Shown here: positions 1-64,000 of the stretch, piece by piece
Layout: each line of letters begins with the position of its first letter
How positions within the stretch are numbered: the first letter of the stretch is position 1
Virus record (IMG/VR): IMGVR_UViG_3300031521_001337
Coordinates: 1-64,000 of that record
Length of the DNA stretch: 64,000 bases
Direction: 5' to 3' (one strand)
Position numbers and translations under genes: made by a program
The notes under the pieces: generated by a model
Seen by the model: only the letters and a program-made list of their open reading frames with translations
The model's database searches: none
Told to the model about the DNA's origin: nothing

Positions 1-1082
1 TCATCGAGCCACCGGTAACTTTTCAGGTAGACCGCGTGGATCAGATTGAATACCTGCCTGCCGTATTGCGTAACCTGCACTTTATCCGCAAAAAGCTCGA
101 CTTCGAATGGGCATTGGTTACCAATCAGGACGGTTTGGGAACACCGGTATATCCACAGGAAAACTTCGATCAGGTACAAGCCAGCTTTCTGAAGACACTT
201 GCAAACGAGGATATTCATTTCGATAAGATATTCATCGATATATCTTTCCCCGAAGATAATTTACCAACACGCAAGCCGGGCACTGCCATGCTTACCGAAT
301 ATTTCACCGAAGCCTACGATTTAGAAGGCTCATTTGTTATTGGCGACCGCTATACAGATGTTGAATTAGCCAAAAATATGGGCTGCAAAGCTATTTTCAT
401 CAGCACCGACGAGGAGATATTGAAGGAAAAAGGACTGACAGCCTACTGCGCATTGCAAACTACCGACTGGAACCGCATCACCGAGTTCCTCTTTGCAGGT
501 GAACGCACTGCCACGGTAAAACGTACCACCAAAGAAACCGATATCCTTATCGAACTGAACTTAGACGGTTCCGGAAAATGCAACATCAACACCGGACTGA
601 AATTTTTCGACCACATGTTGGAACAAATAGGTAAACACTCCGGTTCCGATTTGACCATTCAGGTGAAAGGCGATCTTGAAGTAGACGAGCATCACACCAT
701 CGAAGATACTGCTATTGCGTTAGGCGAAGCGTTTGGCAAGGCATTGGGCAATAAACGTGGCGTAGAACGTTACGGGTTCTATTTACCCATGGACGACTGC
801 TTGTGCTCTGTGGCTCTCGACTTTGGTGGACGTGCCTGGTTAGTGTACGATGCTGAATTTAAACGCGAATATGTGGGCGATTTACCTACCGAAATGGTAC
901 TCCATTTCTTCAAATCATTCAGCGACGCTGCAAAAATGAATCTGAACATTAAAGCCGAAGGCGATAACGAACATCACAAAATTGAAGGTATATTTAAAGC
1001 ATTAGCCAAATCAATCAAAATGGCTGTAAAACGGGATATCTACCAATATGAATTGCCTTCTACCAAGGGAACGATCTTTTAG
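1..1082 (+). CDS. hisB: Bifunctional histidinol-phosphatase / imidazoleglycerol-phosphate dehydratase (5'-truncated by window), host gene
   Basis: Frame is open from position 3 ([10 protein letters not shown]...). HAD motifs TNQDG, RKP and GDRYTD; IGPD motifs [14 protein letters not shown] and NEHHKIE; C-terminal LPSTKG. GC is visibly higher than downstream DNA. Confidence 0.97.
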
Positions 1083-1194
1083 TAGTTTGTAATGTCTTAT
1101 AAATAAATGAGTTACACCGAAATGTTTTTTAAACTTTTTTATTAGCTCCTACCCTATTGTAGATATATAATACAAATTCAATACTACCTAAAAC

Positions 1195-1233
1195 AAAAAA
1201 GCCAACTACATTAACCCTGTAATTGGCTTTTTT
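1195..1233. terminator. Bidirectional intrinsic terminator
   Basis: aaaaaagccaa...ttggctttttt hairpin with A/T tails on both sides. Confidence 0.7.
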
Positions 1234-1437
1234 GACTTCAATATGCTGGTTTTGAGGTTTACGATTTTTGAAAAAATACTGTTTGCGTAAAGAAGGGAGG
1301 GGTGAGGTTTACTCCATTAGTTAATAACATTTTGACCCCATACCCCCTACAGATAGGTTTGAGGGTTGACTAGTAAGTCTAACCACCTAATTGTCAATAT
1401 GTTTTACAAGTAAAACAACTGATTGTGATAACAATTT

Positions 1438-1592
1438 CAAATGATACGCAAAAAATCTCAAATGATACGTCGGAATTTTCAAATGATACGCTCGAGTTTG
1501 TATGAAAACAGTTAAGTTATTGTGACACAGCGAATTACAAGGTTTCCATATACTTAATATATACTTAATAATTCTATACTTAATGTGGCTGT
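1438..1592 (+). repeat. 155-bp direct repeat copy 1 (iteron origin-like)
   Basis: Matches 34327-34481 with 2 mismatches. CAAATGATACG x3 at 21-bp spacing (1438, 1459, 1480) and TATACTTAAT x3 (1549, 1560, 1575). Confidence 0.95.
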
Positions 1593-1617
1593 ATTCAACA
1601 CATAACGGACTACAAAC

Positions 1618-1651
1618 AAAAAAGGCTGCTACATAATTGTAACAGCCTTTT
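1618..1651 (-). terminator. Intrinsic terminator after 1673..2296
   Basis: aaaaaggctg...cagcctttt hairpin. Confidence 0.7.
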
Positions 1652-1672
1652 AAATTTGGATTGATTTATTGA

Positions 1673-2296
1673 TTAGTCTTCTAATTCAATATCAATACTT
1701 GTATAATCTTCTGAATCTTCTGGATCAATATCATTACAATCAGTAGAATTACTAACTAAATATTTATTAATTAGATCATATTCTTTACTACCTCTTTCGC
1801 AATCTTGACTGATTGTCAACAATTTCTTTGCATCAAGTTCAGTTATATCTTTACCGATAACCAGTTCTGCTTCACGTCTTACTACTTCTCTAACTACTAT
1901 TTTAATTGTTTTACCTTCCATAATGTTGTTTGTTGTTTGTACTGTTTGGTCGTTTTCTTTACCAAATACTAAATTAATGTCGAAAATATCACCCTCTGCT
2001 AAAGAACTATATAATGCAGGTGGCATTATATTTCTACCAGTAATAGCTTTTAAGGCACTAATAAACTCATCTGACTTTGCTATTTCGTCTAAAATAGGTT
2101 GTAATAACGCTTCTAATTTAGGTGTAAATGTATGAGTACTTGTTAAGTATGTATTACTTATCATACCAGATATCATTGCACTCATTCTAATTTTATCTGA
2201 TTCCTCAGCTAAATTTTTAAAAACCATTTGTTTGATGTTTTTCTTAAAAACATCTTCTTGTCCAATTACAAAAATTTCACCCATAATATTAAGCAT
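1673..2296 (-). CDS. Hypothetical protein
   Basis: 207-aa ORF overlapping the upstream gene and followed by a terminator. Confidence 0.7.
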   Translation of the reverse strand: MLNIMGEIFVIGQEDVFKKNIKQMVFKNLAEESDKIRMSAMISGMISNTYLTSTHTFTPKLEALLQPILDEIAKSDEFISALKAITGRNIMPPALYSSLAEGDIFDINLVFGKENDQTVQTTNNIMEGKTIKIVVREVVRREAELVIGKDITELDAKKLLTISQDCERGSKEYDLINKYLVSNSTDCNDIDPEDSEDYTSIDIELED

Positions 2297-2582
2297 TTAA
2301 AAGGTTAATAATTTCTGCCTTCTCTTCTGCACTCATAGTACTTACAGAAGTCTTTAATGCTTCAATTCTTTGTGCTTTAATTTCGGCTTCTTTTTCAGCT
2401 TTCAATGCTGTTAAATTAGCTGTCCATTTCTCACACTTTTCAAGTTGTTCATCACACCTTTTTAGTAGCTCGTCAGATGTTAATAACTTACCAAATGAAG
2501 TACCATAAGAATCTATTGATTCTTTTCTCTGACCTACTTTTTTTACTTGTGCAGCATCTGCACTTTGAATATTTTTATTCAT
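2289..2582 (-). CDS. Hypothetical coiled-coil protein
   Basis: 97-aa ORF with a Bacteroidetes-type promoter upstream (TTTG-17nt-CACCTTTG, 2625-2653). Confidence 0.7.
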   Translation of the reverse strand: MNKNIQSADAAQVKKVGQRKESIDSYGTSFGKLLTSDELLKRCDEQLEKCEKWTANLTALKAEKEAEIKAQRIEALKTSVSTMSAEEKAEIINLLNA

Positions 2583-2694
2583 TTAAATAAAGCAATCTGT
2601 TTTAGTTTGTTTGTGATTGCGATACAAAGGTGCGACAATATGAAAAGCCCAAAAGTAATGGTTAAAATGGTCTAATTTACCTACCCCGCATTAA

Positions 2695-3564
2695 TTAATG
2701 CCACATAGCAGAATATTTATTAAATCTAAAGTCTTGTGTTTTGGTTTTAAACTCTCTATAACAGGACTTTAAATGTTCATCGCCATATAACCAATCTTCA
2801 TTATTATATATACCTGTAAGATATATTAATTTTGAAATAAAAGTAAATTTATTCAAAGATGCTATTTTATCTCCATTTTTAACAGGTTTATCTACAACAT
2901 ATTGTTTAAAGAAGTCAATCATTATTTTAGTGAATAGACAAATACGTGCATAATTTGGTGCATCTTTAGAATTACTTTCTTCAAGCTTAGCAGAATTTAA
3001 AACACTACCAGTTTTTAAACCGTTCAATTCCTCATCACATAACGAAGCCATTAAATAAATCGCTGTATTATTATCTATGACAATACTTTTTTTACCAATT
3101 TTCAACGTAATAGTAGCTTTCTGTTTAAATTCAATATCATTACCATTAATTTTACCTGTTGAATTATCATCTATAGCTTTTACAAATTTTTTCATTTGAC
3201 CAGCTGGACTTTCTTTTGCAACCAAACCACCTACACAATTAGTATATGCAAAATCAAATGCAAATAACAGAAAATACCAAAACTTTTTAGAATCTATATT
3301 AAACGCTTTTAATATGAGTTGTATATTTTTATCTTCTTCATCACCATTCATATAATCATTATAAGTAAAATTGGTTTTTATTGTACCTTGATTATAATTT
3401 TGCACAAAAGTATATAATCCATTCAATGAACACATTAACATACCATTTCCTTCAGCATCAAAATCTGCATCTGGAAGGTGCGTATAAACCATATTACATA
3501 CATATTCTAATAATGGTTCTTCTTCTATACAATCGTCTATATCAAACTGATCTACTACACTCAT
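2695..3564 (-). CDS. Hypothetical protein (standard code, TGG Trp only)
   Basis: Likely start MSVVDQF; TACTTTTG -7 element at 3583-3590. Confidence 0.7.
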   Translation of the reverse strand: MSVVDQFDIDDCIEEEPLLEYVCNMVYTHLPDADFDAEGNGMLMCSLNGLYTFVQNYNQGTIKTNFTYNDYMNGDEEDKNIQLILKAFNIDSKKFWYFLLFAFDFAYTNCVGGLVAKESPAGQMKKFVKAIDDNSTGKINGNDIEFKQKATITLKIGKKSIVIDNNTAIYLMASLCDEELNGLKTGSVLNSAKLEESNSKDAPNYARICLFTKIMIDFFKQYVVDKPVKNGDKIASLNKFTFISKLIYLTGIYNNEDWLYGDEHLKSCYREFKTKTQDFRFNKYSAMWH

Positions 3565-3590
3565 AATATTGTTATTTTTTGACAAAAGTA

Positions 3591-3625
3591 AAAAAAAGTC
3601 TGTAATCAACAAAGACTACAGACTT
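3591..3625 (-). terminator. Terminator closing the lysis cassette
   Basis: Minus strand aagtctgtagtc...gattacagacttttttt. Confidence 0.7.
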
Positions 3626-3630
3626 CAATA

Positions 3631-3837
3631 TTATTTACCAATCTTTTTATATTGGTAATCTACCCCAAACAAAGCACCTGCAAAGGTGCATATTTCCCCA
3701 AAGGCTACTAAAATACTGTTATGTATAACTCCAATGGGTACTACTCAAAAACCCATAAATAAAAGGCATATCCCAGCCAACACCAATACACAAGCTACTG
3801 CTAATTGTACGTTCAATTTTGTTTCTTTCAAATTCAT
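3631..3837 (-). CDS. Small two-TM holin-like protein (1 in-frame TGA=Trp); absent from ORF track
   Basis: MNLKETKLNVQLAVACVLVLAGICLLFMGF[W]VVPIGVIHNSILVAFGEICTFAGALFGVDYQYKKIGK; resembles Bacteroidetes phage lysis-cassette membrane proteins. Confidence 0.8.
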
Positions 3838-3858
3838 TACTTACTTTTTTATTTGTTT

Positions 3859-4452
3859 CTATTTTAACACCTTTATAAATCGAAAGTCTTTTACCTCTGA
3901 ATGAGGATTTAGTTCTTTCACTTCTATAACCTGTATTGTTTGTTTTTTCTGGAACAACCTTCACAAAAAGAATTTCTTTGGTGGTTTTATTGTTTCACGC
4001 TTATCATAAGTAATTGCTATTACTTCATTTCTTACTTTCAAATCTACATTAAGCGTATCTGGTGCTTTAAATTTCAAATCTAGGCTGTACCATTCATCAC
4101 CAGTTTTAGCTTCATAATCACGAATAAACACACTGTCTTTTAATGTTACAGTATCTTTTATTTGTGTTTGGGAATTTATAAAAACCGTTTCAGTTACCTT
4201 TTTAGGTTTAAGTTTTAATTCACCTATCAACGTTTTTACTTTTAAATCAGATGAATCTTTACTATCCTTCAAATCAGCTAAAGTAAATTGATAAACTACG
4301 TTCTTTCTAACTGATGCTTTATAGTTATTGGTAGCCGTTTTTAGCTCCTCATTCAGTTGTTTTGTGTGGTTATATGAAAACCACAATAAAACCCCACAAA
4401 TCAAAGCTATTGAAGCCAGCAGTATAATTAAATATTTCTTTATTGCTATCAT
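3859..4452 (-). CDS. DUF6549-like, spanin-like lysis protein (1 TGA=Trp)
   Basis: N-terminal TM plus coiled coil; read-through gives PPKKFFL[W]RLFQKKQTIQVIEVKELNPH, ending TAG at 3859. Confidence 0.75.
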
Positions 4453-4838
4453 TACGTTTTTATTAGTTGTTTCTTATTATCACCTTCTCTATATTCTATG
4501 TGAACTCAGGCAAAATTATGTTCATCTATCAACTGTCTAAACTCAAAATGTTCTTTTATTAGCTTATAAAGTAAAGCATTATCATCACAATCTAAATCAG
4601 CACAAGTACCTAATAAATGACCAGAAGTACTTACACCACCAACCGCTTTATTTACATCTGGACTTCTAAAACCGCTGTTAATTTTAATTGGTTTACCATA
4701 CAATTCCCTCAAAGGATCTAACACATTTGTAACTAATCTTTGCAGATTAGCTACTTGTGTTTCATTAGGAATATTTACTATCTTTTTATCTGTATGAACT
4801 AGTTCTTCATACGTGAATCATTTTGATACTATTTTCAT
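4452..4838 (-). CDS. Endolysin, peptidase M15A (2 TGA=Trp)
   Basis: LDPLRELYGKPIKINSGFRS, SGHLLGTCAD; read-through restores the catalytic [W]VHIEY motif. Confidence 0.9.
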
Positions 4839-4855
4839 ATTACATTTATTTGATA

Positions 4856-5890
4856 TTATTGTAATGGTGGTTGATTTGAAACGATAGCTGAGTAAGTTTG
4901 TGACCATCCATCATTATTAAAATTCACTCTATAATAGATTGTTGAACCTACAGAAAATTTTGATATTGCACTTGATAAATCAAAATATGCTGAGCCACTT
5001 TGTACTGATGTTCCTGGACTTGTAGTATTAGCATTACAAGTAGCTGATGTGTTAGTTAGGAACTCATTAGTAGTAAAATTAGAATCTGATGCAATTTCAA
5101 ATTTGATATTTACATTATTGTTTTGAACCCTCAAATCACCTAAAATATTTAATGATGCAATTATACCCGAATTACCTGTTTTTCTATATGCAAAGAAAGT
5201 CAAATCTGTATATCTCATTGAATTTGTCCAAGGGTCTGATGGTATTACTACAGAAAAAATATAACATTCACCATCTCCATTATTAGAGATTGCATCAATA
5301 CCACTTATCCATCTTCTATCGGGTGAACTCTTATGTACAACTTTAAACCAAGCTGTTGAACCAACAGTTAAAGCACTACCACCATCGGGTGGGCTTTGTG
5401 GGTTAATTTGAAATTGAAAATATGGGTAATATCCTGTTTGGTCACTTATCATTTTTACAAAGTTTGTATGTACAAAATCATTACCATATCTATTAAAATA
5501 TACATCAAAAGTATGAGCAATTGTAACAGGTGTTTTTGTGCTCATATCTTCTTTTGCATATACTATAGGTAATCTCATATATATAGGTGAATAATAATTT
5601 ATTGAATCGCTAGTTTTATACCCATTGTTTCCAGTGAACGTTATCCAGTTGTGGTCATAATTTCTAAAAACCCCAAGCGGATAACCTTGTTTTGGGAAAA
5701 CTGTTTGATTTTCATTTTGTCTTTGATATGGTGTTTTTCCAAAGTATGCAGATTGTTCTTTATAATCGGGACTATTAAAACCATATTCATTAACTAATGA
5801 ACTCAAACACAATGTTGATACATTATGAGTATTTAAACCTAGTTCTTGCCCTACTAATGTAGTAGTAATATTTGTTGATGGTAATGCCAT
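4856..5890 (-). CDS. Tail-associated protein
   Basis: MALPSTNITTTLVGQELG N-terminus typical of genes following Bacteroidetes phage fibres. Confidence 0.6.
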   Translation of the reverse strand: MALPSTNITTTLVGQELGLNTHNVSTLCLSSLVNEYGFNSPDYKEQSAYFGKTPYQRQNENQTVFPKQGYPLGVFRNYDHNWITFTGNNGYKTSDSINYYSPIYMRLPIVYAKEDMSTKTPVTIAHTFDVYFNRYGNDFVHTNFVKMISDQTGYYPYFQFQINPQSPPDGGSALTVGSTAWFKVVHKSSPDRRWISGIDAISNNGDGECYIFSVVIPSDPWTNSMRYTDLTFFAYRKTGNSGIIASLNILGDLRVQNNNVNIKFEIASDSNFTTNEFLTNTSATCNANTTSPGTSVQSGSAYFDLSSAISKFSVGSTIYYRVNFNNDGWSQTYSAIVSNQPPLQ

Positions 5891-5891
5891 A

Positions 5892-8800
5892 TTATTTATT
5901 TTTTAAAGTATTTATTTCTTGTGTTAGTTCTTGAATTGCTCCGATTAAATATGGTATTAACTTGATATAATCAACTGATAAAAATTCATCGTTATAAATG
6001 TTATGTACTAGGTTTGGAAGTACTTCTTTTAATTGCTGAGCAATAACACCAACATCTGTTTTTTCATCCTTATTTGGGTTTAATTCTTTAGCTTTTTCAT
6101 TCCAATTATATTGCACTGGATTTAATTTATTGATTACGTCCAAAGAATTATTTAATGGTTGAATGTTTTCTTTTAACCGTTCATCAGATGCACTATAAGC
6201 TACTATTTCACCCGCTGCTATTACATTTCCATTTGAAATAAAATTACTAGCAGTAACATTACCATTGAAATGAGAATTATCACTTCCATCAATATAAAAT
6301 GGAGTTGTACCATCGGAAGCATTTCTAATTGAAAATCCAGTGTTTGAAATTCCTTGTATTGAATTTTTAATATAGTATTGCTTAACTCCTGCTTGTGAAC
6401 CTTGTAATTGTATTCTTGCCTCACCTCCAACATCATTTCTAATTAGCACAGCACTTTTGTTAATTAGAGCAATATCACCTGTTCCACTTTCAGCACTAAT
6501 ATATACTGCATTGCCAGTAAACTGTAAGTAACCTTGTCTAACTGTATTTGCTGAATTATAACCACTCAAATAAGCGGCATCAGCAATCATTTTTATTCCC
6601 TCACCTGCATAAGTATTAACAGTTCCAGTTGCCATTAAAGTACCATTCACTGCCAACTTATACCCTTGGTCAGAAATATATCCAATCCCAGTATTACCAT
6701 TAGGGCTAATATAAAACCTCCCAATATCGGGTACTGTATTAGCACTTTGGGTTGATTGAGTAGTAATTGCAAAATCTCCATAAGACTGATAATCTGTATG
6801 TATGAACCATTTCCTAGAACTACCATTAGATACATTATGGTCAAATGATAACATTCCTACCCAACCTGAACCGCTAGGCAATGATAATCTTCCGTTAATT
6901 CCCATCCCACCATTAAGAACTAATGCTCCTGTTGATGGTGATAGTGATTGAGTTGTGTTTGGTATACTTACTACTCCATTACTTTCAATAGTCAATAAGG
7001 GAGTAGTTGCATAATTAAAAGTAAAGGCTTTGTTTCCCCACTGTCCAACAGAATTAAAAATCATTGACCCATAATTATCTCCACTACTAATAAAATAGTC
7101 AAAAGAAGAACCTGAACCAAATTTTAATTTACCTGAATAATTATTAGATGGTATATTAATAGCAAAATAATCACCTCTAGCTGATGCATTTGTCCCATCA
7201 TCACTTATCAAACTATTTACAAAATTACTCCCATTCCATTTAGGAATGTAGTTTGTTGATAAACTTGATAAATCTTGTGTAGCAATATTATTTACGCCAA
7301 TAAAATTTCTAATTTGAGTACTAGTAGCAGGACTCATTCTAGCATTAGGGGCATCGTATACCATTACATAACTTACCGTAGACGCAAAATCAGCGCCATA
7401 GTATTTTAAACCATTTACCATTTCAGCATTCAAATTCCCCACCATAGTAGTAGAATTTACAGTTAATGGTGCTGTTCCAGTTGCTACTGTTGATTGTAGT
7501 TGAGTTGCATTTACTGTAGAAGTAAAAGTTACTGCTCCTGTTTTACTTAACCTAAATCTTTCTGTATAAGTATGTGCAATAGCTTCTGTATTGTATGCTC
7601 TAGCATCAGAATAATCAATTACTAAATCAGTACCACTTCCACTGTATTTGTTGGCAATTCTATAAACTCTTTGGTCAGTTCCACCATCGGCATATAAGTA
7701 CATAGCACTACCATAATCAGAATCCAATGCTCTTAATTCAACACTATGATATGTTACACCAAATTTGCCTTTTCCATACGCTGTAACATCCCCACTAATC
7801 CACATATTTGCAGATTGTGCAGAGCTATTTTGGTTTAATATGTGGTCGTTATTGTTGGTATAAGCCGATGAACCTAGACCTAACCAAGATTGTATTTGAT
7901 TTTGTGTAAAATTATAAACATATCCGTTAGAGTAACCTCCTAGTAAATTAGTAGGTACGGATTGATTAGCAGTTCCATTATATACTGTTCCTAGTGTTAT
8001 ACTAGAGCCTAAAGTCCCACTAGAAGATACAAAGTCTCCAGTGTTACTACTGGCTGCTGAACCGAATGTTCTAGTAGGTAGTGGAGTATAACCTAAAGCA
8101 GTAGTAACCATTCCTGAGTTGATACCAGTTATCCATCCACCGTAGTTACCAAGATTATTATTAAATTGACTGAGATTAGTTGGAAAATCACTAACCTGCG
8201 ACTTAGTAATGCTTATGCCAGTAGATTTATTCCATGCAATAAATATAGGGTCAGTTTCAGTAAAACTAGATAAATAGTTATGTGTATGAGTAGTTATTAG
8301 TCCAGTAAGAACTCCTTCAACTTGGGATTTAGTTATACTAGAAATATAACCACTAGGATTTGTAGAATTATAGGGAGTGTATCCTAATGCTGTAGTAACT
8401 TGAGTTCCAGTTATACCAGTAAGATATCCATATCCAGTCCAAGGAGTACCAGTAACAAATGAACCATAATTACCTAAATCATTAGTAAATTGAGATAATA
8501 ATGTAGGTTTAGAAGTTATTTCTGAATAAGCGTAGCTTGGTTTTGTAGAAGCTTTAGCTCATGAATAAACATCACTAGCTGGTAAAGTTGTAGGATAATC
8601 TGGTAAACCATATCCACTAGTTGTGGTAGGATGGCTACCTGAGTATCAATATCCAACTGATGTTCATGGAGTTCCAGAAACATATGATGTATTATCATAA
8701 GTAATAGAAGTTCCAGACATTCTAACTAGACCAGTACCATTTAATTGAGCTTGAGCTCCAATATCTAATAAAGTTAATCCATGTGGATTACCGCTATTTA

Positions 8801-10631
8801 TTTGTGAATGATCATAAGCAATTTTTCCACGATCTCCTCTATATGCTGTTGCTGAAGTTTCTCCTAAAGCTAAAGATGAGCTGATAATAGCATAAGTAGT
8901 TCCACCTCATCTATAAGTTAAATTAGTGGTTGTGTCTATGTATATCTTACCAGATTCTCCAACTGTAGGAAATAAACTTATAGAAGTATATTCTAATACA
9001 TCATCTACATAAGATGGTAATTGTGAATTTTTTACAAAGCCATTTGAATCAAGTTCTGCCAATCCATTATTAGCTCCTTTTAATGATACATCTAATTTTA
9101 AATCTAATGCACTTTGTGTAGCAGTAGATATTGGTTTCAATAAATCTGATGTATTATCTACATTATCTAAACCTACAGCAGCCTTATTTAAAGGTTGGAA
9201 TGTTTTATCACCTCTTCAGTAATCAGTAATTAATCCTGATGTTATATTAGGTTCTTTAGTATTTAAAGCTAATTGAGTTAAGATTGATATAGGTTTGTCT
9301 ATATCTCTAGTATTATCTACTTGACTTAATCCAATTTGTGCTTTAGTTGTAAAGTGAGGATTATTTGTATTAGTAATGTGAGCTTGTATATTAGCATTAG
9401 CTGGTTCTTTAGTAGCTAATTTAATATTGTTATTAGCAATAGTTTCATAAGGTGTTAAATCTTGATCATCACTATGAGCTACGTGTATTTTAGCAATATC
9501 TACATTTAATACTAAAGAATATCCAGGAATTTTTACAACTAATCCAGATAGATCTTGATCATCACTATGTGGTGCATGTAAATTTGTCTTTTCTGAATCA
9601 GTTACATAATTATCATCAGTTCCTTTTTTAGGTTCTGCATAATTTTGAACATAAGTTTCAGTTGCTAATCCTGTTATACTTGGAATATTAGGTTTATTTA
9701 ATATTAAAGTATCTCCACTAGTTGCATTTCAATCAGCATTTACATTTGCTTCTGCTCCAGTTTGAATTCCATCTAATTTATTTTTATATGTATTAGTAAA
9801 ATCATTAGTAGATAATCCTTTTCCAGTTTCTTTTGGTTGTAATACTGATAAATCTTGATCTCCAGTATTCTTACCACTTACTAAATCTAATGCTGCTTTA
9901 TTACTATGTAAATGTGTTTCTAAGAACGCGGAATCATAAGCAGCTTTTAATTCATCTGTTAAATCATTAGTACTTAATCCTTTTCCGAGAATTTTATCAA
10001 CTTTAGTTCCTAATGCTGCATATAATCCTTCTACTTCTCCAGTAGATAATGGAGCATTTAAATATAAATGAATCAAAGCATTAGTAATCGTTTTAACTAA
10101 TATTGCAAAATCATCTTGCATATAATAATTTGGGTCACTATTAAATCTCATCATTACTTCTGATAAGTATTGTAATAATTCAAACAAACTATTAATTTGA
10201 GGAAGTAATGTTGGATCGGATGGAAATAAACTTCCAGATCCTGGTGTGATACTTGGGATTGCATTTACAGATTCATATGATCCTAATACATCATTATTAC
10301 TTGGTGAATTAGTATTCAATGATAAATCTGTAGGAACTGCATTATCGTATACCGGAATATCAGTATTTAATAACATCCCATTATTTTGTATAGTAGGTGT
10401 TACTACTATTTCATTTGAAAGATTATTGAATTCTGTTGTATTCAAATCTAATAATGATGGATTATTCTGAGATTCATGTTGAATGAATTCAGAATTTAAT
10501 AAAGTAACAGTTAAAGTAGTTGATATAATATCGCTATCTTTAACTGTTACTTCATCTGGTACATCAGTTACTATTAAATTATCTACTGTAGGAATTACAA
10601 TATCTGTTAATAGTATATTGCTTTGTATCAT
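5892..10631 (-). CDS. Long tail fibre (about 1579 aa) with C-terminal peptidase S74 chaperone domain; 6 TGA=Trp
   Basis: Track ORFs 9729..10631, 8907..9140 and 5892..8111 are one frame joined only by TGA: NVNAD[W]NATSG, DY[W]RGDKT, TYR[W]GG, PASDVYS[W]AK. Ends with SDERLKENI...GVIAQ. Confidence 0.9.
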
Positions 10632-10653
10632 TTATTTATTTTAAAATATATAA

Positions 10654-12111
10654 TTATTTTGGAATATATCTACAAGTTATATGTGACCCTGGGGTATCAA
10701 TTAAATATATTGTATTTGCATCAAAATAAGAAACAACGTATGATACACCCGAATCTTCGTAAACCTGTAAGTTAAATATATCTTTTGGTTCTTTAGATAA
10801 AACGAATTCAGTATTAACAGAATCTGTAGCACCAGTTGGAGTTTCTTGTATTATATTTTTAGGTGGAATATATTCACTTATAATATCCCATTTATTACTA
10901 ATTCTATTAGTTATTAATGTTATAGAACTATTAGGTGGAATTTGATAAGGTACTCCATGTCCTAAATTTTCAATTTGCGCATCAAGATCTAAAACCAGTA
11001 TATTACTAACATTTGTAGAATTTTCATTCTTAAATATTAATTGTTTTCCGTCAACAACATCATTTATTACTGGTAATCATAAGTTAATATTTGTACCATT
11101 TGTTATTATTATGTCATAAGTATTTAAAACATCAAAAACACCAGCTTCAGTAAAGTTAATAATTACAGGATTTTTTATTGGCAACCCATCTATAATATCT
11201 GCATTAATTCTTTTATTATCTTTTGGTTTAATATGAATAGGATCTTCTCCATTTATAAGATTATAAACAGTATTTTCATCATTATTGTACGCAGCTACAG
11301 CCCCTTCTGTACCACTAAAATCAGAACCAATTAAATCACCATTTTGATAATGGGTTGTAGCTAAATTCTGTTGTAATCAAACTTGATTACCAATAGTTAC
11401 TGAATGATAAGTAATTCCATCAATTACAATACTACCTTCATTAATTGAATTATCTTTAATAAGTCTAATTGATCTTCCAGTTTCTTTTATACTTGGAACA
11501 CTTAATAAAACATATGCATTATCATTACTAATATCAATTAGTTTACCTTCTGAATTACTATATTCATCATAAGCTCAAAAACCCAAATGTCTATTTATTA
11601 AATAAAATGAACCATCTGTATCTCTTACTCCTGAACCTCTAGCATTAAAATTAACACTATTAGAAGCATCTACATTTGGACTTTCTCAATAAGTATTTCC
11701 TGTTTCTTTTAATTTTCCACCTGAAACATCATCTCCACCTAAAAAATTACTTAATGTTTGAAAATCAGATAAAGTTGGAATATGTCAACCACTAGGTGCT
11801 ATACTTCTAGAATCTATTACAATATATCAATTATAAAGTCTTCCATATTTAACATCTTGGACTAACATTGTAGATTGTTCTCATTTACTTGTATCTCCAC
11901 CACTACCATATTCTTTAACTATTAAATCAACATCTTCTAACCCGTTTCTAAATCAATATTCAACTCCGTTAATATTTAAAGTTAATTTATCATGTCTATA
12001 TGGACGAGGTACATTAATTAACCCCTCTTCAATTGTTTCTCAAGGACCGTATCTATCATCAATAGATTTTGGTGCTCGTATTTGTAAGTTATCATTAAAA
12101 TCTATTGCCAT
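10654..12111 (-). CDS. Virion protein with Fib_succ_major (FISUMP) domain, 485 aa, 9 TGA=Trp; absent from ORF track
   Basis: YGRLYN[W]Y, APSG[W]HIPT, GGKLKETGNTY[W]ESPN, IGNQV[W]LQQNL. Confidence 0.88.
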
Positions 12112-12112
12112 A

Positions 12113-12841
12113 TTATGCAGGTATTTGTCCAAGTGATTCTGCTACATATAATGAAGCTACTTGTGTTGAATAATTAGTCATATATATTTTATAACTTTTA
12201 TCTAATAGTGTTTCTGGAATTCTAATTGTCATTATAGTTTCAGTATCAAATAGATTTCTTGTTCCACCTATATCTCCACTATTTTGATTATCAACATATC
12301 ATATTGCTTTAGATTGAATATCTGATGGAATTGCAAACCATAAATAATCTGTATTATTAGAGTTGTAAGGAATGTTTAATGCTTCACTTGGATCTCCATA
12401 AACCATAGTTCCAGAATTAATCAATGATTGATTTTTACTTGGTTTAGTATTACTTACAACTTTACCTCAGAAATATGGAGGTGTATAAGGTTCTGGAATA
12501 ATACCACTAGGATCATCAACTGTAATTACATCTACATTATCGTATACACGTTGTCATGTATAAATAGTTTGTGGTGTATTTACATTTTTATAGAATTCAT
12601 TAGTTCTTTGCATTTCTTCTATAATCTTAGGATTGTTTCTAATTATATCTTTTCTAAATTTCTTTAGTTTTACTTGTACTGTTGAAGGTTCTCCTGATCA
12701 ACTTGCTCAATCAAATACTTCATCGACTACAATTAAAGCCATTATGTCATTTGATAATTTTTTATCATCTATAGCTAAATATTCAAGATTTCTCAAATAT
12801 TTAACTGTAGTTGATACTATTGATTGTTTAACTTCTTCCAT
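12113..12841 (-). CDS. Putative structural/tail protein, 242 aa, 5 TGA=Trp
   Basis: Open from MEEVKQSIV to TAA at 12113 under code 4; abuts both neighbours. Confidence 0.8.
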
Positions 12842-12842
12842 T

Positions 12843-13454
12843 TTATTTACAATTACAATCATTCAATACTCTTGAATTATCACTTCTTAGTCAAGGTGAT
12901 CAAGAGATAAATTGTTTCTTTATAATATCATAAAACATTTCAGCATCATCAAATCGTTCAAGTCTCATGGCTTCTAAATGAGCATATAAGAACATATAAT
13001 TTCTGATTAATGTTTGATAATCATTTGTTGTAATACATCTTGCATCTAAATTAAGTAAGTAATCTTTTAAAAGAATATATACTTTATTTACATCTGATGT
13101 TACTCCAATAACATCTGGTATAAGTGGTACTGGTAATGTTGGATTACCTGGTGTAGGTTCAATTCACTCTACTCCAAATTGCACATAAAATAATGTACTT
13201 GCCAAATTACCATCAACACCAGGTTCAATTTGAAATCCACTTAAAGCCTCAGTAGATATTCTCATAATTTCTTTTGTAGAAGTTCTTTGTAATAGATGTG
13301 ATACATCTCTTCAAAGATCATCTGTACTATTTATTGGTATAGCATCATATTTCTTAATAAATAGTTTATTAAATAAATAATTTGTTGGACACTCTACACT
13401 AAATTCTAGATATTTACTATCTGGTGAAATTCTTAGTAAGTTTATTTGAATCAT
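12843..13454 (-). CDS. crAss-type tail hub/fibre-attachment-like protein, 203 aa, 4 TGA=Trp
   Basis: MIQINLLRISPDSKYLEF... ending DCNCK; C-terminal CxC as in crAss-like tail proteins. Confidence 0.75.
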
Positions 13455-13459
13455 GATTA

Positions 13460-13690
13460 TTAGTCTTGTTTAGTTATTTTAGAAGTTAATCCCATTGCAC
13501 CACATGCTACTAACACGTATCCACAAACCTTAAAAATAATTGGAGCAACTCCATATTGTTGTAAATCTATAACTCCATTCATAACTAATATACCGAAGGC
13601 TGCACCTCCGAGTATAATAGATATATTAGTTATTTTTTTAAATATTGCTGGACTTTCTGTGGTCCATCTTTGTTTTAGTTCTTTAAACAT
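13460..13690 (-). CDS. Holin-like two-TM protein
   Basis: MFKELKQRWTTESPAIFKKI followed by two hydrophobic helices. Confidence 0.7.
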   Translation of the reverse strand: MFKELKQRWTTESPAIFKKITNISIILGGAAFGILVMNGVIDLQQYGVAPIIFKVCGYVLVACGAMGLTSKITKQD

Positions 13691-13700
13691 ATAAATAAGT

Positions 13701-15896
13701 TTAGCTGTTTCTAACTTCATCATTACGATGATTAGCATCTAATAATTGTGCTCCTTCAAGTTTGATTCTTGTTTTATCGTCTTCCAATTTAGCAGCATTA
13801 TATTCTGATAAATTTTTAGCTTCATACCATCCAAGTTCTTTATCGAATGATAATCTTTCTCTATCCATCTCCATTTTCTCTTGATTGTTTTTACCAACCT
13901 GAGCTTGTAGTTTTGAATTTTCTTGTTGAAGTTGTTTTAATTGTTGTTGTAATTGTTCGGATTGTTGTTGTAATTGTCCAAGTTGATCATTTTCTTTTTT
14001 CTTCTTAGCTAATGATAACTTAACATCTTCTTTCATTTTAGTTAAACCTTTCGATGTAATAATTTCAATTAATGTTTCTGGATCAACCAATCCTCCTTTT
14101 ACTAATTCCATTCCTAATTGTTTGATAGTTTCTTGTTCTTTCATAATTTCAGAACTATCACCAATATGAATATCATAATCAGTTGTTGTATAATGTTCAG
14201 GTAATGCTGTAAATATTTTATTTAATCTATCACCTAATATAAGTGACCCACTCATTCCTTTCTTATAAACAATTTTAGCAAGATTAAGAATATCAATTAA
14301 GATTTCTCTTGTTATTAAGTCCATAATTTGATAGTATTGTTTAGTAATATAAGAAGAATTTCTTACACCTACTGCAACATTTGTTACAGCATCTCGTTGT
14401 TCTATTCCACCTAATTTTTCTTTAAATACACCTGTAATCATTGAACAAGTATCTTCAATTCTTTGAATCGCTAAATCAAAAGCTTGTATAGTATTAAATT
14501 TTAATGTATCATCAAATCCATTCATAGCAGTATTAAGCATTTGACCTTCTTGTGAAGAATCGTATAATTTCATACCAGCTTTACCATAAGCTTTAAATTT
14601 CATTAATCTTTCAGCTAAATCTGCACCTAATACTTTAGGTAAGTGAGCTATATCAATTAAATCTCCCGCAGTACCTGATTCAGATATTACGTTATCTCTC
14701 ATAAAATTAATCAAGTCATATTTGTCTTGCAAATTCGCTGTCTTTAATACTAGAGAGAAAGGATCGCCATTTCTATCAGAATAGAACATACCATTTACTG
14801 TTAATGTACAATGTGTTTTATCATCTACACTTCTAACTACATCCTCACATTTACCTGTAGTAATATAAATATTAGTAGCTATACGTACACCTTCATAACG
14901 ATTAGTAATATATTTGTCATCTTCTTTTTCAGTCTTTAATCATTCAACTTCATATACTGGAAAAGTTCTAAAATATTTAGAAGTACTTCTTTCATAAGGT
15001 AATAGAGGAGTTATTTCAAATCCCCCAAGTATACCATCTGACATTGTATTTCCTGTAACTGAATCATAACTTCTAAGATAAGTTGTTGCTGATCCATCAT
15101 TAGCAAAATCTTGTAATGTATCTAATGATTCTAAATCATCAGGTTTTAATGAATCTCCATACTTTGCAAGTATTTGATCCTTAGTTAAATAATCTCTAAT
15201 TACAGAACGTGCCGAATCTTTAAGATAAGGTGATTCTGGATTTCTATCAATGAATGTATTTATTGGATTTAATACTCTAAGTTTTACATTTGATTTACTA
15301 ACTGATGGACATACTTTATAATAAGCTGTCGCACTAACTAATAAATCTGTTAGTAATATTTTTCTTTGATTTTCAAAATCAATTATTCGAGATTGCATTG
15401 TTCAATCAACTATATTTTGTCCTGCTATTTCATAGTTAGACATAAAATTTCTATCGAGTGATTCATGTAATTCTTGAAGTTCTAATTCAATTTGTTTATC
15501 AGGAGCATCTGATCCTATTGTAGAACTATATACAGCATTCTTTAAATGCTTATTTAATTCTTTAGCAATGTTATCATGTATGTGTAATTGTTTATCTCTA
15601 TCAATATTTGATAATGTTGTATGGTCTTTACAAGAAATTTTAGGAAGAACTGGCGTTGATAAGTATTCACCAATTAAAACATCTACGTGTTTTCTAACTA
15701 ATGGTACAAATTCAATTGATGTAGGAGTACCTATCCCATAATTTTCTTCTAAATGTCTGAATTGTTCAGGGTCTCTTTTACCATGATAATAGTTATAGGC
15801 TTTAATGATTTGGGTTTTTTCATAAACCAATTCATTAATAGCTCTATCTATATTATCCATTATATCTTTTTCTTTATCGTCAATTTGTTTATCCAT
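13701..15896 (-). CDS. Portal protein (crAss-like), 731 aa, 2 TGA=Trp
   Basis: Three in-frame track ORFs joined by TGA at 15402 and 14940; KAYNYYHGKRDPEQFRHLEENYGIGTPT, PVYEVE[W]LKT, GGIEQRDAVTNV. Confidence 0.93.
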
Positions 15897-15898
15897 TT

Positions 15899-16171
15899 TT
15901 ATTCTTCTCTTGTTTCAGAGTTTCTATATACTTTATATACTTCTTGTCTAACATAATTTCTAACTCTTAATTCTGTGTATACATAATTTAAGAATTCTTC
16001 GTCAGTTTCACAGTCTATAGCAAATGAGGTTTGCACCATGTAACTTGGAATACCTAAAACACACTTATAACCAGGATTGAGTTTATCAACTCTTATTAAT
16101 CCTGTATAGTCAGCTTTATATCAGCTCTTTATATAATCACGAATCGCTTGCGCTAATTCTAGCTCGTCCAT
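15899..16171 (-). CDS. Conserved crAss-like protein between terminase and portal, 90 aa, 1 TGA
   Basis: MDELELAQAIRDYIKS[W]YKADYTGLIRV...EEFLNYVYTELRVR. Confidence 0.8.
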
Positions 16172-18224
16172 CTCTATTGTCTTTTGCTGGTATTATACCA
16201 TGATGTTTATAACCTTTATTATCTGTTCACCAACCTATGTTTTGGAATCCTTTACCTTCTACTTCTTTTGCTTCAGGACGTTTAACTGACATTTCTTCAT
16301 CACCAAGTTCACACATTCCCATTGCAGCTACGATATCAAAGTCTTTCTTTCCTTCATCCGTATAATCTAATAATTGATCAACCATATCTTTAAACGCCAT
16401 TGTACGGGAGTAATCCAAAATGTAATCATATATTAATTCACGATAATGTAGAATAACTTTAACTGTTGCAGGAGTTCCATACATTTGACTATTACCTTTA
16501 GATACATCAGGCATTGTAGACCTTGGTCTTTTCATTAATAGATGTAAATATTTTTTATCTCTAAAATAAGTAATAATAGCTGTTCTTGTTGATTCTAATA
16601 CAGCTTGACATCCATAATAAGTTAATAGTTTTGCTGCTGCATCGTAAGCTTCTCTAGGATCTTTAGGTCTGTCTTTATACATTGCTACATAAACAGGATC
16701 AGATTGTCCGAACACTCTTTTCTTTATAACAATACAAAATTCAGATCCTTTACCATCAGCACTTGCTGAATCAGCAGTACCAATATCAATAGAGTCAATT
16801 CCACCTACGTATAAGTTTTTATAATCTGTCCCTAATTCGGACATTAAAGGATGTTCTATAATTTGGATTTTTCCATCTTGTGCATCCTCTCTTCATTTAA
16901 CCCCATCTGCTCTATCATCTCCATCTCGTTTTCATACAAGATGTCCTGAATGTATTGTAGGAGTTGATTTGTAAATTTCTATTTGTGCAAGTTGTTCTGC
17001 AAGTTCTTCTCTAGGAAATAAATTATCAGCATGTTGTATAAGAGCTTCTTCAATAGTAAAACAATACTCTGACTTAAATTCTAGTAAATCCTTTGGACTA
17101 TTAACTAATTTAATTCTTTCTTGTTCATACCAATCTTTAGCTTTTTCTAAATTACATCATCCTCGTTTATCAACTAAATCATAAACAACTCTATAAGCTG
17201 GAATAAATAATCCACTTAATATGTATCTACCATCTCTAGTATAATTATGTTTAACAGGTAAAATATTATATGCAGTTGGATCATTTGTCATTCTTTTAAG
17301 TCCTTCCATAGAACTAGCTTTAGATGATCCACCTGTACCAAATGCAATCTTTCTACCAACGCGTTTACCTCCAAGTACTGTTATTAATGCAGTACCTTTA
17401 ACTCATTTTTTCATCAAAACAGGATCTGCTCCTGCTTCTTCGTAAATTAGAATTTGTGTTCTATCACCCCTTAACTTATCGGGTTCATCACATACTAATC
17501 CTTCTACTTCTGACTTATGACTGTCTGGCGCTTCACCACCATCTTTATCTTTCTTAGATGCTCTTTTATGAGTCTTAGAATTTGCTACCATTCTAACCCT
17601 TTTGAAAGCTCCTTCTGTATTTTCATTTAATCAATCCATTTGAATCCATATCTTATCAAGTGTTGGTTTCAAATGCTTTTCTGAAAACGTAGAAACTACT
17701 GAACGAAAGTTAGGAATTGTTGTATATGGTCTAGTTATAAAACTAGAAGCCATTTCCGAGAATCCGATACCACGACTTTTAAGTACTGAAGTATCTTTCT
17801 TTAATTTTTCACACATTTCCAAGTAATGGAAATATTCGTATTGAAAAACAAGAAACTCAGGAAATCCATAAGATTGATTAATTGTTTCTGAATCAGAAGA
17901 TTTAAGGTTATAAAAATTAATGAAGAAATAATTATCTCCAGTTATACGATAACCATTGACTTCATATCCTTCATTACATCTACGTATTCTTTCTTTCCAT
18001 CAATCTCTATGAGTTTTAGAACCCATAGGTATAGATGATGGACTATATCTACCTGTTTTTAATTTGTTAATTGCATCTTCTCTAAATCAATCAGGATTAA
18101 AGTCTAATGCATCAACATCATTAATAGGGCGATATTTAGTCATAAAGAAAGATTTATAACTATCGAAATATTCAATTTTATCATCTGGACCAAAATCTCA
18201 TGTTATTCCATCAAGTATTTTCAT
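16116..18224 (-). CDS. terL: Terminase large subunit, 702 aa, about 10 TGA=Trp
   Basis: One frame: YRITGDNYFFINFY, LKSRGIGFSE (Walker A region), RGDRTQILIYEEAG (Walker B), YVGGIDSID nuclease motif, FDIVAAMGM. Confidence 0.95.
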
Positions 18225-19036
18225 ATAAAACCTCCCGCTGTTTTTCTTTTACCTTTAGCACATGCTGAAATATTAGCATGATTTATATTTAATTCTTTTT
18301 CTGCATCAGTTATACTAACAAATTCCTTAATAAAAATATTATCTTTTGAATATTGTATTATAGAAATAGTATGAATTCCTTTAGTTGATTGTTTTCCTCT
18401 TTTGCTTTTTTCTGGAATTATATTATCTTTAGAATCAATATAAAATTTTCAAATAAACCCACATGTTGTTAAATTCTTTCCTAAACAAACACTACCTATA
18501 TTTTTAGCACTATAACCTAGTTCTCTTTCAATAATTGCAGCACTTTCTCAAGTTTTTATATATTTTCCAGTTTTATCATATTGATTAACTTTTTTTGAAT
18601 AAGTTTTTTCAGAACTTCCAAATCTTGGATTTAATTCTCCTTTAAATTTTTCAGATTGATTCTTTTTCATATCATCAGTTCAACGATCTTTTTTCTTTTG
18701 AATTTGTTCTTCAGTTTCTTTTACTCCTAATCTATGTTGATTTCCACCACTACATATATTATATCCAGTTTTTACACAATCATATTTTGAAATATATTCA
18801 ATTTCTAATTCATTCAATCTATCTTGTAATTCTGATTTTAATTCGAAATCTATTACTTCTAATATACTATGTTCAAAATTATTAAAACCATATTTCTTAA
18901 TAGCATTAAATAGTTTTTTCTGATTTTTACAATTATGAAATGTTTTATATTCACTCAATCTTTTTTTCATGTTGACTGTTTGTCCAACATAACATTTACC
19001 ACTTGGTGATATTAATTTATATATAAATCCTTTCAT
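18203..19036 (-). CDS. GIY-YIG homing endonuclease with NUMOD1 repeats, 4 TGA=Trp
   Basis: GFIYKL...CYVGQT; read-through gives TTCGFI[W]KF and TAGGFI[W]KY. Confidence 0.88.
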
Positions 19037-19038
19037 AA

Positions 19039-19614
19039 TTAATCGAATAATCCAATTTCAGTATTACCTCTTACGTTACTTTCAATTTCTAATCCTTTCT
19101 TAACTTGAACTTGTAATTCACGTAAAGTAGATATTAAATCTTTACAGCCTTTAATCTCAGCAATTAAGTCTTTACTTTTAAAGATTGGTTTTCCCGTAAT
19201 AGGATCTCTTTCTTGTAAATCTACATTACTTAAATAAAATATTTGATTATCAACAGCATTCATTGCCGCCTTTAATAATTTTATGTCTAATGATGAATTT
19301 TGGATTTCATCATATTTTTGACACGCCATTCTAAATTTAGGATCGTCAAACTCTTCGTCTGACAATCCTGAATCTTTCATAGCCTCTGCATGTTTATCTT
19401 GTTCTGTATATTGAAAATAAGGACTTTCTCAATCAAAGAACAGATATATAAATTTAAATTCTTTAAATGCTCTCAACCGTTTTTTACCCGTTTTGTCGGC
19501 ACTACTTTTATTTCTATTATCTTCTAACAAAGCTTCAAATTCCTTTATTAAAAGTATACTTGTGTCTTCGAGAGATACATTTCCATTTACATTATCATAT
19601 ACAAAAAATTTCAT
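19039..19614 (-). CDS. Conserved crAss-like protein upstream of terL (possible small terminase), 1 TGA
   Basis: Two track ORFs fused: YLFFD[W]ESPYFQYTEQDKHAEAMKDSGL. Confidence 0.8.
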
Positions 19615-19619
19615 AATTT

Positions 19620-20807
19620 TTATTTTTTAGGAGAAAAAGATTTTTTTACCTTTTCAGATTTATTTGCTGGACCTTGTACAGAGTAGTCAGCTCCATCATC
19701 AGGAACTTTTTTACCATTTACAATTGGCAATTTATTTTTTTTGGGTGCTGGTGCTGTAATTCCAGTTTGTCCTTTTTTAATTCTTGCTGGAGCTTTTGCA
19801 GATCCATCAGGATTTGTTGGCACAGTACTTGAATTAGCTCCACTTTGAGAATTCATTTTTGGTAATTTACTAGTTGCAGAAGCAGCAGTATTAATAGATG
19901 CTTTAACTTTACCACCAACTTGTTTCTTAGCTAATTTTTTTCCACATTTAGCGGTTTCTATTTCAACAGATTTATTTTCTGTTGTAATTCTTTTAGGAGC
20001 TTTAGAACCATTCTTAGCAACTATTGCTGATTTAGGACTTAGATCTCCACCATTTTGGCATTTCATTTTACCACCTTTTTTAAATGAATCTAATATACTT
20101 TGAATAGATCCTAAATTTTCTTTCATGTTGTTTGATTTTTTATTGTTTATTATTCCACCATTTTGTTTTTTAGGAAATCCATTAGCATCAAAGCCAGATT
20201 TTCCTTTATTTTTTTGACGAGTTAAAGCAGAAGCAGTTGCATCAAATTTTTTATCATATTGATTTTTTAAATCTCCAGAACTTGTATAACTATCCATTGA
20301 TAAATGTGCTAAATTTTCAGATAATTCATCTGTACTATCTTTAGTTGCAATAGCAGGACGTGATTTAATTCTTTCTTTATTTTTTGCTATAGTTGTTGCA
20401 TCATTTTTTAATGGTATAACATTTCCACCTTTTTGATGTTTAATTTTACCTCCACATTTACAAGCACATTTAGATGACATTTTACCACCTTCTTCTTTAA
20501 CAGTAACCATATTACAACCACATCCACATTTCATAGATTTTAGTTTTTTAATTTTGGCTCCTTTTGCAGCATATTGCGCTTGATTTTCTTGAGGTTGTTC
20601 TTGAGAGTATTGTTGATCGAGTGCATCTCAATCTTCATCTGCAAGTTGTCCAGCAGCCTGGCTAATCTGATCTATATCTTCTGGACTATCCTGTATTACA
20701 GTTTGTCATTCATCAGAAGATAAATTTCCGTATTTCTCTGGATTTATTTGTTTAGAATAAGTGTAAGCGAAATACGGAAATAATTCTTGTTTCTTTTCGT
20801 CGGTCAT
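19620..20807 (-). CDS. Basic low-complexity crAss-like virion/cargo protein, 2 TGA
   Basis: Extends upstream to MTDEKKQELF; AAKGAKI and K-x-Q-x-GG repeats. Confidence 0.7.
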
Positions 20808-20823
20808 TTTAATTGTTTAGTGA

Positions 20824-21420
20824 TTATAATTTAATGTAATTTAGAAAATTAGGATTAACTAATCTTCTTTGAAGAGTGTTATATTTTATTCCTAATAACT
20901 CTGATGCTTCTTTTAAAGAATCATAGTTAATTCCATCTATATTTATTTTAGTAGTATGTCCTTGTTTAGTTCTATTTTTTGCAGATTCTGATAATTTTTG
21001 TTTATGTTCATCTGTTAAAGTTTTACCTTTTTGAGAATTTTTTATATTTTCACAATGTTCTTTAGATTTTTTAATACCTATTGTAGAATTACTAATTTTA
21101 AGTTTAGTTTCAATAGAATGATTAAAACCTAATGTACTTCCTGCAATTTTTAAAATATTATATTCAGGATTCATTGTATTAATATAATATTGTTCTCTAT
21201 CTAATAGAATTTCTTTCATACATTCACATTCTTCAATAATAGTAAATATAAAAGATTCTTTTCCATATTTATTATATGAATTTTGAAGATGTTGATTTAT
21301 ATGTTTATTATGTTTTAATTTAGAAAAATGCATACATTTTCTATACTCTAAATTATTAGAACTTCCAATATAACATTTATTGTTATTTATATTTCTAATT
21401 AAATATATTCCAGATCTCAT
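20824..21420 (-). CDS. GIY-YIG homing endonuclease (NUMOD3)
   Basis: SGIYLIRN...CYIGSS; HSIETKLKIS repeats. Confidence 0.9.
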   Translation of the reverse strand: MRSGIYLIRNINNNKCYIGSSNNLEYRKCMHFSKLKHNKHINQHLQNSYNKYGKESFIFTIIEECECMKEILLDREQYYINTMNPEYNILKIAGSTLGFNHSIETKLKISNSTIGIKKSKEHCENIKNSQKGKTLTDEHKQKLSESAKNRTKQGHTTKINIDGINYDSLKEASELLGIKYNTLQRRLVNPNFLNYIKL

Positions 21421-21659
21421 TATTGTATTTTCAAAAGATCTTTAGTATTAAAAGTATCTTTTACAATCTCCCCAGTTGTTGTGAATCACATACATTGAAT
21501 TCCTTGGAAGAAATCATTCTTTACATCAGAAGTTCTAATAGTTTTAGTAACTTTTTTTACCACAATCATAGTGGGTTTATTTGGTACATCTTGTCTAAGA
21601 CTTACTACATCTCCAGGTAGGAAAAACTGCTTATCGTTGTTTCGTTGTTCATTAATCAT
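21420..21659 (-). CDS. DUF2158/YodC-like small protein, 1 TGA
   Basis: FLPGDVVSL...PTMIV...GIQCM[W]FTTTGEIVKDTFNTKDL. Confidence 0.75.
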
Positions 21660-21720
21660 AGTGTTTCTTTTTGCATTATTACAAATTGTAATCATTCATT
21701 ATTATACATAATTGTATAGT

Positions 21721-22077
21721 TTAATTGTTTTTAAATCTTTCTTTTAACCCTTCATTTATAATACACATAACACCAGGTTCGTGTGTTAGTATAAAACCCC
21801 TTCCCATAAAAGGAATTGGTGTAGTTGTATGCGCATTATAAAATACATCATCTCCAACTTTTACTTGTTTACAATCTTTTCCAACTTCTAAAACTATTCC
21901 ACATTTAATATGTGATGTTAGTTGTTCAACTTCTCCACTATCAGGATTTTGAAACTCTCCATTAGTTAATTGTAGTCCACCAGCAGATACTACTTGCAAA
22001 TAAGGATTAACAGCATAAGGCTGTACAAATATATTTAATCCAAGGGGCATAATTTCTTTTTCCATAATCATTGTCAT
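21721..22077 (-). CDS. groES: GroES-like co-chaperonin
   Basis: PLGLNIFVQP, GIVLEVG, VKVGDDVFY; adjacent to groEL. Confidence 0.75.
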   Translation of the reverse strand: MTMIMEKEIMPLGLNIFVQPYAVNPYLQVVSAGGLQLTNGEFQNPDSGEVEQLTSHIKCGIVLEVGKDCKQVKVGDDVFYNAHTTTPIPFMGRGFILTHEPGVMCIINEGLKERFKNN

Positions 22078-22080
22078 TTT

Positions 22081-23529
22081 TTAATTTATATTTAATATTG
22101 TGCATCCATTAGTTAAGATCAGTGATGCTACTGATACTGCATTTTCTAAAGCTATCTTTGTTACTAGGAAAGGATCTACGATTCCCATTTCATACATGTC
22201 TCCAATTTGTCTAGTCTTATAGTCTTTACCTTCCCAGAAATTGAAAATATCTATACCATCTGCTTTATTCTCAGATAGTATTAAATTAGGCATTACCAAT
22301 ACTTTACTTAAATATTTTAAGTCTAAAAGTTTAGCAGCTCTAAGTAATGAGAAACCTCCACCAGGTAATATACCATCTGTCATAGCAGCTCTAACCGCAC
22401 AAATAGCATCTTCTAATCTATCTTTCTTTTCTTGTATTTCAACTTGAGAATATCCACCAACAAATATAGTAGCTATACCACCAATATAATTAGCTAATCT
22501 CTTTCTTTGAAACGTCATTTCAAACTCAGTTGTACTACAACTAAGTGTATTTTTTACTTCTAATATTTTAGCATCAATAACCGATTGGTTAGATTCACAT
22601 CCTATTAGATATGTAGTATCTTTTGATACTATAATTTTTTCACAAACTGAAGTAGAAGCAATACATTCGATATCATCAAGTAAAGTTTCTCTATAGATAC
22701 CATGTCCGGGTGAACTAATAAAACAAGACTTTAGATTTCCTGTATTATTATTATGTACTAGAGTTCTTAGTATTGTGGATTCCATTTTTGGAGCAATAAT
22801 AAGAAGTGCTTTCTTTTCTCTCATAGCTCTACTACATACTTCGTCAATATCTTTAATCTCAGTTAAAGGTATTCTAAAAACTGCAATTAATACATTTTCT
22901 AGTTCACATGTACTCTTAGTTGTATTAACAAAGTATGGTGAGTTATATCCTGATTCAATTTTAACTCCTTGTGAAAACACAACTGAATTATGTGTATCTT
23001 GTGAATCTTCTATAGTTACTACTCCATCTTTTGTAACTTTAAAATAAGTTTCAGCTACAAGTTTACCAAGTTCAATATCATTATTTGTAGATACTGTGGC
23101 AACTTTAATTAAGTCTTCTACACTTGTGATTGTTCTTTTATTCTTTTCCAAATATTCTATAACTTGTTTGAGTTCTTTATCTAACTCTCTACTTATAGCA
23201 ATTGGATTTTCAGTCTTATCTTTTAAAGTATTAACTAAAGTTTGAGCAAGAATAGTTGCAGTGGTTGTACCATCTCCAACATCAGTTGCTGTTTTAGTTG
23301 CAATACCTTTTATAAGTTCAATACCTGTACTAATAAATGGATCATCATCGTTTACATATTTTGCAACGGTTGCTCCATCCTTTGTTATATACACTCCTGA
23401 GAGTCCTTTGATTATAACATTTTTTCCATTAGGTCCGAATGTTGTTGACACAGCATCGCCTATTAAATTCACTCCTTCAATTAAGATGTCTTTTGCATCT
23501 CCATTAAATAAAACATTTTTCATTATCAT
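22081..23529 (-). CDS. groEL: GroEL-like chaperonin (short, 482 aa)
   Basis: TFGPNGKNV, ITKDGATVA, GDGTTTAT, EKKDRLEDA, GILPGGG, GIVDP. Confidence 0.93.
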   Translation of the reverse strand: MIMKNVLFNGDAKDILIEGVNLIGDAVSTTFGPNGKNVIIKGLSGVYITKDGATVAKYVNDDDPFISTGIELIKGIATKTATDVGDGTTTATILAQTLVNTLKDKTENPIAISRELDKELKQVIEYLEKNKRTITSVEDLIKVATVSTNNDIELGKLVAETYFKVTKDGVVTIEDSQDTHNSVVFSQGVKIESGYNSPYFVNTTKSTCELENVLIAVFRIPLTEIKDIDEVCSRAMREKKALLIIAPKMESTILRTLVHNNNTGNLKSCFISSPGHGIYRETLLDDIECIASTSVCEKIIVSKDTTYLIGCESNQSVIDAKILEVKNTLSCSTTEFEMTFQRKRLANYIGGIATIFVGGYSQVEIQEKKDRLEDAICAVRAAMTDGILPGGGFSLLRAAKLLDLKYLSKVLVMPNLILSENKADGIDIFNFWEGKDYKTRQIGDMYEMGIVDPFLVTKIALENAVSVASLILTNGCTILNIN

Positions 23530-23542
23530 TACATTTTCATTG

Positions 23543-23818
23543 TTATCATTTGCCTAAAGGGCAGTGTGCATCTGGTACTCGTGTCTTGGATCTAAGGATA
23601 CATCCGCATCCATTCTTAAATCCTGGTTTATCTGTTGTAGAAACTTCATTTGTTTCCGGATTTACATATAATTCAGAATTACATGTTTCTCCAAACAAAC
23701 TATCATTATATAACAATTTACATTGTTTACAATGAATCATTCGTTTGGTGTGTGTTTCTGCTTCTTTATTCATTAGTTCATTGAAGAACCCTTGTGCTAC
23801 TTTATTGATAATAGACAT
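23543..23818 (-). CDS. Cys-rich small protein; terminal TGA=Trp then TAA
   Basis: CxxC, GCGC, CPLGK[W]; TGA-TAA tandem restores the family CPxGKW ending. Confidence 0.8.
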
Positions 23819-24249
23819 AATATAAATCCTATTGCACTACTAATACCCATAAATAATGGAGTTCTTGCAGCTTGTTTTTTATATTTAGTTTTTAAGACTT
23901 CTTGAGATTTTCCCCATTTGTCTGCTTTATTAAACTCTGTAACAGTATAACCTATAATAGAATCTTTTTCTATTACTATATTTTTAAAGTTATCTAATTT
24001 TTTATTTTTTTCAATAATTATAGAATCCTTTATTTTAGATTGTTGTATTTCGATGTTATATAACTCTCGAGTTTCTTCCAATCCAGTAACATATAATCTA
24101 ACGTTAGTCAAATCAGTTTTTGTGTAATTGTAAGTAATAATAGTATCAGGATTACTTTTTCATACTGTTCACTTTGGTGACGATTGAGTCCATCCAACGA
24201 GCGTGCTCATAAGCAGAAGCACTGTTAATACTTTTAATTTTCTTATCAT
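23797..24249 (-). CDS. Secreted/membrane protein, spanin-like, 2 TGA
   Basis: Read-through adds signal peptide MIRKLKVLTVLLLMSTLVGW; C-terminal TM; overlaps upstream gene. Confidence 0.6.
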
Positions 24250-24523
24250 AGTACATTAATATTATTGGTTTTATATCTCCAAGAGAATCATTCTTTTTCT
24301 CTAGTACTCATATAGTGCTATCTGCTTTTCTGTTCAATAATTCATATGCTTTTATTTTCTTATTACAACTGTCAACCTTTAATTGTTCAATCTTATAATT
24401 ATTATCTAAGACTTTGTATTTGTCGTTCTGTATTGAGAATGCTATACACACCAATAGGAATACAAAAATTCCGACGGCTATTTTAAAATACAATTTTTTC
24501 TCTGGATTTTTTAAATTCTTCAT
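24152..24523 (-). CDS. TM plus coiled-coil protein, i-spanin-like, 1 TGA
   Basis: N-terminal TM; KADSTI[W]VLEKKND continues to TAA at 24152. Confidence 0.6.
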
Positions 24524-25409
24524 TTTTAATTTGGGTTTTATAATATCCAAGCATTCTTTCCACATCTGCTTTTAAATAATCGCACTCATAGTTTTTTACA
24601 TTACCGTCGTGATCAATGTGAATAAGTAAGAGCATCTTTATATTAAAAAGAGGATTAGCTTTTTGAATCATCCAAGCATATAAACTTAATTGCATAGAAT
24701 AATGCATGAAGTTACAATCATCAAGGTTGTTTAAAGGATATTTCATTTTAGATGATCTCTTTAATTTACGGTCGAAATAAGATTTAGTATCCATCTTCTT
24801 TCCAGTCTTATAATCTAAAATGTAGACATCATATCCGTCTACTATTATTAAATCTGCTTGACCTGCAATTCTAAGTTCCCCATCATCGGATACTCTACTT
24901 AAAAGTAATTCTGGATAAACACCTTGTTCTCCAGGTTTTAGATTGTTAGTAATGTCTGTTTTAAACGAACCTCCCAAATTTAAATATTGTAACTCAGCAG
25001 TCTTTCCATCTAAGTGTCCATCTTCCATTTGCTTATGGATTGCTGTACCTCTTATACAAGACTCATCTCGTTTTCTATCCCATTCTTTTAGAATTTCGGC
25101 TTTTCTTTCTTCAAACGTTTCCTTAGTTATACCAAAGGATTCGTAGTGTTCATCTTTAAAATTTTTTCTATCTAAAAGAGTTGGTTTAATTGTTTTAAAT
25201 TCATCTTCTGTTATGAGTGATTCTAATGTTTTATAAGCACTCCAGAAGATTGGATCGAATGTTCCAAATTTATGGATTAGTGTAGTTGCTGATATACACG
25301 CTTGATTGGTTTTCTTTGTCCAATATTTGTGGAGCTCGTCATTATACATTACGCAGCTATCTTCCTTATCTACTTTCAATTCATTAAATTTTACATTCGC
25401 ATTATCCAT
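24483..25409 (-). CDS. PD-(D/E)xK nuclease (crAss conserved)
   Basis: RGTAIHK, IAGQADL, ILDYKT, YSMQLSLY. Confidence 0.9.
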   Translation of the reverse strand: MDNANVKFNELKVDKEDSCVMYNDELHKYWTKKTNQACISATTLIHKFGTFDPIFWSAYKTLESLITEDEFKTIKPTLLDRKNFKDEHYESFGITKETFEERKAEILKEWDRKRDESCIRGTAIHKQMEDGHLDGKTAELQYLNLGGSFKTDITNNLKPGEQGVYPELLLSRVSDDGELRIAGQADLIIVDGYDVYILDYKTGKKMDTKSYFDRKLKRSSKMKYPLNNLDDCNFMHYSMQLSLYAWMIQKANPLFNIKMLLLIHIDHDGNVKNYECDYLKADVERMLGYYKTQIKNEEFKKSREKIVF

Positions 25410-25413
25410 ATTC

Positions 25414-25872
25414 TTATTCCTGTTTTGTACCGCTTTGATTAAATTTTTTCATAGCGGAGTTTCTTTTTCTCTCTAATCTTTTTGCTAGGATCTTATTATA
25501 TTCTATTTTAGTAGGACATAAATCACCTAAACATTTATCTCTATCTTGATTCTTTACAATTTCTTCAAGTTCACAAATACGTTTTTCAGTTTGAGTTTTA
25601 TAAACTTCATATTGGCTTACAATAGTCATTCACTTTTTTTCCATTTCGGCGTAACGTTCAGTCCATCTCTTATCATTTTTTTCGTATTGATCTGATAAGT
25701 TTTGATTAATTTCTTTAAGTAATTTAACCTCATCGAACTTAGTCTCGATTTCTATTTTCTCTGTTTCTTTTTCAAGCTTTTCTGTTTCAGCTTGATTTTT
25801 ACCCTTTCCTAAAAGGAAAGTAAATGCTGATACTGCAATTGTTACTGCACCGCCTACTAGTAATTCTGTCAT
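25414..25872 (-). CDS. TM plus coiled-coil protein, 1 TGA
   Basis: Track ORFs 25630..25872 and 25414..25629 are in frame across a single TGA. Confidence 0.65.
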
Positions 25873-26056
25873 TTTTAATCTTTATTTATGTAATAAATTG
25901 TTTGTCTTTAACTTTAATTTTTCATTTATACATATTCATATCTCCATTATATTTGTACAAAGGTATTAATAATTTTTGTCATAAAAATAATAACCATGTA
26001 TAAATTTAAAATAAAATTGTAAGATATATCTCACAAATCACATTTTAGTATATACA

Positions 26057-26086
26057 GAAAAAAGGGAGCATTTACATGCTCCCTTA
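26057..26086 (-). terminator. Terminator after phoH
   Basis: Minus strand aagggagcat gtaa atgctccctt tttt. Confidence 0.75.
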
Positions 26087-26090
26087 TAAC

Positions 26091-26801
26091 TTAGATTCCG
26101 TTCTCTCTTAGTTTAGATAAAATTATAGGAATGATTGGATTTCTCACACAATCCTCATCTTTAAATTCTATTGATCCAATAATATCTGAATCAGTAAATA
26201 TCTCAATAACTTTCGCTAAACACGATTCGCTTTTCTTACGTCTATCTATTTGTTCACTATCTCCAAGAAGAATGTATTTTGAGTTTTCTCCAATTCTAGT
26301 CATCATTGTTTTAAAAGTATGATTATCTATGTTTTGTGCTTCATCGATTATTACAATAGCATTATCAATTGATAAACCTCTAATAAAAGCTAGTGGTAAT
26401 ACTTCAATTATTTTTTTATCAAGTAAGTTCTGTGCAGATTTATCTCCGCAGATCTTATCAATATTTCACATATAAGACATTATAAATGGTTCCATTTTCT
26501 GTTCCATTCCACCTTTAAGGAATCCTATTTCTTCTCCGGGAATAGTAGTTACTGACTTTACAAGAATAACCTTTTTATAGATTGAACCTAATAATGATAA
26601 AGCTGTTGCTAATGTTACATATGTCTTACCTGTTCCAGCAGGACCTGTAGCAATGATAATCTCTCTATCATTTATAAGGTTAATAAACTCTTGTTGTTTC
26701 TCATTCTTTGGTTTGAAATCATTTACTAAGTTAGATTGTTTTTCGGGTAATCTGTTTTTCTCGCGTTTCTCAGTACGCTTTTCTCGTGTGCCTTTTCCCA
26801 T
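26091..26801 (-). CDS. phoH: PhoH-family ATPase, 1 TGA=Trp
   Basis: GPAGTGKT, IGFLKG, SYM[W]NID, PLAFIRG, IIDEAQN, TRIGENSK, GDSEQID all in one frame. Confidence 0.93.
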
Positions 26802-26817
26802 AAATTGTTTGTTAAGT

Positions 26818-29082
26818 TTATAATCTAGTGATCTCACATGAACCTCCGCTACAAGCTTGGGCCGCTGTGTCACTAATGTCTTTATATGTTGGCTTGTTTA
26901 GAATCTCTCCAAAGTCAACTGGTTTAAATTGTCTATTAATTACTTCCCATTTATGAAATAGATGTACATCTTTTAAACAATATACAGTCTTTTGTAAATC
27001 TCCTCCAAAGAAGTTGTTAGCAAATTTCTTTGCTCTAGCCAACCAATATTTCTTAAGCATTACTTGTTCTCTTGTTCCAGTAATAGGAACTGATTTATCT
27101 TTAATCATATCACAAGCAATCCAAAGATTGTCGTTAAAATAATGTAGTCCATCAACAATTAATCCAGATGCGAATAATGCACCTTTTCCATAGTCACTCA
27201 TTAGTTGATCTAATGAAGATACAGATGTGAATGGAGCTTGTGTAAAATCTTTATCTCCGTAATCAGATATAAAGGATACTGCTGTAAAGTCATGTTTGTT
27301 ATTCCAAATATAATCTATAACAGCTTTTTGATCATCAACAATAACAGTATTAGATGTATTATGATTCACATCAGGATATGCACATAGATCGCGATTAGTT
27401 CCCTCATTTACCCAATTTAATTGTACTAGTTTTATTAGTTCAAGATGTTTAACACCTTTTACGTCTTTCTTATATAATCCCTCAATAGGATTCTCAATAG
27501 GAACAAATACAACATAATCAGATCCAGTACTTGACCAAACACTTTCTTCTAAAAGATAAGACATATGTTTGTTCAACCATTTGGCTGTATCGTTTTCTTT
27601 GTTTAGTTGCATGATTCTAAAATACTTTTGAGAATGTTCAGGATGAATACCTGACGCAGTTCCCAATACTACAGATGCATTACCCGATGGTTTAACACAT
27701 GTCGTTCTAGCAGCTTGATTAATTCCAATCTTTTCAGCTATTGTCTTGTTTGTTTCTTTAACTAAAGATGCACCATGTTTTAAAATGTCGGTGTTAAACA
27801 ACATTGGGTTATTCATCCATCCTGTAACAGATACTCCTAATAGAGCTTCTTGTCTTACAATCTTTTCAGTGGTTTCTCCAAGATAAGGAAATGATGTATA
27901 ACCTGCTTGTAGTGTTCCAATGATTGCACCAGCAATACACGCAGAATAAAAATTCTCAACTATATCACATTGTTCTGCATTAATCTCACAAAGATTACAG
28001 AATGCTACACCTAGTTTGTCTTCATTATCTCTAATAAATTCTTCTATCTTATCATAAGATACATCATTTATTTTTGTACTAATTTTTGAATGAAGAATTG
28101 GGTGTTTAAGAATTTCGAAACAAGGATTGAACATATCAAACCATGAGTTAGCAAATGCAAAACCAATGTCAGAATATCCATCATTCATTTTAACAAGCTT
28201 TTCAAATTCTTCTTTTCCGGTTAAACTTCTAAGAAGTAACACCGAATTATTTGTTCTTCCACGTTGTGGGTTATTAGTTCTCCAGTTACCAACTTTAGCA
28301 TTAATCATTTCATCATCATTTGGATCAACAATCATGTTAAGAGCAGAACGTCTAACTCCACCTGATAATACTGCGTCTGAGATGTGACATAGAATATCAC
28401 ATACAGCGATTGGTCTTAGTTTAGTGCCTTCTGATGTAATCCATTTATTTAAGAACTCTTCGATCTTTTCAAATGATTGTTTTAAACCATCAGGTCCTGG
28501 AGCTTTGAATCCTCCACTAATGAATGCACCTTTTTCTCTTACTTCTGAATAGTCAAATTTAATTTCGTATCCTGCATACTCTGGAAAAGGTTGTTTATCA
28601 ATGAAGAATGATGACATCAATACACCAAATGCATCAGACCATCCTTCAATTGAATCGGGAACAATAAATGTTTTAGTCCCTTTAGTTCTTTTATTTACTT
28701 GTGAAATGTTATTCACAAAAGGAATAAGTAATCCTAATCCTACACCACAACCACTTAATGCTAAGTAAAATACTTCTTGGAATATTTTATTTCTAGCAGC
28801 ATACATAGATGAACAATTATAAAGTCTTGCATTGTTACGTTCGATCTGCTCATTTCTATACTGTAGATTTCGTTGTGAAGCTAGTACCGTTTTAGATTGC
28901 ATATATTTCAATGCGTATTCTAATTCTTTACTTAGGTCTACATCTGCATAATGATCTTTATGACCATTGATTATAGACTCACATGCTTCATTCCATGTTT
29001 CGTATCGACCTTCTTCTGGTCTCCACTTTAAGTAGTCAGAGTGAAGTTTTAAGTCACTCAAAAATTTCTTTCCTGCGTTCAT
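26818..29082 (-). CDS. nrdJ: Class II (adenosylcobalamin-dependent) ribonucleotide reductase
   Basis: YNCS, GCGVG, GGVRRSA, NPCFEI, FCNLCE, TCVKPSGN, C-terminal ACSGGSC. Confidence 0.88.
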   Translation of the reverse strand: MNAGKKFLSDLKLHSDYLKWRPEEGRYETWNEACESIINGHKDHYADVDLSKELEYALKYMQSKTVLASQRNLQYRNEQIERNNARLYNCSSMYAARNKIFQEVFYLALSGCGVGLGLLIPFVNNISQVNKRTKGTKTFIVPDSIEGWSDAFGVLMSSFFIDKQPFPEYAGYEIKFDYSEVREKGAFISGGFKAPGPDGLKQSFEKIEEFLNKWITSEGTKLRPIAVCDILCHISDAVLSGGVRRSALNMIVDPNDDEMINAKVGNWRTNNPQRGRTNNSVLLLRSLTGKEEFEKLVKMNDGYSDIGFAFANSWFDMFNPCFEILKHPILHSKISTKINDVSYDKIEEFIRDNEDKLGVAFCNLCEINAEQCDIVENFYSACIAGAIIGTLQAGYTSFPYLGETTEKIVRQEALLGVSVTGWMNNPMLFNTDILKHGASLVKETNKTIAEKIGINQAARTTCVKPSGNASVVLGTASGIHPEHSQKYFRIMQLNKENDTAKWLNKHMSYLLEESVWSSTGSDYVVFVPIENPIEGLYKKDVKGVKHLELIKLVQLNWVNEGTNRDLCAYPDVNHNTSNTVIVDDQKAVIDYIWNNKHDFTAVSFISDYGDKDFTQAPFTSVSSLDQLMSDYGKGALFASGLIVDGLHYFNDNLWIACDMIKDKSVPITGTREQVMLKKYWLARAKKFANNFFGGDLQKTVYCLKDVHLFHKWEVINRQFKPVDFGEILNKPTYKDISDTAAQACSGGSCEITRL

Positions 29083-29143
29083 TCTTTGTTTAATTTTAAT
29101 TAAGAGTTTCTGTTTGTTTCCTCTAATTGTTTATTTAATTATT

Positions 29144-29174
29144 AAAAAAGCCCACTACTTTTGATAATGGGCTT
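29144..29174 (-). terminator. Terminator upstream of nrdJ
   Basis: Minus strand aagccc...gggctttttt. Confidence 0.65.
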
Positions 29175-29250
29175 GGTGCTTGGTTGATATGAGATTATCA
29201 TTTAATGGATATAGAATCCCTGTTGTCATATACCTTACACTATTTCTTAG

Positions 29251-29430
29251 TTACCATTTAGGTTCTAGTTTATTATAATTTTTTACTATATCTCCAACTA
29301 AATCCGGAGTGTATTGTAAAAGTGTTTCTCTTATAAATTTTTTAGAAGGATTACCTAATTTTATTTGAATATTTCTATAACTTAATCCTTCTTTTCTTAA
29401 TTCTATTATTTTTTGTTCTAGTTCGGTCAT
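29251..29430 (-). CDS. Small HTH protein
   Basis: IIELRKEGLSYRNIQIKLG. Confidence 0.7.
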   Translation of the reverse strand: MTELEQKIIELRKEGLSYRNIQIKLGNPSKKFIRETLLQYTPDLVGDIVKNYNKLEPKW

Positions 29431-29996
29431 TATACACATTCCTCCACCTTTAAAGTTTGTCTGTATTTTGCTCTAGCACTATTTTTATTTTTAGATTTAA
29501 ATGTATCAAGTTGACTATCGCAATTAGGACATATACACCTTAAATTGCTACGTTCATTATTATCAGCATTACCATCAATGTGATCTAAAACAAATACCAA
29601 TTCTTTATCATTCCAAGTATTCGGATTTCCACAAATTGTACATTTATAATCTTGTTCTTTTAAAAAATGTTTTTTATAATTTGACATATTAGATTGTCCA
29701 TAAAGTATGGAATTATCTAATTTATATTTTTCATAATTTAAAATTATTTTATGTTCATTTGAACATTGTTGACTACAATATTTATTTGTAGTTCCAGATG
29801 GTTTAAATTCATTATTACAATTTAAACATATCTTATTTTCCAATATTTTTTTTCGGCTAGGAATATTTATCCCTAGTTTAATTGCCCAGGTTCTAATAGT
29901 AACATCAGATACACCAAATGTTCTTGCTATTTCAGCATATGATAACTTATCTATTAATATTAGTTTTTCTAATTCTTCTTTACTTGTTCTATTCAT
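29430..29996 (-). CDS. HNH homing endonuclease with HTH and Zn ribbon
   Basis: LDHIDGNADNNERSNLRCICPNCD; ATG at 29996 (track start lies inside the tRNA). Confidence 0.88.
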   Translation of the reverse strand: MNRTSKEELEKLILIDKLSYAEIARTFGVSDVTIRTWAIKLGINIPSRKKILENKICLNCNNEFKPSGTTNKYCSQQCSNEHKIILNYEKYKLDNSILYGQSNMSNYKKHFLKEQDYKCTICGNPNTWNDKELVFVLDHIDGNADNNERSNLRCICPNCDSQLDTFKSKNKNSARAKYRQTLKVEECV

Positions 29997-30014
29997 ATTT
30001 ATTCTATCATTTTG

Positions 30015-30087
30015 CACCCTTGGTAAGACTCGAACTCACACTTACAAATTTTGAAGATTTGTGTGCTAACCATTACACTACAAAGGT
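30015..30087 (-). tRNA. Opal suppressor tRNA, anticodon UCA (predicted Trp-charged)
   Basis: ACCTTTG TA GTGT AATGGTTA GCAC A CAAAT CT-TCA-AA ATTTG TAAGT GTGAG TTCGAGT CTTAC CAAGGGT G; full cloverleaf with A1-U72 and G73, short variable loop. Confidence 0.93.
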
Positions 30088-30116
30088 ATGATGAGGTTTT
30101 AAAGAACCTCTAACTT

Positions 30117-30545
30117 TTATATTAGTTTTGTAATATCTATTACTTTACTTAGTGTTGAATCAACAACAAAGATATTGTTACCTGTAATAGAATAACTTCC
30201 ATTTTCTTCTTGACCCCATAACCTTAACCAATCTTTTAACCATACTCTATGAGGAGTAAACATTATATAAGTATTTCCAGTTGCATTTTCTGATTCTGCA
30301 TTTACATCGGTAATCATATCAGTAACCATAGTAACGATTGGTCAGCGATTTTTCCTATCAACTTCCATTAATATTAATTCTAAATCTACTGTTGCAATTG
30401 GTGAACTATAATATTCGCCTGCACTTTTATTAGGATCGTTAAAAACTTCGACGAGTTCATCATCAAATCTAACAGTCCATTCACCTTTAACCCAAGTATT
30501 TTCTTCTGTGGGTTTGTAATTAAATTTCTTTAGTATTTCTTCCAT
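30117..30545 (-). CDS. Hypothetical protein, 1 TGA joining two track ORFs
   Basis: DRKNR[W]PIVTMVTDM in frame. Confidence 0.6.
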
Positions 30546-30569
30546 ATATCATTCTCATTTTCTATACTA

Positions 30570-30577
30570 CAAAGATA
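30570..30577 (-). promoter_or_regulatory. Bacteroidetes sigma70 -7 element upstream of the suppressor tRNA unit
   Basis: TATCTTTG matches TAnnTTTG in an AT-rich intergenic gap. Confidence 0.55.
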
Positions 30578-30650
30578 CTGCTAAAAATTCAATAAAAATC
30601 TATAATATAAATATTATTGAAAATTAGCAGTATATGTAATTTTATGTTTA

Positions 30651-31112
30651 TTATTTTACTATCTCGAAGTCCATTAAGATTTCTAGATCTTTTAACTCAT
30701 CTGGAATATTATCAATATTGATTTCAAATAAATTAAAATCAAATTCAGCATCTTCTTTTAAAAGTTTTTCATACTCTTCTCGTTTAAGTCTATAAAGATC
30801 TAGAGAAGTTTCATGAGTTTTAACTAGATCTTTAATTTTCTTATTAACTAGTTCAAAGTTCTCGTCACCTGGTTTAACTACGTGTATACCTTTTTCATCT
30901 GGAGTTCCGTGTTCCATAATGATAATATTTTTAGCTTCATTGAAATCTTTAATAATTTCTTCAATATCTTTCTCAATTGTTTTAAGTGATTCGATTTCAC
31001 TATCAATACTTTTTAAATTCTTAAGAACTGCATATCTGAATTTTGCTCCTCCAATTTTAGAAGCTTCTTTAAGTACTGCGTATAATGTAATTAGTTTAAG
31101 TTTAGTTTGCAT
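30651..31112 (-). CDS. Hypothetical phage protein
   Basis: 153-aa ORF in a tightly packed operon. Confidence 0.7.
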   Translation of the reverse strand: MQTKLKLITLYAVLKEASKIGGAKFRYAVLKNLKSIDSEIESLKTIEKDIEEIIKDFNEAKNIIIMEHGTPDEKGIHVVKPGDENFELVNKKIKDLVKTHETSLDLYRLKREEYEKLLKEDAEFDFNLFEINIDNIPDELKDLEILMDFEIVK

Positions 31113-31467
31113 TAAAGTTTTCGTTTGTAATGTTAATGTCTGTTATAGTTACTATACCATTTATTGCTTTTTGTAGAGTTAGTAAACTAGTAAGTGATGG
31201 TTTAATAGATCTAAGTAAGTCGGATAAATCTTTGTTTATAGACCCTATTATTTGTGAAACGGTTAAACTATTTTGTTTATAATCTAACTTAATCTCAATA
31301 GAATAAGGAGCTTTGTTTGTGATTAATGATGGGATTGTAATTTTTACACCAAGTTCGTTTAGTGTTTCAATAGGTTCTAGTAAGAATCTATCATTAATAC
31401 CAACTTCTTTTAGTATCGAATTTAATCGTGCAACTGTTGTGTAGTTTTGATAAGAAATTATTTCCAT
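31102..31467 (-). CDS. Hypothetical protein
   Basis: 121-aa ORF overlapping next gene. Confidence 0.6.
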   Translation of the reverse strand: MEIISYQNYTTVARLNSILKEVGINDRFLLEPIETLNELGVKITIPSLITNKAPYSIEIKLDYKQNSLTVSQIIGSINKDLSDLLRSIKPSLTSLLTLQKAINGIVTITDINITNENFNAN

Positions 31468-31572
31468 AGTTTATTTATATATAATTGTGTGTGCACCAGG
31501 GTAGTGCGGTTTATCTTTATATTCTTGGTAGAAGTACCAGTTGTCGTAAAAGTTTTTAAGATCGTTTTGCAT

Positions 31573-32010
31573 TTAAGAAATATTTAATTGTTTAAGTAAT
31601 ACTTTTAGTTCCGATTTATTTTTAATTAGTCCATTAAATAAACATTCATCTTGTGATGCATCTATTATATGTTTAGATGAATATATACTTAATCCAAATC
31701 CTCTATCATGTAATTTTATATCTTTATAAAAATATTGAGATGCTCCGTATAAATGTTCATGAAATTTAAACCCTAAATCTTCTATATCTTCTTTATCTAA
31801 GTATTTAACTCTTATACAATCTCTCATTATTTTAAATGGAATCTCCATAAATTCAAAAGTCATATTTACATCAAGATGTGTTTTAATCCATATAATATCA
31901 TCTTCATGATCTATTGATCTAATAAGTAACATATCAAAATTTATAAATTCTTCGTATTCAAATCCTACATGAAATTCTTCTACTTTTGGTGTATAATATT
32001 TATTATTCAT
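31573..32010 (-). CDS. Hypothetical phage protein
   Basis: KYYTPKVEEFHVGFEYE...IRVKYLDKEDIEDLGF. Confidence 0.7.
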   Translation of the reverse strand: MNNKYYTPKVEEFHVGFEYEEFINFDMLLIRSIDHEDDIIWIKTHLDVNMTFEFMEIPFKIMRDCIRVKYLDKEDIEDLGFKFHEHLYGASQYFYKDIKLHDRGFGLSIYSSKHIIDASQDECLFNGLIKNKSELKVLLKQLNIS

Positions 32011-32266
32011 TATTAAATTCTTCTATTTCTCCTCGAAGTTCTTGGAGTGCTGCATATAAACTATCTGTTACTTGTTTAAATTTATATAGTTTGTTTACAT
32101 CTTTTGTAGATAAGTCTAAATCAATAAGACTTGCTTCTGATAGTCTTGTCATTTCTGATCTAACTTTAGAAAGTATACAATCAATATTATATATTTTATC
32201 TAGTATATCATCTGTTAGTTCATATAGTCTAACCTCTGCTGTTAGATCTTCTTTTATAAGTGCCAT
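32003..32266 (-). CDS. Hypothetical protein
   Basis: 87-aa ORF overlapping neighbours. Confidence 0.55.
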   Translation of the reverse strand: MALIKEDLTAEVRLYELTDDILDKIYNIDCILSKVRSEMTRLSEASLIDLDLSTKDVNKLYKFKQVTDSLYAALQELRGEIEEFNNE

Positions 32267-32475
32267 TGTTTTATGTGGTCTGTTAGTGATTTATTAAATT
32301 CTTCCATTCCTCTTTGTCCTGTGAAACATCCTTTGGATATTTCATAGATTCCTTCTCCCAAATACTTAGGATAGTCGAATGGATTATCTGGCATAGAAGC
32401 TAGAACTTTTTCTACATCTTCTACTGTTAGTTTATTATAGTGTTGTACTGTTGCTTTGTCTAAGTTATTCTCCAT
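32254..32475 (-). CDS. Hypothetical protein
   Basis: 73-aa ORF overlapping neighbour. Confidence 0.55.
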   Translation of the reverse strand: MENNLDKATVQHYNKLTVEDVEKVLASMPDNPFDYPKYLGEGIYEISKGCFTGQRGMEEFNKSLTDHIKQWHL

Positions 32476-32730
32476 TTAATTTATTTATTAGTTTGTCTAC
32501 TTTATTTAGTTTACGTAATGCATCGTTAACATTAAGATCTGGATCACATTCTAATTCGATAAGTAATCTAATCTTATAATTGTTAAGCTTCTTGAGAGTT
32601 CTCTTTAATTGTTTGTCCATATTCTTTGTAAAAATTAGTCCATTTATTTATATAATATTCATCATTCTCTGGAGTTGATCTTGTAATTATTATTTCTTGA
32701 TAATTAGATAGAAATAATGTTATTGTAGAT

Positions 32731-33102
32731 TTAGTCTTCTTTGTATTTAGTATTGTTATCATTTAACATTTTAATCATTCATATCATACTATCATCATCT
32801 GTGTAATCTGAGAAATCGTTATAACCTCTTCGGGTATATCATTCATACATTCAACTATCCCGTTTAACTCATAAAAAGGATTGTGTAGCTCCGAGTTCTA
32901 TTCCTATTTTCTCTCTTAGTTCCTGCATTTTAGTTCCAAGTCCTTGTTCTCTTTCGTTATTCTCAACACTTAAAGAGTTTAAGTAAACTGATTTTGGATC
33001 ATCATGGAATCAATACATCCTAGCATAAGCTTTCCCTTCAATTTCCATAATGTATAATTCATCATGGTCGTCATTACGAACGAAGTGTTGTATTACTTCC
33101 AT
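32731..33102 (-). CDS. GNAT-family acetyltransferase, 123 aa, 5 TGA=Trp; absent from ORF track
   Basis: VYLNSLSVENNEREQGLGTKM (motif A), FL[W]V, [W]YTRRGY (motif B). Confidence 0.8.
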
Positions 33103-33414
33103 TTATTTTAATAAATCTATAGTTGCTATAGTATTTTTAAATATATTTGTAAATAATAATTTATTAAATAAACTTGAATTTAATTCCTCATATAAAAGTT
33201 TATGTACAGTATCATCATACTCTTTATAATATATTAATGCATTTACAACAATGATTTCTTCATCGTGATTATAATGAACTATTTTTGCATATATTTGCTT
33301 TTTATCTGTATCATTATATTCTTTCAATTCAAATTTATAATTAGTTGGATTATATTTAGTTTGAATATTATTTAATTTATTTATTATTTCTATTGTTAAT
33401 TCTTTTCCAGACAT
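33103..33414 (-). CDS. Hypothetical protein
   Basis: 103-aa ORF coupled to the rep stop. Confidence 0.55.
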   Translation of the reverse strand: MSGKELTIEIINKLNNIQTKYNPTNYKFELKEYNDTDKKQIYAKIVHYNHDEEIIVVNALIYYKEYDDTVHKLLYEELNSSLFNKLLFTNIFKNTIATIDLLK

Positions 33415-34187
33415 TATAATGTTATTTCGTTATTAGTGTTTTCTTCGTAAGGAGTATATTCTCCTTTAAGTTTCATTTGTTTTCTTAGATGATTTAGTTC
33501 TTGTTCTAATTGATTTACTTTTATATTTAAATCAGTTATTGCAACATCGTGTTCTTTAATTTTACACATAACAAATTGTCCAAACTTAGGAAGATTAAAT
33601 TCAAGTGCTTCACAAGAGTTACCTTCCATATCTGTAGTTGTTCTTCTGTTTATAAAACCAAGTGATTCTAATTCTCGTCTACGTTCTTGTGCTACTGTTT
33701 TAGATATACCTGTTATTTCTGAAATTTCAATATCACTATAAGTAGTTTTACCTATTCCAGTTTCTTTATCAATATATAAATAAGGTTGCATAATCATATA
33801 ATATGATTTCTGTAAACTATTAAGTTCTTTATTTTCGAGGAAACTTAAATCATACATTTCAAACTTGTCGGAATGTGGATTAAATTTATATCCATTTTGA
33901 TTTCGTCCACCTTCCATTTTAATTTTTGTTACATCTCCTGCTTCTTCTAATCTTTTAATTGCAGCTGATACACCACCGACCGACATGTCAATCGAGTCTG
34001 CTATAATTTTTAAGGATATAAATGCCACCATTGTTTTTCCGTCCATATTTTTTCGAAGAAAACCATAAACTAAGACATCAGTATAGTGCTTTTTGTATTT
34101 AGATTTCTTATCACTGTCTACATTGTTAGCGACAGAGTTTGGCACTTGGACGTGTCTATTTGTTTTCTTTTCTTTTTCTTCACTCAT
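33414..34187 (-). CDS. Replication initiator-like protein (two winged HTH plus coiled coil)
   Basis: HVQVPN, SLKIIADSIDMSVGGVSAAIKRLEEAG, SDIEISEITGISKTVAQERRRELESLGFI; adjacent to iterons. Confidence 0.7.
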   Translation of the reverse strand: MSEEKEKKTNRHVQVPNSVANNVDSDKKSKYKKHYTDVLVYGFLRKNMDGKTMVAFISLKIIADSIDMSVGGVSAAIKRLEEAGDVTKIKMEGGRNQNGYKFNPHSDKFEMYDLSFLENKELNSLQKSYYMIMQPYLYIDKETGIGKTTYSDIEISEITGISKTVAQERRRELESLGFINRRTTTDMEGNSCEALEFNLPKFGQFVMCKIKEHDVAITDLNIKVNQLEQELNHLRKQMKLKGEYTPYEENTNNEITL

Positions 34188-34326
34188 CGTATTAAATTTG
34201 ATACACAAAGATAAGAAATTTGTGTGACAAAAATACTATACACATAGTTAAAAAATGTTAAGTCACTGATATACAATTACTTCGAGCATATCATTTGTAA
34301 TCGGTTAATAGTCAATAAGATAACTC

Positions 34327-34481
34327 CAAATGATACGCAAAAAATCTCAAATGATACGTCGGAATTTTCAAATGATACGCTCGAGTTTGTATGAAAACGG
34401 TTAAGTTATTGTGACACAGTGAATTACAAGGTTTCCATATACTTAATATATACTTAATAATTCTATACTTAATGTGGCTGT
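34327..34481 (+). repeat. 155-bp direct repeat copy 2; putative phage replication origin
   Basis: Three 21-bp-spaced CAAATGATACG iterons plus AT-rich TATACTTAAT x3; inverted iteron at 34287-34297; lies at the strand switch beside rep. Confidence 0.9.
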
Positions 34482-34748
34482 CCGTAAAACTTTACATATT
34501 GATACGCAAAATTTGTTGTATCAAACGCAAAAGTTTACTATATATACGAACGCGCGCGTAGTAAAATTAATTTTATTAAAAGGTAGAAGATATAAAAAGT
34601 ATTGAAAATAATTTTTAGGAAGTTCTGAATAATTTTTTTTGAAAAAATTTTTTTATTTTTATGAATCGAGTGGGTGGACAGTCATCTCTTCTACCCCCAG
34701 CAGGTCTTGAATGGAAAGTAAACTACTAACAAACAAAACTCTATCATT

Positions 34749-35246
34749 ATGAATATTGAAAAAAGACAAATTCCAGGTTGTAAACGTATTTTAACAACCT
34801 CAGAAATTCCTGCTCGTTTTGCCTCAATTGGTGGCGATACTTATGCGAAAGATACTGTAATTGAATTGGACGCCGTTGTTGAAATGGAAGCTATTTCACA
34901 GGGTGGAAAACCGTGGCTCGGTATCTCTGCACTTGTTAACGGTTCAGTTGCCGTGGTTGGTGCTAATACGTTAATGGGAATTTATTTCACAAGTGGCGAA
35001 CAATCAAAACGTGCCGTGATTGACAACGGTTTAAATTTGAGTGTTAAGGACTTGTTAGGTAAAACTATCAAAGTTGTAGACCACGAAACTGTAACTGTTA
35101 ATGCTTTCCGTACTGCTGACGAAATCGCCGAGGGTAAAGAAATCAAAGAGGTTGCAAAAAATATGCCTATCTTTGAACTTGTTAACGAATCAGTTGATAC
35201 TGAGGATGTTACAGTTGATACGGCTAAACCAGCCAAAAAGAAATAA
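34749..35246 (+). CDS. First early-arm protein, hypothetical
   Basis: 165-aa ORF followed by a strong terminator. Confidence 0.75.
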   Translation: MNIEKRQIPGCKRILTTSEIPARFASIGGDTYAKDTVIELDAVVEMEAISQGGKPWLGISALVNGSVAVVGANTLMGIYFTSGEQSKRAVIDNGLNLSVKDLLGKTIKVVDHETVTVNAFRTADEIAEGKEIKEVAKNMPIFELVNESVDTEDVTVDTAKPAKKK

Positions 35247-35262
35247 CATTTTAACAATGTTA

Positions 35263-35298
35263 TAAGAGAAGTACATTTTTGTACTTCTCTTTTTTTTA
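35263..35298 (+). terminator. Intrinsic terminator
   Basis: aagagaagtaca tttt tgtacttctctt followed by a T run. Confidence 0.8.
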
Positions 35299-35715
35299 CT
35301 ACGTAATTATATATTATAGTATTCAACTTAGTATAATTATGTATTACCAAATATTGAGTATAATTGTGAGCACATGGAAATGTATGAAAGGCACTTGGAT
35401 ATCATGCAATAAGTTCGAAGATGTCTTTGGACATGAACATAAAGTATATCCATACAAGATGAGATTAGAAGAATATGAGCCATTTTTCCCCATAGAATGC
35501 TATATCCAAACACGAAATGATATCATAACTAATGTGGTATTAAGATAGAGATGATTATTTAAAAAAATATTTGGGTTGATTGAGAGTAAACGAGCACTGA
35601 CAACGACTCTCAACCACTCCAAAAATAATCCCAATAATCATTCCAACCAAATTTTACATTGAAAACCCTACATATGACAAAACATATTTGGATTGATTAT
35701 GTAATATTATTAACA

Positions 35716-35794
35716 GAGTGCATATTGTAACAATTCAGTTACAATAGATTTATACAATTGGTATAAGTTTAGGTCCTACGCGATGCTCAAACTC
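35716..35794 (+). ncRNA. Candidate twister-sister-like self-cleaving RNA
   Basis: P1 GAGU/ACUC, internal loop GCAU / GCUCAA, two internal hairpins; a C^A cut at 35788 gives the same AAACUCAAAAAC leader as the hammerheads. Confidence 0.4.
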
Positions 35795-35806
35795 AAAAAC
35801 ATCATA

Positions 35807-36100
35807 ATGAAAACATCTGAAGAAAATGCTAAATTAGTTATATCATGTGTTAATAATATCATATCAAAAGAAATTGATTCTTTTAGTAAAATTGAATTAA
35901 CAAAAATTTTAAAAGAAACTAAATGTCCTTATTCGTCAAGTATATTTAATCTTCTCAAATCTTGTGAATTAATCACAAATATATCACGAGGTAAATATAT
36001 ATTTACTACAACTCAACCAATATATTATGGAATTATTCAAAAAGAACTTGATAAAGCTATGAAAATGCAACAAGTTTATAATCATAATTCTAAAAAATAA
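35807..36100 (+). CDS. Hypothetical protein (winged-HTH-like)
   Basis: Start MKTSEEN after an A-rich leader. Confidence 0.6.
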   Translation: MKTSEENAKLVISCVNNIISKEIDSFSKIELTKILKETKCPYSSSIFNLLKSCELITNISRGKYIFTTTQPIYYGIIQKELDKAMKMQQVYNHNSKK

Positions 36101-36169
36101 AACAATATATATTATTCATTTAAGTAATTTTGAACGTTGGTATTAGTCATTGTAAAATGATAACATACA

Positions 36170-36259
36170 ACTCAGCTAGAGAGAGTATAACATTGGTTTC
36201 CGATGAGATCTAGACGAAACGAGAGAATAAGAGGAAACTCTAAAACTCTCGTAAAACTC
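36170..36259 (+). ncRNA. Hammerhead ribozyme, pseudoknot type (U4C core variant)
   Basis: ACUC/GAGU hairpin; loop CUAGA pairs with loop II UCUAG; core CCGAUGA...GAAA; stem III CGAGAG/CUCUCG; GUA^ at 36253; stem I GUUU/AAAC. Confidence 0.7.
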
Positions 36260-36359
36260 AAAACACATATCACAATGAATAAAACTGTATATTTAGCATC
36301 ATCTAGTGATGCACGTCACACATTACACAAAGTTTATAAATCTTATAAACCAGGTAATA

Positions 36360-36635
36360 ATGGAAAAAATTAAGGTTGATTTCAAATCACAAACTTTAGA
36401 GATTATATCTAATATAACTGTAAAAGAGTTATTAGCTATTACAAATGCTGTTGATCTTTCAAGTTTTACAATAATTAGTTCAATAAATAAGCTTGAAATT
36501 ACAGGTGTTAGAACTGAATCTGAGAATATTATAATTCTTAAGAGTCTAGGTTATTATACAAATAAAGTAATTGCTGAAAAACTTGGATTAAGTGAACGAA
36601 CAGTTTATCGTAAACTAAAAGAATTAGGTATTTAA
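36360..36635 (+). CDS. HTH DNA-binding protein
   Basis: NKVIAEKLGLSERTVYRKLKELG. Confidence 0.7.
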   Translation: MEKIKVDFKSQTLEIISNITVKELLAITNAVDLSSFTIISSINKLEITGVRTESENIIILKSLGYYTNKVIAEKLGLSERTVYRKLKELGI

Positions 36636-36699
36636 TCACACACTTTTGAGTCTCCGAAAGCCGTAAGGTGATTAGGAGATTTATTAAACTTATTAAATT

Positions 36700-36927
36700 A
36701 TGATAATAACAATTTATCTCATTGGAATTCCGTTATTCCCATTCATTATTATGCTTTTCACAAAGTTCTTTCCAAATGTTTTAGAATGTGATGATCCTGC
36801 TGATTATGCATTGGGTTATGGAATGATGTCATTATTTTGGCCATTTGTATTATTTGTTGCATCAATAGGTATAATCTATTATAAGTTTTATCAAATGATA
36901 AATACTATAGATAAACATAAAAAGTAG
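36700..36927 (+). CDS. Small membrane protein
   Basis: Two TM segments, SLFWP motif. Confidence 0.6.
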   Translation: MIITIYLIGIPLFPFIIMLFTKFFPNVLECDDPADYALGYGMMSLFWPFVLFVASIGIIYYKFYQMINTIDKHKK

Positions 36928-37201
36928 CAATACTCTCTCATAAACATAATTGAAAAAATCATTAGATCTGATGGTTTTTAGTACGGTACAGATATCCCGG
37001 GTTCAATTATGTTTACTTTCATAAAAGACTTATGATTTGATTAACCGTCGTCCGACGGTGTTGCATACGGTGCATAATAGTCCGGAGCCTATCATGAGTC
37101 TTTTTTACAATATACATTCCTCATCAGTCTGTATTTCTTTCTAATTATCATTATTTCTATCCCAACTATATTTAGTATTACAGTGATGTAAGAACAATAT
37201 G

Positions 37202-37279
37202 ACTCAGCCTAGGAGAGTATAACATCAGTTTCTGAAGAGACTAGGACGAAACGGGGAGCTCATCACTCCCGTCAAACTC
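37202..37279 (+). ncRNA. Hammerhead ribozyme, pseudoknot type
   Basis: CUGAAGA-G...C-GAAA core; pseudoknot CCUAG/CUAGG; stem III CGGGG/UCCCG; GUC^ at 37273; stem I GUUU/AAAC. Confidence 0.88.
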
Positions 37280-37294
37280 AAAAACTTATTTATT

Positions 37295-39135
37295 ATGATA
37301 ACATTAATCATTATTTATATTATTGGATTAATATTATGTCCAATATTATTACTTGTATTAGAATATAATTTTCCTGGTAGTATGTATTTAAATAACGGTC
37401 AAAATATCGGAGCATTTTTACAACATCATTAATTTGACCAATAGGTTTAATAATAATGGCAATATTTTTATTTGATCATATTGCATCTAATATTCATAAA
37501 AATTAATCAAATGCTAAACATAATATTAATTACAATCGTTATCATTTTAATAGTGGTAATGGTTGCAATTTTAGTAGCTCTTATAGTTGATGTATTTACA
37601 TACTTTAAATTACCAAAGATATGTATATTATATGGTATTATAATACTATTATTAATTGTTAACATTGCTATTCATTTAGAAAAATCAGTTTAAAATGAAA
37701 TTAAAAATCTTTATTATTAATATTGTTGTAGCAATAGTATTAATTGTTTCTTTTACTGCATGTAATTCTCAATCAAGAAGACATGCTCCAGTATTATCAA
37801 AAACTTACACAATAACTTACAAAGGATATCTTTCTGGTAAGTTTCTAAAACGTTCTACATTCATTAGTGCTCGTACTCCAATTGAAGCTGTACAAATACT
37901 TAAAGAACAAACGTTTGTTGGATTCGATAGTATTAGTGTTAACTCAATTAGACCTAAAGAATAATGATTAAAATTATTGTTAATATTATTGTAATAGTTT
38001 TGGTTATTATTCTTTTACGAGTATTAACATCTTGTGAAGCAAGAAGTGGGCATATGCATCAAGCTACAAAACCCACAATTGCTACACAAGTTGAATCAAT
38101 AACTAAACCAAAACATAAATTGGTTTACACATATTACATCACACACATTAAATCTCGGGATAAAATCAAGGTTTATGTGTATGATGATGATATAACATCG
38201 TACGAGTATCCAATTGATAAATTTAAAATCAAATAATCATGATAATATTATTATTACTTTTATTATGTTTCGATATATTTCTAACAAGAAAATATTATAT
38301 TGAAAAAGATCTTACAGGTGTATTACTTGGAGGTTTTGCGTGTGGATTTATAATGTGTGGGATTGTACTTATGTTGTGTATTAAGTTTCACATTCCATTA
38401 CAATAATCATGGTACTATTCTTATTAATTGTTGGATATTTATTATCCATTGTTCTGTGTAGTGTCTTATATAGAATTGCATCTCCGAAGTATTTAGATAT
38501 ATTTAGTAAATATGAAGCTGAATGTGATTTTATGTGGTTTATTCCTGGAATAAATACATTAATAGTGATATTTATGATTGGATTATTATTAATTGTTTTT
38601 ATCTGTATGTTATGCGATAAACTCATAAAAAGAGTTCGCTTTAATATCCGATTTAAATGGTTAGATAATTTCATCACCAAATTTAAAAATGAAGATCTAT
38701 AATGTTAACTAAAACTCAAGCAATAGTAATTTGTTTATCACCGTTCTTAATCTTCTATTTATTTGTAGAATTGTGTGCAATGTTTATATCAATAGAATGT
38801 AAAATCAAAAAACATGACTAAAACTGAAAAAACTCTATTATACATTGCACCATGGATTATCTTTTACTTGTTAGGTTCATTTATTGGACTACAATTCAAT
38901 ATTATCAAATGGCAAGAAGAATCACGAATGGGATATGTAATGCTTTCTTTACTTATTGATTGTGGAATATTAATGTTTAAATACATAAGCTAATGGTAAT
39001 TATACTCAGTCTATGTTTAGCATTTGATATATTTATGGGATTAATATGTTTTGATAAAGAAAATCATATTATGTCGCATTTATATGCTGCCGCAGCTGGA
39101 TTTTTATTAGCTGCAATTATTGTAAATATACTTTA
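37295..39135 (+). other. Cluster of small membrane and lipoprotein genes (e.g. 37695..37964, 37964..38236, 38409..38702)
   Basis: Tightly coupled short hydrophobic ORFs; lipobox-like FTAC and LTSC. Confidence 0.6.
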
Positions 39136-39139
39136 AACT

Positions 39140-39689
39140 CTTAGCATCAAGCAACTTTCATCAGATAAACGGTTGGATATGTATATTCTCTATATAATAA
39201 CGTTATAAATAATATAATCTCTTATATAAGAAGCATATCTGAATAACTAATCAAGAAGAGATTCAGTATGGTGGTTTGATGCCTTTAAACAGTATAATAC
39301 TAACTGCAAATAAGTATAATGAAAACCTGTGCGCAATCCTCCGATGAAAGTGTGGAACTTCCGAGTGTAAGGTATAACGGCTATATGTACAAATAGCATC
39401 CATTCTGTCAATCCTTGAAGACAAATTAATAAAAGATAGGTATACTAAAACCGATGCCGTGCTAATTGCTGGTGTCAAAAACAAGCCAACGTAATATCGT
39501 CCTGAAACTGGCTATGGGAGCAAAAGGGTGAAGCTCTTTATTACGAAAGAATGCTTCCCGGTTAGATTCACCGATTTTATCGGTGATGTACCGCGAAGTA
39601 AACAATGGTTATCATATTAATTTTGATAACAAACACTAAGGGAGTACACATCGTCGCATTTGGACATATAGTGTGTACTCTCTTTTTTA
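39140..39689 (+). ncRNA. Candidate large structured ncRNA (about 550 nt)
   Basis: No credible ORF; crossing 9-bp helices 39144-52/39274-82 and 39154-62/39343-51; several hairpins; ends in a terminator. Confidence 0.55.
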
Positions 39690-39692
39690 TTA

Positions 39693-39761
39693 ACTCAACC
39701 AGTAGAGTATAAAATAGTTTCTGATGAGACTGGACGAAATATGTTTAAACATATCAAACTC
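39693..39761 (+). ncRNA. Hammerhead ribozyme, pseudoknot type
   Basis: CUGAUGA-G...C-GAAA; pseudoknot CCAGU/ACUGG; stem III hairpin UAUGUUU-AAACAUA; AUC^ at 39755. Confidence 0.9.
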
Positions 39762-39777
39762 AAAAACAAATAAGATT

Positions 39778-39954
39778 ATGTCAAAAACTAAATCAATCAT
39801 CGCCATAACAGGTAACAATGTAAAAGTAGAAATAATATCAGGTTTAACTCCAAGACAAGCAGCTTATCAAAGAAGAGAGCTTGCTACATCCGAAGAAAAC
39901 TTTGATATGTTAGGTAAAACATGTGCAATTTATCGTACTAAAACTTGTAAGTAA
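39778..39954 (+). CDS. Small hypothetical protein downstream of ribozyme
   Basis: Start MSKTKSII; the track start at 39724 falls inside the ribozyme core. Confidence 0.6.
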   Translation: MSKTKSIIAITGNNVKVEIISGLTPRQAAYQRRELATSEENFDMLGKTCAIYRTKTCK

Positions 39955-40374
39955 TGAAACTATTTAAAGCTATTGCTATTGTAATAATGTGTGTGTCAGT
40001 TGGATTATTTATCTTAACACTATTTAAATAATGCATATCACATTCGAACCCGCATTTGGAGTATTGTTGATTGTTATCGCTCATACAATAATAACCCATT
40101 TATTTAATTGGTTACATCGTGTCGTACTTAAAGAATTCGAGATTTTCGTAATATTTATAGGATTATTTCATTTTTGTGAAGTAATGTTTGTATTTGCTAT
40201 GTTAACCGGTCTTTATTTAAAGTAAACTCTTTCGAGTTTCCAAACCATAGAAATATGGGGAGGAAACTCTTTTAATCTAATTAGTGTGTAAGATAGGTAC
40301 ATTAGGTGTACGCGCTACAGTTGGTAATTCTTATAAAAGGTGCAACCTTTCACACTTATTTCAAAACTTAAAAT

Positions 40375-40683
40375 ATGAATAAAATTACATTAAATAAAAG
40401 TTATGAATGTGATATATTAATTAGAGTATATGAATCACAAAATCCAAATGTACCTGAAAGTGATCAAATTGTAGGTGAAGTTTTATTTAAAGATAAACCT
40501 CATATTAGAGCATCTGCTTGGCTTCCAAAAGGTATTGCTGAATTTATAAATTCTGAACTATTAAAAATAGAAGATAAAAATTATAATATTCATATTTCTA
40601 ATGAATTACCATATCAAGTTGGAGTTCTCACTTCATGTAAAGAAAATTTTGATTTATATATGAATAAATTATTAAATAAATAA
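40375..40683 (+). CDS. Hypothetical protein
   Basis: 102-aa ORF with A-rich leader. Confidence 0.6.
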   Translation: MNKITLNKSYECDILIRVYESQNPNVPESDQIVGEVLFKDKPHIRASAWLPKGIAEFINSELLKIEDKNYNIHISNELPYQVGVLTSCKENFDLYMNKLLNK

Positions 40684-40690
40684 AAACAAA

Positions 40691-41179
40691 ATGGATTATA
40701 TTAAACTCTTTTATTGGCTCACAGTAGTCGATGGTTTCAAACATGTACTTTTAGGAGTATTAATTATCTTCGGAATTCTTTTAGCACTCAATGTTATATT
40801 GAAGCTGGTTTCATTTATCGAAAGTGATGAAGATTTAAATGATCGTTGTAGTAAACCTTTACGTTGGATAATTCCAATATTCTCAATTTGTTTACTTGCT
40901 CATGCATTCATACCAAGTAAAAAAGATACGTTGTTAATCATTGGTGGTGGAACTGCTATGAATTATGTTACAACTGATTCAACATGTAAACAAATTCCTA
41001 AAGAACTAAGTACATTTGTTATATCCGAATTAAAAGCAATGTCTGCGGATGCTAAAACAAGCTTAGGTGTTGTCGATCAACAAAATAAATTACTTGATGA
41101 AGCCAAGAAAATGTCTTCTAAAGAACTCATTGAGAAAATGAAGAATGATACATCATTTGCTAAAATTCTCTTAAAATAA
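40691..41179 (+). CDS. Membrane protein
   Basis: LFYWLTVVD, TM helices, FIPSKKD. Confidence 0.7.
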   Translation: MDYIKLFYWLTVVDGFKHVLLGVLIIFGILLALNVILKLVSFIESDEDLNDRCSKPLRWIIPIFSICLLAHAFIPSKKDTLLIIGGGTAMNYVTTDSTCKQIPKELSTFVISELKAMSADAKTSLGVVDQQNKLLDEAKKMSSKELIEKMKNDTSFAKILLK

Positions 41180-41267
41180 TTAAGCCATAGTTAGTATTTG
41201 TAAATTTTTATTGGATTTATACAGAACATTGTGAAATGTGAAGTATATTAGTATTATTATTTGATTT

Positions 41268-41303
41268 AAACGCAGCGGTTATAACGTCCGCTGCGTTTTT
41301 ATT
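41268..41303 (+). terminator. Terminator-like hairpin directly before hammerhead
   Basis: aaacgcagcgg...ccgctgcgttttt. Confidence 0.75.
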
Positions 41304-41305
41304 CA

Positions 41306-41370
41306 CCTCATCCAGAAGAGGCTAAAAAGTTTACTGAAGAGGCTGGACGAAACACATTATGTATAAACTC
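41306..41370 (+). ncRNA. Hammerhead ribozyme, pseudoknot type
   Basis: CCUC/GAGG hairpin; pseudoknot UCCAG/CUGGA; CUGAAGA...GAAA; short stem III; GUA^ at 41363; stem I GUUUA/UAAAC. Confidence 0.82.
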
Positions 41371-41532
41371 AAAACAAATTAAAAATGGAAAAAACTATTG
41401 TATTATCCGAAGTGGTTACTAAACACAAAAAGGTTAAAGCAGGTAAAATATTAACCTCATCTCAAAATGAAAAGCAAATTATGCGTAAAGCATGGAATGC
41501 AAAGTCTGATACTTTAATATCTTACAAGTAAA

Positions 41533-41853
41533 ATGATTGAACCAATTAGACCAAATCAGGTTAAACGTATTTTACCTGATTATATCATTGATTCAGTGAA
41601 TCAATTGATTGAAGAAAGATATAATGGTGGGTCTTTTACAATTACAAAGAAAGAAATCATTACTAAAGCTTTTAATCATCCGGATCAAACTGAATATGAA
41701 AATCGTTCATCATTTGAAAGACATTTATATGATAAAAAATATTTAGATTTCGAATCTCTTTATCACAAAGCTGGTTGGGAATGTGAATATATGTCTCCTG
41801 ATCGAGGTAATTCTAATTTTGATTCTTATTACAAATTCATTAATAAATTGTAA
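41533..41853 (+). CDS. Conserved phage hypothetical protein
   Basis: PIRP...LPDYIIDSVNQLI...LDFESLYHKAGWECEY. Confidence 0.7.
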   Translation: MIEPIRPNQVKRILPDYIIDSVNQLIEERYNGGSFTITKKEIITKAFNHPDQTEYENRSSFERHLYDKKYLDFESLYHKAGWECEYMSPDRGNSNFDSYYKFINKL

Positions 41854-41933
41854 CATGCAATTATCCTTAGGAATCATCATCATTGTAGCGATAGCTGCAG
41901 TGATGATAACTAACATCATTAAATCTAGATAGT

Positions 41934-42350
41934 ATGATAATTAAAATATTAGATTACGTAAGACAAGGAATATTTATTGCAATATTCTTTTTTATGTGTT
42001 TTTCATTTGGATATTTTTGTTATAATCCAAGTTGTCAAGGTACGATTATTCATCAAAAAGGTACTGTTACTGGAATGTGGGATCTTGGTGACAATGATTT
42101 ACAAATTTTTGTTACATATAAAGATGATTTTGGTGAATTTATTGATGTTCCTCGTAAAGAATTTAATAAAATAAAACTTAAAGATTCATATATTGGTAAT
42201 AAAACCAAAGAGATAGAACTTCCAATTATTTTTAAATGTTCTTATATATGTGGTATTATATCATCTATACTTTTATTTGGAATAACTTTATTGTGGTTAA
42301 TTTGTGGTAGTCATGTGTTCACCAAAAAATGGTGGTACGATAATTTTTAA
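41934..42350 (+). CDS. Membrane protein
   Basis: N- and C-terminal TM segments. Confidence 0.6.
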   Translation: MIIKILDYVRQGIFIAIFFFMCFSFGYFCYNPSCQGTIIHQKGTVTGMWDLGDNDLQIFVTYKDDFGEFIDVPRKEFNKIKLKDSYIGNKTKEIELPIIFKCSYICGIISSILLFGITLLWLICGSHVFTKKWWYDNF

Positions 42351-42591
42351 ATATGATAAAACTCATAACATTTAATGACACTAATGCTATTTGGACTGAC
42401 GAAGCTGTTGCTCCGTTATCCCAAATAGTGTGTCGTCAGTTACAGAACTTAGAACTTTTGCCTGATTATGTTATGTTGCAATTTAATTGTAATGAAGCTG
42501 ATCTTGCTCGAGTATCTAATAGTAGAAATCAATTTCATGCGTGTATTCAACGGTATTATGTACCAGAGTTATTAATTAAATCTAAAAAGAC

Positions 42592-45249
42592 ATGTTAAAG
42601 AATAAATATTTAAAATATAATCCGTCTATTACTTTTGAAATATTTGAAAAAGTATATGATAAATTAATAGGTCAAGGATGGAATACTTCTGTTCCTAAAG
42701 ATACTTTATATCGTCAATTTAGTGGAGGAACATGGCCTTATATAGTTAATACTAGAGAAAAAGAATTTTATTCAAGACATAATAGTAATAATAAAACAGA
42801 AATAACTATTCAAGAACTTTTAGGTTATGATCCATTTGTTTCTGATGATTTATTAGAAAGGTGGCTTAAAGAAACCAAAGAAAGATCATTTTCTTTATAC
42901 GGATTAGAAAATCATATTTCATTAGGTGCAACTTGTCCATATGAAGAAGTTTATTTAAAATTAAAAGGAAGTAATCCTAAAGAAAGAGCTCAAATTCTTT
43001 ATGATTTATGGAATTCTGAATTAACTTCATTACCTAAAAAATGGTGTATTGCTGTTAATAAACTTATGCCTGATTTTGAATTGATTAGTGAATGGCGAAA
43101 AAAAACATCTCGTTATGATGATGAATATAGAGGAACTGCCGGTTATTTATTTGAAGATGGTGCTTGGAATAATATAAATCATTTAGAAGTTCCTGAACTC
43201 ACAATGGATCAGTTTAAAAAATGGGTATTTAAACCTAAAGAATTCACATTACCATTAAAATGGCGTGTTATAGCTACTTCTGAAGCTGAAGGTAAACTTC
43301 TTATTCCTTATGCTAATGAATTATTTAAATCAAAAGGGTGGACTAACAGTAATGTACAAAATTATTGGTTATGTATAAGTCCTGGTAAGTTTAATAGTTT
43401 GTCAAAAAATACTGATAAGCTTAGTGAATATGAAGAAATAACTTTTACTCAATTCAAACAATATGTTTTGAAAGAAACTTCAACTAATACAGAAAAGGAT
43501 TGGACTAAAGTTTCTAAAGAAGAACTTCTTGCTGAAGCTAATAAAAGGTATCCTATTGGAACTAAATACAGAAATAAACCAACTGGATCAATATATACAT
43601 TAGGATCTAAATTAACAATTGATCCAAGAAATAATGTATGTGATGAAGCTAGACAATGTCATGTATTTCTTTGTGGTAAATGGGCTGAAATAGTTGAATT
43701 AGCGAAAAAAGATTGGAATGAACGTGATACTCAAGAAGTTTTAGACGAAGCAATTCGTCGTTATCCTATTGGTACTATTGTTATGTCTCCTGTGGTTTCA
43801 AATGATAAATATACTGTTTTAAAAACTCCTGCATTTTTTAAAGAAAATAAAAGAGTTATAACAGATGGTGACAAAAAAGTTACATTATTTGACTTTGATA
43901 AAAATACTTGGGCAGAAATTGTTAAAGAAACTCAACCTGAAAAATGGTCTGTTGGCACTTATGTTGTGCTTTTAAAAGATTATGGTGGACATCCTAAAGG
44001 AACTATTGATAAAATAATAAGAGATAATGGTCCAGTAACTGTTAAAGTATCACTTCCTTATAATGGAACTGATTATTGTAATTTATCTAAAGCTAGTGAA
44101 GCTAAATGGTTTGCTACTAAATCTGAAGCTGAAGCATTTGCAAAAACTCAATTTGAAGAACCTATGTCAACAGAAGACGATTTAACCGGTCGATATTTAA
44201 GAGCAACTGTGGATCATCCACAAAGTACATCATTAAAAAAAGGTGATATTATTAAAATTCTTGATCAATTTTCACTTGTTTCTTATCAAATTGAAAAAGG
44301 TTGGACTTATACAACAAACAATTCTACTTCATCTGATTTTGAAGTGTTACCAAAGGATTATAAACCAGAAAGTACATCACCTAATTTGAATTTTCAACAT
44401 AATGAATTTTATAGGGTAACTTTATCAAAGTATAGTTATATCTTTCTATTTACTGATGCAAAATTAGAAAAAGAAAGAATAGATACAATAATTTATTATG
44501 ATTGTTGTAATAAAAAATGTCTTGAGAACGGTGGATTTATTTATTTAAAAGATATAACTGTATGTGAACGAGTTCCATTTGAAACAGTAAAACGTGATTA
44601 TTCTGAATTGTATTGTAAGATATATACTCAACCAAAATCTGAAACACCATCAAAATTCGAAGTAAGTAAATGGTATTCGCAAGATGCTAGTGGAAATGCT
44701 AAGAATTTTCGTAAATGTTTTAAGGTTCATACAGATCATTTTGAATATGATGAATGTATTAATCGTGGAGTATGGAAAAAAGATTCAGCACATACTTATT
44801 GGGATACTCCGCATTTAGCTGATATGGAAGTTGTTAATAAGATTATTAATGATCATATTTCACGAACTGAACCTAAATCAAAATTATATGAAGGTTATAC
44901 TGTTGGTGATTATATTACAATTACTAGAGAACCTAAATTGTGGTCAAGTCGTTGTAATCGTAAAAATCTACTTACTAAAGTATCATATCCATTTACAGCA
45001 AAAATTACTAGAATTAAAATAGACGGTTTCGATTGTCATATTGAAGCTGGTGATGGTGGTTGGTCTTTAGATCACATGCTTAAAAATAGTTGCGTTCGTA
45101 AAGCTACATCTGAAGAGATTGGTAATTTAATCCACAATGAAATGAATAAATTATTGAATATTCCTTATAAATTTGCATCAGAACATTCTGTTATAGCATC
45201 AAAGAATTTTGATGATGAAATCGATTTTATTTATCTTTCAGAAGATTAA
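42592..45249 (+). CDS. Large mosaic repeat protein
   Basis: Repeats LxEAxxRYPIGT...WAEIV and ITFxQFKxxV; all Trp are TGG. Confidence 0.75.
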   Translation: MLKNKYLKYNPSITFEIFEKVYDKLIGQGWNTSVPKDTLYRQFSGGTWPYIVNTREKEFYSRHNSNNKTEITIQELLGYDPFVSDDLLERWLKETKERSFSLYGLENHISLGATCPYEEVYLKLKGSNPKERAQILYDLWNSELTSLPKKWCIAVNKLMPDFELISEWRKKTSRYDDEYRGTAGYLFEDGAWNNINHLEVPELTMDQFKKWVFKPKEFTLPLKWRVIATSEAEGKLLIPYANELFKSKGWTNSNVQNYWLCISPGKFNSLSKNTDKLSEYEEITFTQFKQYVLKETSTNTEKDWTKVSKEELLAEANKRYPIGTKYRNKPTGSIYTLGSKLTIDPRNNVCDEARQCHVFLCGKWAEIVELAKKDWNERDTQEVLDEAIRRYPIGTIVMSPVVSNDKYTVLKTPAFFKENKRVITDGDKKVTLFDFDKNTWAEIVKETQPEKWSVGTYVVLLKDYGGHPKGTIDKIIRDNGPVTVKVSLPYNGTDYCNLSKASEAKWFATKSEAEAFAKTQFEEPMSTEDDLTGRYLRATVDHPQSTSLKKGDIIKILDQFSLVSYQIEKGWTYTTNNSTSSDFEVLPKDYKPESTSPNLNFQHNEFYRVTLSKYSYIFLFTDAKLEKERIDTIIYYDCCNKKCLENGGFIYLKDITVCERVPFETVKRDYSELYCKIYTQPKSETPSKFEVSKWYSQDASGNAKNFRKCFKVHTDHFEYDECINRGVWKKDSAHTYWDTPHLADMEVVNKIINDHISRTEPKSKLYEGYTVGDYITITREPKLWSSRCNRKNLLTKVSYPFTAKITRIKIDGFDCHIEAGDGGWSLDHMLKNSCVRKATSEEIGNLIHNEMNKLLNIPYKFASEHSVIASKNFDDEIDFIYLSED

Positions 45250-45299
45250 CAAATAAAAATAATTAAAATAAATCAATTAAATTTTTAAAAATTAAAGTT

Positions 45300-45758
45300 A
45301 TGAGTGAACAACAAGAATCAGCTCCAGTATTGAAAAAAGTAGTAGCCAAAGTAATGGCATTTTTGAAGTTAGACGACAGTGGTCGTGTTGACAAGTTCTT
45401 TGATAAACAAATCAAAATGTTCCGCGACAAAATCAAAGCAGTTGAACAAAACATGTCATCTGCCAAAACTCAATTCGCGCTAATTACCGACAAACATGCC
45501 GATGCTTTAGAAGATGCTGAAGAAGCATTGGAAGAAGCTTATCTTGCTATTAAGCCGGATGAAATCAGTTCGAATGATGCGATCAAAGCATTTTCCGATA
45601 TTTATTGGAATAATATCAAATCGAAAGAAGATGATATTACAGCTTTGAAAGAAACCATGAAAGCTAAACAAGAAGCTTATGACGAAGAATTGAAAAATCG
45701 TCAAGAAAAAATCGCTAAGTATGAAGCCCGGATCGCTAAAATTAGCGAATTAGTTTAA
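45300..45758 (+). CDS. Coiled-coil protein
   Basis: 152 aa, helical heptads. Confidence 0.7.
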   Translation: MSEQQESAPVLKKVVAKVMAFLKLDDSGRVDKFFDKQIKMFRDKIKAVEQNMSSAKTQFALITDKHADALEDAEEALEEAYLAIKPDEISSNDAIKAFSDIYWNNIKSKEDDITALKETMKAKQEAYDEELKNRQEKIAKYEARIAKISELV

Positions 45759-45965
45759 AAATACAACAAAAAATCCTGATAAATACTCGTTCATACAGTG
45801 TATAAATAGGTAGTATAGCGTATGAAGCTATATGAGATAGTATATTCGATTCCGCCATAAGGCATGTCGTTAATATATTCTCGATGTATATCACCAGCCC
45901 TTTGCACAAGGATACTGCTTATACATTTAAATAAAACATACAGGATACCTCCTGAAATAATAATT

Positions 45966-46376
45966 ATGCAAGAAATAGAAGAAATCTGAAAAGACATTCC
46001 TGAATATGAAGAAATATATCAAGTTTCTAATTTAGGAAGAATAAGAAGTTTAAATAGAATATCTAAAATTGGAAGAAAATTAAAAGGGAAAATATTAAAA
46101 TTATCTCCTAATAAATTTGGATATTTAAGATTTACTGCTGAAAATAGAAATGGAATAAAAACATTACATGTTCATAGAATAGTAATGTTAACATTTAGAC
46201 CAATCTTTGAAAATTTACAAGTAAATCATATAGATGGAAATAAATTAAATAATTCATTAGTAAATCTTGAATGGTGTACTGATTCTGAAAATAAAATTCA
46301 TGCTTACAAAAATGGATTAATGATTGGAGGAAATGAATATAGTAAAATTAAACAAGATTTACCTCGATATAAATAA
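45966..46376 (+). CDS. NUMOD4-HNH homing endonuclease, 1 TGA=Trp
   Basis: EEI[W]KDIPEYEEIYQVSNLGRIRS; VHRIV; VNHIDGNKLNNSLVNLEW. Confidence 0.88.
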
Positions 46377-46876
46377 CTAAATCCTGATTAGAAACTTTAT
46401 AGTAATATAAAGAATAGATGTTGCTGTATGAGATATGCAACTATTAAACTATTGGAAGTTCTCAGCAAGACCCTAACTTCATAAGCAGTACACTGATAAA
46501 GTATGTAGCTAATGAAAAGGGTGCTAAAAAGTTCAGAAATTGGTCTTTAAGAGTAAAGACATTATTTGAATATAAAAAAGTTGGTAGCTTTGAAGTTCAC
46601 TCAACCTAAGCGTAGGTTGTTTATTAAACTATTGAGGGGTGAAGATATAAGTCCATGCATTGAATGAATTAAATAACAATGGCAATAAAATCTTCACCCC
46701 GTTTTACTTTTAAAACTAATTAATCATGACAAAATTTAAAAAGAAATCTGTTTACTCTTTTCTGTTTATAGTATTAGTAGCACTTGGTGCACTTGTATTT
46801 GGCTTTGCTGCGGTTAAAATCTTTAGTGGACCATCAACTCCAGACAAAGTTTATTACGAACCTGATACAAAATAAT

Positions 46877-47566
46877 ATGAAAAAACTCTTAACTATTTTA
46901 GGTATTTTATTAAGTATTATTTTACTTGTAATATTATACTCACCAATTGGTAGTCCTTCGAATTACCAATCGGATTCTCATACGATTACTTATCATACTC
47001 CAAAGTATGAAGCATTGCCCTCAAGTGCTGGTTTAAATTATAAAGCTAGTACTACTGTAGAATATCAAGCTGAACCTATTCAAACATCTAATGTGAATGT
47101 ATCTAATATAACTTCACATATGAATTCTACTTCATCACAAGTTTCAACACAACAACAAAGTGTTTCAAACTATAGTCATGAAAATACTTCTGTAACATCT
47201 CCAAATTATCCAAATATTCCCTTATTAACTAATACTTCACATAGTCAATCTATGTCACAATCTACTCCTACTGAATCAGCTGTATCTTTATCAGAAACTA
47301 AATCTGAAGATAAAGTAGAAGCATTGAACATAGCTCAAAGATGTAACGATCATTCACAAGATTGTGGTCGTTGGGTTTGGCATGAAGGTTATTGGAGTTA
47401 TTGGTGGGGATGTCAAGGTAAACATTGGGTTGATGGATATTGGGAATATGTTTATGAAGATTGTCCTCCAGGTGTACCTGTTGGTGATGGTATTTTCATA
47501 CTAGTAGCTTTAGCTATGATATATGTTTTATTCAAAAATTTTAAATTATGTCCAAAGATGAAGTAA
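46877..47566 (+). CDS. Surface protein with WxxGYW repeats and PVGDG-type C-terminal sorting signal
   Basis: N-terminal TM, S/T-rich linker, WVWHEGYW and HWVDGYW, VPVGDG plus TM plus basic tail. Confidence 0.65.
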   Translation: MKKLLTILGILLSIILLVILYSPIGSPSNYQSDSHTITYHTPKYEALPSSAGLNYKASTTVEYQAEPIQTSNVNVSNITSHMNSTSSQVSTQQQSVSNYSHENTSVTSPNYPNIPLLTNTSHSQSMSQSTPTESAVSLSETKSEDKVEALNIAQRCNDHSQDCGRWVWHEGYWSYWWGCQGKHWVDGYWEYVYEDCPPGVPVGDGIFILVALAMIYVLFKNFKLCPKMK

Positions 47567-47774
47567 TACTTGCTTTAAAAGAAATTGAAGCAATTGAAAC
47601 AGGAATTGTTGAACAAACTTATGTTCAATATAAATGGATTAATGGAATTCTTTGGTTAGGAAATTATTATATTGAAGATGAAAGACAAGGTTTAGCATTT
47701 CCTTATAAAGATAATAATATTTCTTTAAATGATTTAAATAATTTTCTTAATAAACAATATAAATTTTCTTAATA

Positions 47775-48053
47775 ATGACTAAAGACGAAGCAATAGCTTT
47801 AGGATTTAATCCACTCCCACATTTTACAATAACAGGTGCTTTAATCTATGACTTAGGTCGTGATAGGCATCTGTCATTAGGATGTGTTGGTGAAGCAAAT
47901 GAAATGATATGGATTTGTTCTTCTGATCATAAAGATCCTAAAAAGATTACAGATTTAATTTGTATTCATAATTTTGATCATGATGGTTTATTAACCGAAG
48001 AAAAATTAAAAGCAATTCTAACAGCCTTAACTTGGCCTAAAAATACAAAATAA
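47775..48053 (+). CDS. Hypothetical protein
   Basis: 92-aa ORF coupled to neighbours. Confidence 0.6.
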   Translation: MTKDEAIALGFNPLPHFTITGALIYDLGRDRHLSLGCVGEANEMIWICSSDHKDPKKITDLICIHNFDHDGLLTEEKLKAILTALTWPKNTK

Positions 48054-49190
48054 ATGAAAAAAGTTTTAATCATTGTATTACTCTCATTAAGTATGAGTAT
48101 GTTCGCTTTTAAACCAATGTATTCCAAATGGACTGCAACAGTAGAAGCTGGTGTTAATCGTTTTGATGGTGACATCAATCAAGCTCTTGTAAACACATTT
48201 CCAACCTCAAATTGGAATCCTACAATTGGTGGTAATATTGAATATAAACTAACTCCAGTATATGGTTTAAGTTTAAATGGATATTATGTACCTATTAATG
48301 CTAATACTCAATATTATATTATACCATTAGCTCAAAGTTCTTTGATTAATGTTACAACTAAAATATCTACAATAGCTATTAATGGTACTGTTGATTTTAC
48401 ACATTTAATGTTTCCATATACTAAAACTAAATGGACTGTTAATGGGTCTATAGGAATTGGTTATGCATATTATAAATATGGATTTCATTCATTACCTGAT
48501 TCATACGGCAATGCCGTTACCATGCCAACATCAATTTCTCTGAAGTATAATGCTTCAGATCGGATTGATGTTGGCGCTAAGGTATCTTATATATGTTTTA
48601 ATAAAGATAACTTAGAAGGATTACATGGATGGAAAGGTGTTACTAATGACCGAGTAGGTTTAGGAACTATATTTATTTCATATAAATTTAACCCTAAACG
48701 TTATCCTGTTAAAGATAATACATTACAATTAGAATTATCAAAAGTATCTGCACGTGTTTATGATCTTAATAAAAAGGTTAAAAAACAATCGGATAAATTG
48801 GATACTTTAACTTCTTATGTGTTAAACCGGACAGAAAATACTTGTATCAAAGATACTAATATTCTTGTTGAAGACATTCCCGCAGTATATTTTGATTTTG
48901 ATAAAGCTGATCTTGATGATTGGGCTCTTATTACTATATCTAAATTTGCAGAAATTCTACAAGATAATCCTAAATTTAAAGTTGATATTTTAGGTTATTG
49001 TGATTATATTGGTAACGAACCTTACAATTTTAAACTAAGTGACAAACGTGTTGCTCGTGTTAAAAAAGAGTTGGTTGAAATCTGGAGAATAGATCCTAAA
49101 AGGATTTGTACTGATGGACGTGGTAAACTTAATGATCCAAAAATGAAATATCGTCCTAATAGACGATGTGATCTTTTCATTATTAAATAA
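48054..49190 (+). CDS. OmpA-family outer membrane protein
   Basis: Signal peptide, beta-barrel, VYFDFDKA, GYCDYIG, YNFKLSDKR, NRRCD. Confidence 0.88.
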   Translation: MKKVLIIVLLSLSMSMFAFKPMYSKWTATVEAGVNRFDGDINQALVNTFPTSNWNPTIGGNIEYKLTPVYGLSLNGYYVPINANTQYYIIPLAQSSLINVTTKISTIAINGTVDFTHLMFPYTKTKWTVNGSIGIGYAYYKYGFHSLPDSYGNAVTMPTSISLKYNASDRIDVGAKVSYICFNKDNLEGLHGWKGVTNDRVGLGTIFISYKFNPKRYPVKDNTLQLELSKVSARVYDLNKKVKKQSDKLDTLTSYVLNRTENTCIKDTNILVEDIPAVYFDFDKADLDDWALITISKFAEILQDNPKFKVDILGYCDYIGNEPYNFKLSDKRVARVKKELVEIWRIDPKRICTDGRGKLNDPKMKYRPNRRCDLFIIK

Positions 49191-49221
49191 AAAATTCTAA
49201 GTTTAATTAAATAAAGTTTTT

Positions 49222-49632
49222 ATGAAAAAAACGCATGCAATTTTTGCCGCTTTAGTAGCTTTAGCGGTAGCAGGAAGCGCAACTTCTTGTAGAAGAAATT
49301 CAGGGTATCCTATGTCACCAACAGCGGGGCAAGAATACTATGATGAAAGTGGTAATCGCTCTGTATGGAATAGCGCTGGTTATTGGATGATTTATTCATC
49401 TATGAACGGTCGTCCTTCAGGTGTAACCCATTATTATCCTTCTTCTGGAACTTATCGTAATTCTGCAAATCATGTAATTACTCGTCCGTCATCTGTACCG
49501 GCTTTCCGTACTGCAGCACCAACTCGTTCATCAATGTTCAGTGGTTCACATAGTACTGGTTCATCATCTCGCTCAGGTGGATTTGGATCATCAGGTCATA
49601 GCTTCGGTGGTGGTCACGGTTTCGGTGGTTGA
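49222..49632 (+). CDS. YgiB/DUF1190-like lipoprotein
   Basis: Lipobox ATSC and Gly/Ser tail SRSGGFGSSG, directly upstream of GSP synthase. Confidence 0.65.
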   Translation: MKKTHAIFAALVALAVAGSATSCRRNSGYPMSPTAGQEYYDESGNRSVWNSAGYWMIYSSMNGRPSGVTHYYPSSGTYRNSANHVITRPSSVPAFRTAAPTRSSMFSGSHSTGSSSRSGGFGSSGHSFGGGHGFGG

Positions 49633-49708
49633 TTTTCGATAAAGAAAATGAGGGATTTACATTGTTAAATCCCTCAATTATTTAACAAAAACATTTACAA
49701 AACATAAA

Positions 49709-50815
49709 ATGATTAGACTTAAAATAAATCCTAGATCAGATTATAAACAAAAATTATCTGATTTAGGTTTCGAATTCAATGAAAACTATTGGCTCGAAAA
49801 TGCCGTGTATTCTTTTTCATCAAAAGAAATTGAAGAAATTGAAAAAGCAACTGTTGAATGTTATCAAATGTATTGTGCTGCCGTACAACATGTTATTGAT
49901 AATAATCTTTGGGACAAATTACATATCCCCGCTGAAATGATTCCAGTAATCGTTGACTCGTGGAATAGTGATGAATTGTCACTGTATGGTCGCTTTGATT
50001 TTGCATTTATCAATGGTGTTCCAAAATGTCTTGAATTTAATGCTGATACCCCGACATCTCTATTTGAAGCAGCCATTGTACAATGGATGTGGAAAGAAGA
50101 AGTATATCCTGGTAATGATCAGTTCAATTCAATTCATGAAGCCCTTATTCAAAGTTGGAAAGACATTCATACACAATATCAATCGGATATGTATTATTTT
50201 GCATGTGGTAAAGAAAATCTTGAAGATCATACTACCACTGCATACATACTATCAACTGCTGCTGAAGCTGGATTGAATGTAACGTTGATGGATGTTGAAG
50301 AAATTCATTCGAATGATGAATTGTTTACTGACGCTGATGGTAATAACCTTGATGTTCTTTTTAAATTGTATCCATATGAATGGATGTTCAACGAAGAGTT
50401 TGGAAAAACTATTCCTGTATGTGCAACAACATTCATCGAACCTCTTTGGAAAGCCGTTATGAGCAACAAGTATTTACTTACTATTGTAGCCAAATTGTTT
50501 CCTAATTCTCCATACGTATTAAAAGCTTCTGATCAACCGCTTCCTGGTAACTATTGTAAAAAACCAATATTCTCAAGAGAAGGTGCTAACGTAACCCTTG
50601 TAAAAAATGGTGAAGTTCTTGAAGAAACTGAAGGTGAATATGGAGAAGAAGGATTTATCTTCCAAGAACTTGTTGATATACCGTCTTTTGATGGAATGTA
50701 TCCGATCTTAGGATCGTGGGTTATTGGTGGAGAGTCTTGTGGTTTTGGTATCCGTGAAACATCGTCAAGAATTACTGACAACATGTCGTATTTTGTACCT
50801 CATATCATTCAGTAA
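49709..50815 (+). CDS. Glutathionylspermidine synthase-like ATP-grasp ligase (YgiC family)
   Basis: LYGRFDF, LEFNADTPTSL, FKLYPYEW, KPIFSREGANV, FVPH. Confidence 0.92.
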   Translation: MIRLKINPRSDYKQKLSDLGFEFNENYWLENAVYSFSSKEIEEIEKATVECYQMYCAAVQHVIDNNLWDKLHIPAEMIPVIVDSWNSDELSLYGRFDFAFINGVPKCLEFNADTPTSLFEAAIVQWMWKEEVYPGNDQFNSIHEALIQSWKDIHTQYQSDMYYFACGKENLEDHTTTAYILSTAAEAGLNVTLMDVEEIHSNDELFTDADGNNLDVLFKLYPYEWMFNEEFGKTIPVCATTFIEPLWKAVMSNKYLLTIVAKLFPNSPYVLKASDQPLPGNYCKKPIFSREGANVTLVKNGEVLEETEGEYGEEGFIFQELVDIPSFDGMYPILGSWVIGGESCGFGIRETSSRITDNMSYFVPHIIQ

Positions 50816-51020
50816 ACAAATAAGAGAATTGCTAATTAGTTGATCGTGAATAAATATTGTGAGAAACCAAAGTCCTCACCTTAGCATTATACTTGAAATG
50901 GTATGAGTTCATTAATTCCATAGATCAAATATTAGAGTTATAGATATATTATTTTTATGGTTAATATAATTTCAATCTCTTTGGAAAGGATTGACAATTC
51001 TTTTTTTAAACTTATTAGTT

Positions 51021-51109
51021 GGGCATGTGGTTAAGTAAATGGAGTAGCTGTAGAGTCGCTACAATAGCATACATGAAAGTGAGATATAGGTTCGAGTCCT
51101 AGCCTGTCT
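51021..51109 (+). ncRNA. Degenerate tRNA-like element
   Basis: T arm TAGG-TTCGAGT-CCTA and weak acceptor; anticodon region replaced by a long irregular hairpin. Confidence 0.4.
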
Positions 51110-51408
51110 TTGAAGTCAGAGATACCGAAAGGACTTTGTGCTAATAGGTTTTTTCAAAACAAATCAATATTATTAATAAATTAACAAAGAAGTTCTTATG
51201 AAGAAGAAGAATGGAGTTAACCACTCAATGGAGTTGAAAGTAATTATACGTCGCAAATCAGTAATCGAAAGATTGGAAACACAGTTAAAAGCTGGTACTA
51301 AGCAAACTAAAACTGCTGGTATTGTACCACTTACTGATGCTGATCGTGCACGTATTCAAAAAGAACTTGAAACGTTAAAAAATCGATTAACTCGTAACAA
51401 GTAAAATC

Positions 51409-53565
51409 ATGTTAAATTTTAACAAACAACTTCAAGCCCAACTTGCACTAATGTGTGAAGTGGGTAAACTTTTCAGGTCTGAAATGACGGGTGATCAAGT
51501 GTGGGATTTATATCTCAAATCATTTGAAGATGATCCTATGTTTAGAGATCCGGAAAGTTCTGAACACAATTGTAATTTGTGTAAGAATTTCCTTCGTCGT
51601 TACGGTAATATCGTAGCAATCACACCAGCTAATGGAATTCTTTCATTATTTGATTTTGAAGGCCCTGGTGAATTCTTACCTGTAACAATCGCGTTGTCTG
51701 CTGCTTTAAGTAAAGCTCCAATAGCAAACATTTTCACGGAAACGTATGATGAATTGAATTCATTACCTTATGAACAATGTAAGAAAACTCTTACTAAGTT
51801 TCGTTTAGGTATTGACAAAAACGATAAACGTTATACCAGAGAAGAAGCTGAAAAATTCGGTGTTGTTAAACCTAACGAAGTAGTTACATTCAATCATATG
51901 CACCTGGATATTCCAGCTATGTATGTTGATAAGACTGGTAAGTCAAGTGCAACAATTATGGCTGATTTCAGATCTTCGAAAGAAGTATTTGAACGCGCCA
52001 TGCAAGAAATTCACATTGATACATTGAATCTTGTAAAAGATTTGATTATTCAAGGTTCATTACTTGATGGTCAAACACATTTGTATAAAGTTGAGCAATT
52101 CATACCTTTGAAAAAAGAATATGATGCTCTTGCTGCTAACAAACGTGCTGCATGGTGTTGGATAAAATCTTACAATTTACCTATTGCAAAATTCAGAAAT
52201 GAGTTACTTGGAGTGTTATGCTCGGAGTTATCAGAAGGTAAAGAGTTAAATGCTGCTGTCCAATCTTGGAACAAACGTGTTGATCCGGCTAACTATATGA
52301 AAGCTGTCGCACCTATTACTAAGAAACAAATTGAGGAAGCTCAAAAGTTTGTGGAAAATAACGGATACACTGAATCGTTTAATCGACGTTTTGCAATTCT
52401 CGACGACATCAAAGTTGCTGAAATTCTCCATAGTAATGTAGGTGATGGTAGTATTCCATCTGTATCAATTTTTGATTCTGTTAAACCGGCTGTGTCAACT
52501 CGTCACAAACGTAGCGAGTTTGATGATGTTAAAGAAGTATCTATTGAATCATTTATGAAGGATATCCTTCCTGCTTGTATATCAGTTGAAGCTTTCTTAG
52601 CAAACAATCACGGTGGTAATATGGTGTCATTAACTACTGCTAATAATCCGGATTCTAAGTCAATATTTAAATGGGATAACAACTATAGTTGGACGTTCAA
52701 TGGTAATTTAGCTGGTAAATCTCAGTTACGTGAAGCAGTTTCTGCATCAGGTGGTCGTGTTGATGGTGTATTTCGTTTTAGTCATTCTTGGAATGAACTA
52801 GAACCTAATCAATCATTAATGGATTTACATGTATTCATGCCTGGTAATTCTCATCGTGCCGATGATATTGTTCATAATACATATGGTTCTGGACGACGTG
52901 TTGGTTGGAATAATCGTACTGATAGTCAATCTGGTGGCGTTCAAGATGTTGATTATACTTCAGCAGCCCCAGCAGGATATATTCCTGTTGAGAATATTAC
53001 TTTTCCTGACATTAACAAAATGCCAGAAGGTAAGTATATTTGTAAAATTCATAATTGGAATTTTAGAACAACAGGTGGTCGTGGTAAAGCAGAAATTGAA
53101 TTTGATGGAGAAATCTTTCAATATGAATATCCTGCAACTAAATGTCATCAATGGGTTACTATTGCTGAAGTTACATTGAAAAATGGTAAATTTACTATTG
53201 ATCATAAAATTGAACCAGTTAATGGTTCAAGAGAACTTTACAATATACAAACCAATGAATTTCATAAAGTAAACTTAGTTTGCTTGAGTCCGAATCATTG
53301 GGGAGATAATAATGTTGGAAACAAACATTACTTCTTCATGTTAGACAAATGTAAATCTCCATCTTCTATTCGTAGTTTCCACGCAGAGAACTTAATACCT
53401 GAATTAGCAGAACATCGTAAAGTACTTGAAGTATTGGGTAACACCACTATGATAGCACCGGCAGATAAGCAGTTATCTGGTTTAGGTTTCAATGCAACTG
53501 TTCGTGATGAACTTATTGTCAAAGTACAAGGTTCATTTAAACGTATGCTTAAAATTAAGTTTTAA
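51409..53565 (+). CDS. Conserved large-phage protein with YfaP-like domain
   Basis: HNCNLCKNF, KRVDPANY, FKWDNNYSW, MDLHV...DVDY...PVENITF. Confidence 0.7.
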   Translation: MLNFNKQLQAQLALMCEVGKLFRSEMTGDQVWDLYLKSFEDDPMFRDPESSEHNCNLCKNFLRRYGNIVAITPANGILSLFDFEGPGEFLPVTIALSAALSKAPIANIFTETYDELNSLPYEQCKKTLTKFRLGIDKNDKRYTREEAEKFGVVKPNEVVTFNHMHLDIPAMYVDKTGKSSATIMADFRSSKEVFERAMQEIHIDTLNLVKDLIIQGSLLDGQTHLYKVEQFIPLKKEYDALAANKRAAWCWIKSYNLPIAKFRNELLGVLCSELSEGKELNAAVQSWNKRVDPANYMKAVAPITKKQIEEAQKFVENNGYTESFNRRFAILDDIKVAEILHSNVGDGSIPSVSIFDSVKPAVSTRHKRSEFDDVKEVSIESFMKDILPACISVEAFLANNHGGNMVSLTTANNPDSKSIFKWDNNYSWTFNGNLAGKSQLREAVSASGGRVDGVFRFSHSWNELEPNQSLMDLHVFMPGNSHRADDIVHNTYGSGRRVGWNNRTDSQSGGVQDVDYTSAAPAGYIPVENITFPDINKMPEGKYICKIHNWNFRTTGGRGKAEIEFDGEIFQYEYPATKCHQWVTIAEVTLKNGKFTIDHKIEPVNGSRELYNIQTNEFHKVNLVCLSPNHWGDNNVGNKHYFFMLDKCKSPSSIRSFHAENLIPELAEHRKVLEVLGNTTMIAPADKQLSGLGFNATVRDELIVKVQGSFKRMLKIKF

Positions 53566-53951
53566 GATGGGAAAAATCACAAAAATAACAGTAAAAGTTC
53601 CACAGGAAGTAACACTTCCTGATGGAATTTATAGTGGAACTTGGGGTGGTTATGTTATTGATATTAAATTCAATGGCAAAAATTACGAACTTACTACTGA
53701 AGAAGGAGTAAGAGGAATTGATATTAAAGTTGTAGTAACCATTAAAGATGGAGTTGCAACATATAGTGAACTTAAAAATTAAATTCTAAAATAATTCAAA
53801 CAAATGAAAAAACAATTAGTTGATTTTTACAATGCATATGTTGCATCAGGATCTAATGTATCCGCTCACGCGATTGCTAATGGAGTAACTAATACCGATT
53901 GCGTACTTATGGTACAAATGGGTAAGAAGTACTCTGAAGCATAAAAACCCT

Positions 53952-54037
53952 TTGGATATAGCTCAGCCTGGTTAGAGCGTCGGCAGCAAGACAAAAACAT
54001 TAGCCGGAGGTCGGAGGTTCAAATCCTTTTATCCATA
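53952..54037 (+). ncRNA. tRNA-like RNA with an 18-nt anticodon loop
   Basis: Canonical D arm, T arm and acceptor; stem TCGGC/GCCGG encloses AGCAAGACAAAAACATTA. Confidence 0.75.
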
Positions 54038-54226
54038 CAAAATAAAATGGTAAAAACGCGTATGTGTATAAAACGGGAAGACGTCGCTGCTGGATTCAGC
54101 CAATTGGAAACAATTGATCGATACTCACACATTAACTTAGTAATCTTCTTAGGGTTATATTAGATGTGAGTGAAAATACACACCATTTTTTAAAATACAC
54201 AATTATTAATTAAAACAAAAAAGCTT

Positions 54227-54601
54227 ATGTACAAACAAGCGAGTAAAGCAAAATTACGTATCGCCGTTATTGGCGTAGGTTTATTATCAGTTGAGCAGTT
54301 ATGGTCTGCTAATGTTAATGACCTTATTAACACAGAAGAATTACTTCAAGAAGAAGTATCAAAACTTGAAAAGACCTCTCGTAGAGCTACTCAAGTTAAA
54401 TCAAAAGATACTGAAATTTTAAAATTGAAATTAGCTATTGTAAGCGATGTTCTTGATACCCTTGTTGCAGAACAAGAAGCACGTAAAACTGCTGCTGATG
54501 TCAAAAAACATAATGCTGAAATCGATGCCCTTATTGCTAAGAAACAAGGTGAAGCTCGTGAAGGTCTTTCAATTGAAGAATTGGAAAAATTACGTAAGTA
54601 A
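54227..54601 (+). CDS. Conserved phage coiled-coil protein
   Basis: ASKAKLRI...GLLSVEQLW...SIEELEK. Confidence 0.7.
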   Translation: MYKQASKAKLRIAVIGVGLLSVEQLWSANVNDLINTEELLQEEVSKLEKTSRRATQVKSKDTEILKLKLAIVSDVLDTLVAEQEARKTAADVKKHNAEIDALIAKKQGEAREGLSIEELEKLRK

Positions 54602-55343
54602 TGGTTGACAAAACAGCATTAGGTCAAGCTCGTAACATTGAATGCGAGCTTGATCAACCATTAAAAATGCATATAAGTACAATGGAATTAAGATCATTGT
54701 CTTTAATGTGTGGTGAAAATGGTTCAGGTAAAACAATGATTAATAAAATTGTATATTTTTCTTCAATGTTTACATTTATTGATTTAGGTAAGTATTCAGG
54801 AATGTTTGCTGACTTAGGTTATATTGGTGAAACTGGTGAAGATTTGTGTCAATTTATATTCAATCATACGTTTATTAATCCTGAAGAAATATCAGGTAAA
54901 ATGACTGTGTTTTTGAAAATGGAACATTTAGTTGTCGTATTGTAGAAGGCAAAGTTAAAGAACTTCTTGTAACATATAATGCTGATGTTAAAGAGGGCAC
55001 CTATCCAAAATACATGTCAACCACAACTCGATTATTTACTGCAATGGAATCAATTCTTACATTATTTAAAGTATTACCAAAAGGTGAAATTCTTAAACAT
55101 TGTATGTTATTTGATTTACTTCATTGTCTTACTATTCAGAATTTTGCAATGACTGTTAAAGATCTTTCAGCAGGATTAACTGAAAAACTTAAAGAAGATG
55201 GATTAAACATTGTATCATTATTATATGATGAAACATCCGGTAAATTCTCGTATATTGATTTACAAAATAATACACGACCAGTTGGATCATTAGGTAATGG
55301 ACATCAATCCTTACTTAATATGTATTTAGCTGTCGAAATTTAA
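54601..55343 (+). pseudogene. ABC/AAA-type ATPase split by a frameshift near 54910
   Basis: Walker A GENGSGKT in the first ORF and signature-like SLGNGHQ in the second; one extra base in the T-run joins them. Confidence 0.55.
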
Positions 55344-55494
55344 TTGAAAGGAAGCGCGTAACTCTCGGTTAGCATATAGGAACCCTCTGAATAGTGGATG
55401 GTTTGGTATATAGGTGAAACTCTTTATACTGCCACTATGTAAGGCTATGGAATGCATTTCAATTTTTAAATCAAAACAAAACAAAACAAAAACA

Positions 55495-56346
55495 ATGAAA
55501 ACAAAATTTACAAAAGGTCAATTTGCCTTATTAGGTGGATTGATATGTTCAGTGATTCTTTTTATTTCGTGTTTAACTTATTACATGGAATTCCCTCATG
55601 ATTTAAATGGTTCCTTTGGGGCATTTCATATCATGTTTAACATCGTTTGGTACATCTTCTCAGGTGTTGCTTGTATGTTGTATGTAATTCAACTGATCTG
55701 TAATGGAACAGGTGAAGATGGACCGTTTACAGATAATATAATTGAAGATGATGATGATGATGTTCCCGATAAAAAGTTTTCAGTTAAGAAATACTTTATT
55801 GGTTTAGTGATTATATTTGGTCTATATTGGATTGGTACTATCGCTTATGGTCACTTTGAAAAAGCATCCGTTGTTTATAATCAAAATGTAACTTATACAC
55901 ACGCTCTTGACCAAAAGGTTAAAGAAAAGAAAGGTTTTTTTGATAAAATGTGGAAAACTTATTCAACTAAAGAAAAGATTACCGGTATGGACAAAGATAT
56001 GTTCATTCAAGTAACTAAAATCATTATGGAAAATCGTAAAGATGGTCAAAATGTAACCTGGAAATGGATGCAAGAAAATCAACAAATTCCTTATGATCAA
56101 TTTACTCGATTCTATGTAGACCTAAGTAACTTTATTGAATCTCAACGTGAAGGCTATTTTAATCTTGAAAAAGAATGTCAAACTATTGCCGCAGCTAACA
56201 ATATTATGTTAGATACATTTCCTAACAATTTGTATAATAAGGTTATGAAATGTCCTCACTTAGTTGCTGAATACGGATTTACATCTGATCACACAGAACA
56301 AGTGTTTAAATCGAAAAAAGAAAACATTATTAATTCTCTTAAATAA
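55495..56346 (+). CDS. Membrane protein with LemA-like C-terminal domain
   Basis: Three TM segments; FDKMWK, WMQENQ, LDTFPNN. Confidence 0.6.
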   Translation: MKTKFTKGQFALLGGLICSVILFISCLTYYMEFPHDLNGSFGAFHIMFNIVWYIFSGVACMLYVIQLICNGTGEDGPFTDNIIEDDDDDVPDKKFSVKKYFIGLVIIFGLYWIGTIAYGHFEKASVVYNQNVTYTHALDQKVKEKKGFFDKMWKTYSTKEKITGMDKDMFIQVTKIIMENRKDGQNVTWKWMQENQQIPYDQFTRFYVDLSNFIESQREGYFNLEKECQTIAAANNIMLDTFPNNLYNKVMKCPHLVAEYGFTSDHTEQVFKSKKENIINSLK

Positions 56347-56355
56347 TTAAAAACA

Positions 56356-56703
56356 ATGAATAAATTTGAAGCAATGTTGGCTGGTAAGCCAGAAGCAATT
56401 CAAGCTCAAAGAGCCAAAGACGTAGCAGAAGATTGTAAAATCGCTACTGAAGAAATCGTACGTGCCAACGAAAAGAAAGTTCGTGACATCAAACGTCAAA
56501 TTACTCAATTATCTGATTTATCACCGGAAACAACTTTATCTCTACAAGTTGTAAAACCAGGTTTCAACGCAGAAAAATGGGCTGCTGAACTTCACGATCT
56601 TGAAGTGGAATTACTTGCCGCTGAAGTTGACTTGAAAGTCGCTAAGAAAACTTATACAAATTGGTTTTCAGAAGGTAAAGAAAAAGCACCTAAAGCTGAG
56701 TAG
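56356..56703 (+). CDS. Coiled-coil protein
   Basis: 115 aa. Confidence 0.65.
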   Translation: MNKFEAMLAGKPEAIQAQRAKDVAEDCKIATEEIVRANEKKVRDIKRQITQLSDLSPETTLSLQVVKPGFNAEKWAAELHDLEVELLAAEVDLKVAKKTYTNWFSEGKEKAPKAE

Positions 56704-56705
56704 TT

Positions 56706-58859
56706 ATGGGACAGTTGAAAGTATTTCTTTCAGCATCCAAATCTGCTAATCCGATTAATGTTCAAATTATACGAGACATTCTTAAAAAAAGAGGATGTCT
56801 CGTATTTGAATATGATCCTGCTGATCCTAATGAGCAGATGTTGGGCTGTGATCTGCTATATATTATTCCACCAGAAGGTTGTGATGTTATTCCAAGAATA
56901 ACTGTTGGACGTGGACAATACAAAGCAATCAAAAAATGGGAAAAAGAAAAAAGCAAAAAAACAATTGTTATTATCAATTATCTTAAAAGAGAGTTTGTTT
57001 TTATAAAAATGGAACAAATTAATGTTCGTATTTGTAATAAAACAAGAATTGGTGCAGTTTGTGTCAACACGTTTGAATTTGATATGAATTATGAACAAAT
57101 GTGTAAACTTACTGAATTTATTGATAAACCTAAAGGTGTTCACTGTGCTAATCAACAACAATGGGATTTTGCTGCTTCAAAGCTCAAAAGAATTGATAAA
57201 GTTGGTTATAGAGAGTGTGGTGATATTATTGATATTAATTCTCCTAATAATTCATTTTTTAGTACTTCTAATAAAGCTAGTTCTTATGAAATTTTATCAT
57301 TTGAAGTTTGGTGTAAAGAGAATAATTATTCAGTCAATAAACCTAAATGGTATGAAACTCTTAAAATTGGTGATAAAGTAAAATGTATTGGTAATGTAAA
57401 TGGATATGTTTCTCGTAAAATTGGAGAAATTCTTACAATTGATATTGATTTTTCAAAATGTAAAAAAATTAGTTTTGCTGGTGATTCATCTACATTTTTT
57501 GAGGAATTTGAATTAGTTTCTCGTTTAACTGATGAAAAACCTATAGATCCAAAAATTGCATTATTAGAACGTGCCATTAAAGAATATCCTATTGGTACTA
57601 AATTTAATTCTGCAACTTCAGGTTTAGTTTCAATTACAGGTATATGTGTTAAAGATATTCCTAAATTTAATAGTAGTGGAAATATCGGTACTAAAGATAA
57701 TGGCACTAATGGTATTATTTATAATGCTTATACTGGTAAATGGGCTGAAAAAATTCCTGAAGATACTACTCCATTTGTTGAACCTATTAAAAAAGATTTA
57801 CCTTGGGGGCAATGGTATAAAAAGAAAGATTACATCGTTCATTTGTATCATAGAAACTCTGTTTGGGGATTTCATAAAGGACAATGGTTTGAATCTGAAG
57901 GATTTTCTGAAGAAGGTTTAATTCCAACTTCTGAATATGATTCTCATGAGTTATTTAAAACAGAAATACTAAAGAGATATCCTCTTAAAAGATTTACTGA
58001 TTTACGTAATACTTTAGATTTTGATATTAAGAATTATAATCTTAGTTTCAATAATAAAAGTACTCAAATTTATATTCCTGTTGATCCAAATCCTGTACGT
58101 GCTAATGCTAGTGCAAGGATATTTAATAACGGTGTTTGGGCTAAAGAAGTATCTAGATTTGAAGTTGGTAAATGGTATAAATTAGGTGTTTGGATTAGTA
58201 AATTTTCACATTTAGAAAATTCTTATCAGTTTTGGGGTGAAAATATAAATACAGATTCTAAATTTCATGATAAAAAAGGATATTTAAGTTTAAAAGATTA
58301 TACTCCAGTTTTAATTACTGATTTATCTGAAATTCAACAATATCTTCCTAAAGAACATCCTGATAAAATCATTATTGAAAAACTTAGTGAATTTGGTTAT
58401 TTTGTTGCAATTGATAATGATCCTGTAGGTGTATCTATTATGAAAAAAGGTGATATTGGAATTGGTATTAGTGAATCATGTTTTAAATTTGATTCTCCTA
58501 AAGCAATTCATCTTAAAGGTGTGAATTGGTCTGGAAATAAAGATTCTATTGGATTAAAATGGTTTAAAACTTTAGGAGAAGCAGAAGCTTTTGCTAGAAC
58601 TTTAGATTCTATTCCAGTATCTGTTGGAAATCAAACTTTCTTTATTAATAAAGATGAGTATGAAAAACAAGAAGTTAAGCACATTAAACCTTTTTTTGAG
58701 CCAACCACAGTTTTATCTACTGAAGAATTAAAAGTTCAATTAGAGAAATTACGTAAAGTAGGTGGTTTATATAGAACAACTTGTGAAATGTTATCACCTA
58801 ATGCTTTTAAAAGTATTGATAAGAAGAAAAAGTTGTTGAAAATCTCAACAATTATCTAA
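56706..58859 (+). CDS. Mosaic repeat protein, paralogous to 42592..45249, with N-terminal TIR/NDT-like domain
   Basis: KVFLSAS...CDLLYIIP; LLERAIKEYPIGTKF...GKWAE; FEVGKWY. Confidence 0.65.
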   Translation: MGQLKVFLSASKSANPINVQIIRDILKKRGCLVFEYDPADPNEQMLGCDLLYIIPPEGCDVIPRITVGRGQYKAIKKWEKEKSKKTIVIINYLKREFVFIKMEQINVRICNKTRIGAVCVNTFEFDMNYEQMCKLTEFIDKPKGVHCANQQQWDFAASKLKRIDKVGYRECGDIIDINSPNNSFFSTSNKASSYEILSFEVWCKENNYSVNKPKWYETLKIGDKVKCIGNVNGYVSRKIGEILTIDIDFSKCKKISFAGDSSTFFEEFELVSRLTDEKPIDPKIALLERAIKEYPIGTKFNSATSGLVSITGICVKDIPKFNSSGNIGTKDNGTNGIIYNAYTGKWAEKIPEDTTPFVEPIKKDLPWGQWYKKKDYIVHLYHRNSVWGFHKGQWFESEGFSEEGLIPTSEYDSHELFKTEILKRYPLKRFTDLRNTLDFDIKNYNLSFNNKSTQIYIPVDPNPVRANASARIFNNGVWAKEVSRFEVGKWYKLGVWISKFSHLENSYQFWGENINTDSKFHDKKGYLSLKDYTPVLITDLSEIQQYLPKEHPDKIIIEKLSEFGYFVAIDNDPVGVSIMKKGDIGIGISESCFKFDSPKAIHLKGVNWSGNKDSIGLKWFKTLGEAEAFARTLDSIPVSVGNQTFFINKDEYEKQEVKHIKPFFEPTTVLSTEELKVQLEKLRKVGGLYRTTCEMLSPNAFKSIDKKKKLLKISTII

Positions 58860-58866
58860 ATAGAAT

Positions 58867-58907
58867 AGGGATGCTATGGGATCACGATTCTATAGCATCC
58901 TCGTTTT
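58867..58907 (+). terminator. Terminator-like hairpin directly before pistol ribozyme
   Basis: ggatgctat...atagcatcc then gtttt. Confidence 0.65.
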
Positions 58908-58908
58908 A

Positions 58909-58971
58909 ACTCCACTAAGGGAGTATAAAGTTATTAAGCTTAGTGCGTTACACAATTCGTGTAGGTTAAAC
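58909..58971 (+). ncRNA. Pistol ribozyme
   Basis: P1 ACUCC/GGAGU; loop ACUAAG pairs with CUUAGU; AUAAA; UUAAG; GCG; P3 UUACAC/GUGUAG; G^U site at 58965/58966. Confidence 0.88.
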
Positions 58972-58989
58972 ACAAAATGATAAAAAGAA

Positions 58990-59352
58990 ATGTATGATGT
59001 AACAAATTTAGTAGAGGTTATTAAATTAGCCCATGAATGTGAAACCCCAATTGATGAATTCACATTATTAGTTGAAAAAGAATTAACAAAACTTCACCCA
59101 ATTAAACATGAAGAACGAAAATCAGAAGAAGCATTAGGTATTCGTGATTTACGTAATGTTTTACCACAAGGTGAATTTGCCGGTAAACTTTCAGTTGCCG
59201 TTGAACAAATTGAAAAAACAATGACCAAACGTGAAACTGCGTATGCATTAGTTTGTTCAATTGCACAAATAACAAAAATATCACAACATCCACTTGTTAA
59301 AATGATTATGAAATCACAACAAGAAGATGGTGAAGATTTTAGAGATGAATAG
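58990..59352 (+). CDS. Hypothetical protein, paralog of 59779..60246
   Basis: Shared EQIEKTMTKRE / EEIEKTLTKRE motif. Confidence 0.7.
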   Translation: MYDVTNLVEVIKLAHECETPIDEFTLLVEKELTKLHPIKHEERKSEEALGIRDLRNVLPQGEFAGKLSVAVEQIEKTMTKRETAYALVCSIAQITKISQHPLVKMIMKSQQEDGEDFRDE

Positions 59353-59778
59353 TATTTAACTTTTTAAATATAAAACAAATGTCAACAACAAAAATTAAAA
59401 TTATCGAAGTATTTTGGTCATTATTAATGGGCTTAATTACTGTATTTGCAGCATGTCATCCAGAAAAATATCCAATCTTATTGGTTGCTTTCTTTGGTGC
59501 TGTTTTTGTTTTACAAGTGTCCAAAACTGTTGTTCGTTTTATATCATAATGGGAAGTTTATATTTCTGTGGATATACTAAGAAAAACAATATGATTGCTA
59601 AGTATGTTCATAGTCAACAATTAAAAATAAAACTGCATATTATGTTTGATACTGCAGAAGCAGGTATTGTAGAAGTTATTGGTTCTGAACCTTTAACTTC
59701 TGAAATACTTAAAGATATGATTGTTGAATTAGACAAATATGATTTCACACCAAATAATAAACTTAAAACATTATTATA

Positions 59779-60246
59779 ATGTCAAAAGAAAAACAAAAAA
59801 TTATCGAACTATGTAATTCAAGTTTAGAAGGTAAAGATCTAGTTGTGGCTATTGAAGCTGAATTAGCTAAAGTTAGACCTTTTGATCACAATAGTGATAA
59901 ACCTGGATTTGAGTCATGTGGATTACACGAACCTATTATTCTTAAATTAGAAACAAGAGGTTCTATTACACATGCAATTGAAGAAATTGAAAAAACTCTT
60001 ACCAAACGTGAACTTGCACTTTGTATCGCAAAAGAACACTGTAAAGTTGTAGTTGACGAAGATGATATGCCTGAAGAACTAAAACAACTTTTATCTGAAA
60101 TCATGAATTCAAGAGAAGGTAAAGATAAAATGTTTGGAACACCGCGTAATTCTTCATCTGACTGTAAAGAAGAAGATGATTCTGAATGCTGGAAATGCAG
60201 AAAGAAACCAACTTGTACAAAATTTAAAGGTTTCAATTTGAATTAA
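59779..60246 (+). CDS. Hypothetical protein with C-terminal Cys cluster
   Basis: Paralog of 58990..59352. Confidence 0.7.
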   Translation: MSKEKQKIIELCNSSLEGKDLVVAIEAELAKVRPFDHNSDKPGFESCGLHEPIILKLETRGSITHAIEEIEKTLTKRELALCIAKEHCKVVVDEDDMPEELKQLLSEIMNSREGKDKMFGTPRNSSSDCKEEDDSECWKCRKKPTCTKFKGFNLN

Positions 60247-60247
60247 A

Positions 60248-60484
60248 ATGAGTATAATAAGAATTAAAACTAAAGAGGAATTCATACGAGATTGTTTATG
60301 GAACTATGAATATGAAACTCCCTTACACTGGAACATTAGAAAACTTATGAATCCATTAATAGGACAACTTATTGATGATACTATTGAGTATGATATACGT
60401 TTCGGAGGATTTAGGTATAAAGGGTGGTTTATGCCCCCATCAAATATTACATGTGACTGATTATCACATGAACAGAAAAAATAA
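60248..60484 (+). CDS. Stand-alone copy of the AAA+ N-terminal domain (TGA at 60458 possibly read through)
   Basis: RIKTKEEF...TPLHWN...MNPLIG versus RFKTEEEF...TPVGWN...MNYLLG. Confidence 0.6.
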
Positions 60485-60511
60485 TGATTATAAATAAAAG
60501 AAAGAAGATTA

Positions 60512-61768
60512 ATGAAAAAGTGGAGATTTAAAACAGAGGAAGAATTTACGAGAGAAGGATTGTGGGCAACAACAACTGGTACTCCCGTGGGATGGAATGG
60601 ACAAAAGAAAATGAACTATTTATTGGGTAAAACCATTGATGGTGCGTTTATTACGTCTTGTGAACAAGGACAATCTTTTAGATTTGACTCTTGGACCATC
60701 ACACCTAAGTATTATGTTGGTGAAGAAGTTTCATCAAGACCACCTGCACGGCAGAATATACCTGTGAGAGGTCCTATTGAATCTATCCCTGTTCCTGAAT
60801 TTGATTTACAACGCTTGTCTAAAGAGATTGATGAAATGTTTGCGGAACGTTTGGATGAAACGGACCAAAAATATGTTGAGTTAACAACTAACTTAAACAC
60901 AGTCACTGAACAACGAGTAAAGGAATATAAGAATCAAGTAGATCTTATTTTCCGTGATATCAGAACAAGTTTACTTGCTGAAGTAAGACGTGGTCACACC
61001 ACTATTACTATGCCTGGTATGGTTGATGTTAGTATCCAGCATTCAGATCACCCTGTATTAGCTGATGTAGTTAAGTCACTTAACCTACACCACAAAGCTA
61101 TGTTAGTTGGTCCTGCAGGTACTGGTAAAACTTATATGATTGCATCTTTATCCGATAGAATGGGCTTAGATTTTTACAAGTATTCTTGTTCGAGAGATTC
61201 ATCTGTGCATGATTTGATTGGTTATAAACAACCAAGATCTGAAACATATTTGGAAACTACGTTCTTGAAAGCTTATGAAAATGGAGGTATTTTCTTGGTG
61301 GATGAGTATGATGCAATGTCAGGTGATATGGCCTTATTCTTTAATGGTATCGCAGATTCATCAAAGTTTATTTCTATTCCTCACCGCGATGACAAACCTA
61401 TTGCACAGAAACACAAAGACTTCCATCTTGTAATGTGTGGTAATACCTGGGGTAAAGGGTCTATCGAGTATTCTGGTCGTGACTTTCAAGATTTAGCATT
61501 AATGGACAGGTTCCGTTTTTGTCGTCATCATGTTGGGTATCACTTAAGTCTTGAAAAAGAATTAATGGGACCTCATCATAATTTCGCAACTAAATTGAGA
61601 GCATCATTAGAAAAGACCGGTAGTTATTTATCTACCAGAAATATTGAAGATATGTCTAACTTAATTAGAGCGGGTGTAACAACTCAAACTATTTTGAAGA
61701 TGGTATTGGAAGATATGGATGAAGAAGGTGCAAAAGCTGTTAACCGTGAAATGCAAGTTGTAGCATAA
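60512..61768 (+). CDS. MoxR/CbbQ-like AAA+ ATPase
   Basis: GPAGTGKT, GGIFLVDEYD, GNTWG, DLALMDRF. Confidence 0.88.
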   Translation: MKKWRFKTEEEFTREGLWATTTGTPVGWNGQKKMNYLLGKTIDGAFITSCEQGQSFRFDSWTITPKYYVGEEVSSRPPARQNIPVRGPIESIPVPEFDLQRLSKEIDEMFAERLDETDQKYVELTTNLNTVTEQRVKEYKNQVDLIFRDIRTSLLAEVRRGHTTITMPGMVDVSIQHSDHPVLADVVKSLNLHHKAMLVGPAGTGKTYMIASLSDRMGLDFYKYSCSRDSSVHDLIGYKQPRSETYLETTFLKAYENGGIFLVDEYDAMSGDMALFFNGIADSSKFISIPHRDDKPIAQKHKDFHLVMCGNTWGKGSIEYSGRDFQDLALMDRFRFCRHHVGYHLSLEKELMGPHHNFATKLRASLEKTGSYLSTRNIEDMSNLIRAGVTTQTILKMVLEDMDEEGAKAVNREMQVVA

Positions 61769-62592
61769 TGAGTACGCCAAAGTTTGTATCAAAAGTACTT
61801 CCATCTGGAGCTAACTTTGTAAGATTTGAATCTTTACAAGCTATCTTTGAATTTGACGATATTACTACAAACCCTAGAGGTTTAGGTATGAGTACAGTCA
61901 GAGAAGAACCAGAATCGGCAAGGAGATATTTTGAAGAACGTGCGACATTTACTAAAAGTAAAATAGCTCTTGTAAATAAGGCTCAGAAAGAATTGTCTAT
62001 TGACAAGGAATTTCTTGAACTTGTTTATAAAGGTAAGAGTCAGAAACGTAAGTTCGACTTAAATAAATTTAGTGGTAATTTGTCAATGTCTCATTATGCT
62101 TCTAATTGTGATAAGATTTTTAAGAAATCTATGCCTGGAGCTAAAAAACAAACTCTTAATATGGCATTCCAAGTAGGTACCTTCGTTGGAGGTAACTATA
62201 GTGGTTCGTTTACTAAGATTTTGAAAACCATTCTTATGTGTCAAGCAATGAACATAAGTGTTAACATTGATATGTTTGATTCAGATACACAAGCAATTGG
62301 TAACAAAGCTTCTTACGTTATGGTAAATGTTGCTAAATCTTCTGAAAAATTAAACTTTCGGGAGATCTTAGCAGCATCTCATAGAGAATTCTTCAGAATG
62401 ACATTATTCAATGGATATTCGGCATCTGGAGATCAAAGACGTATTGGAACATTCCTAGATCAAAGTAGAATTATCAGAGATTTAGGTACTATGTATGATG
62501 TTATTGGTGGAAATATCTTGTTAGATCAAGCTGGACATCAAGAAGGATCACCTTTAGTAAGTAAAATATTAAAAATCGGCATGCTCCGTTAA
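61768..62592 (+). CDS. vWA-like partner of the AAA+ ATPase
   Basis: Translationally coupled to the ATPase; SHREFFR motif; assignment mainly from context. Confidence 0.55.
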   Translation: MSTPKFVSKVLPSGANFVRFESLQAIFEFDDITTNPRGLGMSTVREEPESARRYFEERATFTKSKIALVNKAQKELSIDKEFLELVYKGKSQKRKFDLNKFSGNLSMSHYASNCDKIFKKSMPGAKKQTLNMAFQVGTFVGGNYSGSFTKILKTILMCQAMNISVNIDMFDSDTQAIGNKASYVMVNVAKSSEKLNFREILAASHREFFRMTLFNGYSASGDQRRIGTFLDQSRIIRDLGTMYDVIGGNILLDQAGHQEGSPLVSKILKIGMLR

Positions 62593-62604
62593 CAAGTAAA
62601 AATT

Positions 62605-63030
62605 ATGGAAGAAGAAGTTGTATATGACGCAGTTGAAACGTTTGATACGTTTCCTGCTGTCATAGTTCAAGATGATGGAATTGCTTTATCTGAAAGTGAA
62701 GATGTTGTTGAAGAACAAGTAGAAGAAGTTATTGCTATTATCCCCCGTAAAATTACAATTACAAGAGACTATATTCATTTACCTGAGGAAGGAGACGGAC
62801 AAGGTGATGGAGAAGGTGAAGGTACAGGTAAAGGTGGAGTTGGCGATATGTCAGAATTCTTGAGGAAAATTCAAGAAGCGCGTGAACAATTAGAAGGTCT
62901 GAATGGGGGAGATCCTTATGACGACAGTAGTGAAGGTGATGCATCAGATAACACTGCTGCAGAAGCTCAACACACGTTAGCGTCTACTGATGGTGAACGT
63001 TTTAATGTGCGTAAAAAAGAACGTTTTTAA
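62605..63030 (+). CDS. Acidic low-complexity protein
   Basis: E/G-rich, GDGQGDGEGEG. Confidence 0.65.
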   Translation: MEEEVVYDAVETFDTFPAVIVQDDGIALSESEDVVEEQVEEVIAIIPRKITITRDYIHLPEEGDGQGDGEGEGTGKGGVGDMSEFLRKIQEAREQLEGLNGGDPYDDSSEGDASDNTAAEAQHTLASTDGERFNVRKKERF

Positions 63031-63043
63031 AATTTAAAAAGTT

Positions 63044-63391
63044 ATGGGAGTATTTATGTTATTTGGATTTCCGTTTATCGCACTTATTTATTTTATTTGG
63101 TACGTAAGAGTACCCAAAGTTGCAGATGATTTTGATTATTATAGTCCAGATGAATTTAAACCTATAGGTTTAAAAGTTTGGACATTAATGTTAATTGTAA
63201 GCATATCAATTATACCTTTTGCCAATGTTGCTTGTATATTCGTTTCATTAATTTGGTTGGCTGTACAAATATCATTAGAAGGTTGGAGTGAAGTATTTGG
63301 TAAATTTGATAAACCGACTATATTTACTCCTATTGGTAAGTTTTTAAACAAAGAACTCGTTAAACCAAAAAAGAATGATTCCCGTAAATGA
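63044..63391 (+). CDS. Membrane protein
   Basis: TM helices with IIPFAN. Confidence 0.6.
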   Translation: MGVFMLFGFPFIALIYFIWYVRVPKVADDFDYYSPDEFKPIGLKVWTLMLIVSISIIPFANVACIFVSLIWLAVQISLEGWSEVFGKFDKPTIFTPIGKFLNKELVKPKKNDSRK

Positions 63392-63701
63392 TCAAATAGC
63401 AATATTTGAAGAAGCTAAAGCTAGGTATTTAATCTATCAGAATGCTTTGAATTTCTGTAGTATGTGTTGGAGTTTGAATATCACTCTTAAAGATAAGGGT
63501 TATAAATCCTCAATTTTTGAGATAGATGATTTTCTTCCAACATTTACTTATGAAAACGTGTGTAAATTAGCATCACAGTATAATTTCGAAGAACCTAAGT
63601 GTCAGTTAATAACTATCACTTATTGGTGGGATGTACATAATGCTAAACCACGTATTAGTGCTTTTGATGCATTAGTGAATCAATTAAAAAGAGGGATATA
63701 G
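63375..63701 (+). CDS. Hypothetical protein
   Basis: 108 aa; stop codon overlaps the tRNA-like element. Confidence 0.55.
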   Translation: MIPVNDQIAIFEEAKARYLIYQNALNFCSMCWSLNITLKDKGYKSSIFEIDDFLPTFTYENVCKLASQYNFEEPKCQLITITYWWDVHNAKPRISAFDALVNQLKRGI

Positions 63702-63752
63702 CTCAGCCGAAAAGAGCCTAGGGTCGGGAGTTTGAATCTCTCTATCCCTCCA
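63692..63752 (+). ncRNA. tRNA-like RNA lacking the anticodon arm
   Basis: AGGGATA/TATCCCT acceptor plus CCA; D arm GCTC/GAGC; 8-nt linker; T arm GGGAG-TTTGAAT-CTCTC. Confidence 0.75.
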
Positions 63753-64000
63753 TTTCATTTTGTTTTTGATTCCAATCCGTAGAAATACGGTGCGGAACAA
63801 AAATAATTAAAAAACACATAGATAAAGATGAAAAAAATATTAAAGAGCGTAATACGTGTTAAACAGAATTAAATTAATTGATGTAATTTTAGATAATCAA
63901 TCAGCAACTGATAATGATTTAATTACAGCATTAGAAAATTTTATTGCAAACAGCAAGCCTTATAATCATGAAGAAGATAGTTCATTGAGAGGGTGTGGAG

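What the first reader, a model, noticed from the sequence alone, without database searches (positions are those of the whole stretch)
1060..1140. crAss-like phage joined to the 3' end of chromosomal hisB
Composition changes right at the hisB stop. The protein ends LPSTKGTIF, whereas I recall LPSTKGVL-type endings as usual, so the last codons may be element-derived. The next bases (TGTAATGTCTTATAAATAAATGAGTTACA) form an imperfect inverted repeat like those at the ends of Bacteroidetes tyrosine-integrase elements. Crassvirales are generally regarded as non-integrating, so a real recoded prophage would be notable. No integrase is visible in this window.
Basis: partly seen in the sequence, partly recalled or inferred. 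Interest (0 to 1): 0.75.

Follow-up and report, generated by a model that had tools for sequence, protein, structure and literature searches.

The report
Recoded small prophage in hisB; crAss part chimeric
The hisB junction is a real prophage attachment site, but the integrated element is a 35-kb temperate phage that reads TGA as a sense codon in its late genes, and the 177-kb crAss-like phage filling most of the window is joined to it only by assembly through shared repeats.

Summary
The composition break and the odd HisB ending (…GTIF*) are real. They mark attL of a prophage family that integrates into the last codons of Paludibacter hisB. Two complete prophages of 34.5 and 36.0 kb, one on another IMG/VR contig and one in an independent MAG, have both junctions. 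Both carry a 10-bp core, ACCAARGGAA, with the displaced native hisB end (…ML*) at attR. Empty sites end …G(I/M)L*.

The integrase is a 642-aa large serine recombinase at the far end of the prophage, not a tyrosine integrase. The prophage has an HK97-type capsid gene. TGA is a sense codon in its late genes but is absent from its integrase. It carries its own atypical tRNA(UCA). The host has RF2, so it uses the standard code.

The source contig (213,486 bp) is most likely a composite of three things:
- the hisB spur (1-1938);
- a 28.7-kb circular relative of the prophage;
- a 176.6-kb crAss-like phage (Crass_capsid MCP, own portal and terminase, no integrase).

These are joined at a 320-bp shared stretch and a 1945-bp identical tail-fibre repeat. 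Three other assemblies and contig depths show the hisB-linked path leaving the window at 1938. The flagged inverted repeat is at chance level. Recoded prophages are already known (Borges et al.), so this is a new member of a known kind.

The parts
1..1082 (+). 3' part of host (Paludibacter) hisB, bifunctional histidinol-phosphatase/IGP dehydratase. Codons from 1072 on (T-I-F-stop) are supplied by the prophage.
   Evidence: Pfam IGPD 1.1e-59 plus Hydrolase_like. 99% aa identity to HisB of Paludibacter MAG JAFLKK010000008.1. Related empty-site genomes stop matching at 1057-1071.
1062..1071 (.). attL common core ACCAAGGGAA. The crossover is inferred to lie within its last four bases.
   Evidence: The same 10 bp (with A at position 6) stands at attR of G002 and of G001, followed by the displaced native hisB end TGCTTTAG. 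Empty sites L003 and L012 have the core followed by TACTTTAA / TACTCTAA.
1072..1618 (.). Left arm of the hisB-integrated prophage (G002 type). It includes a conserved 90-bp element (1253-1342) and a 155-bp copy (1438-1592) of the crAss-like phage's regulatory region.
   Evidence: 99.2% identical to IMGVR_UViG_3300031722_000097 and about 99.3-99.6% to Ga0302215 and Ga0302293 over their overlaps with the window. 1083-1348 is also in the G001 prophage at 96-97%. Exact Logan contigs span 1037-1323, 1313-1467 and 1438-1648.
1619..1938 (-). 320-bp stretch (terminator plus 3' end of ORF 1673-2296) shared by the hisB prophage and the circular 28.7-kb phage. This is the first chimeric switch point, at 1938/1939.
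   Evidence: Identical to contig 206925-207244. A branch behind 1938 is seen in all four runs. G002, Ga0302215 and Ga0302293 all leave the window path exactly at 1938.
1939..6235 (-). Segment B of the 28.7-kb temperate phage ('BRD'), a relative of the hisB prophage. It includes the 3' end of a tail-fibre gene with an S74 chaperone domain (5892-).
   Evidence: Duplicated at the contig end, closing a circle. ORF 2695-3615 is 46% aa identical to the G002 orthologue. Peptidase_S74 1e-19. The depth of this path equals the depth of the circle junction.
6236..8180 (-). R: a 1945-bp repeat inside tail-fibre genes, identical at 182881-184825 and 211542-213486. This is the second switch point, and the contig ends exactly at its boundary.
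   Evidence: Self-BLAST. Open frames continue in both contexts. Other assemblies resolve it as C-R-C (L107) or C-R-B (L102, L110).
8181..64000 (.). Part of a 176.6-kb crAss-like phage (segment C, running to contig 182880), TGA-recoded in its late genes. It includes the portal (13704-15923 -), the large terminase (16119-18248 -), tRNA(UCA) (30014-30087 -), and the divergent control region 34236-34748, which carries the 155-bp element at 34327-34481.
   Evidence: MCP at 178086-179519 matches PF23898 Crass_capsid at 48 bits against a cut-off of 27 (atlas). Portal and terminase are atlas leads scoring 0.95-0.97. TGA read-through gives frames of 2986 and 2820 aa. tRNAs. No G002 gene hits C.

Best explanation
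Window 1-1938 is the left junction (attL) of a 34.5-36 kb temperate phage integrated into the last codons of Paludibacter hisB.

Integration. A 642-aa large serine recombinase, encoded at the far end of the prophage, recombines a phage site with a host site. The two sites share only the 10-bp core ACCAARGGAA. The phage arm supplies new terminal codons (GTIF* in place of G-M/I-L*), so hisB stays open. That this recombinase does the joining is inferred from its position and domain make-up.

Recoding. The prophage has HK97-type capsid, portal and terminase genes interrupted by conserved in-frame TGA codons, while its integrase and other early genes have none. It carries an atypical tRNA with anticodon UCA. 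The host has RF2. This matches the published model in which recoding keeps late genes silent during lysogeny. That model is inferred here, not shown.

The rest of the contig is not part of this prophage. After 1938 the assembly switched, through a 320-bp shared stretch, into a related 28.7-kb circular phage (segments B-R-D, with a different serine recombinase). It then switched, through a 1945-bp identical tail-fibre repeat, into a separate 176.6-kb crAss-like phage that has its own capsid, portal, terminase, 25 tRNAs and no integrase.
For: Integration:
- attL, attR and the core were found in two complete prophages. G002rc has the core at 980-989 and 35500-35509. G001 has it at C3:386181 and 422233, and GC rises to 0.43 beyond.
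- L003 is an empty site: hisB is followed after about 50 bp by the homologue of G002's right-flank gene.
- The non-lysogen hisB end appears as a loose end at 1071.
- The recombinase has Resolvase, Recombinase and Zn_ribbon_recom domains and no in-frame TGA. It is 97% identical in G001.
- No tyrosine integrase is present.

Recoding:
- TerL, portal and MCP pieces separated by TGA match consecutive profile positions.
- 20 TGA:TGA pairs are conserved between orthologues.
- A tRNA scores 45.9 bits and has anticodon UCA.
- The host has prfB at 452 bits.

Composite contig:
- The contig's repeat structure reads A-B-R-C-R-D-B-R and ends at a repeat edge.
- G002 genes hit only B and D, never C.
- Two unrelated capsid systems are present: PF05065 in D and PF23898 in C.
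- C has its own portal and terminase.
- Three other assemblies follow the G002 path after 1938.
- In all four runs the depth of the window path after 1938 (23/8.1/74/30) is matched by the circle junction (30/7.9/68/27). In X2, 15.1 + 7.9 = 23, close to the 22.1 on the shared stretch.
- L107 shows C-R-C.
Against: - Two other samples' contigs (L102, L110) show C-R-B as in this contig. Assemblies alone therefore do not exclude a physical C-R-B link.
- In run X8 there is no visible depth drop at 1938.
- The circular (attP) form of the hisB prophage was not found in IMG/VR, so activity is unproven.
- The exact crossover dinucleotide is unresolved, and G001's attL has G at core position 9.
- The anticodon stem of the prophage tRNA has two mismatches, so its function is inferred.
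Confidence: 0.85

Rival explanations
1. One reading: the whole low-GC contig is one roughly 205-kb crAss-like prophage integrated at hisB.
For: The contig is continuous from hisB into crAss-like genes. CheckV calls it 100% complete. A serine recombinase exists at 203816-205546. C-R-B is also assembled in two other samples.
Against: - The contig closes on itself (1619-8180 = 206925-213486) instead of reaching a right host flank.
- It holds two unrelated capsid and packaging sets.
- Complete prophages at this site are 34.5-36 kb and lack every C gene.
- The contig's recombinase is only 26.5% identical to the one that sits at the hisB site.
- The hisB-linked path leaves at 1938 in three assemblies and by depth.
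Confidence: 0.03
2. In the source sample a natural recombinant exists. A hisB-integrated prophage has the G002-type left arm up to 1938 and then continues as the B-R-D phage. The first join would then be biological, while the crAss-like part is still a separate genome.
For: These phages are mosaics that share 83-100% identical patches. In X8 the depth does not fall at 1938, and X8 has its own variant of 1349-1437.
Against: - In all four runs the window path after 1938 is accounted for by the circle junction depth.
- All three other assemblies carrying 1351-1380 take the G002 path.
- B-R-D carries a different recombinase and lacks the G002-type arm 1072-1252.
Confidence: 0.08
3. The hisB junction itself is an assembly artefact and nothing is integrated there.
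For: Depth drops about ten-fold at 1040-1100. The contig is composite elsewhere.
Against: - The same junction occurs in four independent assemblies and in a MAG from another study, with matching attR and host right flank.
- Exact Logan contigs bridge 1037-1323 in four runs.
- The depth step is explained by several non-lysogenic strains collapsing on the hisB body (SNP table).
Confidence: 0.02

Closest known systems
Alternatively coded prophages (Garnet and Topaz clades), Borges et al., bioRxiv 10.1101/2021.08.26.457843
   Same: A small (about 24-35 kb) prophage in a standard-code host, including Bacteroidota. Late and structural genes are full of in-frame reassigned stops. The integrase is free of them. 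A suppressor tRNA is present. The lysogens are a minority of the host population.
   Different: Here the reassigned codon is TGA, whereas the two prophages analysed in depth there are TAG-recoded. Here the integrase is a large serine recombinase and the target is the 3' end of hisB, whereas their prophage boundaries are marked by an integrase and a host tRNA gene. The habitat is peat, not gut.
Large-serine-integrase phages (phiC31, Bxb1, A118, SPbeta type; from general knowledge)
   Same: Resolvase, Recombinase and zinc-ribbon architecture. Very short identity between attP and attB (10 bp here). The integrase gene lies next to attP. Integration is into a protein-coding gene.
   Different: Here the phage arm restores an open reading frame with three new codons instead of disrupting the gene. 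The central dinucleotide and directionality factor are unknown.
Crassvirales / crAss-like phages (large, epsilon-like genomes)
   Same: This applies to segment C only. It has a Crass_capsid MCP, a P22/SU10-type portal, two opposed gene blocks, giant late ORFs, TGA recoding with tRNA(UCA), and no integrase.
   Different: It comes from peat and its likely host is Paludibacter. It is 176.6 kb with 25 tRNAs and a tmRNA. It is not integrated. Its late proteins are mostly beyond PHROG and Pfam recognition.
Inter-genomic repeat chimeras in metagenome assemblies
   Same: The contig path re-uses graph nodes (B and R appear twice or three times) and stops exactly at a repeat edge. Different samples resolve the same repeat differently.
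   Different: The shared repeats here are themselves biologically informative. A fibre segment and a regulatory segment have been exchanged between phages of one host.

Membership tests
Integrated prophage (site-specific) | Both junctions with host DNA on each side and a shared core | tested here: met
   attL and attR with the core ACCAARGGAA in G002 and in G001. The displaced hisB end sits at attR.
Integrated prophage (site-specific) | An unoccupied site in related genomes or the same population | tested here: met
   L003 and L012 have empty sites. A non-lysogen loose end lies at 1071 in run X1.
Integrated prophage (site-specific) | An excised circular form (attP) is detectable | tested here: not met
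   The predicted attP junction is absent from IMG/VR. It was not searched in raw reads.
Large serine recombinase integrase | N-terminal Resolvase domain plus Recombinase domain plus zinc-ribbon domain, over 500 aa | tested here: met
   The 642-aa protein scores 66.9, 46.9 and 36.9 bits, all above the cut-offs.
Large serine recombinase integrase | Identical central dinucleotide in attP and attB; recombination activity | tested here: inconclusive
   An A/G difference at core position 6 limits the crossover to GGAA. Activity cannot be tested here.
   No PF00589 match at E<=1 in G000 or G002. The repeat is no better than shuffles.
Crassvirales, for the element joined to hisB | crAss-type major capsid protein in the integrated element | tested here: not met
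   The prophage MCP is HK97-type PF05065, with TerL PF03354/PF20441 and portal PF04860. No G002 gene matches segment C.
Crassvirales, for segment C (8181-182880) | crAss-type major capsid protein | tested here: met
   PF23898 at 48 bits against a cut-off of 27. Atlas score 0.99. No phylogeny was made, so the family-level placement is untested.
Alternatively coded (TGA-recoded) phage | In-frame TGA inside conserved essential genes, with homology continuing across it | tested here: met
   Consecutive profile coordinates across TGA in TerL and portal. 4 TGA inside the TerL_nuclease match. TGAs conserved between orthologues.
Alternatively coded (TGA-recoded) phage | Suppressor tRNA and a standard-code host | tested here: met
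   tRNA(UCA) in G002 at 45.9 bits and in C. Host prfB at 452 bits. The 28.7-kb B-R-D phage has no detectable tRNA.
Alternatively coded (TGA-recoded) phage | Amino acid inserted at TGA (Trp expected) | tested here: inconclusive
   One TGA:TGG pair. TGA stands at W-like positions of an HNH motif read by eye. There are no protein data.

The most novel reading that the evidence does not exclude
The temperate phages and the crAss-like phage of this Paludibacter host may be functionally coupled, not merely co-resident.
- The 28.7-kb B-R-D phage has TGA-recoded late genes but no detectable suppressor tRNA. It may depend on tRNA(UCA) supplied in trans by the crAss-like phage or by the hisB prophage.
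- The hisB prophage carries a 98.7% identical copy of the crAss-like phage's control region, with three TCAAATGATACG boxes. This copy could let the prophage sense or interfere with crAss-like infection.
Probability: 0.08. Interest if true: 0.8.

Novelty: new member of a known kind. Interest (0 to 1): 0.4.

Why it matters
- It removes a false lead. This contig is not evidence for an integrating crAss-like phage, and IMG/VR's '100% complete, 213 kb' record is probably three entities.
- It gives a cleanly delimited TGA-recoded prophage in a standard-code environmental Bacteroidota host. The att sites are defined to 10 bp, with a serine integrase and a gene-end replacement. This extends the recoded-prophage phenomenon beyond gut TAG examples and offers a compact attP/attB/integrase set that can be tested.
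- The fibre segment (100% identical) and the control-region segment (98.7% identical) link a 177-kb peat crAss-like phage to a Paludibacter host.

Tried and rejected
- I first read the 96.9% match of window 1-1348 to the Paludibacter MAG as showing that host DNA runs 266 bp past hisB. I rejected this because the MAG is itself a lysogen: GC is low from L002 position 7000 on, the same integrase lies 36 kb away, and attR is present.
- I considered the 90-bp similarity 1253-1342 / 206136-206225 as an att core. I rejected it: it is phage DNA conserved among relatives, single-copy in the host, and has no Rfam match.
- I considered the 22/27 similarity at 1592-1618 and the L002 terminator match at 1618-1656 as att half-sites. 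I rejected this because similar hairpins occur elsewhere in the host.
- Megablast of 1083-9000 against GenBank phages found nothing.
- PHROGs on ten late proteins of C gave almost nothing.
- Terminase_6N and Terminase_6C models find no terminase in C.
- The attP pattern was not found in IMG/VR.
- A second run search shows only that C co-occurs in the same peat samples, which does not discriminate between the models.
- Related fibre genes in L104-L108 support a C-type N-terminus paired with a C-type C-terminus on one gene. Their flanks are too mosaic to count as C relatives.

Full report
**Observation**

The window is bases 1-64000 of a single 213,486-bp IMG/VR virus record.
- GC is 0.45 in 1-1000 and about 0.29 for the remaining 212 kb.
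- ORF 36-1082 is bifunctional HisB: IGPD 1.1e-59 plus a HAD-like domain. It ends ...LPSTKGTIF*.
- The inverted repeat flagged after the stop codon is no better than chance: -0.5 kcal/mol, z = 0.62, and 140 of 200 shuffles fold as well.

**Anatomy of the contig**

Self-comparison shows three repeats:
- 1619-8180 is identical to 206925-213486, the contig's end.
- A 1945-bp stretch R occurs three times: 6236-8180, 182881-184825 and 211542-213486. The contig ends exactly at its edge.
- 1438-1592 is 98.7% identical to 34327-34481.

The path is therefore A(1-1618), B, R, C(8181-182880), R, D(184826-206924), B, R. This is how a graph assembler walks a spur plus a figure of eight. The two loops are B-R-D (28,661 bp) and C-R (176,645 bp).

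**The hisB junction is a real attL**

A pattern unique to 1351-1380 found another IMG/VR contig, G002 (36,010 bp, CheckV 98%), and two metagenome contigs.
- In reverse complement, G002 matches window 83-1938 at 99.2%.
- It then runs through 34.5 kb of low-GC phage DNA. At its far end it has a 642-aa serine recombinase gene, about 100 bp of spacer, the sequence ...CCGTTC ACCAAAGGAA TGCTTTAG GCAGTTATCAG..., and a GC-rich host gene.
- The window's attL reads ...CCTTCT ACCAAGGGAA CGATCTTTTAG.
- In run X1, a contig of the dominant hisB variant leaves the window after 1071 with TGCTTTAGGCAGTTATCAGT. The unoccupied gene therefore ends ...GML*, and that end is what stands at attR.
- L003, a related MAG, is an empty site. 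Its hisB ends ...ACCAAAGGAA TACTTTAA, and about 50 bp later comes the homologue of G002's right-flank gene.
- The Paludibacter MAG that matched window 1-1348 at 96.9% is itself a lysogen. GC is low from the hisB stop on. The same recombinase (97% identical) lies 36 kb downstream. attR stands at C3:422233, followed by a GC rise to 0.43-0.45.

The triad of attL, attR and empty site is complete in independent data. The shared core is 10 bp. An A/G difference at core position 6 between attL and attR places the crossover in the last four bases (inference).

**What the integrated element is**
- The recombinase has Resolvase, Recombinase and Zn_ribbon_recom domains.
- No tyrosine integrase is present in either contig.
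- The late genes are a TerL (PF03354 and PF20441), a portal (PF04860) and an HK97-type capsid protein (PF05065). Each is cut by in-frame TGA codons into pieces that match consecutive profile positions.
- The TGAs are conserved between orthologues: 20 TGA:TGA pairs and one TGA:TGG pair.
- The recombinase and several early genes have no in-frame TGA.
- Default ARAGORN found no tRNA. Rfam finds one at 45.9 bits, and relaxed ARAGORN reads its anticodon as UCA, with two mismatches in the anticodon stem.
- The host MAG has prfB (452 bits), so TGA is a stop codon for the host.

This is the situation that Borges et al. described for TAG-recoded Garnet and Topaz prophages.

**Why the rest of the contig is not this prophage**
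1. G002 and both metagenome contigs leave the window path exactly at 1938. All four runs that were laid show a branch there.
2. Depths point the same way.
 - Pieces specific to the hisB arm have depth 9-47.
 - The junction D-to-B has depth 30.4, 7.9, 67.7 and 26.5 in X1, X2, X3 and X8.
 - This matches the window path after 1938 (23, 8.1, 74, 30).
 - In X2 the shared 320 bp carry 22.1, close to 15.1 + 7.9.
3. G002's genes match only B and D, in order, and never C. B-R-D is therefore a complete relative of the prophage. It has a different recombinase (26.5% identity) and lacks the 1072-1252 arm.
4. C has its own virion genes.
 - MCP at 178086-179519: PF23898 Crass_capsid, 48 bits against a cut-off of 27.
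 - A P22/SU10-type portal at 13704-15923 and a terminase at 16119-18248. Both are atlas leads.
 - D has an HK97 capsid gene and its own TerL.
5. One assembly (L107) joins C-R-C. A related fibre gene pairs the C-type N-terminal region with the C-type C-terminus.

Against this, two assemblies join C-R-B as here. I could not compare the depth of C with that of B and D.

**Segment C**

Segment C is a crAss-like phage, and it has no integrase.
- It has two opposed gene blocks.
- Reading through TGA gives frames of 2986 and 2820 aa.
- It has a tRNA(UCA) at 30014-30087, 24 further tRNAs and a tmRNA.

**Comparison with known systems and verdict**

Recoded prophages in standard-code hosts are known. 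Serine integrases that target coding genes are known (general knowledge). Possible temperate epsilon crAss-like phages have been discussed.

The new points are the particular combination and the host link:
- TGA recoding, a serine integrase, replacement of the hisB 3' end, and a peat Paludibacter host.
- A fibre segment and a control-region segment shared with a 177-kb crAss-like phage, which ties that phage to the same host.

The headline claim, an integrated crAss-like phage, is not supported.

Noticed in passing
window 1438-1592 and 34327-34481: A 155-bp element with three TCAAATGATACG boxes. It stands in the crAss-like phage's divergent control region and, 98.7% identical, near attL of the hisB prophage. 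Both copies are real, since they have distinct SNPs and depths in the reads. It is absent from the G001 prophage.
   Followed up: partly
window 1253-1342; contig 206136-206225; L002 7251-7340: A 90-bp element conserved at 91-97% in three related temperate phages, always ending where their sequences diverge. It has no Rfam match and is single-copy in the host genome. Its function is unknown.
   Followed up: partly
window 6236-8180 (= contig 182881-184825): A 1945-bp, 100% identical middle part of tail-fibre genes, shared by the 28.7-kb temperate phage and the crAss-like phage. The N-terminal anchors and the S74-type C-termini differ. This points to recent exchange in a common host.
   Followed up: yes
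L090:10041-10111 (-), in G002: A 71-nt tRNA with anticodon UCA and two mismatches in the anticodon stem. Default ARAGORN misses it, but Rfam scores it at 45.9 bits. Surveys that rely on default tRNA callers may undercount suppressor tRNAs.
   Followed up: yes
contig 184826-213486 (L098, L099): The 28.7-kb B-R-D phage has TGA-recoded late genes (4 TGA inside the TerL nuclease match) but no tRNA at E<=0.1. How it decodes TGA is open.
   Followed up: partly
contig 205659-206111 and 206493-206900 (L001 2081-2533, 2915-3322): Next to the 577-aa recombinase lie two genes. One is an AlaX-like tRNA_SAD protein (1.2e-10). The other is a small gene with an HNH-endonuclease-like motif and in-frame TGAs at W-like positions (read by eye). 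The HNH gene is absent from the G002-type arm.
   Followed up: partly
window 22084-23553, 48054-49187, 49652-50812; contig 68160-88810: The crAss-like phage encodes a Cpn60-like chaperonin (1.1e-40), an OmpA-domain protein and a glutathionylspermidine synthase (3.3e-131). It also has a 24-tRNA array and a tmRNA.
   Followed up: no
contig 138211-155629: Two giant recoded late ORFs of 2985 and 2819 aa. One carries a UvrD/AAA_30-type helicase region. Otherwise they have no family match.
   Followed up: no
window 1-1100 (reads): The hisB body has depth 100-900 with many SNPs, against 9-47 for the lysogen-specific pieces. Several Paludibacter strains coexist and only a minority carry the prophage. 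The hisB part of the contig may itself be a strain mosaic.
   Followed up: partly
L090:3817-5049 (-), in G002: The prophage carries a PIN_8-domain protein (2.8e-63) among its TGA-free genes. It could be a defence or accessory gene.
   Followed up: no

What the first reader, a model, noticed from the sequence alone, without database searches (positions are those of the whole stretch)
1265..1592. Second copy of the phage origin plus a terminus-like motif at the host junction: possible satellite
Seen: 1438-1592 equals 34327-34481 at 153 of 155 bp, and identity is confined to the iterons and AT-rich repeats. Nearby, TTTTTGAAAAAAT...GGGTG...TACCCCC (1265-1347) echoes 34636-34698 at the start of the early arm, in the opposite order relative to the origin. 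No rep gene lies beside the left copy, only three standard-code hypothetical genes, two with host-type -7 elements upstream. Inference: an integrated element carrying cis-copies of the helper origin and packaging or terminus signal, i.e. a crAss satellite fused to its helper. Alternatively the repeats allow excision of a 32.9-kb late-gene circle.
Basis: partly seen in the sequence, partly recalled or inferred. Interest (0 to 1): 0.82.

Follow-up and report, generated by a model that had tools for sequence, protein, structure and literature searches.

The report
Orphan phage origin inside a neighbouring prophage
The 155-base repeat is real, but its two copies belong to two different phages that the assembler strung into one contig: a large crAss-like phage that owns the replication origin, and a small resident prophage next to hisB that holds a bare copy of that origin without the initiator gene.

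Summary
The repeat is confirmed: 1438-1592 matches 34327-34481 at 153 of 155 bases. It holds three 12-bp iterons spaced 21 bp apart and three AT-rich 11-mers.

The window is not one element. It runs through three phages joined at shared sequence:
- 1079 to about 1899 is the left end (attL) of "B", a complete 34.4-kb temperate prophage. B sits between hisB and the next host gene and has its own serine integrase and attR.
- 1619-6235 is "T", a related temperate phage of about 29 kb.
- 6236-8183 is a tail-fibre segment shared by T and "J".
- From 8184 onward is J, a crAss-like phage of about 177 kb that carries Rep and the native origin.

In the window's own sample, a separate contig with B's body stops exactly 127 bases inside the 281-bp stretch that B and T share. 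At least four other assemblies link hisB, the origin copy and B's body. Contigs of J and T from other samples carry one origin copy or none.

So "satellite fused to its helper" and the "32.9-kb circle" come from the assembly path. The "terminus-like" motif is a conserved non-coding block of the B/C/T phages, and its echo near the origin is no better than chance.

What remains is a J origin core without Rep, present in every assembly of B's left end recovered. My reading is that J's Rep acts on it in trans, either amplifying B or serving as a decoy. This is untested.

The parts
36..1082 (+). Host hisB (3' part; the contig starts inside the gene), Paludibacter sp.
   Evidence: 99% aa identity to HisB of MAG Paludibacter sp. 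LaCa_MAG_3. Pfam IGPD in the gene tables. GC 44%.
1079..1088 (.). attL core TTAGTAGTTT of prophage B, overlapping the hisB stop codon. The same 10-mer is found in B's attR.
   Evidence: The attR side lies between B's integrase and the host gene that directly follows hisB in related genomes with an empty site.
1194..1234 (-). Terminator-like hairpin inside the prophage left end
1253..1348 (.). A conserved non-coding block of the B, C and T temperate phages; function unknown.
   Evidence: About 95-96% identical in prophage C. 91% identical in T, where it follows a tRNA_SAD gene next to T's integrase. No Rfam hit. Folds no better than shuffles.
1349..1432 (.). B-specific spacer; start of the variable slot between M and the late terminator
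   Evidence: B, C and T diverge here. C has about 290 nt of other sequence and T has an HNH homing endonuclease gene.
1433..1592 (.). Orphan copy of J's origin core. Iterons at 1437-1448, 1458-1469 and 1479-1490; AT-rich 11-mers at 1548-1558, 1559-1569 and 1574-1584.
   Evidence: Present with the same two SNPs in the four assemblies checked that reach hisB, where it is joined to B's body (L151-L154; a further 7 similar places were not shown).
1593..1618 (.). B-type 26 nt, 5 mismatches against T
1619..1899 (.). 281-bp stretch identical in B and T. It includes the late-operon terminator (1620-1651) and the 3' end of the 207-aa gene. This is the first assembly repeat node.
   Evidence: Zero mismatches to B from 465 to 1899 and to T from 1619 to 8180. 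Contigs end k nt inside it: at 1774 (same sample, k = 127), 1773, and 1759 (k = 141).
1900..6235 (-). T-type lysis and fibre-end module: 207, 97 and 289/305 aa genes, spanin-like gene, M15 endolysin, 344 aa gene, and the fibre C-terminus with its S74 chaperone.
   Evidence: Identical to stand-alone T contigs of about 29 kb (L138, L150).
6236..8183 (-). R, a 1.95-kb central tail-fibre segment shared by T and J. This is the second assembly repeat node.
   Evidence: A second copy lies in the same 213-kb contig at about 182.9-184.8 kb (99.95%), flanked there by T tail genes and a J-specific C-terminus. Contig ends fall at the equivalents of 8180, 8054, 8082 and 6362.
8184..64000 (.). J, a crAss-like phage of about 177 kb. 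Its minus-strand arm is TGA-recoded. It carries terL-like, portal-like, GroEL, RNR and exonuclease genes and homing endonucleases.
30014..30087 (-). J suppressor tRNA, anticodon UCA (reads TGA)
33414..34187 (-). J Rep, a winged-helix initiator
   Evidence: Pfam HTH_24, HTH_36 and TrmB; PHROG families annotated as replication-initiation O-like and DnaD-like.
34198..34532 (.). J's native origin. The core is 34322-34481. Extra iteron-like sites lie only here: 34198-34209, an inverted one at 34282-34300, 34499-34511 and 34520-34532.
   Evidence: The cumulative GC-skew minimum and the switch of gene strand fall here.
34636..34698 (+). 'Echo' of M: a shared 13-mer and a shared 7-mer only
   Evidence: Not above chance.

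Best explanation
The window is an assembly path through three phages of one Paludibacter host, not one element.

Positions 1079 to about 1899 are the attL end of prophage B. B is a complete 34.4-kb HK97-like temperate phage with TGA-recoded lytic genes. It is inserted by a large serine integrase at the 3' end of hisB. Positions 1619-8183 match a related temperate phage of about 29 kb, T. Everything from 8184 onward is J, a crAss-like phage of about 177 kb that owns Rep and the native iteron origin at 34.2-34.5 kb.

B carries an orphan, near-identical copy of J's origin core: three iterons plus the AT-rich unwinding repeats. It sits in the variable non-coding slot between B's late-operon terminator and a conserved block (M). 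No Rep accompanies it.

Inferred mechanism: when J infects a B lysogen, J's Rep binds B's iterons and starts replication at the prophage. This amplifies B in a cell that is about to die, which is origin piracy. The same event competes with J for its initiator, which is a decoy effect like origin-derived PER resistance.

Shown: the anatomy, the boundaries, the different replicons, and the presence of the copy in every assembly of B's left end recovered. Inferred: any Rep binding or firing at the copy.
For: B is a bounded prophage.
- The contig rebuilt from L139, L134 and L001 runs hisB, attL, late genes, early genes, LSR integrase (621 aa), 144 nt, host gene.
- That host gene lies 25-85 nt after hisB in 10 or more related genomes.
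- attL and attR share TTAGTAGTTT.

The join from B into T is an assembly error.
- The window equals B with 0 mismatches over 465-1899, and equals T with 0 mismatches over 1619-8180.
- Contig Ga0311364_10025788, from the window's own sample, carries B's body and ends at window-equivalent 1774, which is 127 nt into the shared node.
- Four listed assemblies, plus 7 similar places not shown, link hisB, the origin copy and B's body.
- Among 24 contigs read that encode the T-type 207-aa protein, only the window contig touches hisB.

T and J are separate entities.
- T is assembled alone at about 29 kb (L138, L150; 22 of 42 blocks have a longest contig of 20-50 kb).
- R occurs twice per 205.3-kb cycle, and contig ends fall k nt inside it.

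The copy is an orphan.
- B, T and C give no tblastn hit to Rep at E <= 10.
- B has iterons only at this locus.

J is the native context.
- Rep is adjacent, extra iteron-like sites flank the core, and the GC-skew minimum is here.
- J contigs from other samples have one copy.

The copy spans exactly the functional core. A random 155-nt piece of a 177-kb genome would rarely do that.

T and J share a 1.95-kb fibre segment at 99.95% identity. This suggests recent DNA exchange between them, which is most simply explained by infection of the same host.
Against: No binding or replication data exist. One chromosomal copy of three iterons is a weak decoy, and PER as described depends on copy number (PMC6356513).

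The fragment could be a neutral recombination scar in a slot that tolerates insertions: T holds a homing endonuclease there and C holds unrelated sequence.

B has its own early module (a 591-aa protein with helicase-like motifs and a tRNA), so it may not need J.

Whether J was present in every sample that holds B was not checked.

No reads were available, so the assembly-path argument rests on contig ends and on cross-sample comparison.
Confidence: 0.6

Rival explanations
1. Neutral scar. A 155-bp piece of J's origin was captured by illegitimate or short-homology recombination in B's insertion-tolerant slot, and it has no function.
For: The slot between M and the late terminator differs in all three phages: HNH gene in T, unrelated 290 nt in C, spacer plus origin copy in B. 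T, which is closely related to B, shows recent DNA exchange with J in the fibre segment R. B itself shares with J only the origin copy. The only differences are 2 SNPs, both in the spacer between iterons and AT repeats, so selection cannot be read from them.
Against: The captured piece matches the functional core exactly, with all three iterons and all three AT repeats intact. It is present in every assembly of B's left end recovered: the four checked, plus 7 similar places not shown.
Confidence: 0.28
2. One reading: one integrated molecule in which a satellite-like element with a second origin copy is fused to its crAss-like helper at hisB, so that the two copies are direct repeats 32.9 kb apart.
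For: The contig as deposited reads that way. A second assembly also gives a 205-kb cycle that joins J and T.
Against: The contig runs on past J into T's circular junction (integrase, M', HNH, lysis genes) instead of an attR, and then repeats 1619-8180. B's body from the same sample dead-ends inside the 281-bp node. The hisB link to T-type genes is unique to this contig. B has its own attR 34.4 kb from hisB. B encodes a full virion module.
Confidence: 0.05
3. The copy is B's own working origin, fired by a B-encoded initiator unrelated to J's Rep. J and B share an origin cassette through module exchange.
For: At the position where T has a 250-aa wHTH initiator-like gene, B has a different early module. 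Temperate phages need an origin, and none other was identified in B.
Against: Iteron specificity is set by the initiator's DNA-binding domains, and no Rep-like protein is detectable in B. The extended iteron array and the adjacent rep gene are in J. In B the copy lies about 22 kb or more from the early genes as integrated (about 12 kb across the circular junction), downstream of the late terminator.
Confidence: 0.07

Closest known systems
Iteron-type origins with an adjacent winged-helix initiator (plasmid Rep/iteron origins such as pPS10 and R6K; P1 oriR with its separate incA iteron array; lambda O/ori-lambda). Comparison from general knowledge.
   Same: Direct 12-bp repeats at about two helical turns (21 bp), next to an AT-rich repeat block. 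In J they lie beside a wHTH Rep gene at the GC-skew minimum. As with P1 incA, there is a second iteron set away from the origin.
   Different: The second set is a full origin core, AT-rich element included, and it sits on a different, unrelated phage genome that has no rep gene.
Origin-derived phage-encoded resistance (PER): Lactococcus phi50/phi31 and S. thermophilus Sfi21 (Foley 1998, as summarised in PMC6356513)
   Same: A non-coding origin fragment of an attacking phage is present in the host without the phage's replication genes. It is expected to be fired by, and to compete for, the phage's replication factors.
   Different: PER was found by cloning origins on multicopy plasmids and depends on copy number. 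Here the copy is natural, single-copy, and carried by a prophage of a different phage type. No resistance phenotype is known.
Phage satellites (P4, SaPI/PICI, PLE). Comparison from general knowledge.
   Same: An integrated element with an integrase that could respond to a larger phage and use one of its functions.
   Different: B has a complete head, tail, packaging and lysis set. Satellites normally carry their own rep and ori and borrow virions; B would do the reverse.
Large-serine-recombinase prophages inserted in or at the end of host genes (for example phiC31- or A118-type integration). Comparison from general knowledge.
   Same: Integrase of 621 aa with Resolvase, Recombinase and Zn-ribbon domains. 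It lies at one prophage end, with a short shared core and insertion at a gene's 3' end.
   Different: Nothing unusual, apart from a decayed duplicate of the hisB 3' end on the attR side.
Repeat-induced chimeric or figure-8 contigs from de Bruijn graph assemblers
   Same: Contig ends lie exactly k nt inside shared segments. One contig wraps around and repeats its start.
   Different: None; this is an ordinary artefact. It does affect public IMG/VR entries of 205-213 kb.

Membership tests
Iteron origin with cognate Rep (J locus, 34.2-34.5 kb) | Three or more direct repeats in helical phase | tested here: met
   Three 12-mers at 21-bp spacing.
Iteron origin with cognate Rep (J locus, 34.2-34.5 kb) | Adjacent AT-rich unwinding element | tested here: met
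   TATACTTAAT x3 at 34438-34473.
Iteron origin with cognate Rep (J locus, 34.2-34.5 kb) | Adjacent initiator gene with winged-helix DNA-binding domains | tested here: met
   Rep at 33414-34187: HTH_24/HTH_36/TrmB, and PHROG replication-initiation families.
Iteron origin with cognate Rep (J locus, 34.2-34.5 kb) | Replication actually starts there | tested here: inconclusive
   Only the GC-skew minimum and the strand switch support it.
Iteron origin with cognate Rep (left copy, 1433-1592) | Cognate initiator encoded by the same element | tested here: not met
   No Rep homolog in B at tblastn E <= 10.
Phage satellite (P4 / PICI / PLE type) | Lacks a full set of virion genes and depends on helper capsids | tested here: not met
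   B has terS, terL, portal, protease, major capsid, tape measure, fibres and lysis genes.
Phage satellite (P4 / PICI / PLE type) | Integrase and defined att sites | tested here: met
   LSR of 621 aa; attL and attR flank 34.4 kb.
Phage satellite (P4 / PICI / PLE type) | Induced or mobilised by a specific helper | not testable with these tools
   Needs infection experiments.
Origin-derived PER (decoy origin) | Non-coding origin fragment of the attacking phage, without its rep gene, resident in the host | tested here: met
Origin-derived PER (decoy origin) | High copy number of the fragment | tested here: not met
   One chromosomal copy per lysogen. Amplification after infection is conceivable but untested.
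Origin-derived PER (decoy origin) | Reduces replication of the cognate phage | not testable with these tools
   Needs a culture system.
Prophage integrated by a large serine recombinase | Resolvase + Recombinase + Zn-ribbon integrase at a prophage end; empty site known in relatives | tested here: met
Crassvirales-like phage (J) | Terminase and portal related to crAss-like phages | tested here: inconclusive
   A terL piece is 25-28% identical to terL of cr124_1, cr10_1 and Azobacteroides phage ProJPt-Bp1. No capsid or RNA polymerase test was done.

The most novel reading that the evidence does not exclude
A complete temperate prophage keeps an orphan copy of the replication origin of an unrelated lytic crAss-like phage of about 177 kb that infects the same host. 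The invader's own Rep then amplifies the prophage, and is diverted from its own origin, during infection. This would be a natural origin-piracy or decoy device between two phages. It may work together with shared TGA-to-Trp decoding, since J's suppressor tRNA would also unlock B's recoded lytic genes.
Probability: 0.33. Interest if true: 0.75.

Novelty: new variant of a known kind. Interest (0 to 1): 0.5.

Why it matters
If the copy works, it would show phage-phage conflict or exploitation carried out through a bare cis-acting origin rather than a protein. It would be a natural counterpart of the engineered PER resistance used in dairy strains, and the reverse of the usual satellite logic.

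It also ties an uncultured crAss-like phage of about 177 kb to a Paludibacter host, through the shared fibre segment and the orphan origin.

On the practical side, the 205-213-kb "jumbo" entries for this phage in public virus collections most likely combine two phages, J of about 177 kb and T of about 29 kb. One entry also carries a piece of a third phage and of the host. This affects genome-size, host and lifestyle calls made from them.

Tried and rejected
- INPHARED megablast and blastn with 1083-9000 and 33000-36000: no match. Rep by tblastn: no match.
- First working model, an integrated "type A" phage of 205 kb with a variant left end. Dropped once B ORFs gave no hit to the window, B's attR and the host flank were found, and R was seen twice per cycle.
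- Idea that M is the attB/attP homology, with the crossover at 1342-1348. Rejected: the empty site in relatives is only 25-85 nt, and B's attR has no M.
- Idea that B and T depend on J for TGA decoding. Weakened: Rfam finds a tRNA in B that ARAGORN missed, and only about 35% of TGA-recoded phages have a detectable suppressor anyway (10.1101/2021.08.26.457843). T still has none.
- Search for an empty attB in the same species. The metagenome scan returned only a B contig. Exact HisB look-up returned only type-C lysogens.
- M as an RNA or terminator: no Rfam hit and folding z-scores of -1.1 to +1.5. M as a cos site: not adjacent to terS.
- C's slot as another orphan origin: no iterons.
Not pursued by other means.
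- Two exact look-ups of B ORFs found nothing on record.

Full report
**1. Observation**

The window is the first 64 kb of IMG/VR contig 3300031521_001337, also named Ga0311364_10000038 (213,486 bp). The repeat is real. 1433-1592 matches 34322-34481 at 98%. The 155-nt core, 1438-1592 against 34327-34481, has 2 mismatches.

Each copy holds three TCAAATGATACG iterons at 21-bp spacing and three TATACTTAAT repeats. hisB occupies 36-1082 with GC 44%, against about 30% to its right. No Rep-like gene lies beside the left copy.

The "echo" of 1265-1347 at 34636-34698 is one shared 13-mer plus one shared 7-mer. A local alignment score that high is reached by 0.4-0.8% of random windows. Neither motif is enriched over shuffles.

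**2. The native origin belongs to J**

Rep (33414-34187, minus strand) has winged-helix domains and hits PHROG families annotated as replication initiators. The gene strand switches here and cumulative GC skew reaches its minimum here. Further iteron-like sites flank the core only at this locus: 34198-34209, an inverted one at 34282-34300, 34499-34511 and 34520-34532.

The minus-strand arm is TGA-recoded. Open-frame coverage rises from 0.71 to 0.94 when TGA is read as Trp. A suppressor tRNA with anticodon UCA lies at 30014-30087.

This arm encodes RNR, GroEL, an exonuclease, homing endonucleases, and terL-like and portal-like proteins. The terL piece is 25-28% identical to Crassvirales terminases. 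I call this phage J.

**3. The left end belongs to prophage B**

Contigs from other samples match the window with 0 mismatches over 465-1899. After 1938 they continue with unrelated sequence. ORFs from 20 kb of that sequence give no tblastn hit to the window.

Rebuilt in full (36,010 bp), this element has the following layout:
- hisB and attL;
- minus-strand late genes: lysis, fibres, tape measure, major capsid, protease, portal, terL, terS;
- plus-strand early genes;
- a 621-aa large serine recombinase;
- 144 nt of spacer;
- a host gene with a signal peptide.

That host gene lies 25-85 nt downstream of hisB in ten or more related Paludibacter and Bacteroidales genomes. B is therefore a bounded 34.4-kb prophage. 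attL and attR share TTAGTAGTTT, which overlaps the hisB stop codon. attR also holds a decayed duplicate of the hisB 3' end. Everything to the right of about 1089 in the window is phage DNA, including M and the origin copy.

A third prophage, C, occupies the same site in MAG LaCa_MAG_3 and three other assemblies. It shares the left end up to 1348 and then differs, and it has no iterons.

**4. The rest of the left part is phage T, and the joins are assembly-path errors**

The 213-kb contig repeats window 1619-8180 at its far end. There the sequence is preceded not by the origin copy but, in order, by a 573-aa serine integrase, a tRNA_SAD gene, a 91%-identical M block, and a TGA-recoded HNH homing endonuclease gene.

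That side continues into terS, terL, portal, protease and capsid genes. These are 78-100% identical in protein to B's. This phage, T, is assembled on its own at about 29 kb. Examples are L138 (28,926 bp) and L150 (29,000 bp). Of 42 collection blocks holding its 207-aa protein, 22 have a longest contig of 20-50 kb.

T and the window diverge at 8183. Window 6236-8183, the central part of the fibre gene (R), occurs a second time in the 213-kb contig. There it has T tail genes on one side and a J-specific C-terminus on the other. The 205.3-kb "cycle" was also assembled as a 205,452-bp contig in another sample. It is most simply read as a figure-8 of J (about 176.6 kb) and T (about 28.7 kb) joined through R.

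Contig ends fall exactly k nt inside the shared nodes:
- the equivalents of 8180 and 8054 (k = 127);
- 8082 (k = 99);
- 6362 (k = 127);
- 1773 and 1774 (k = 127);
- 1759 (k = 141).

The decisive result comes from the window's own sample. A separate 6.4-kb contig carries B's body and stops at window-equivalent 1774, inside the 281-bp node shared by B and T. Four listed assemblies, plus seven similar places, join hisB, the origin copy and B's body. Among the 24 contigs read, only the window contig joins hisB to T-type genes.

The origin copy itself is not an artefact. Its two SNPs phase it to B's flanks within a single 127-mer span, and it recurs in independent assemblies.

**5. What the left copy is**

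It is an orphan copy of J's origin core. It sits in a slot between the conserved block M and the late-operon terminator (1620-1651). That slot differs among the three phages: spacer plus origin copy in B, an HNH gene in T, and 290 nt of other sequence in C.

B has no Rep homolog (tblastn E <= 10) and no other iterons. At the position where T has a 250-aa initiator-like gene, B has a 591-aa protein with helicase-like motifs and a tRNA. J and T contigs from other samples carry one copy or none.

**6. Mechanism (inferred)**

The copy spans exactly the functional unit, recurs in every assembly of B's left end recovered, and matches J's Rep sites. T, a close relative of B, also shares a fibre segment with J at 99.95% identity.

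The most likely activity is therefore binding and firing by J's Rep in trans during infection of a B lysogen. That would amplify the prophage in place. It would also divert J's initiator, as in origin-derived PER resistance (PMC6356513, citing Foley 1998).

I put this at about one in three. A neutral scar is about as likely. B's own origin, fired by an unrelated B initiator, is unlikely.

B's early lytic genes contain in-frame TGA codons. J's suppressor tRNA could therefore also unlock them. The idea that recoded phages sense co-infecting phages in this way was raised in 10.1101/2021.08.26.457843.

**7. The motif M**

M is conserved at 91-96% among B, C and T. It lies between the int/att region and the variable slot. 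It has no Rfam match and no folding signal. It is not next to terS. I found no support for a packaging or terminus role; its function is unknown.

**8. Verdict**

The sequence observation stands. The interpretation as a satellite fused to its helper, and the alternative of a 32.9-kb excisable circle, do not. They rest on a contig that walks through two repeat nodes. The kernel that remains is a heterologous orphan origin kept by a resident prophage. It is a moderate-interest lead, a new variant of known ideas (iteron decoys, PER, satellite-like exploitation), and it needs read-level and experimental tests.

Noticed in passing
window 6236-8183, and the same contig at about 182.9-184.8 kb (L144 12044-13991): The 205-213-kb 'genome' in public collections (IMGVR 3300031521_001337, Ga0302285_10000006) is most likely a figure-8 of two phages, J (about 177 kb) and T (about 29 kb). 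They are joined through a 1.95-kb tail-fibre segment that is identical in both. Genome size and lifestyle calls for these entries would be wrong.
   Followed up: yes
L139 6377-6447 (+), same as L134 5087-5157 (-), in prophage B: Rfam finds a tRNA (45.9 bits) that ARAGORN misses. It has an irregular anticodon arm with loop CUUUCAAC, which contains U-UCA-A. Its body resembles J's Trp-like suppressor tRNA. It is probably a UGA suppressor with an 8-nt loop or a weakened stem.
   Followed up: partly
L136 + L141 (complete T genome): T's late genes are full of in-frame TGA (terL 5, portal 3). Neither ARAGORN nor Rfam finds any tRNA in its roughly 28.7 kb. T may rely on a co-resident phage (J or B) or on an undetected factor for decoding. 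A tRNA_SAD (AlaX-like) gene sits next to its integrase.
   Followed up: partly
window 37201-37278, 39692-39760 (and probably 36165-36240); 58909-58970: Rfam gathering-level hits in J's plus-strand arm: two RAGATH-1 hammerhead ribozymes, with a third related repeat copy at 36165-36221, and a Pistol ribozyme.
   Followed up: no
window 53952-54037 (+): A second tRNA-like gene in J (Rfam 47.5 bits, 86 nt) that ARAGORN did not report. Anticodon not determined.
   Followed up: no
type B attR (rebuilt contig 35426-35569; L139 about 15903-16046): The host side of attR holds a decayed duplicate of the hisB 3' end (it reads ..IPFTKGML*), followed by a spacer like that of empty sites in relatives. This suggests an older integration that replaced the end of the gene.
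   Followed up: partly
L015, L099-L101 (Paludibacter MAG LaCa_MAG_3 and three metagenome contigs): A third prophage type (C) occupies the same hisB site. No empty site was found in this host species in any collection searched.
   Followed up: partly
window 20824-21420, 29430-30017; T slot (L009 about 6590-7130): Several HNH and GIY-YIG homing endonuclease genes are present. One lies next to J's suppressor tRNA. One fills, in T, the very slot that holds the origin copy in B.
   Followed up: no
type B rebuilt contig 21511-22644 and 30965-32191: Cargo genes in standard code inside prophage B: an AbiC-like protein and a PIN_8-domain protein. These are possible defence genes.
   Followed up: no

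What the first reader, a model, noticed from the sequence alone, without database searches (positions are those of the whole stretch)
3631..33102. TGA reassigned to Trp in the late arm while host and early genes use the standard code
Dozens of in-frame TGA codons fall at family-conserved Trp positions: portal YEVE[W], M15 [W]VH, NUMOD1 GGFI[W]KY, CPLGK[W], FISUMP YN[W]. Direct internal proof: a tail-fibre repeat reads GTP-TGA-T at 8664 and GTP-TGG-T at 8439. The late genes checked end in TAA or TAG. Trp-rich early genes (42592, 51409, 56706) use only TGG. Stop recoding is known in crAss-like phages. Here it sits beside a host gene that reads normally in code 11, consistent with a translational lock on virion and lysis genes.
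Basis: partly seen in the sequence, partly recalled or inferred. Interest (0 to 1): 0.8.

Follow-up and report, generated by a model that had tools for sequence, protein, structure and literature searches.

The report
TGA read as tryptophan, two phages
The in-frame TGA codons are real and stand for tryptophan, a trick already known in some phages; but the stretch joins two different recoded phages, a large crAss-like one that carries the UGA-reading tRNA and a small temperate one beside the host gene that has no detectable tRNA.

Summary
Observation confirmed. Minus-strand genes between 3631 and 33102 hold 63 in-frame TGA against 60 TGG, and all end in TAA or TAG. Reading TGA as sense raises open-frame cover from 70% to 91%. 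The plus arm has 0 in-frame TGA against 123 TGG. In diverged relatives the window's TGA codons align with TGA (292), TGG (164), Tyr (52) and Phe (33), so TGA means Trp. The host flank (hisB, 99% identical to a Paludibacter MAG) belongs to a standard-code lineage.

Correction: the window is a composite. Positions 1592-6235 (lysis genes, fibre end) belong to phage B, a 28.7-kb temperate HK97-type phage with a serine integrase. B is also TGA-recoded (49 TGA, 42 TGG) but has no detectable tRNA. Positions 8181-64000 belong to phage A, a crAss-like phage of about 176.5 kb. The two share a 100% identical 1,945-bp fibre segment (6236-8180), where the assembly most likely crossed over. The arm is not purely late genes: the reductase (0 TGA, 14 TGG), a nuclease and a chaperonin avoid TGA. 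Block-wise TGA-to-Trp recoding is already described: a new member of a known kind.

The parts
36..1082 (+). Host hisB (bifunctional imidazoleglycerol-phosphate dehydratase / histidinol phosphatase), cut off at the contig start. No TGA, 3 TGG, ends in TAG, GC 38%.
   Evidence: Pfam IGPD 1e-59. 99% aa and 96.9% nt identity to Paludibacter sp. MAG JAFLKK010000008.1.
1253..1342 (.). 90-bp att-associated segment. It is shared by the window, the MAG (L042) and phage B's integrase-proximal site. All three diverge right after ...GACCCCATA. The free form reads CCCCATATGGGG, a palindrome.
   Evidence: The joint 1342->1595 is at phage depth in 4 runs.
1438..1592 (.). Repeat R1: a 155-bp copy (2 mismatches) of phage A's intergenic stretch 34327-34481, with three TCAAATGATACG units. 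The contig's join between the host side and phage B runs through it.
   Evidence: Loose ends at 1438 and 1592 match the 34297-34326 and 34482-34511 context.
1592..6235 (-). Left end of phage B (28.7-kb temperate HK97-type phage). Genes: 207-aa (1673-2296), 305-aa (2695-3612), holin-like 68-aa (3631-3837, 1 TGA), 197-aa (3859-4452, 1 TGA), M15 endolysin (4452-4907, 2 TGA), 344-aa (4856-5890, 0 TGA/5 TGG), and the C-terminal end of the S74 fibre.
   Evidence: The identical block sits downstream of B's tape measure and fibre N-terminus in contigs of 28,788 and 20,587 bp (L227, L230) and in L225 of 28,926 bp. Pfam M15_3. TGA134 aligns with Trp in 4 of 5 standard-code homologs.
6236..8180 (-). 1,945-bp segment 100% identical in the fibre genes of phage A and phage B (0 TGA, 7 TGG). 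It is the probable crossover point of the assembly.
   Evidence: L235 against the window and L227. Contigs and unitigs break at about 6265, 8054 and 8180. Codon counts.
5892..10631 (-). Tail-fibre ORF as assembled (1579 aa under code 4). The N-terminal 691 aa are phage A's (6 TGA, 0 TGG). The C-terminal 888 aa contain no TGA (10 TGG) and include the Peptidase_S74 chaperone domain; they are shared or phage B's.
10654..13738 (-). Four phage A virion-module genes: a FISUMP-domain protein (10654-12132; 9 TGA, 1 TGG), 256-aa (6 TGA), 203-aa (4 TGA) and 92-aa.
   Evidence: Fib_succ_major on JGI's call. Relatives show TGA or TGG at these positions.
13701..15896 (-). Phage A portal, 731 aa, 2 in-frame TGA (15404 and 14942).
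   Evidence: Its three pieces hit phrog_6547 at profile positions 47-192, 200-304 and 373-763. Relatives at these positions: TGA 40, TGG 20, Tyr 5.
16116..18224 (-). Phage A large terminase, 702 aa, 10 TGA, 4 TGG.
   Evidence: Pieces hit phrog_6681 at 95-209 and 517-730. Relatives: TGA 143, TGG 61, Tyr 38, Phe 32. Nearest named relatives are crAss-like phages at 25-37% identity.
18203..21420 (-). GIY-YIG homing endonuclease (18203-19036, 4 TGA), 191-aa and 395-aa proteins (1 and 2 TGA), and a second GIY-YIG endonuclease (20824-21420, no Trp codons).
21721..25409 (-). GroES-like (21721-22077) and GroEL-like (22081-23529; 0 TGA, 1 TGG) genes, small genes with 1-2 TGA each, and a PD-(D/E)XK nuclease (24483-25409; 0 TGA, 4 TGG).
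26091..26873 (-). PhoH-like ATPase, 260 aa, 1 TGA at 26468.
   Evidence: Pieces hit phrog_170 at 34-154 and 158-278. They map to 3B85 residues 5-83 and 101-203 with no gap at the TGA.
26818..29082 (-). Class II (B12-dependent) ribonucleotide reductase, 754 aa, 0 TGA, 14 TGG.
   Evidence: tblastn 44-46% identity to phage ribonucleoside-triphosphate reductases. Two relatives have TGA at 8 of these Trp positions.
30014..30087 (-). tRNA with anticodon UCA (reads UGA). 74 nt, class I, A1-U72, G73, anticodon loop CUUCAAA. Same strand as the recoded genes and upstream of 53 of phage A's 59 in-frame TGAs.
   Evidence: ARAGORN. Rfam tRNA 62.9 bits. Comparison with phage A's 24 other tRNAs. Position counts.
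32731..33102 (-). 123-aa gene with 5 in-frame TGA and no TGG, lying upstream of the tRNA.
   Evidence: All five TGAs are kept as TGA in three relatives.
33103..34208 (-). First two genes of the minus arm: a replication-initiation/DnaD-like HTH protein and a 103-aa protein. Neither contains a Trp codon (0 TGA, 0 TGG).
34327..34481 (.). Repeat R2 in the divergent intergenic region between phage A's two arms.
34749..64000 (+). Phage A plus arm. In the window: 45 genes, 123 TGG, 0 in-frame TGA. Stops are TAA 36, TAG 6, TGA 3. It continues on the same strand to at least 121 kb.

Best explanation
TGA is a tryptophan codon in a defined set of genes of two different phages that were assembled into one contig.

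Phage A is crAss-like, about 176.5 kb, and occupies window 8181-64000. It uses the standard code in its plus arm, where TGA is absent in frame and ends about 10% of genes. It uses TGA for 59 of 104 Trp codons in its minus arm, which holds the terminase, portal, fibre, other virion genes, PhoH, homing endonucleases and small genes.

Phage A encodes the decoder itself: a class-I tRNA with anticodon UCA at 30014-30087, carrying the acceptor features of bacterial tRNA-Trp. It lies on the same strand as the recoded genes and upstream of most of them.

Inferred mechanism. In a standard-code Paludibacter cell, host RF2 stops translation of these genes at UGA. Once the phage tRNA is transcribed, charged by host TrpRS and abundant enough to compete with RF2, full-length products can be made. 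Genes that must work before that point (reductase, nuclease, chaperonin), and the highly expressed capsid protein, keep TGG.

Phage B is a 28.7-kb temperate HK97-type phage with a serine integrase. Window 1592-6235 is its left end, lying next to host hisB. B uses TGA for 49 of 91 Trp codons on both strands and spares its integrase. No tRNA gene is detectable in B.

The window passes from B to A inside a 1,945-bp fibre segment that is identical in both (6236-8180). This is most likely an assembly crossover.

Shown here: the codon pattern, TGA = Trp, the tRNA and its features, the host lineage's standard code, and the two-genome layout.
Inferred: charging by TrpRS, the timing of expression, competition with RF2, and the lock function.
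For: **Read-through is required.** Open-frame cover rises from 70% to 91% only when TGA is sense, and only on the minus arm. Pieces flanking TGAs hit one family at consecutive profile positions for the portal, terminase and PhoH. The PhoH pieces map without a gap onto structure 3B85.

**TGA means Trp.** In relatives below 97% identity, the window's TGA codons align with TGA 292, TGG 164, Tyr 52, Phe 33 and Leu 17. The relatives' TGA codons align with window TGA 292, Trp 90 and Phe 75. The endolysin's TGA134 aligns with Trp of the W-x-H motif in 4 of 5 standard-code homologs.

**The tRNA.** ARAGORN and Rfam both find it. Among phage A's 24 other tRNAs, only Trp(CCA) and Asp share A1-U72 plus G73. 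The loop CUUCAAA differs from A's tRNA-Trp loop CUCCAAA only at position 34.

**Arm contrast.** 0 of 123 against 59 of 104 Trp codons are TGA (p = 3e-26). The plus arm beyond the window has 218 TGG and code 4 adds only 2% cover.

**The host uses the standard code**.

**Composite layout.**
- A second head module of HK97 type lies next to the integrase.
- The same lysis/att/integrase block sits behind two different upstream contexts.
- B is assembled on its own as contigs of 28,788 and 28,926 bp.
- The 213-kb contig holds the shared segment three times, with an A-specific continuation after the second copy, as predicted.
- The lengths add up: 205,306 = 176,538 + 28,768.
- Unitigs break at about 6265 in all four runs.
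- A has its own lysozyme and a crAss-type capsid protein after its fibre.

**B has no tRNA** by ARAGORN, relaxed ARAGORN, or Rfam at E<=1.
Against: - There is no protein or RNA evidence. The amino acid inserted is inferred from alignments.
- The tRNA's body resembles phage tRNA-Arg(UCU) as much as tRNA-Trp, and it is only 60% identical to A's own tRNA-Trp.
- Six TGAs lie in genes upstream of the tRNA, including five in one gene. A simple 'tRNA first, recoded genes after' order therefore does not hold for all genes.
- Several fibre TGAs (codons 301-691) align with varied residues in the one or two relatives available.
- PhoH's TGA position is Trp only within this clade: the flanking YM[TGA]N lines up with the family's PLYDAL motif (Asp) as I recall that motif; the residue itself was not displayed.
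- The uncrossed arrangement of phage A (A fibre start, shared segment, A-specific end) was not seen in any contig I fetched. All four contigs that enter the shared segment from A's side leave into B. A real A::B cointegrate is therefore not excluded.
- The join between the host side and phage B passes through a 155-bp repeat. It differs from free B's sequence over 1343-1625.
Confidence: 0.8

Rival explanations
1. One real 205-kb replicon. Phage A carries B as an integrated or recombined module (an A::B cointegrate formed by homologous exchange at the 1.9-kb fibre segment). The whole thing lysogenises Paludibacter at hisB through B's serine integrase. The window would then be a faithful piece of one temperate jumbo phage with two packaging modules.
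For: Four assemblies join A's fibre start to B's lysis/att/integrase block. A 205,452-bp contig matches the 205.3-kb period of the 213-kb contig. The uncrossed A arrangement was never retrieved. A and B occur together in at least 16 peat runs.
Against: - B closes on itself in contigs of 28.8-28.9 kb.
- Other samples give contigs that stop exactly at the edges of the shared segment, as expected for a repeat that short reads cannot resolve.
- 205,306 is exactly A plus B, with the repeat traversed twice.
- Two terminases, two portals and two capsid types in one virion genome would be unprecedented.
- 205 kb exceeds A's own genome by 16%, which makes packaging implausible.
Confidence: 0.17
2. The cell, not the phage, supplies UGA decoding: either the host uses code 4, or it carries its own opal suppressor.
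For: Phage B has no tRNA. hisB in the window has only 3 Trp codons, so on its own it says little.
Against: In 28 Paludibacter/Bacteroidales host loci, 29 of 177 long ORFs end in TGA, 728 Trp codons are TGG, and code 4 adds no cover. Phage A's plus arm avoids in-frame TGA completely (341 TGG), which would be pointless in a code-4 cell. No UGA-to-Trp reassignment is reported for Bacteroidota (abstract of 10.64898/2025.12.01.691617 as listed).
Confidence: 0.03
3. TGA encodes something other than Trp: selenocysteine (ARAGORN labels the tRNA SeC), glycine (code 25), or arginine from a tRNA-Arg(UCU)-derived suppressor.
For: ARAGORN's label. The tRNA's D-arm and anticodon stem are nearly identical to a Vibrio phage tRNA-Arg(UCU). 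tRNAscan-SE gave the same Trp-or-Arg ambiguity for phage Lera (PMC12386605).
Against: The substitution spectrum at TGA sites is Trp, then Tyr, Phe and Leu, with Gly 6 and no Arg among 645 aligned codons. The tRNA is 74 nt with a 7/5 acceptor/T arm and a 4-nt variable loop, so it is not Sec-like. Position 20 is U rather than the A20 used by ArgRS (read; established tRNA identity rules).
Confidence: 0.02
4. The TGAs are inactivating mutations in a decaying prophage.
For: Part of the window lies next to a host gene.
Against: There are no in-frame TAA or TAG codons and no frameshifts. TGAs are kept at the same codons across relatives with 58-77% identical proteins and interchange only with TGG or aromatic residues. 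The phages sit at depths of 26-73, mostly in the non-integrated form.
Confidence: 0.01

Closest known systems
Zeta crAss-like phage Lera and relatives (PMC12386605); dual-coded crAss-like phages of Yutin et al. 2021 (PMC7886860) and Mgcod (10.1101/2022.06.29.495998)
   Same: A large Bacteroidales phage of crAss type in which TGA means Trp in the terminase, structural and lysis genes. It carries a tRNA-Sup(TCA) whose isotype prediction wavers between Trp and Arg, has a large tRNA array, and uses the two codes in separate genome blocks.
   Different: Phage A is only distantly related (portal and terminase 25-37% identical to named crAss-like phages). It comes from peat rather than gut, and Paludibacter is its inferred host. 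Its closest relatives carry structurally unrelated UCA tRNAs.
Agate and Jade TGA-recoded phages and the 'code switch regulates late genes' model (Borges et al., 10.1101/2021.08.26.457843)
   Same: Code 4 in a standard-code host. In-frame TGA is concentrated in structural and lysis genes. The suppressor tRNA is phage-encoded. TGA is rare as a stop.
   Different: No RF1 or TrpRS code-change operon was seen in the 120 kb of phage A that I inspected. Some metabolic genes inside the recoded arm are TGA-free, while relatives recode them.
Garnet and Topaz recoded prophages (Borges et al.); small recoded temperate gut phages of 28.6 +/- 3.7 kb (10.1101/2023.08.07.552389)
   Same: Phage B is a small (28.7 kb) temperate phage recoded across most of its genome, with an integrase free of the recoded codon, found next to standard-code host genes.
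   Different: Garnet and Topaz recode TAG to Gln; B recodes TGA to Trp. B uses a large serine recombinase, comes from peat Paludibacter, and co-occurs and has recombined with a second phage recoded in the same way.

Membership tests
Stop-codon-recoded (code 4) phages in standard-code hosts | Conserved genes are broken by in-frame TGA under code 11 and restored to full length with TGA as sense | tested here: met
   for phage A. for phage B (cover 73% to 93%).
Stop-codon-recoded (code 4) phages in standard-code hosts | In-frame TGA aligns with Trp in homologs | tested here: met
   (TGA/TGG 71%; 84% when Tyr and Phe are added). (Trp in 4 of 5 standard-code endolysins).
Stop-codon-recoded (code 4) phages in standard-code hosts | Phage-encoded suppressor tRNA with anticodon UCA | tested here: met
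   Phage A: 30014-30087. Not met for phage B: no tRNA found. The literature reports that only about 35% of code-4 genomes have one detectable.
Stop-codon-recoded (code 4) phages in standard-code hosts | The host uses TGA as a stop | tested here: met
   Loci from Paludibacter and related MAGs. The actual host cell's RF2 and tRNA set could not be inspected.
Stop-codon-recoded (code 4) phages in standard-code hosts | Recoded codons concentrated in late, structural or lysis genes; early or lysogeny genes free of them | tested here: met
   Phage A: 59 of 104 against 0 of 123. Phage B: integrase 0 TGA and 4 TGG, but genes on both strands carry TGA. Timing is inferred from gene content only.
Stop-codon-recoded (code 4) phages in standard-code hosts | Trp is actually inserted at UGA during infection | not testable with these tools
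   Needs proteomics or tRNA charging assays.
Crassvirales-like phages | crAss-type major capsid protein, portal and large terminase | tested here: met
   PF23898 Crass_capsid on the 476-aa protein just beyond the shared segment (outside the window). Portal and terminase are nearest to crAss-like phages at 25-37% identity. Formal placement in the order was not tested with a tree.
Bacterial tRNA-Trp (as source of the UCA tRNA) | A1-U72 pair, G73 discriminator, C35 and A36 | tested here: met
   C34 is replaced by U34, as in known UGA-decoding tRNA-Trp. Overall similarity to phage A's tRNA-Trp is only 60%, and the body resembles tRNA-Arg(UCU).
tRNA-Sec (selC) | At least 90 nt, 8/5 acceptor/T arms, long variable arm, 6-bp D stem | tested here: not met
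   74 nt, 7/5 arms, 4-nt variable region. Some relatives' UCA tRNAs are 93-100 nt with a long extra arm.
Temperate phage integrating by a large serine recombinase (phage B) | Resolvase, Recombinase and Zn-ribbon domains next to an att site; prophage junction with host DNA | tested here: inconclusive
   The domains are present. The same hisB junction appears in the window and in an independent MAG. The sequence to the right of the presumed crossover does not match free B, and the right-hand junction was not found.

The most novel reading that the evidence does not exclude
Phage B is recoded to TGA = Trp in nearly all its genes but has no decoder of its own. It may depend on the UCA tRNA of the co-infecting crAss-like phage A to translate its virion and lysis genes. 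A lysogen of B would then stay locked until A infects. This would be helper-dependence at the level of the genetic code. The identical 1.9-kb fibre segment and the 155-bp copy of A's regulatory intergenic region next to B's attachment site would be traces of that partnership.
Probability: 0.15. Interest if true: 0.8.

Novelty: new member of a known kind. Interest (0 to 1): 0.4.

Why it matters
Block-wise TGA-to-Trp recoding with a phage tRNA is established, so the core finding adds a member rather than a principle. It is an environmental member: from peat, with a Paludibacter host.

Three points are useful beyond that:
1. It is a warning for annotation. A single 'viral genome' of 205-213 kb in public collections is most likely two recoded phages fused through a shared fibre segment. 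Its 'prophage' status belongs to the small one.
2. Two unrelated phages of one host share the same unusual code and have recently exchanged DNA, and only one carries the decoder. That makes dependence on a shared code a testable idea.
3. Close relatives differ in which genes are recoded and in the architecture of the UCA tRNA. The system therefore turns over quickly.

Tried and rejected
- I first took the 754-aa TGA-free ORF for the terminase. tblastn showed it is a reductase.
- I looked for the right-hand prophage junction with the host aminotransferase gene that follows hisB in phage-free relatives. No hit in viral contigs.
- blastn of the tRNA against E. coli genomes found nothing. Against phages it gave a mix of tRNA-Trp and tRNA-Arg, and one hit (IAS virus) was on the wrong strand.
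- PhoH as a family-wide test of Trp: it shows the protein is continuous, but the position is Trp only within the clade.
- I read the contig's wrap-around as one 205-kb circular temperate jumbo phage. I abandoned this after finding the second head module and B's own closed contigs.
- One look-up failed because a TTG start does not translate to Met. Two failed because public gene calls read through TGA.
- PHROG and Pfam gave nothing for the large plus-arm proteins (885 and 717 aa), the 395-aa minus-arm protein, or most of the A-specific genes.
- I searched for an uncrossed phage A contig. Only contigs that break at the repeat came back.
- Selenocysteine, glycine, arginine, a code-4 host and pseudogenisation were considered and rejected (see the rival explanations).

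Full report
**1. The observation**

Under code 11 the minus strand between about 3.6 and 34.2 kb is fragmented. Stop-to-stop frames of at least 100 aa cover 70.3% of it. With TGA as sense they cover 91.2%. Letting TAG through gives 73.1%. The plus arm (34.7-64 kb) goes only from 73.0% to 74.3%.

Gene models with TGA as sense give 39 minus-strand genes with 63 in-frame TGA and 60 TGG. All end in TAA (36) or TAG (3). The plus arm in the window has 45 genes, 123 TGG and no in-frame TGA. Three of its genes end in TGA. Fisher's test on the two arms gives p about 4e-24.

**2. Read-through and the identity of the amino acid**

Pieces on either side of TGAs hit the same PHROG family at consecutive profile positions:
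- portal: 47-192, 200-304, 373-763
- PhoH: 34-154, 158-278
- large terminase: 95-209 ... 517-730

The PhoH pieces map to residues 5-83 and 101-203 of structure 3B85, with exactly one residue left for the TGA.

I fetched 121 related viral loci and ran tblastn with X at each TGA. In relatives below 97% identity the window's TGA sites align with TGA 292, TGG 164, Tyr 52, Phe 33 and Leu 17, with small numbers of other residues. The window's TGG sites align with TGG, TGA and Tyr in the same way. The relatives' TGA codons align with window TGA 292, Trp 90 and Phe 75. This is the substitution spectrum of Trp, not of Gly, Arg, Ser or Cys.

Outside the clade, TGA134 of the M15 endolysin aligns with the Trp of the W-x-H motif in 4 of 5 standard-code homologs. 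Weak points remain. The fibre's six TGAs and a few others align with varied residues in the one or two relatives available. The TGA after CPLGK is followed at once by TAA.

**3. The decoder**

ARAGORN finds one tRNA in the window, at 30014-30087 on the minus strand, with anticodon UCA. It labels it SeC. Rfam scores it 62.9 bits as an ordinary tRNA. It is 74 nt with 7/5 acceptor/T arms, a 4-nt variable region, A1-U72, G73 and the anticodon loop CUUCAAA.

Walking along the genome showed that phage A also has a tmRNA and about 24 further tRNAs. Among those, only tRNA-Trp(CCA) and tRNA-Asp share A1-U72 plus G73. A's tRNA-Trp loop is CUCCAAA. A1-U72, G73, C35 and A36 are the known identity elements of bacterial tRNA-Trp (established knowledge).

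The tRNA's body, however, resembles phage tRNA-Arg(UCU). The same ambiguity is reported for phage Lera (PMC12386605). It has U rather than A at position 20, and the alignments show no Arg at TGA sites.

The tRNA lies upstream of 53 of phage A's 59 in-frame TGAs. Six TGAs, five of them in the gene at 32731-33102, lie upstream of it.

**4. The host**

ORF 36-1082 is HisB. It is 99% identical in protein, and 96.9% in DNA over 1-1348, to a Paludibacter sp. MAG. In 28 Paludibacter/Bacteroidales host loci, ORFs of at least 150 aa end in TAA 110, TAG 38 and TGA 29 times, all 728 Trp codons are TGG, and code 4 adds only 1% cover. The host lineage therefore uses the standard code.

Phage-free relatives have a phosphodiesterase, an aminotransferase and a UDG gene after hisB. 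The window and the MAG have phage genes there instead.

**5. The window is a composite**

*Wrap-around.* The leftmost phage gene occurs twice on the source contig, IMGVR_UViG_3300031521_001337 (213,486 bp; the window is its first 64 kb). Its right end repeats window 1592-8180 at 99.9% identity. The sequence that precedes 1592 in that wrapped form encodes an HNH endonuclease with five TGAs, a tRNA_SAD-domain protein and a 573-aa large serine recombinase with 0 TGA and 4 TGG.

*A second head module.* Beyond the integrase lies a complete HK97-type module: TerS, TerL, portal, S78 protease and MCP. It is fragmented under code 11 and intact when TGA is sense.

*Two contexts.* The block from the fibre end through the lysis genes, att site and integrase has two upstream contexts. 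One is crAss-like: portal, FISUMP protein, 1579-aa fibre. The other is siphovirus-like: major tail protein, 1070-aa tape measure, 704-aa protein, 957-aa fibre.

*Phage B on its own.* A 26,950-bp contig runs from the lysis block through the integrase and the head and tail genes to the fibre start. Phage B reconstructs to 28,660 bp and is assembled alone as contigs of 28,788 and 28,926 bp.

*A prediction, tested.* If the large contig is A plus B joined through a shared repeat, it should contain B's tail genes, followed by the repeat, followed by A-specific DNA. It does. B's tail genes lie at about 186-187 kb. They run into a stretch 100% identical to window 8180-6236. After that come 6.8 kb found in neither B nor the window.

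That A-specific stretch holds the fibre end, a 367-aa gene with 6 TGA, a lysozyme with 2 TGA, a 332-aa gene and the crAss-type capsid protein (476 aa, 0 TGA, 7 TGG).

*Supporting numbers.* The lengths add up: 205,306 = 176,538 + 28,768. In other samples contigs stop at the edges of the shared segment. Logan unitigs break at about 6265 in all four runs laid.

*Caveat.* I never retrieved the uncrossed phage A arrangement, and all four contigs that enter the repeat from A's side leave into B. A real cointegrate keeps some probability, which I put at about 0.17.

**6. The host junction**

A 90-bp segment (1253-1342) is shared by the window, the MAG and B's integrase-proximal site. All three diverge after ...GACCCCATA. 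Free B continues so as to form the palindrome CCCCATATGGGG.

In four peat runs the free form (joint 1342->1595) has the phage's own depth: 30, 25, 26 and 82. The hisB-side path has a depth of 9-18. Most copies of B are therefore not integrated, or B is more abundant than this host strain.

Between 1343 and 1625 the window differs from free B. That stretch contains a 155-bp copy of phage A's intergenic region 34327-34481. The exact attL is thus unresolved, and the join runs through a repeat. The independent MAG with a diverged B-like prophage at the same site supports real integration. That prophage keeps the TGA at codon 31 of its holin-like gene.

**7. Phage B's code**

Coding cover rises from 73% to 93% with TGA as sense. 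B has 49 TGA and 42 TGG, and every gene ends in TAA or TAG. TGA occurs in head, tail and lysis genes and in the small opposite-strand genes. The integrase, the 344-aa gene and the 305-aa gene are among those without TGA. No tRNA was found by ARAGORN (default or relaxed), by Rfam at gathering score or at E<=1, or by a scan for a UCA anticodon stem-loop. A and B co-occur in at least 16 peat runs.

**8. Phage A beyond the window**

The plus arm continues to at least 121 kb. It carries AAA ATPases, NAD salvage genes, a tRNA array, a tmRNA, Fmt, metallophosphatases, a radical SAM enzyme, RNase H, ClpP, helicases, DnaB and a primase. Code 4 adds 2% cover there. There are 218 TGG, and 12 of 110 genes end in TGA. 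In phage A, then, TGA is a stop in some plus-arm genes and Trp in the minus arm. I saw no RF1 or TrpRS.

**9. Comparison with what is known**

All of the following are published:
- Block-wise dual coding in crAss-like phages (PMC7886860; 10.1101/2022.06.29.495998).
- TGA = Trp with a tRNA-Sup(TCA) in Zeta crAss-like phages (PMC12386605).
- The late-gene and lysogeny-switch model, and recoded prophages in standard-code hosts (10.1101/2021.08.26.457843).
- Small recoded temperate phages (10.1101/2023.08.07.552389).
- Recoded jumbo phages, which are rare outside guts (PMC13037316).

The finding is therefore a new member of a known kind. Its specific features are the peat/Paludibacter setting and the pairing of two phages recoded in the same way, only one of which carries the decoder.

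**10. Verdict**

TGA = Trp is strongly supported. The single-phage picture of a host gene, an early arm and a late arm is only partly right. The 'lock' function remains a plausible, untested inference.

Noticed in passing
window 53952-54037 (+): A second tRNA-like gene (Rfam tRNA, 47.5 bits) that ARAGORN misses. It has an 18-nt anticodon loop instead of 7 and a U1-U72 mismatch, so no anticodon can be assigned.
   Followed up: partly
window 37201-37278 (+), 39692-39760 (+), 58909-58970 (+): Two RAGATH-1 hammerhead ribozymes and one pistol ribozyme, all above Rfam gathering scores, in intergenic positions of phage A's plus arm.
   Followed up: no
window 1438-1592 and 34327-34481: A 155-bp repeat (2 mismatches) with three TCAAATGATACG units. 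One copy lies in phage A's divergent intergenic region, the other between host-side DNA and phage B. It may be an operator-like element shared by the two phages.
   Followed up: partly
L127:3564-3656, L128:8540-8634, L030:15-110, L012:576-675: Close relatives of phage A carry UCA-anticodon tRNAs of quite different build: 93-100 nt with a long extra arm, some with a long D stem. Their TGA codons still align with Trp and Phe. The decoder appears to have been replaced several times within one clade.
   Followed up: partly
window 26818-29082: The reductase uses only TGG (14 codons) here. Two relatives have TGA at 8 of the same Trp positions, so the set of recoded genes differs between close relatives.
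   Followed up: partly
L204:12808-13260 (phage B, next to attP): A 150-aa protein with a tRNA_SAD domain (the editing-type domain of Thr/Ala-tRNA synthetases). It has no TGA and sits beside the integrase of the tRNA-less recoded phage.
   Followed up: no
L218:7724-8130; L219:5705-17931: Phage A encodes a tmRNA, about 24 tRNAs (including Trp-CCA, Arg-UCU, an odd 'Tyr-AUA' and one with a 6-nt loop), a methionyl-tRNA formyltransferase and a YqeY-like protein.
   Followed up: partly
L235:17755-19185 (= L245:3495-4925): Phage A's crAss-type major capsid protein has 0 TGA and 7 TGG although it sits among recoded genes. This may be avoidance of TGA in the most highly expressed late protein.
   Followed up: no
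window 49630-49632, 60458-60460, 63389-63391: Three plus-arm genes end in TGA, with the next in-frame TAA or TAG 7-11 codons later. Once the suppressor is active they would gain short C-terminal extensions.
   Followed up: partly
L217, L223, L226 (JGI contig Ga0302285_10000006, 205,452 bp): The public gene calls on this contig read through TGA (1579-aa fibre, 537-aa TerL). Calls on other contigs of the same phages use code 11 and are fragmented. Annotation of the same sequence is therefore inconsistent across records.
   Followed up: partly
L048 (Paludibacter MAG JAAFGX010000019.1), 4.4 kb after hisB: Another Paludibacter genome has about 4.4 kb of extra DNA between hisB and the conserved downstream gene. 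The site may be a recurrent insertion hotspot.
   Followed up: no
window 18203-19036, 20824-21420, 29430-30017; L204 circular-form HNH; L235:20206-21099: There are many homing endonuclease genes (GIY-YIG and HNH) scattered through both phages. Several contain TGA at conserved Trp positions (GFI[W]KY, NLE[W]). One HNH gene is present in free phage B and absent from the hisB-linked variant.
   Followed up: partly

What the first reader, a model, noticed from the sequence alone, without database searches (positions are those of the whole stretch)
29996..30577. Opal suppressor tRNA(UCA) in its own small unit with a host-type promoter
A perfect 73-nt cloverleaf has anticodon UCA plus G73 and A1-U72, which are bacterial Trp identity elements. 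It lacks the long arm of tRNA-Sec and has no encoded CCA. It lies downstream of a TATCTTTG -7 element and of a gene with one mid-gene TGA (67 aa without suppression, 142 aa with). An HNH gene follows immediately. Inference: this is the switch for the late code, and the upstream gene could act as a sensor or feedback element.
Basis: partly seen in the sequence, partly recalled or inferred. Interest (0 to 1): 0.72.

Follow-up and report, generated by a model that had tools for sequence, protein, structure and literature searches.

The report
Phage opal-suppressor tRNA with conserved partner gene
A real tRNA that reads the stop codon UGA as tryptophan sits in a 205-kb crAss-type phage from peat whose late genes are full of in-frame UGA; that kind of tRNA is already known, but it always travels with a small uncharacterised protein that a structure model places on release factor 2.

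Summary
The tRNA is real: 30015..30087 (-), anticodon UCA, G73, A1-U72, no encoded CCA, and no tRNA-Sec features. Eight orthologues keep the cloverleaf, with compensatory changes in 16 of 21 pairs.

The window belongs to a 205,306-bp phage from peat metagenomes with 29.6% GC and a crAss-type capsid. Its portal, terminase and tail-fibre genes on the minus strand carry in-frame TGA. These TGA codons align with Trp in relatives. The plus-strand block uses the standard code. This is the known code-4 phage recoding described by Yutin 2021 and Borges 2021.

The "gene with a mid-gene TGA" is two genes. N is 67 aa and is the only family member seen that stops with TGA. C is 70 aa. In one relative the tRNA lies between their homologues.

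The promoter call holds. A TAnnTTTG box lies about 21-25 nt before the start of N in 12 of the 15 modules examined, two more lie inside over-long start calls, and the sixteenth module has one just before its tRNA. The unit runs promoter, N, C, tRNA, HNH, 62-aa HTH gene, terminator.

The new part is N. It represents 115 sequence clusters, and a tRNA(UCA) follows it in 16 of 17 contexts examined. A complex model places N on RF2's ArfA-binding surface (score 0.70, controls 0.00). That is a prediction only.

The parts
30570..30577 (-). -7 promoter box TATCTTTG (Bacteroidota sigma-A type, TAnnTTTG), 25 nt before the ATG of gene N
   Evidence: A TAnnTTTG box lies about 21-25 nt before N's ATG in ours, L014, L015, G001, G002, L167-L171 and L173, and directly before the called ATG in L172. 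In L174 and L175 it lies inside over-long start calls. In the genome, 6 of 25 TATCTTTG copies lie in the 3.6% of sequence just upstream of ORF starts.
30592..30600 (-). Conserved T-rich upstream box (GATTTTTAT), 14-15 nt upstream of the -7 box; a possible -33 region
   Evidence: Aligned upstream regions of five relatives. Function is inferred.
30342..30545 (-). Gene N: 67-aa acidic protein of an uncharacterised family; its stop codon TGA is at 30342..30344
   Evidence: There are 115 cluster representatives, nearly all 58-85 aa. AlphaFold pLDDT is 90 for the 67 aa alone. No Pfam, PDB or fold match. A tRNA(UCA) lies downstream in 16 of 17 contexts.
30117..30329 (-). Gene C: 70-aa ORF with its own ATG, in frame with N, 12 nt after N's TGA; not a conserved module member
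   Evidence: Its homologue in L015 (6645..6842) lies after the tRNA (BLASTP 7e-10). It is absent from the other contexts.
30167..30174 (-). Second TATCTTTG inside gene C, about 80 nt before the tRNA; a possible internal promoter
   Evidence: No comparative support.
30093..30110 (.). 7-bp hairpin between the stop of gene C and the tRNA 5' end
   Evidence: It is terminator-like only on the + strand; its role is unknown.
30015..30087 (-). tRNA(UCA), class I, 73 nt; anticodon at 30052..30054; G73 at 30015; C74 at 30014, no CCA
29430..29996 (-). HNH homing endonuclease with an N-terminal HTH, inserted between the tRNA and the 62-aa gene
   Evidence: Present in ours, G002 (61% identical), L168 and L174; absent in G003 and L175.
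29251..29439 (-). 62-aa HTH protein, a usual downstream neighbour of the class I tRNA
29148..29174 (-). Intrinsic terminator-like hairpin (11 bp followed by a T run) that closes the unit before the RNR gene
   Evidence: 2 such sites found in the region, 0.5 expected.
26818..29082 (-). Class II ribonucleotide reductase, TGA-free here; the next gene downstream (context)
   Evidence: Its homologue in L014 has TGA at three invariant Trp positions.

Best explanation
The tRNA is a functional phage opal suppressor that lets a crAss-type phage of a standard-code, probably Bacteroidota, host read UGA as tryptophan in its late genes.

Shown:
- The cloverleaf is conserved with compensatory changes.
- TGA is in frame in the portal, terminase, tail-fibre and many other minus-strand genes, and it alternates with TGG/Trp among relatives.
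- The plus-strand block and the tRNA unit itself are written in the standard code.
- The tRNA is the second member of a conserved pair, N then tRNA(UCA), behind a conserved TAnnTTTG box.

Inferred:
- Host RNA polymerase transcribes N, C, tRNA, HNH and the HTH gene as one RNA, from the box at 30570..30577 to the terminator at 29148..29174.
- Host RNase P and 3' processing enzymes release the tRNA, and the host CCA-adding enzyme completes it. The phage encodes none.
- Host TrpRS charges it through G73, A1-U72 and C35-A36. The phage has no TrpRS.
- With U34 it reads UGA and probably UGG, competing with host RF2.
- As it accumulates, TGA-containing structural genes become translatable.
- The TGA that ends N is an ordinary, leaky stop. 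Late in infection some N-C fusion may form, but that is incidental.
For: - tRNA. Across 3 orthologues 100% of cells pair, 8 pairs have double changes, and 0 of 500 shuffles reach this. Across 8 orthologues 16 of 21 pairs covary.
- Code: coding density rises from 0.6-0.8 to 0.93-1.0 when TGA is read as sense, only in 8-32 kb and 128-213 kb. TGA+TGG makes up 0.9-1.5% of codons in recoded blocks against 1.34% TGG in the standard block.
- TGA = Trp: our TGA positions align with W or TGA in relatives. L014's RNR has TGA at three Trp positions that are invariant in four relatives.
- Late genes: tail fibre, portal, TerL-like genes and the neighbours of the crAss-type capsid gene carry TGA.
- No RF, TrpRS or CCA-adding enzyme is encoded.
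- Unit: promoter footprint and terminator. The N-to-tRNA gap is 4-15 nt in 11 relatives, which leaves no room for a separate promoter.
- Host clue: the closest cultured-phage hits are Cellulophaga, Flavobacterium and Bacteroides phages, and the capsid matches Crass_capsid.
- Literature: crAss-like and other phages use UGA suppressors for late genes (PMC7886860; 10.1101/2021.08.26.457843). Middle and late genes of the crAss-like phage phi14:2 are transcribed by host RNAP (10.1101/2020.03.07.982082).
Against: - There are no expression, processing or aminoacylation data. The only 'RNA' runs holding any words are wastewater libraries with short pieces of relatives.
- A1-U72 is not universal in the orthologues: G1-C72 in three, C1-G72 in one.
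- No Bacteroidota tRNA-Trp(CCA) with the same D arm was found in a pattern scan of 185,579 genomes, so descent from a host tRNA-Trp is not shown.
- About half of the related modules carry a long-arm class II tRNA(UCA) instead, although TGA still stands at Trp positions. This shows that the rules for charging in this lineage are not understood.
- Timing (early, middle or late) is inferred from position and promoter type only.
- The host is not identified.
Confidence: 0.82

Rival explanations
1. One reading: N plus C is one 142-aa gene whose mid-gene TGA makes it a sensor or feedback element of the code switch.
For: The two ORFs are in frame with 12 nt between them. N's stop is TGA followed by C. 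In three relatives N itself carries TGA at a conserved Trp, so some N genes do depend on suppression.
Against: N homologues are stand-alone proteins of 58-85 aa in nearly all of 115 clusters. The 13 other N genes whose stop was read all end with TAA at the equivalent position. N alone folds with pLDDT 90. In L015 the tRNA gene lies between the N and C homologues. C is absent from the other 14 contexts. About 10 standard-code genes of this phage also stop with TGA.
Confidence: 0.07
2. The tRNA inserts something other than Trp at UGA (Gly as in code 25, Cys, Ser or Sec).
For: ARAGORN labels it SeC. Related modules carry Ser/Sec-like long-arm tRNA(UCA); L015's matches Rfam tRNA-Sec at 47.2 bits against a cut-off of 47. 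An all-frames tally showed many Cys alignments.
Against: The window's tRNA has no long arm, a 7/5 acceptor/T branch and a 4-bp D stem. In true reading frames TGA aligns with W, not C, G or S. The Cys signal came only from antisense spurious ORFs. TGA+TGG frequency equals the Trp frequency of the standard block.
Confidence: 0.05
3. The tRNA is a passenger of the HNH homing endonuclease, or a decaying relic without a role. Recoding would then be served by a host suppressor or by another mechanism.
For: The HNH gene abuts the tRNA in four genomes. Only 35-40% of recoded phages have detectable suppressors.
Against: The tRNA is present with or without HNH. Its structure is under purifying selection. 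It is the only UCA tRNA among this genome's 26 tRNAs and one tmRNA, and it sits at a conserved position next to N in 16 of 17 contexts.
Confidence: 0.04

Closest known systems
Suppressor tRNAs of stop-codon-recoded crAss-like phages (Yutin et al. 2021, PMC7886860), especially the large Zeta group (145-192 kb)
   Same: A crAss-type capsid, a large AT-rich genome with many tRNAs and mobile endonucleases. TGA is read as Trp mostly in late genes. The suppressor is phage-encoded, and blocks of two codes share one genome.
   Different: The source is peat, not gut, and the unit is 205 kb. Order membership was not tested by phylogeny. The conserved N-tRNA pairing and the two alternative tRNA architectures were not mentioned in the passages of that paper I read.
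'Code change module' of TGA-recoded Jade phages (Borges et al., 10.1101/2021.08.26.457843): suppressor tRNA + TrpRS + RF1 upstream of lysis genes
   Same: A standard-code cassette that holds the UGA suppressor, placed ahead of recoded genes. The model is the same: the suppressor switches on late genes.
   Different: No TrpRS and no RF1 are encoded here. The partner is instead a 67-aa protein of unknown family. The hosts differ too: Firmicutes there, probably Bacteroidota here.
tRNA-Trp(UCA) of code-4 organisms (Mycoplasma, mitochondria) and E. coli tRNA-Trp-derived opal suppressors
   Same: Class I tRNA with a UCA anticodon, G73 and A1-U72. A U34 wobble would be expected to read UGA and UGG (established knowledge, recalled from memory).
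   Different: It works in a host that keeps RF2. Sequence descent from any tRNA-Trp is not shown.
allo-tRNAs and selC*-like tRNA(UCA) (Mukai et al. 2017, PMC5389517)
   Same: The class II tRNA(UCA) genes at the same slot in relatives have long variable arms and an extended D stem. Such odd tRNAs are known from phages and from peat and forest soils.
   Different: The window's own tRNA is an ordinary class I tRNA. The relatives' class II forms fit a 7/5 branch rather than 8/4 or 9/3, and they sit in genomes where TGA stands at Trp positions.
ArfA and BrfA, small RF2-recruiting rescue factors (Demo et al. 2017, PMC5378476)
   Same: N is predicted to touch the same RF2 surface: Val198, Phe217 and the switch loop with Trp319.
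   Different: There is no sequence or fold similarity, N is acidic, and N has no basic tail for the mRNA channel. The expected effect is the opposite one, blocking rather than recruiting RF2. This is a prediction only.

Membership tests
Canonical elongator tRNA (Rfam RF00005) | Cloverleaf with a 7-bp acceptor stem and 5-bp T stem, scoring above the gathering cut-off | tested here: met
   62.9 bits against a cut-off of 29, full length, no non-canonical pairs.
Canonical elongator tRNA (Rfam RF00005) | Structure kept by compensatory changes in orthologues | tested here: met
   16 of 21 pairs have double changes across 8 orthologues; 0 of 500 shuffles reach the observed score with 3 orthologues.
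tRNA-Sec (Rfam RF01852) | 13-bp acceptor/T branch (8/5), 6-bp D stem with a 4-nt loop, long variable arm | tested here: not met
   7/5 branch, 4-bp D stem with an 8-nt loop, 5-nt variable loop. The clan competition kept RF00005.
Bacterial tRNA-Trp identity set (E. coli and B. subtilis rules, recalled from the literature) | Discriminator G73 | tested here: met
   G73 is present in the window's tRNA and in all 15 tRNA(UCA) genes aligned (8 class I, 7 class II).
Bacterial tRNA-Trp identity set (E. coli and B. subtilis rules, recalled from the literature) | A1-U72 first pair | tested here: met
   A1-U72 here. In the orthologues it is A-U in 4, G-C in 2, C-G in 1 and G.U in 1 of 8 class I tRNAs.
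Bacterial tRNA-Trp identity set (E. coli and B. subtilis rules, recalled from the literature) | Anticodon C34-C35-A36 | tested here: not met
   U34-C35-A36, as in code-4 tRNA-Trp; two of the three positions are kept.
Bacterial tRNA-Trp identity set (E. coli and B. subtilis rules, recalled from the literature) | Charged with Trp by TrpRS | not testable with these tools
   Only indirect: TGA aligns with Trp.
Phage stop-codon recoding, code 4 (Yutin 2021; Borges 2021) | In-frame TGA in hallmark late genes, with the standard code elsewhere | tested here: met
   Portal, TerL-like and tail-fibre genes carry 2-10 TGA each. The plus-strand block has none apart from stops.
Phage stop-codon recoding, code 4 (Yutin 2021; Borges 2021) | TGA corresponds to Trp in homologues | tested here: met
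Phage stop-codon recoding, code 4 (Yutin 2021; Borges 2021) | The host uses the standard code | not testable with these tools
   The host is unknown. Indirectly, about 10 early genes stop with TGA, and related cultured phages infect standard-code Bacteroidota.
Jade-type code change module (tRNA + TrpRS + RF1) | Phage-encoded TrpRS and RF1 next to the suppressor | tested here: not met
   No PF00579 or PF00472 match in the whole genome, while the control genomes ring.
Bacteroidota primary-sigma promoter | -7 box TAnnTTTG at a fixed distance upstream of the unit | tested here: met
   Present about 21-25 nt before N's ATG in 12 of the 15 modules examined and directly before the called ATG in L172. 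In L174 and L175 it lies inside over-long start calls.
Bacteroidota primary-sigma promoter | -33 TTTG element and a mapped transcription start | tested here: inconclusive
   A conserved GATTTTT box is seen, but no clear TTTG. No transcript data.
Crassvirales | crAss-type major capsid protein and signature portal and TerL | tested here: inconclusive
   The capsid protein matches PF23898 Crass_capsid at 8e-13, 48 bits against a cut-off of 27. Portal and TerL hit PHROGs. No phylogeny was made.
HNH homing endonuclease | HNH nuclease motif, with presence or absence at one site among relatives | tested here: met
   PHROG 7.6e-22. Inserted between the tRNA and the HTH gene in 4 of 6 class I contexts.
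ArfA/BrfA-like RF2 binders | Binds RF2 domain 2 and the switch loop | tested here: inconclusive
   Predicted only: ipSAE 0.70 against a best control of 0.00. This mark was reached by 58 of 80 solved complexes and 2 of 110 mismatched pairs. E. coli RF2 was used, not the host's.
ArfA/BrfA-like RF2 binders | Sequence or fold homology to ArfA or BrfA | tested here: not met
   No PDB, Pfam or fold match.

The most novel reading that the evidence does not exclude
N is a phage factor that binds host release factor 2 on its switch-loop and domain-2 surface and holds it off UGA, so that the co-transcribed tRNA(UCA) wins the codon. N plus tRNA(UCA) would then be a minimal two-part code-change cassette, spread through a large group of environmental crAss-type phages. 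N genes that themselves contain TGA would form a self-reinforcing loop. This would answer how phages reassign UGA in hosts that keep RF2.
Probability: 0.3. Interest if true: 0.88.

Novelty: new variant of a known kind. Interest (0 to 1): 0.6.

Why it matters
Phage suppressor tRNAs and late-gene recoding are established, so the tRNA alone adds one more example, from peat rather than gut. How such phages beat the host's release factor is an acknowledged open question; Borges et al. list the cellular mechanism of code change as unresolved.

Here the suppressor is tied to an uncharacterised 67-aa protein in 16 of 17 contexts, across 115 sequence clusters. The pairing holds whether the tRNA is an ordinary class I tRNA or a long-arm class II tRNA. 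The one partner tested in silico, RF2, gave a confident, RF2-specific interface.

This yields a small, directly testable hypothesis that needs two genes, a UGA reporter and purified RF2. It may also give a tool for UGA reassignment. The class I / class II alternation at one slot also raises the question of how a long-arm tRNA could be charged with Trp.

Tried and rejected
- **tRNA-Sec reading.** Rejected on structure.
- **TGA = Cys.** Suggested by an all-frames tally. Rejected because the Cys columns came only from antisense spurious ORFs.
- **General TAnnTTTG count as evidence for the promoter.** It is at chance level. Only the specific TATCTTTG enrichment and the comparative footprint carry weight. 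The sigma-70 consensus scan was at chance too: 15 found, 16.5 expected.
- **RNR as a handle for relatives.** It returned 139 loci, but only L014, L015 and L080 shared the flanking genes. The RNR is shared with an unrelated large-phage group.
- **Descent from a tRNA-Trp.** The first genome-wide pattern had a spacing slip and found nothing. The corrected pattern found 12 tRNA(CCA) genes in CPR, Firmicutes and Mollicutes MAGs, and none in Bacteroidota. Similarity to the phage's own tRNA-Trp(CCA) is only 55-60%. Neither result is informative.
- **Function of N.** Nothing came from Pfam, PHROGs, PDB sequence search or fold searches against PDB and AFDB.
- **+4 context of sense TGA.** No bias against strong RF2 contexts.
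- **Expression.** DNA runs are peat metagenomes. The 'RNA' runs are wastewater libraries that hold only short pieces of relatives.
- **Complex model with a Bacteroidota RF2.** Two Swiss-Prot references were not held, so E. coli RF2 was used.
Full report
**The observation**

ARAGORN finds a single tRNA in the window, at 30014..30087 on the minus strand, with anticodon tca. Its 'SeC' label follows from the anticodon alone. Rfam's general tRNA model matches 30015..30087 end to end at 62.9 bits (cut-off 29) with no non-canonical pair.

Read from the sequence, the tRNA is 73 nt. It has a 7-bp acceptor stem (A1-U72, one U.G), a 4-bp D stem, a 5-bp anticodon stem, the loop CU-UCA-AA, a 5-nt variable loop, a 5-bp T stem and G73. 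The next bases are CAAAA, so CCA is not encoded. It has none of the tRNA-Sec features.

The open frame 30117..30545 with a TGA at 30342..30344 is also there, but its reading as one gene does not hold (see below).

**What genome this is**

The window is the first 64 kb of a 213,486-bp IMG/VR virus record with 29.6% GC.
- Bases 1619..8180 recur exactly at 206925..213486, so the unit is 205,306 bp, circular or terminally redundant.
- The first 1,618 bases are an unrelated GC-rich hisB fragment, most likely a chimeric end.
- The same sequence stands in about 19 peat metagenome runs.
- The 476-aa protein at 178083..179513 matches Pfam Crass_capsid (8e-13).
- Portal, TerL-like and tail-fibre genes are recognisable.
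- The nearest cultured-phage hits for two conserved proteins are Cellulophaga, Flavobacterium and Bacteroides phages.

This is therefore a large crAss-type phage, probably of a Bacteroidota host. It also carries 24 other tRNAs, a tmRNA, two RAGATH-1 hammerheads and a pistol ribozyme.

**The code**

Reading TGA as sense raises ORF coverage from 0.6-0.8 to 0.93-1.0, but only in 8-32 kb and 128-213 kb. Together these form one minus-strand block across the record's ends. The plus-strand block at 34.7-130 kb is unaffected.

- In the recoded blocks TGA plus TGG make up 0.9-1.5% of codons, the same as TGG alone (1.34%) in the standard block.
- In true reading frames our TGA positions align with Trp or with TGA in relatives, and our TGG positions align with Trp or TGA.
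- In relative L014 the RNR carries TGA at three Trp positions that are invariant in four other genomes.
- An apparent Cys signal in an all-frames tally came only from antisense ORFs.
- Genes with in-frame TGA include the tail fibre (6), portal (2), a TerL-like gene (10), a PhoH-like gene (1) and the giant proteins of 2,815-2,984 aa.
- The capsid, RNR, GroEL and exonuclease genes are TGA-free.
- About 10 plus-block genes stop with TGA, usually backed by TAA or TAG within 12 codons.
- The genome encodes no release factor, no TrpRS or TyrRS-class enzyme and no CCA-adding enzyme.

**Where the tRNA sits**

It lies 4 kb from the divergent junction at about 34.2-34.7 kb. It is inside a 7.4-kb stretch (34187 down to 26818) with no sense TGA in any credible gene; the one exception in the raw ORF list, a 123-aa ORF at 32731..33102 with 5 TGA, may be spurious. 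That stretch also holds a replication-initiator-like HTH protein and the RNR. TGA-containing genes begin just downstream, from 26801.

**The 'gene with a mid-gene TGA' is two genes**

- In relative L015 a 74-aa homologue of the first part (2e-10), the tRNA(UCA), and a 65-aa homologue of the second part (7e-10) follow each other as three separate genes.
- Homologues of the first part, here called N, end at residues 67-78 in G001, G002 and L015. L014's has an unrelated C-terminal extension (116 aa). All four end with TAA.
- A profile search of 1.84 billion representatives finds 115 clusters, nearly all 58-85 aa long.
- The 67 aa alone fold with pLDDT 90 as helix, five strands, helix.
- The second part, C, has its own ATG at 30329 and occurs only here and in L015.

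The TGA is therefore N's stop codon, the only TGA among the 14 N genes whose stop was read. The in-frame position of C looks accidental. Some N-C fusion late in infection is possible but not conserved.

**A conserved module**

In all six genomes of the immediate clade a tRNA(UCA) follows N. I then sampled 11 further N clusters spread over the whole E-value range, each under 50% identical to the others. Ten of them have a tRNA(UCA) just downstream.
- The gap between N and the tRNA is 4-15 nt in 11 of the 16 modules.
- The one exception is the weakest hit, on a 1.7-kb contig.
- The flanks vary: PhoH, RNR with or without inteins, HNH, unknown genes, or a divergent junction upstream.

Upstream of N, a TAnnTTTG box (mostly TATCTTTG, followed by T) lies about 21-25 nt before the ATG in 12 of the 15 modules examined and directly before the called ATG in one more. 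In the remaining two it lies inside over-long start calls. A T-rich box lies 14-15 nt further upstream. The sixteenth module, G003, instead has TAACTTTG 16 nt before its tRNA.

The motif by itself is at chance frequency in this genome, so this comparative footprint is what supports the promoter. In the window a strong terminator-like hairpin at 29148..29174 follows the 62-aa HTH gene. The likely unit is promoter, N, C, tRNA, HNH, HTH62, terminator.

The HNH gene is an insertion. It lies between the tRNA and HTH62 in four genomes and is missing in two.

**Two tRNA architectures at one slot**

The module's tRNA is either class I or class II.
- Class I: 73-75 nt, 8 sequences, 16 of 21 pairs covary.
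- Class II: 92-98 nt, 7 sequences, 18 of 29 pairs covary. It has a long variable arm and an extended D stem and fits a 7/5 branch. One of them reaches Rfam's tRNA-Sec cut-off.

All have G73, and most have A1-U72. G001 is a complete relative whose capsid protein is 93% identical to ours. Its only UCA tRNA is class II. L014, also a class II carrier, has TGA at invariant Trp positions. How a long-arm tRNA would receive Trp is unexplained.

**N and release factor 2**

The pairing suggested a role in decoding UGA, so I modelled N (with its 5-row alignment) against E. coli RF2. Bacteroidota RF2 references were not held.
- The median score was 0.70 against 0.00 for all three controls.
- That mark was reached by 58 of 80 solved complexes and 2 of 110 mismatched pairs.
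- The tool's verdict is that the model supports binding but does not show it.

The RF2 residues in contact are 135-138, 198, 200, 217, 219, 318-322, 325 and 336. They match the surface used by the rescue factor ArfA: Val198, Phe217 and the switch loop 315-323 with Trp319. That surface distinguishes RF2 from RF1 (PMC5378476).

The N residues in contact include the nearly invariant R26, E33 and Y45. N proteins are acidic, with a median pI of 4.5, and have no Pfam, PDB or fold relative.

This is a prediction with a foreign RF2 and without an RF1 control. I put the anti-RF2 reading at about 0.3.

**Mechanism proposed**

Shown: a structurally constrained tRNA(UCA), TGA standing for Trp in late genes, a standard-code cassette, and a conserved promoter box with the N-tRNA linkage.

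Inferred:
- Host RNA polymerase transcribes the cassette. [quoted passage not shown]
- Host enzymes cut out the tRNA and add CCA.
- Host TrpRS charges it.
- It competes with RF2 at UGA, possibly helped by N.
- Its accumulation permits translation of structural genes.

**Comparison and novelty**

UGA and UAG suppressors serving late genes are described for crAss-like phages (PMC7886860) and many other gut phages. The latter include a tRNA + TrpRS + RF1 'code change module' (10.1101/2021.08.26.457843). The tRNA is thus a new member of a known kind.

Three things were not mentioned in the passages of these papers that I read:
- the fixed pairing with a small protein family;
- the alternation of class I and class II tRNA(UCA) at one slot;
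- the predicted RF2 contact.

I searched the held library for phage inhibitors of RF2 and found none. That is not proof that none has been described.

**Limits**

There are no expression, processing or charging data. The host is unknown. The survey of N contexts covers 17 of more than 115 clusters.

Noticed in passing
window 1..1618: A GC-rich cellular fragment encoding a bifunctional HisB (IGPD 5.5e-60 plus a HAD domain, ORF 288..1082 +). It is not part of the terminal repeat and is probably a chimeric end of the assembled record.
   Followed up: partly
window 1619..8180 = G000 206925..213486: An exact 6,562-bp repeat at the two ends of the record. The true unit is 205,306 bp, although the record is classed as linear without end repeats.
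   Followed up: yes
window 37201..37278 and 39692..39760 (+); 58909..58970 (+): Two RAGATH-1 hammerhead ribozymes (59.4 and 67.6 bits) and a pistol ribozyme (41.6 bits), all in the standard-code block.
   Followed up: no
window 53952..54037 (+): A second tRNA by Rfam (47.5 bits) that ARAGORN misses without its intron option. It has an 18-nt anticodon loop or an 11-nt intron. ARAGORN calls it Leu(caa), but it lacks a long arm.
   Followed up: partly
G000 68160..68566 and 76584..88810 (outside the window): A phage tmRNA and an array of 24 tRNAs. The tRNA-Trp(cca) is 82 nt with an enlarged variable region. Relatives G001 and G002 have Trp(cca) genes of 84 and 76 nt.
   Followed up: partly
L014 3564..3656; L015 6540..6634; L154 1243..1338; L167, L169, L171, L173: At the slot of the window's tRNA, about half of the related phages carry a long-arm class II tRNA(UCA) with G73 and an extended D stem. 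TGA still stands at Trp positions in these genomes.
   Followed up: partly
L156 about 8760..8919 (-); L171 245..436; L175 3001..3231: Three N genes contain an in-frame TGA at one of their own conserved Trp positions, so their translation depends on the tRNA encoded next to them.
   Followed up: partly
G000 178083..179513 (-); window 22081..23529 and 26818..29082 (-): The crAss-type capsid gene (0 TGA, 7 TGG), GroEL and RNR avoid TGA although they lie in the recoded strand block. In relative L014 the RNR does carry TGA.
   Followed up: no
G000 plus-strand block 34.7-130 kb: About 10 standard-code genes end with TGA. In 9 of them a TAA or TAG follows in frame within 12 codons, which looks like a back-up stop for when the suppressor is active.
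   Followed up: partly
G001 (record behind L099) 24197..24271: A close relative (capsid protein 93% identical) carries a tRNA(CUA) amber suppressor in its tRNA array in addition to the UCA tRNA.
   Followed up: no
window 16116..18224 (-) and G000 196388..198001 (-): Two different ORFs hit terminase-large-subunit PHROGs (phrog_6681 and phrog_9). One of them may be a split or second nuclease or ATPase gene.
   Followed up: no
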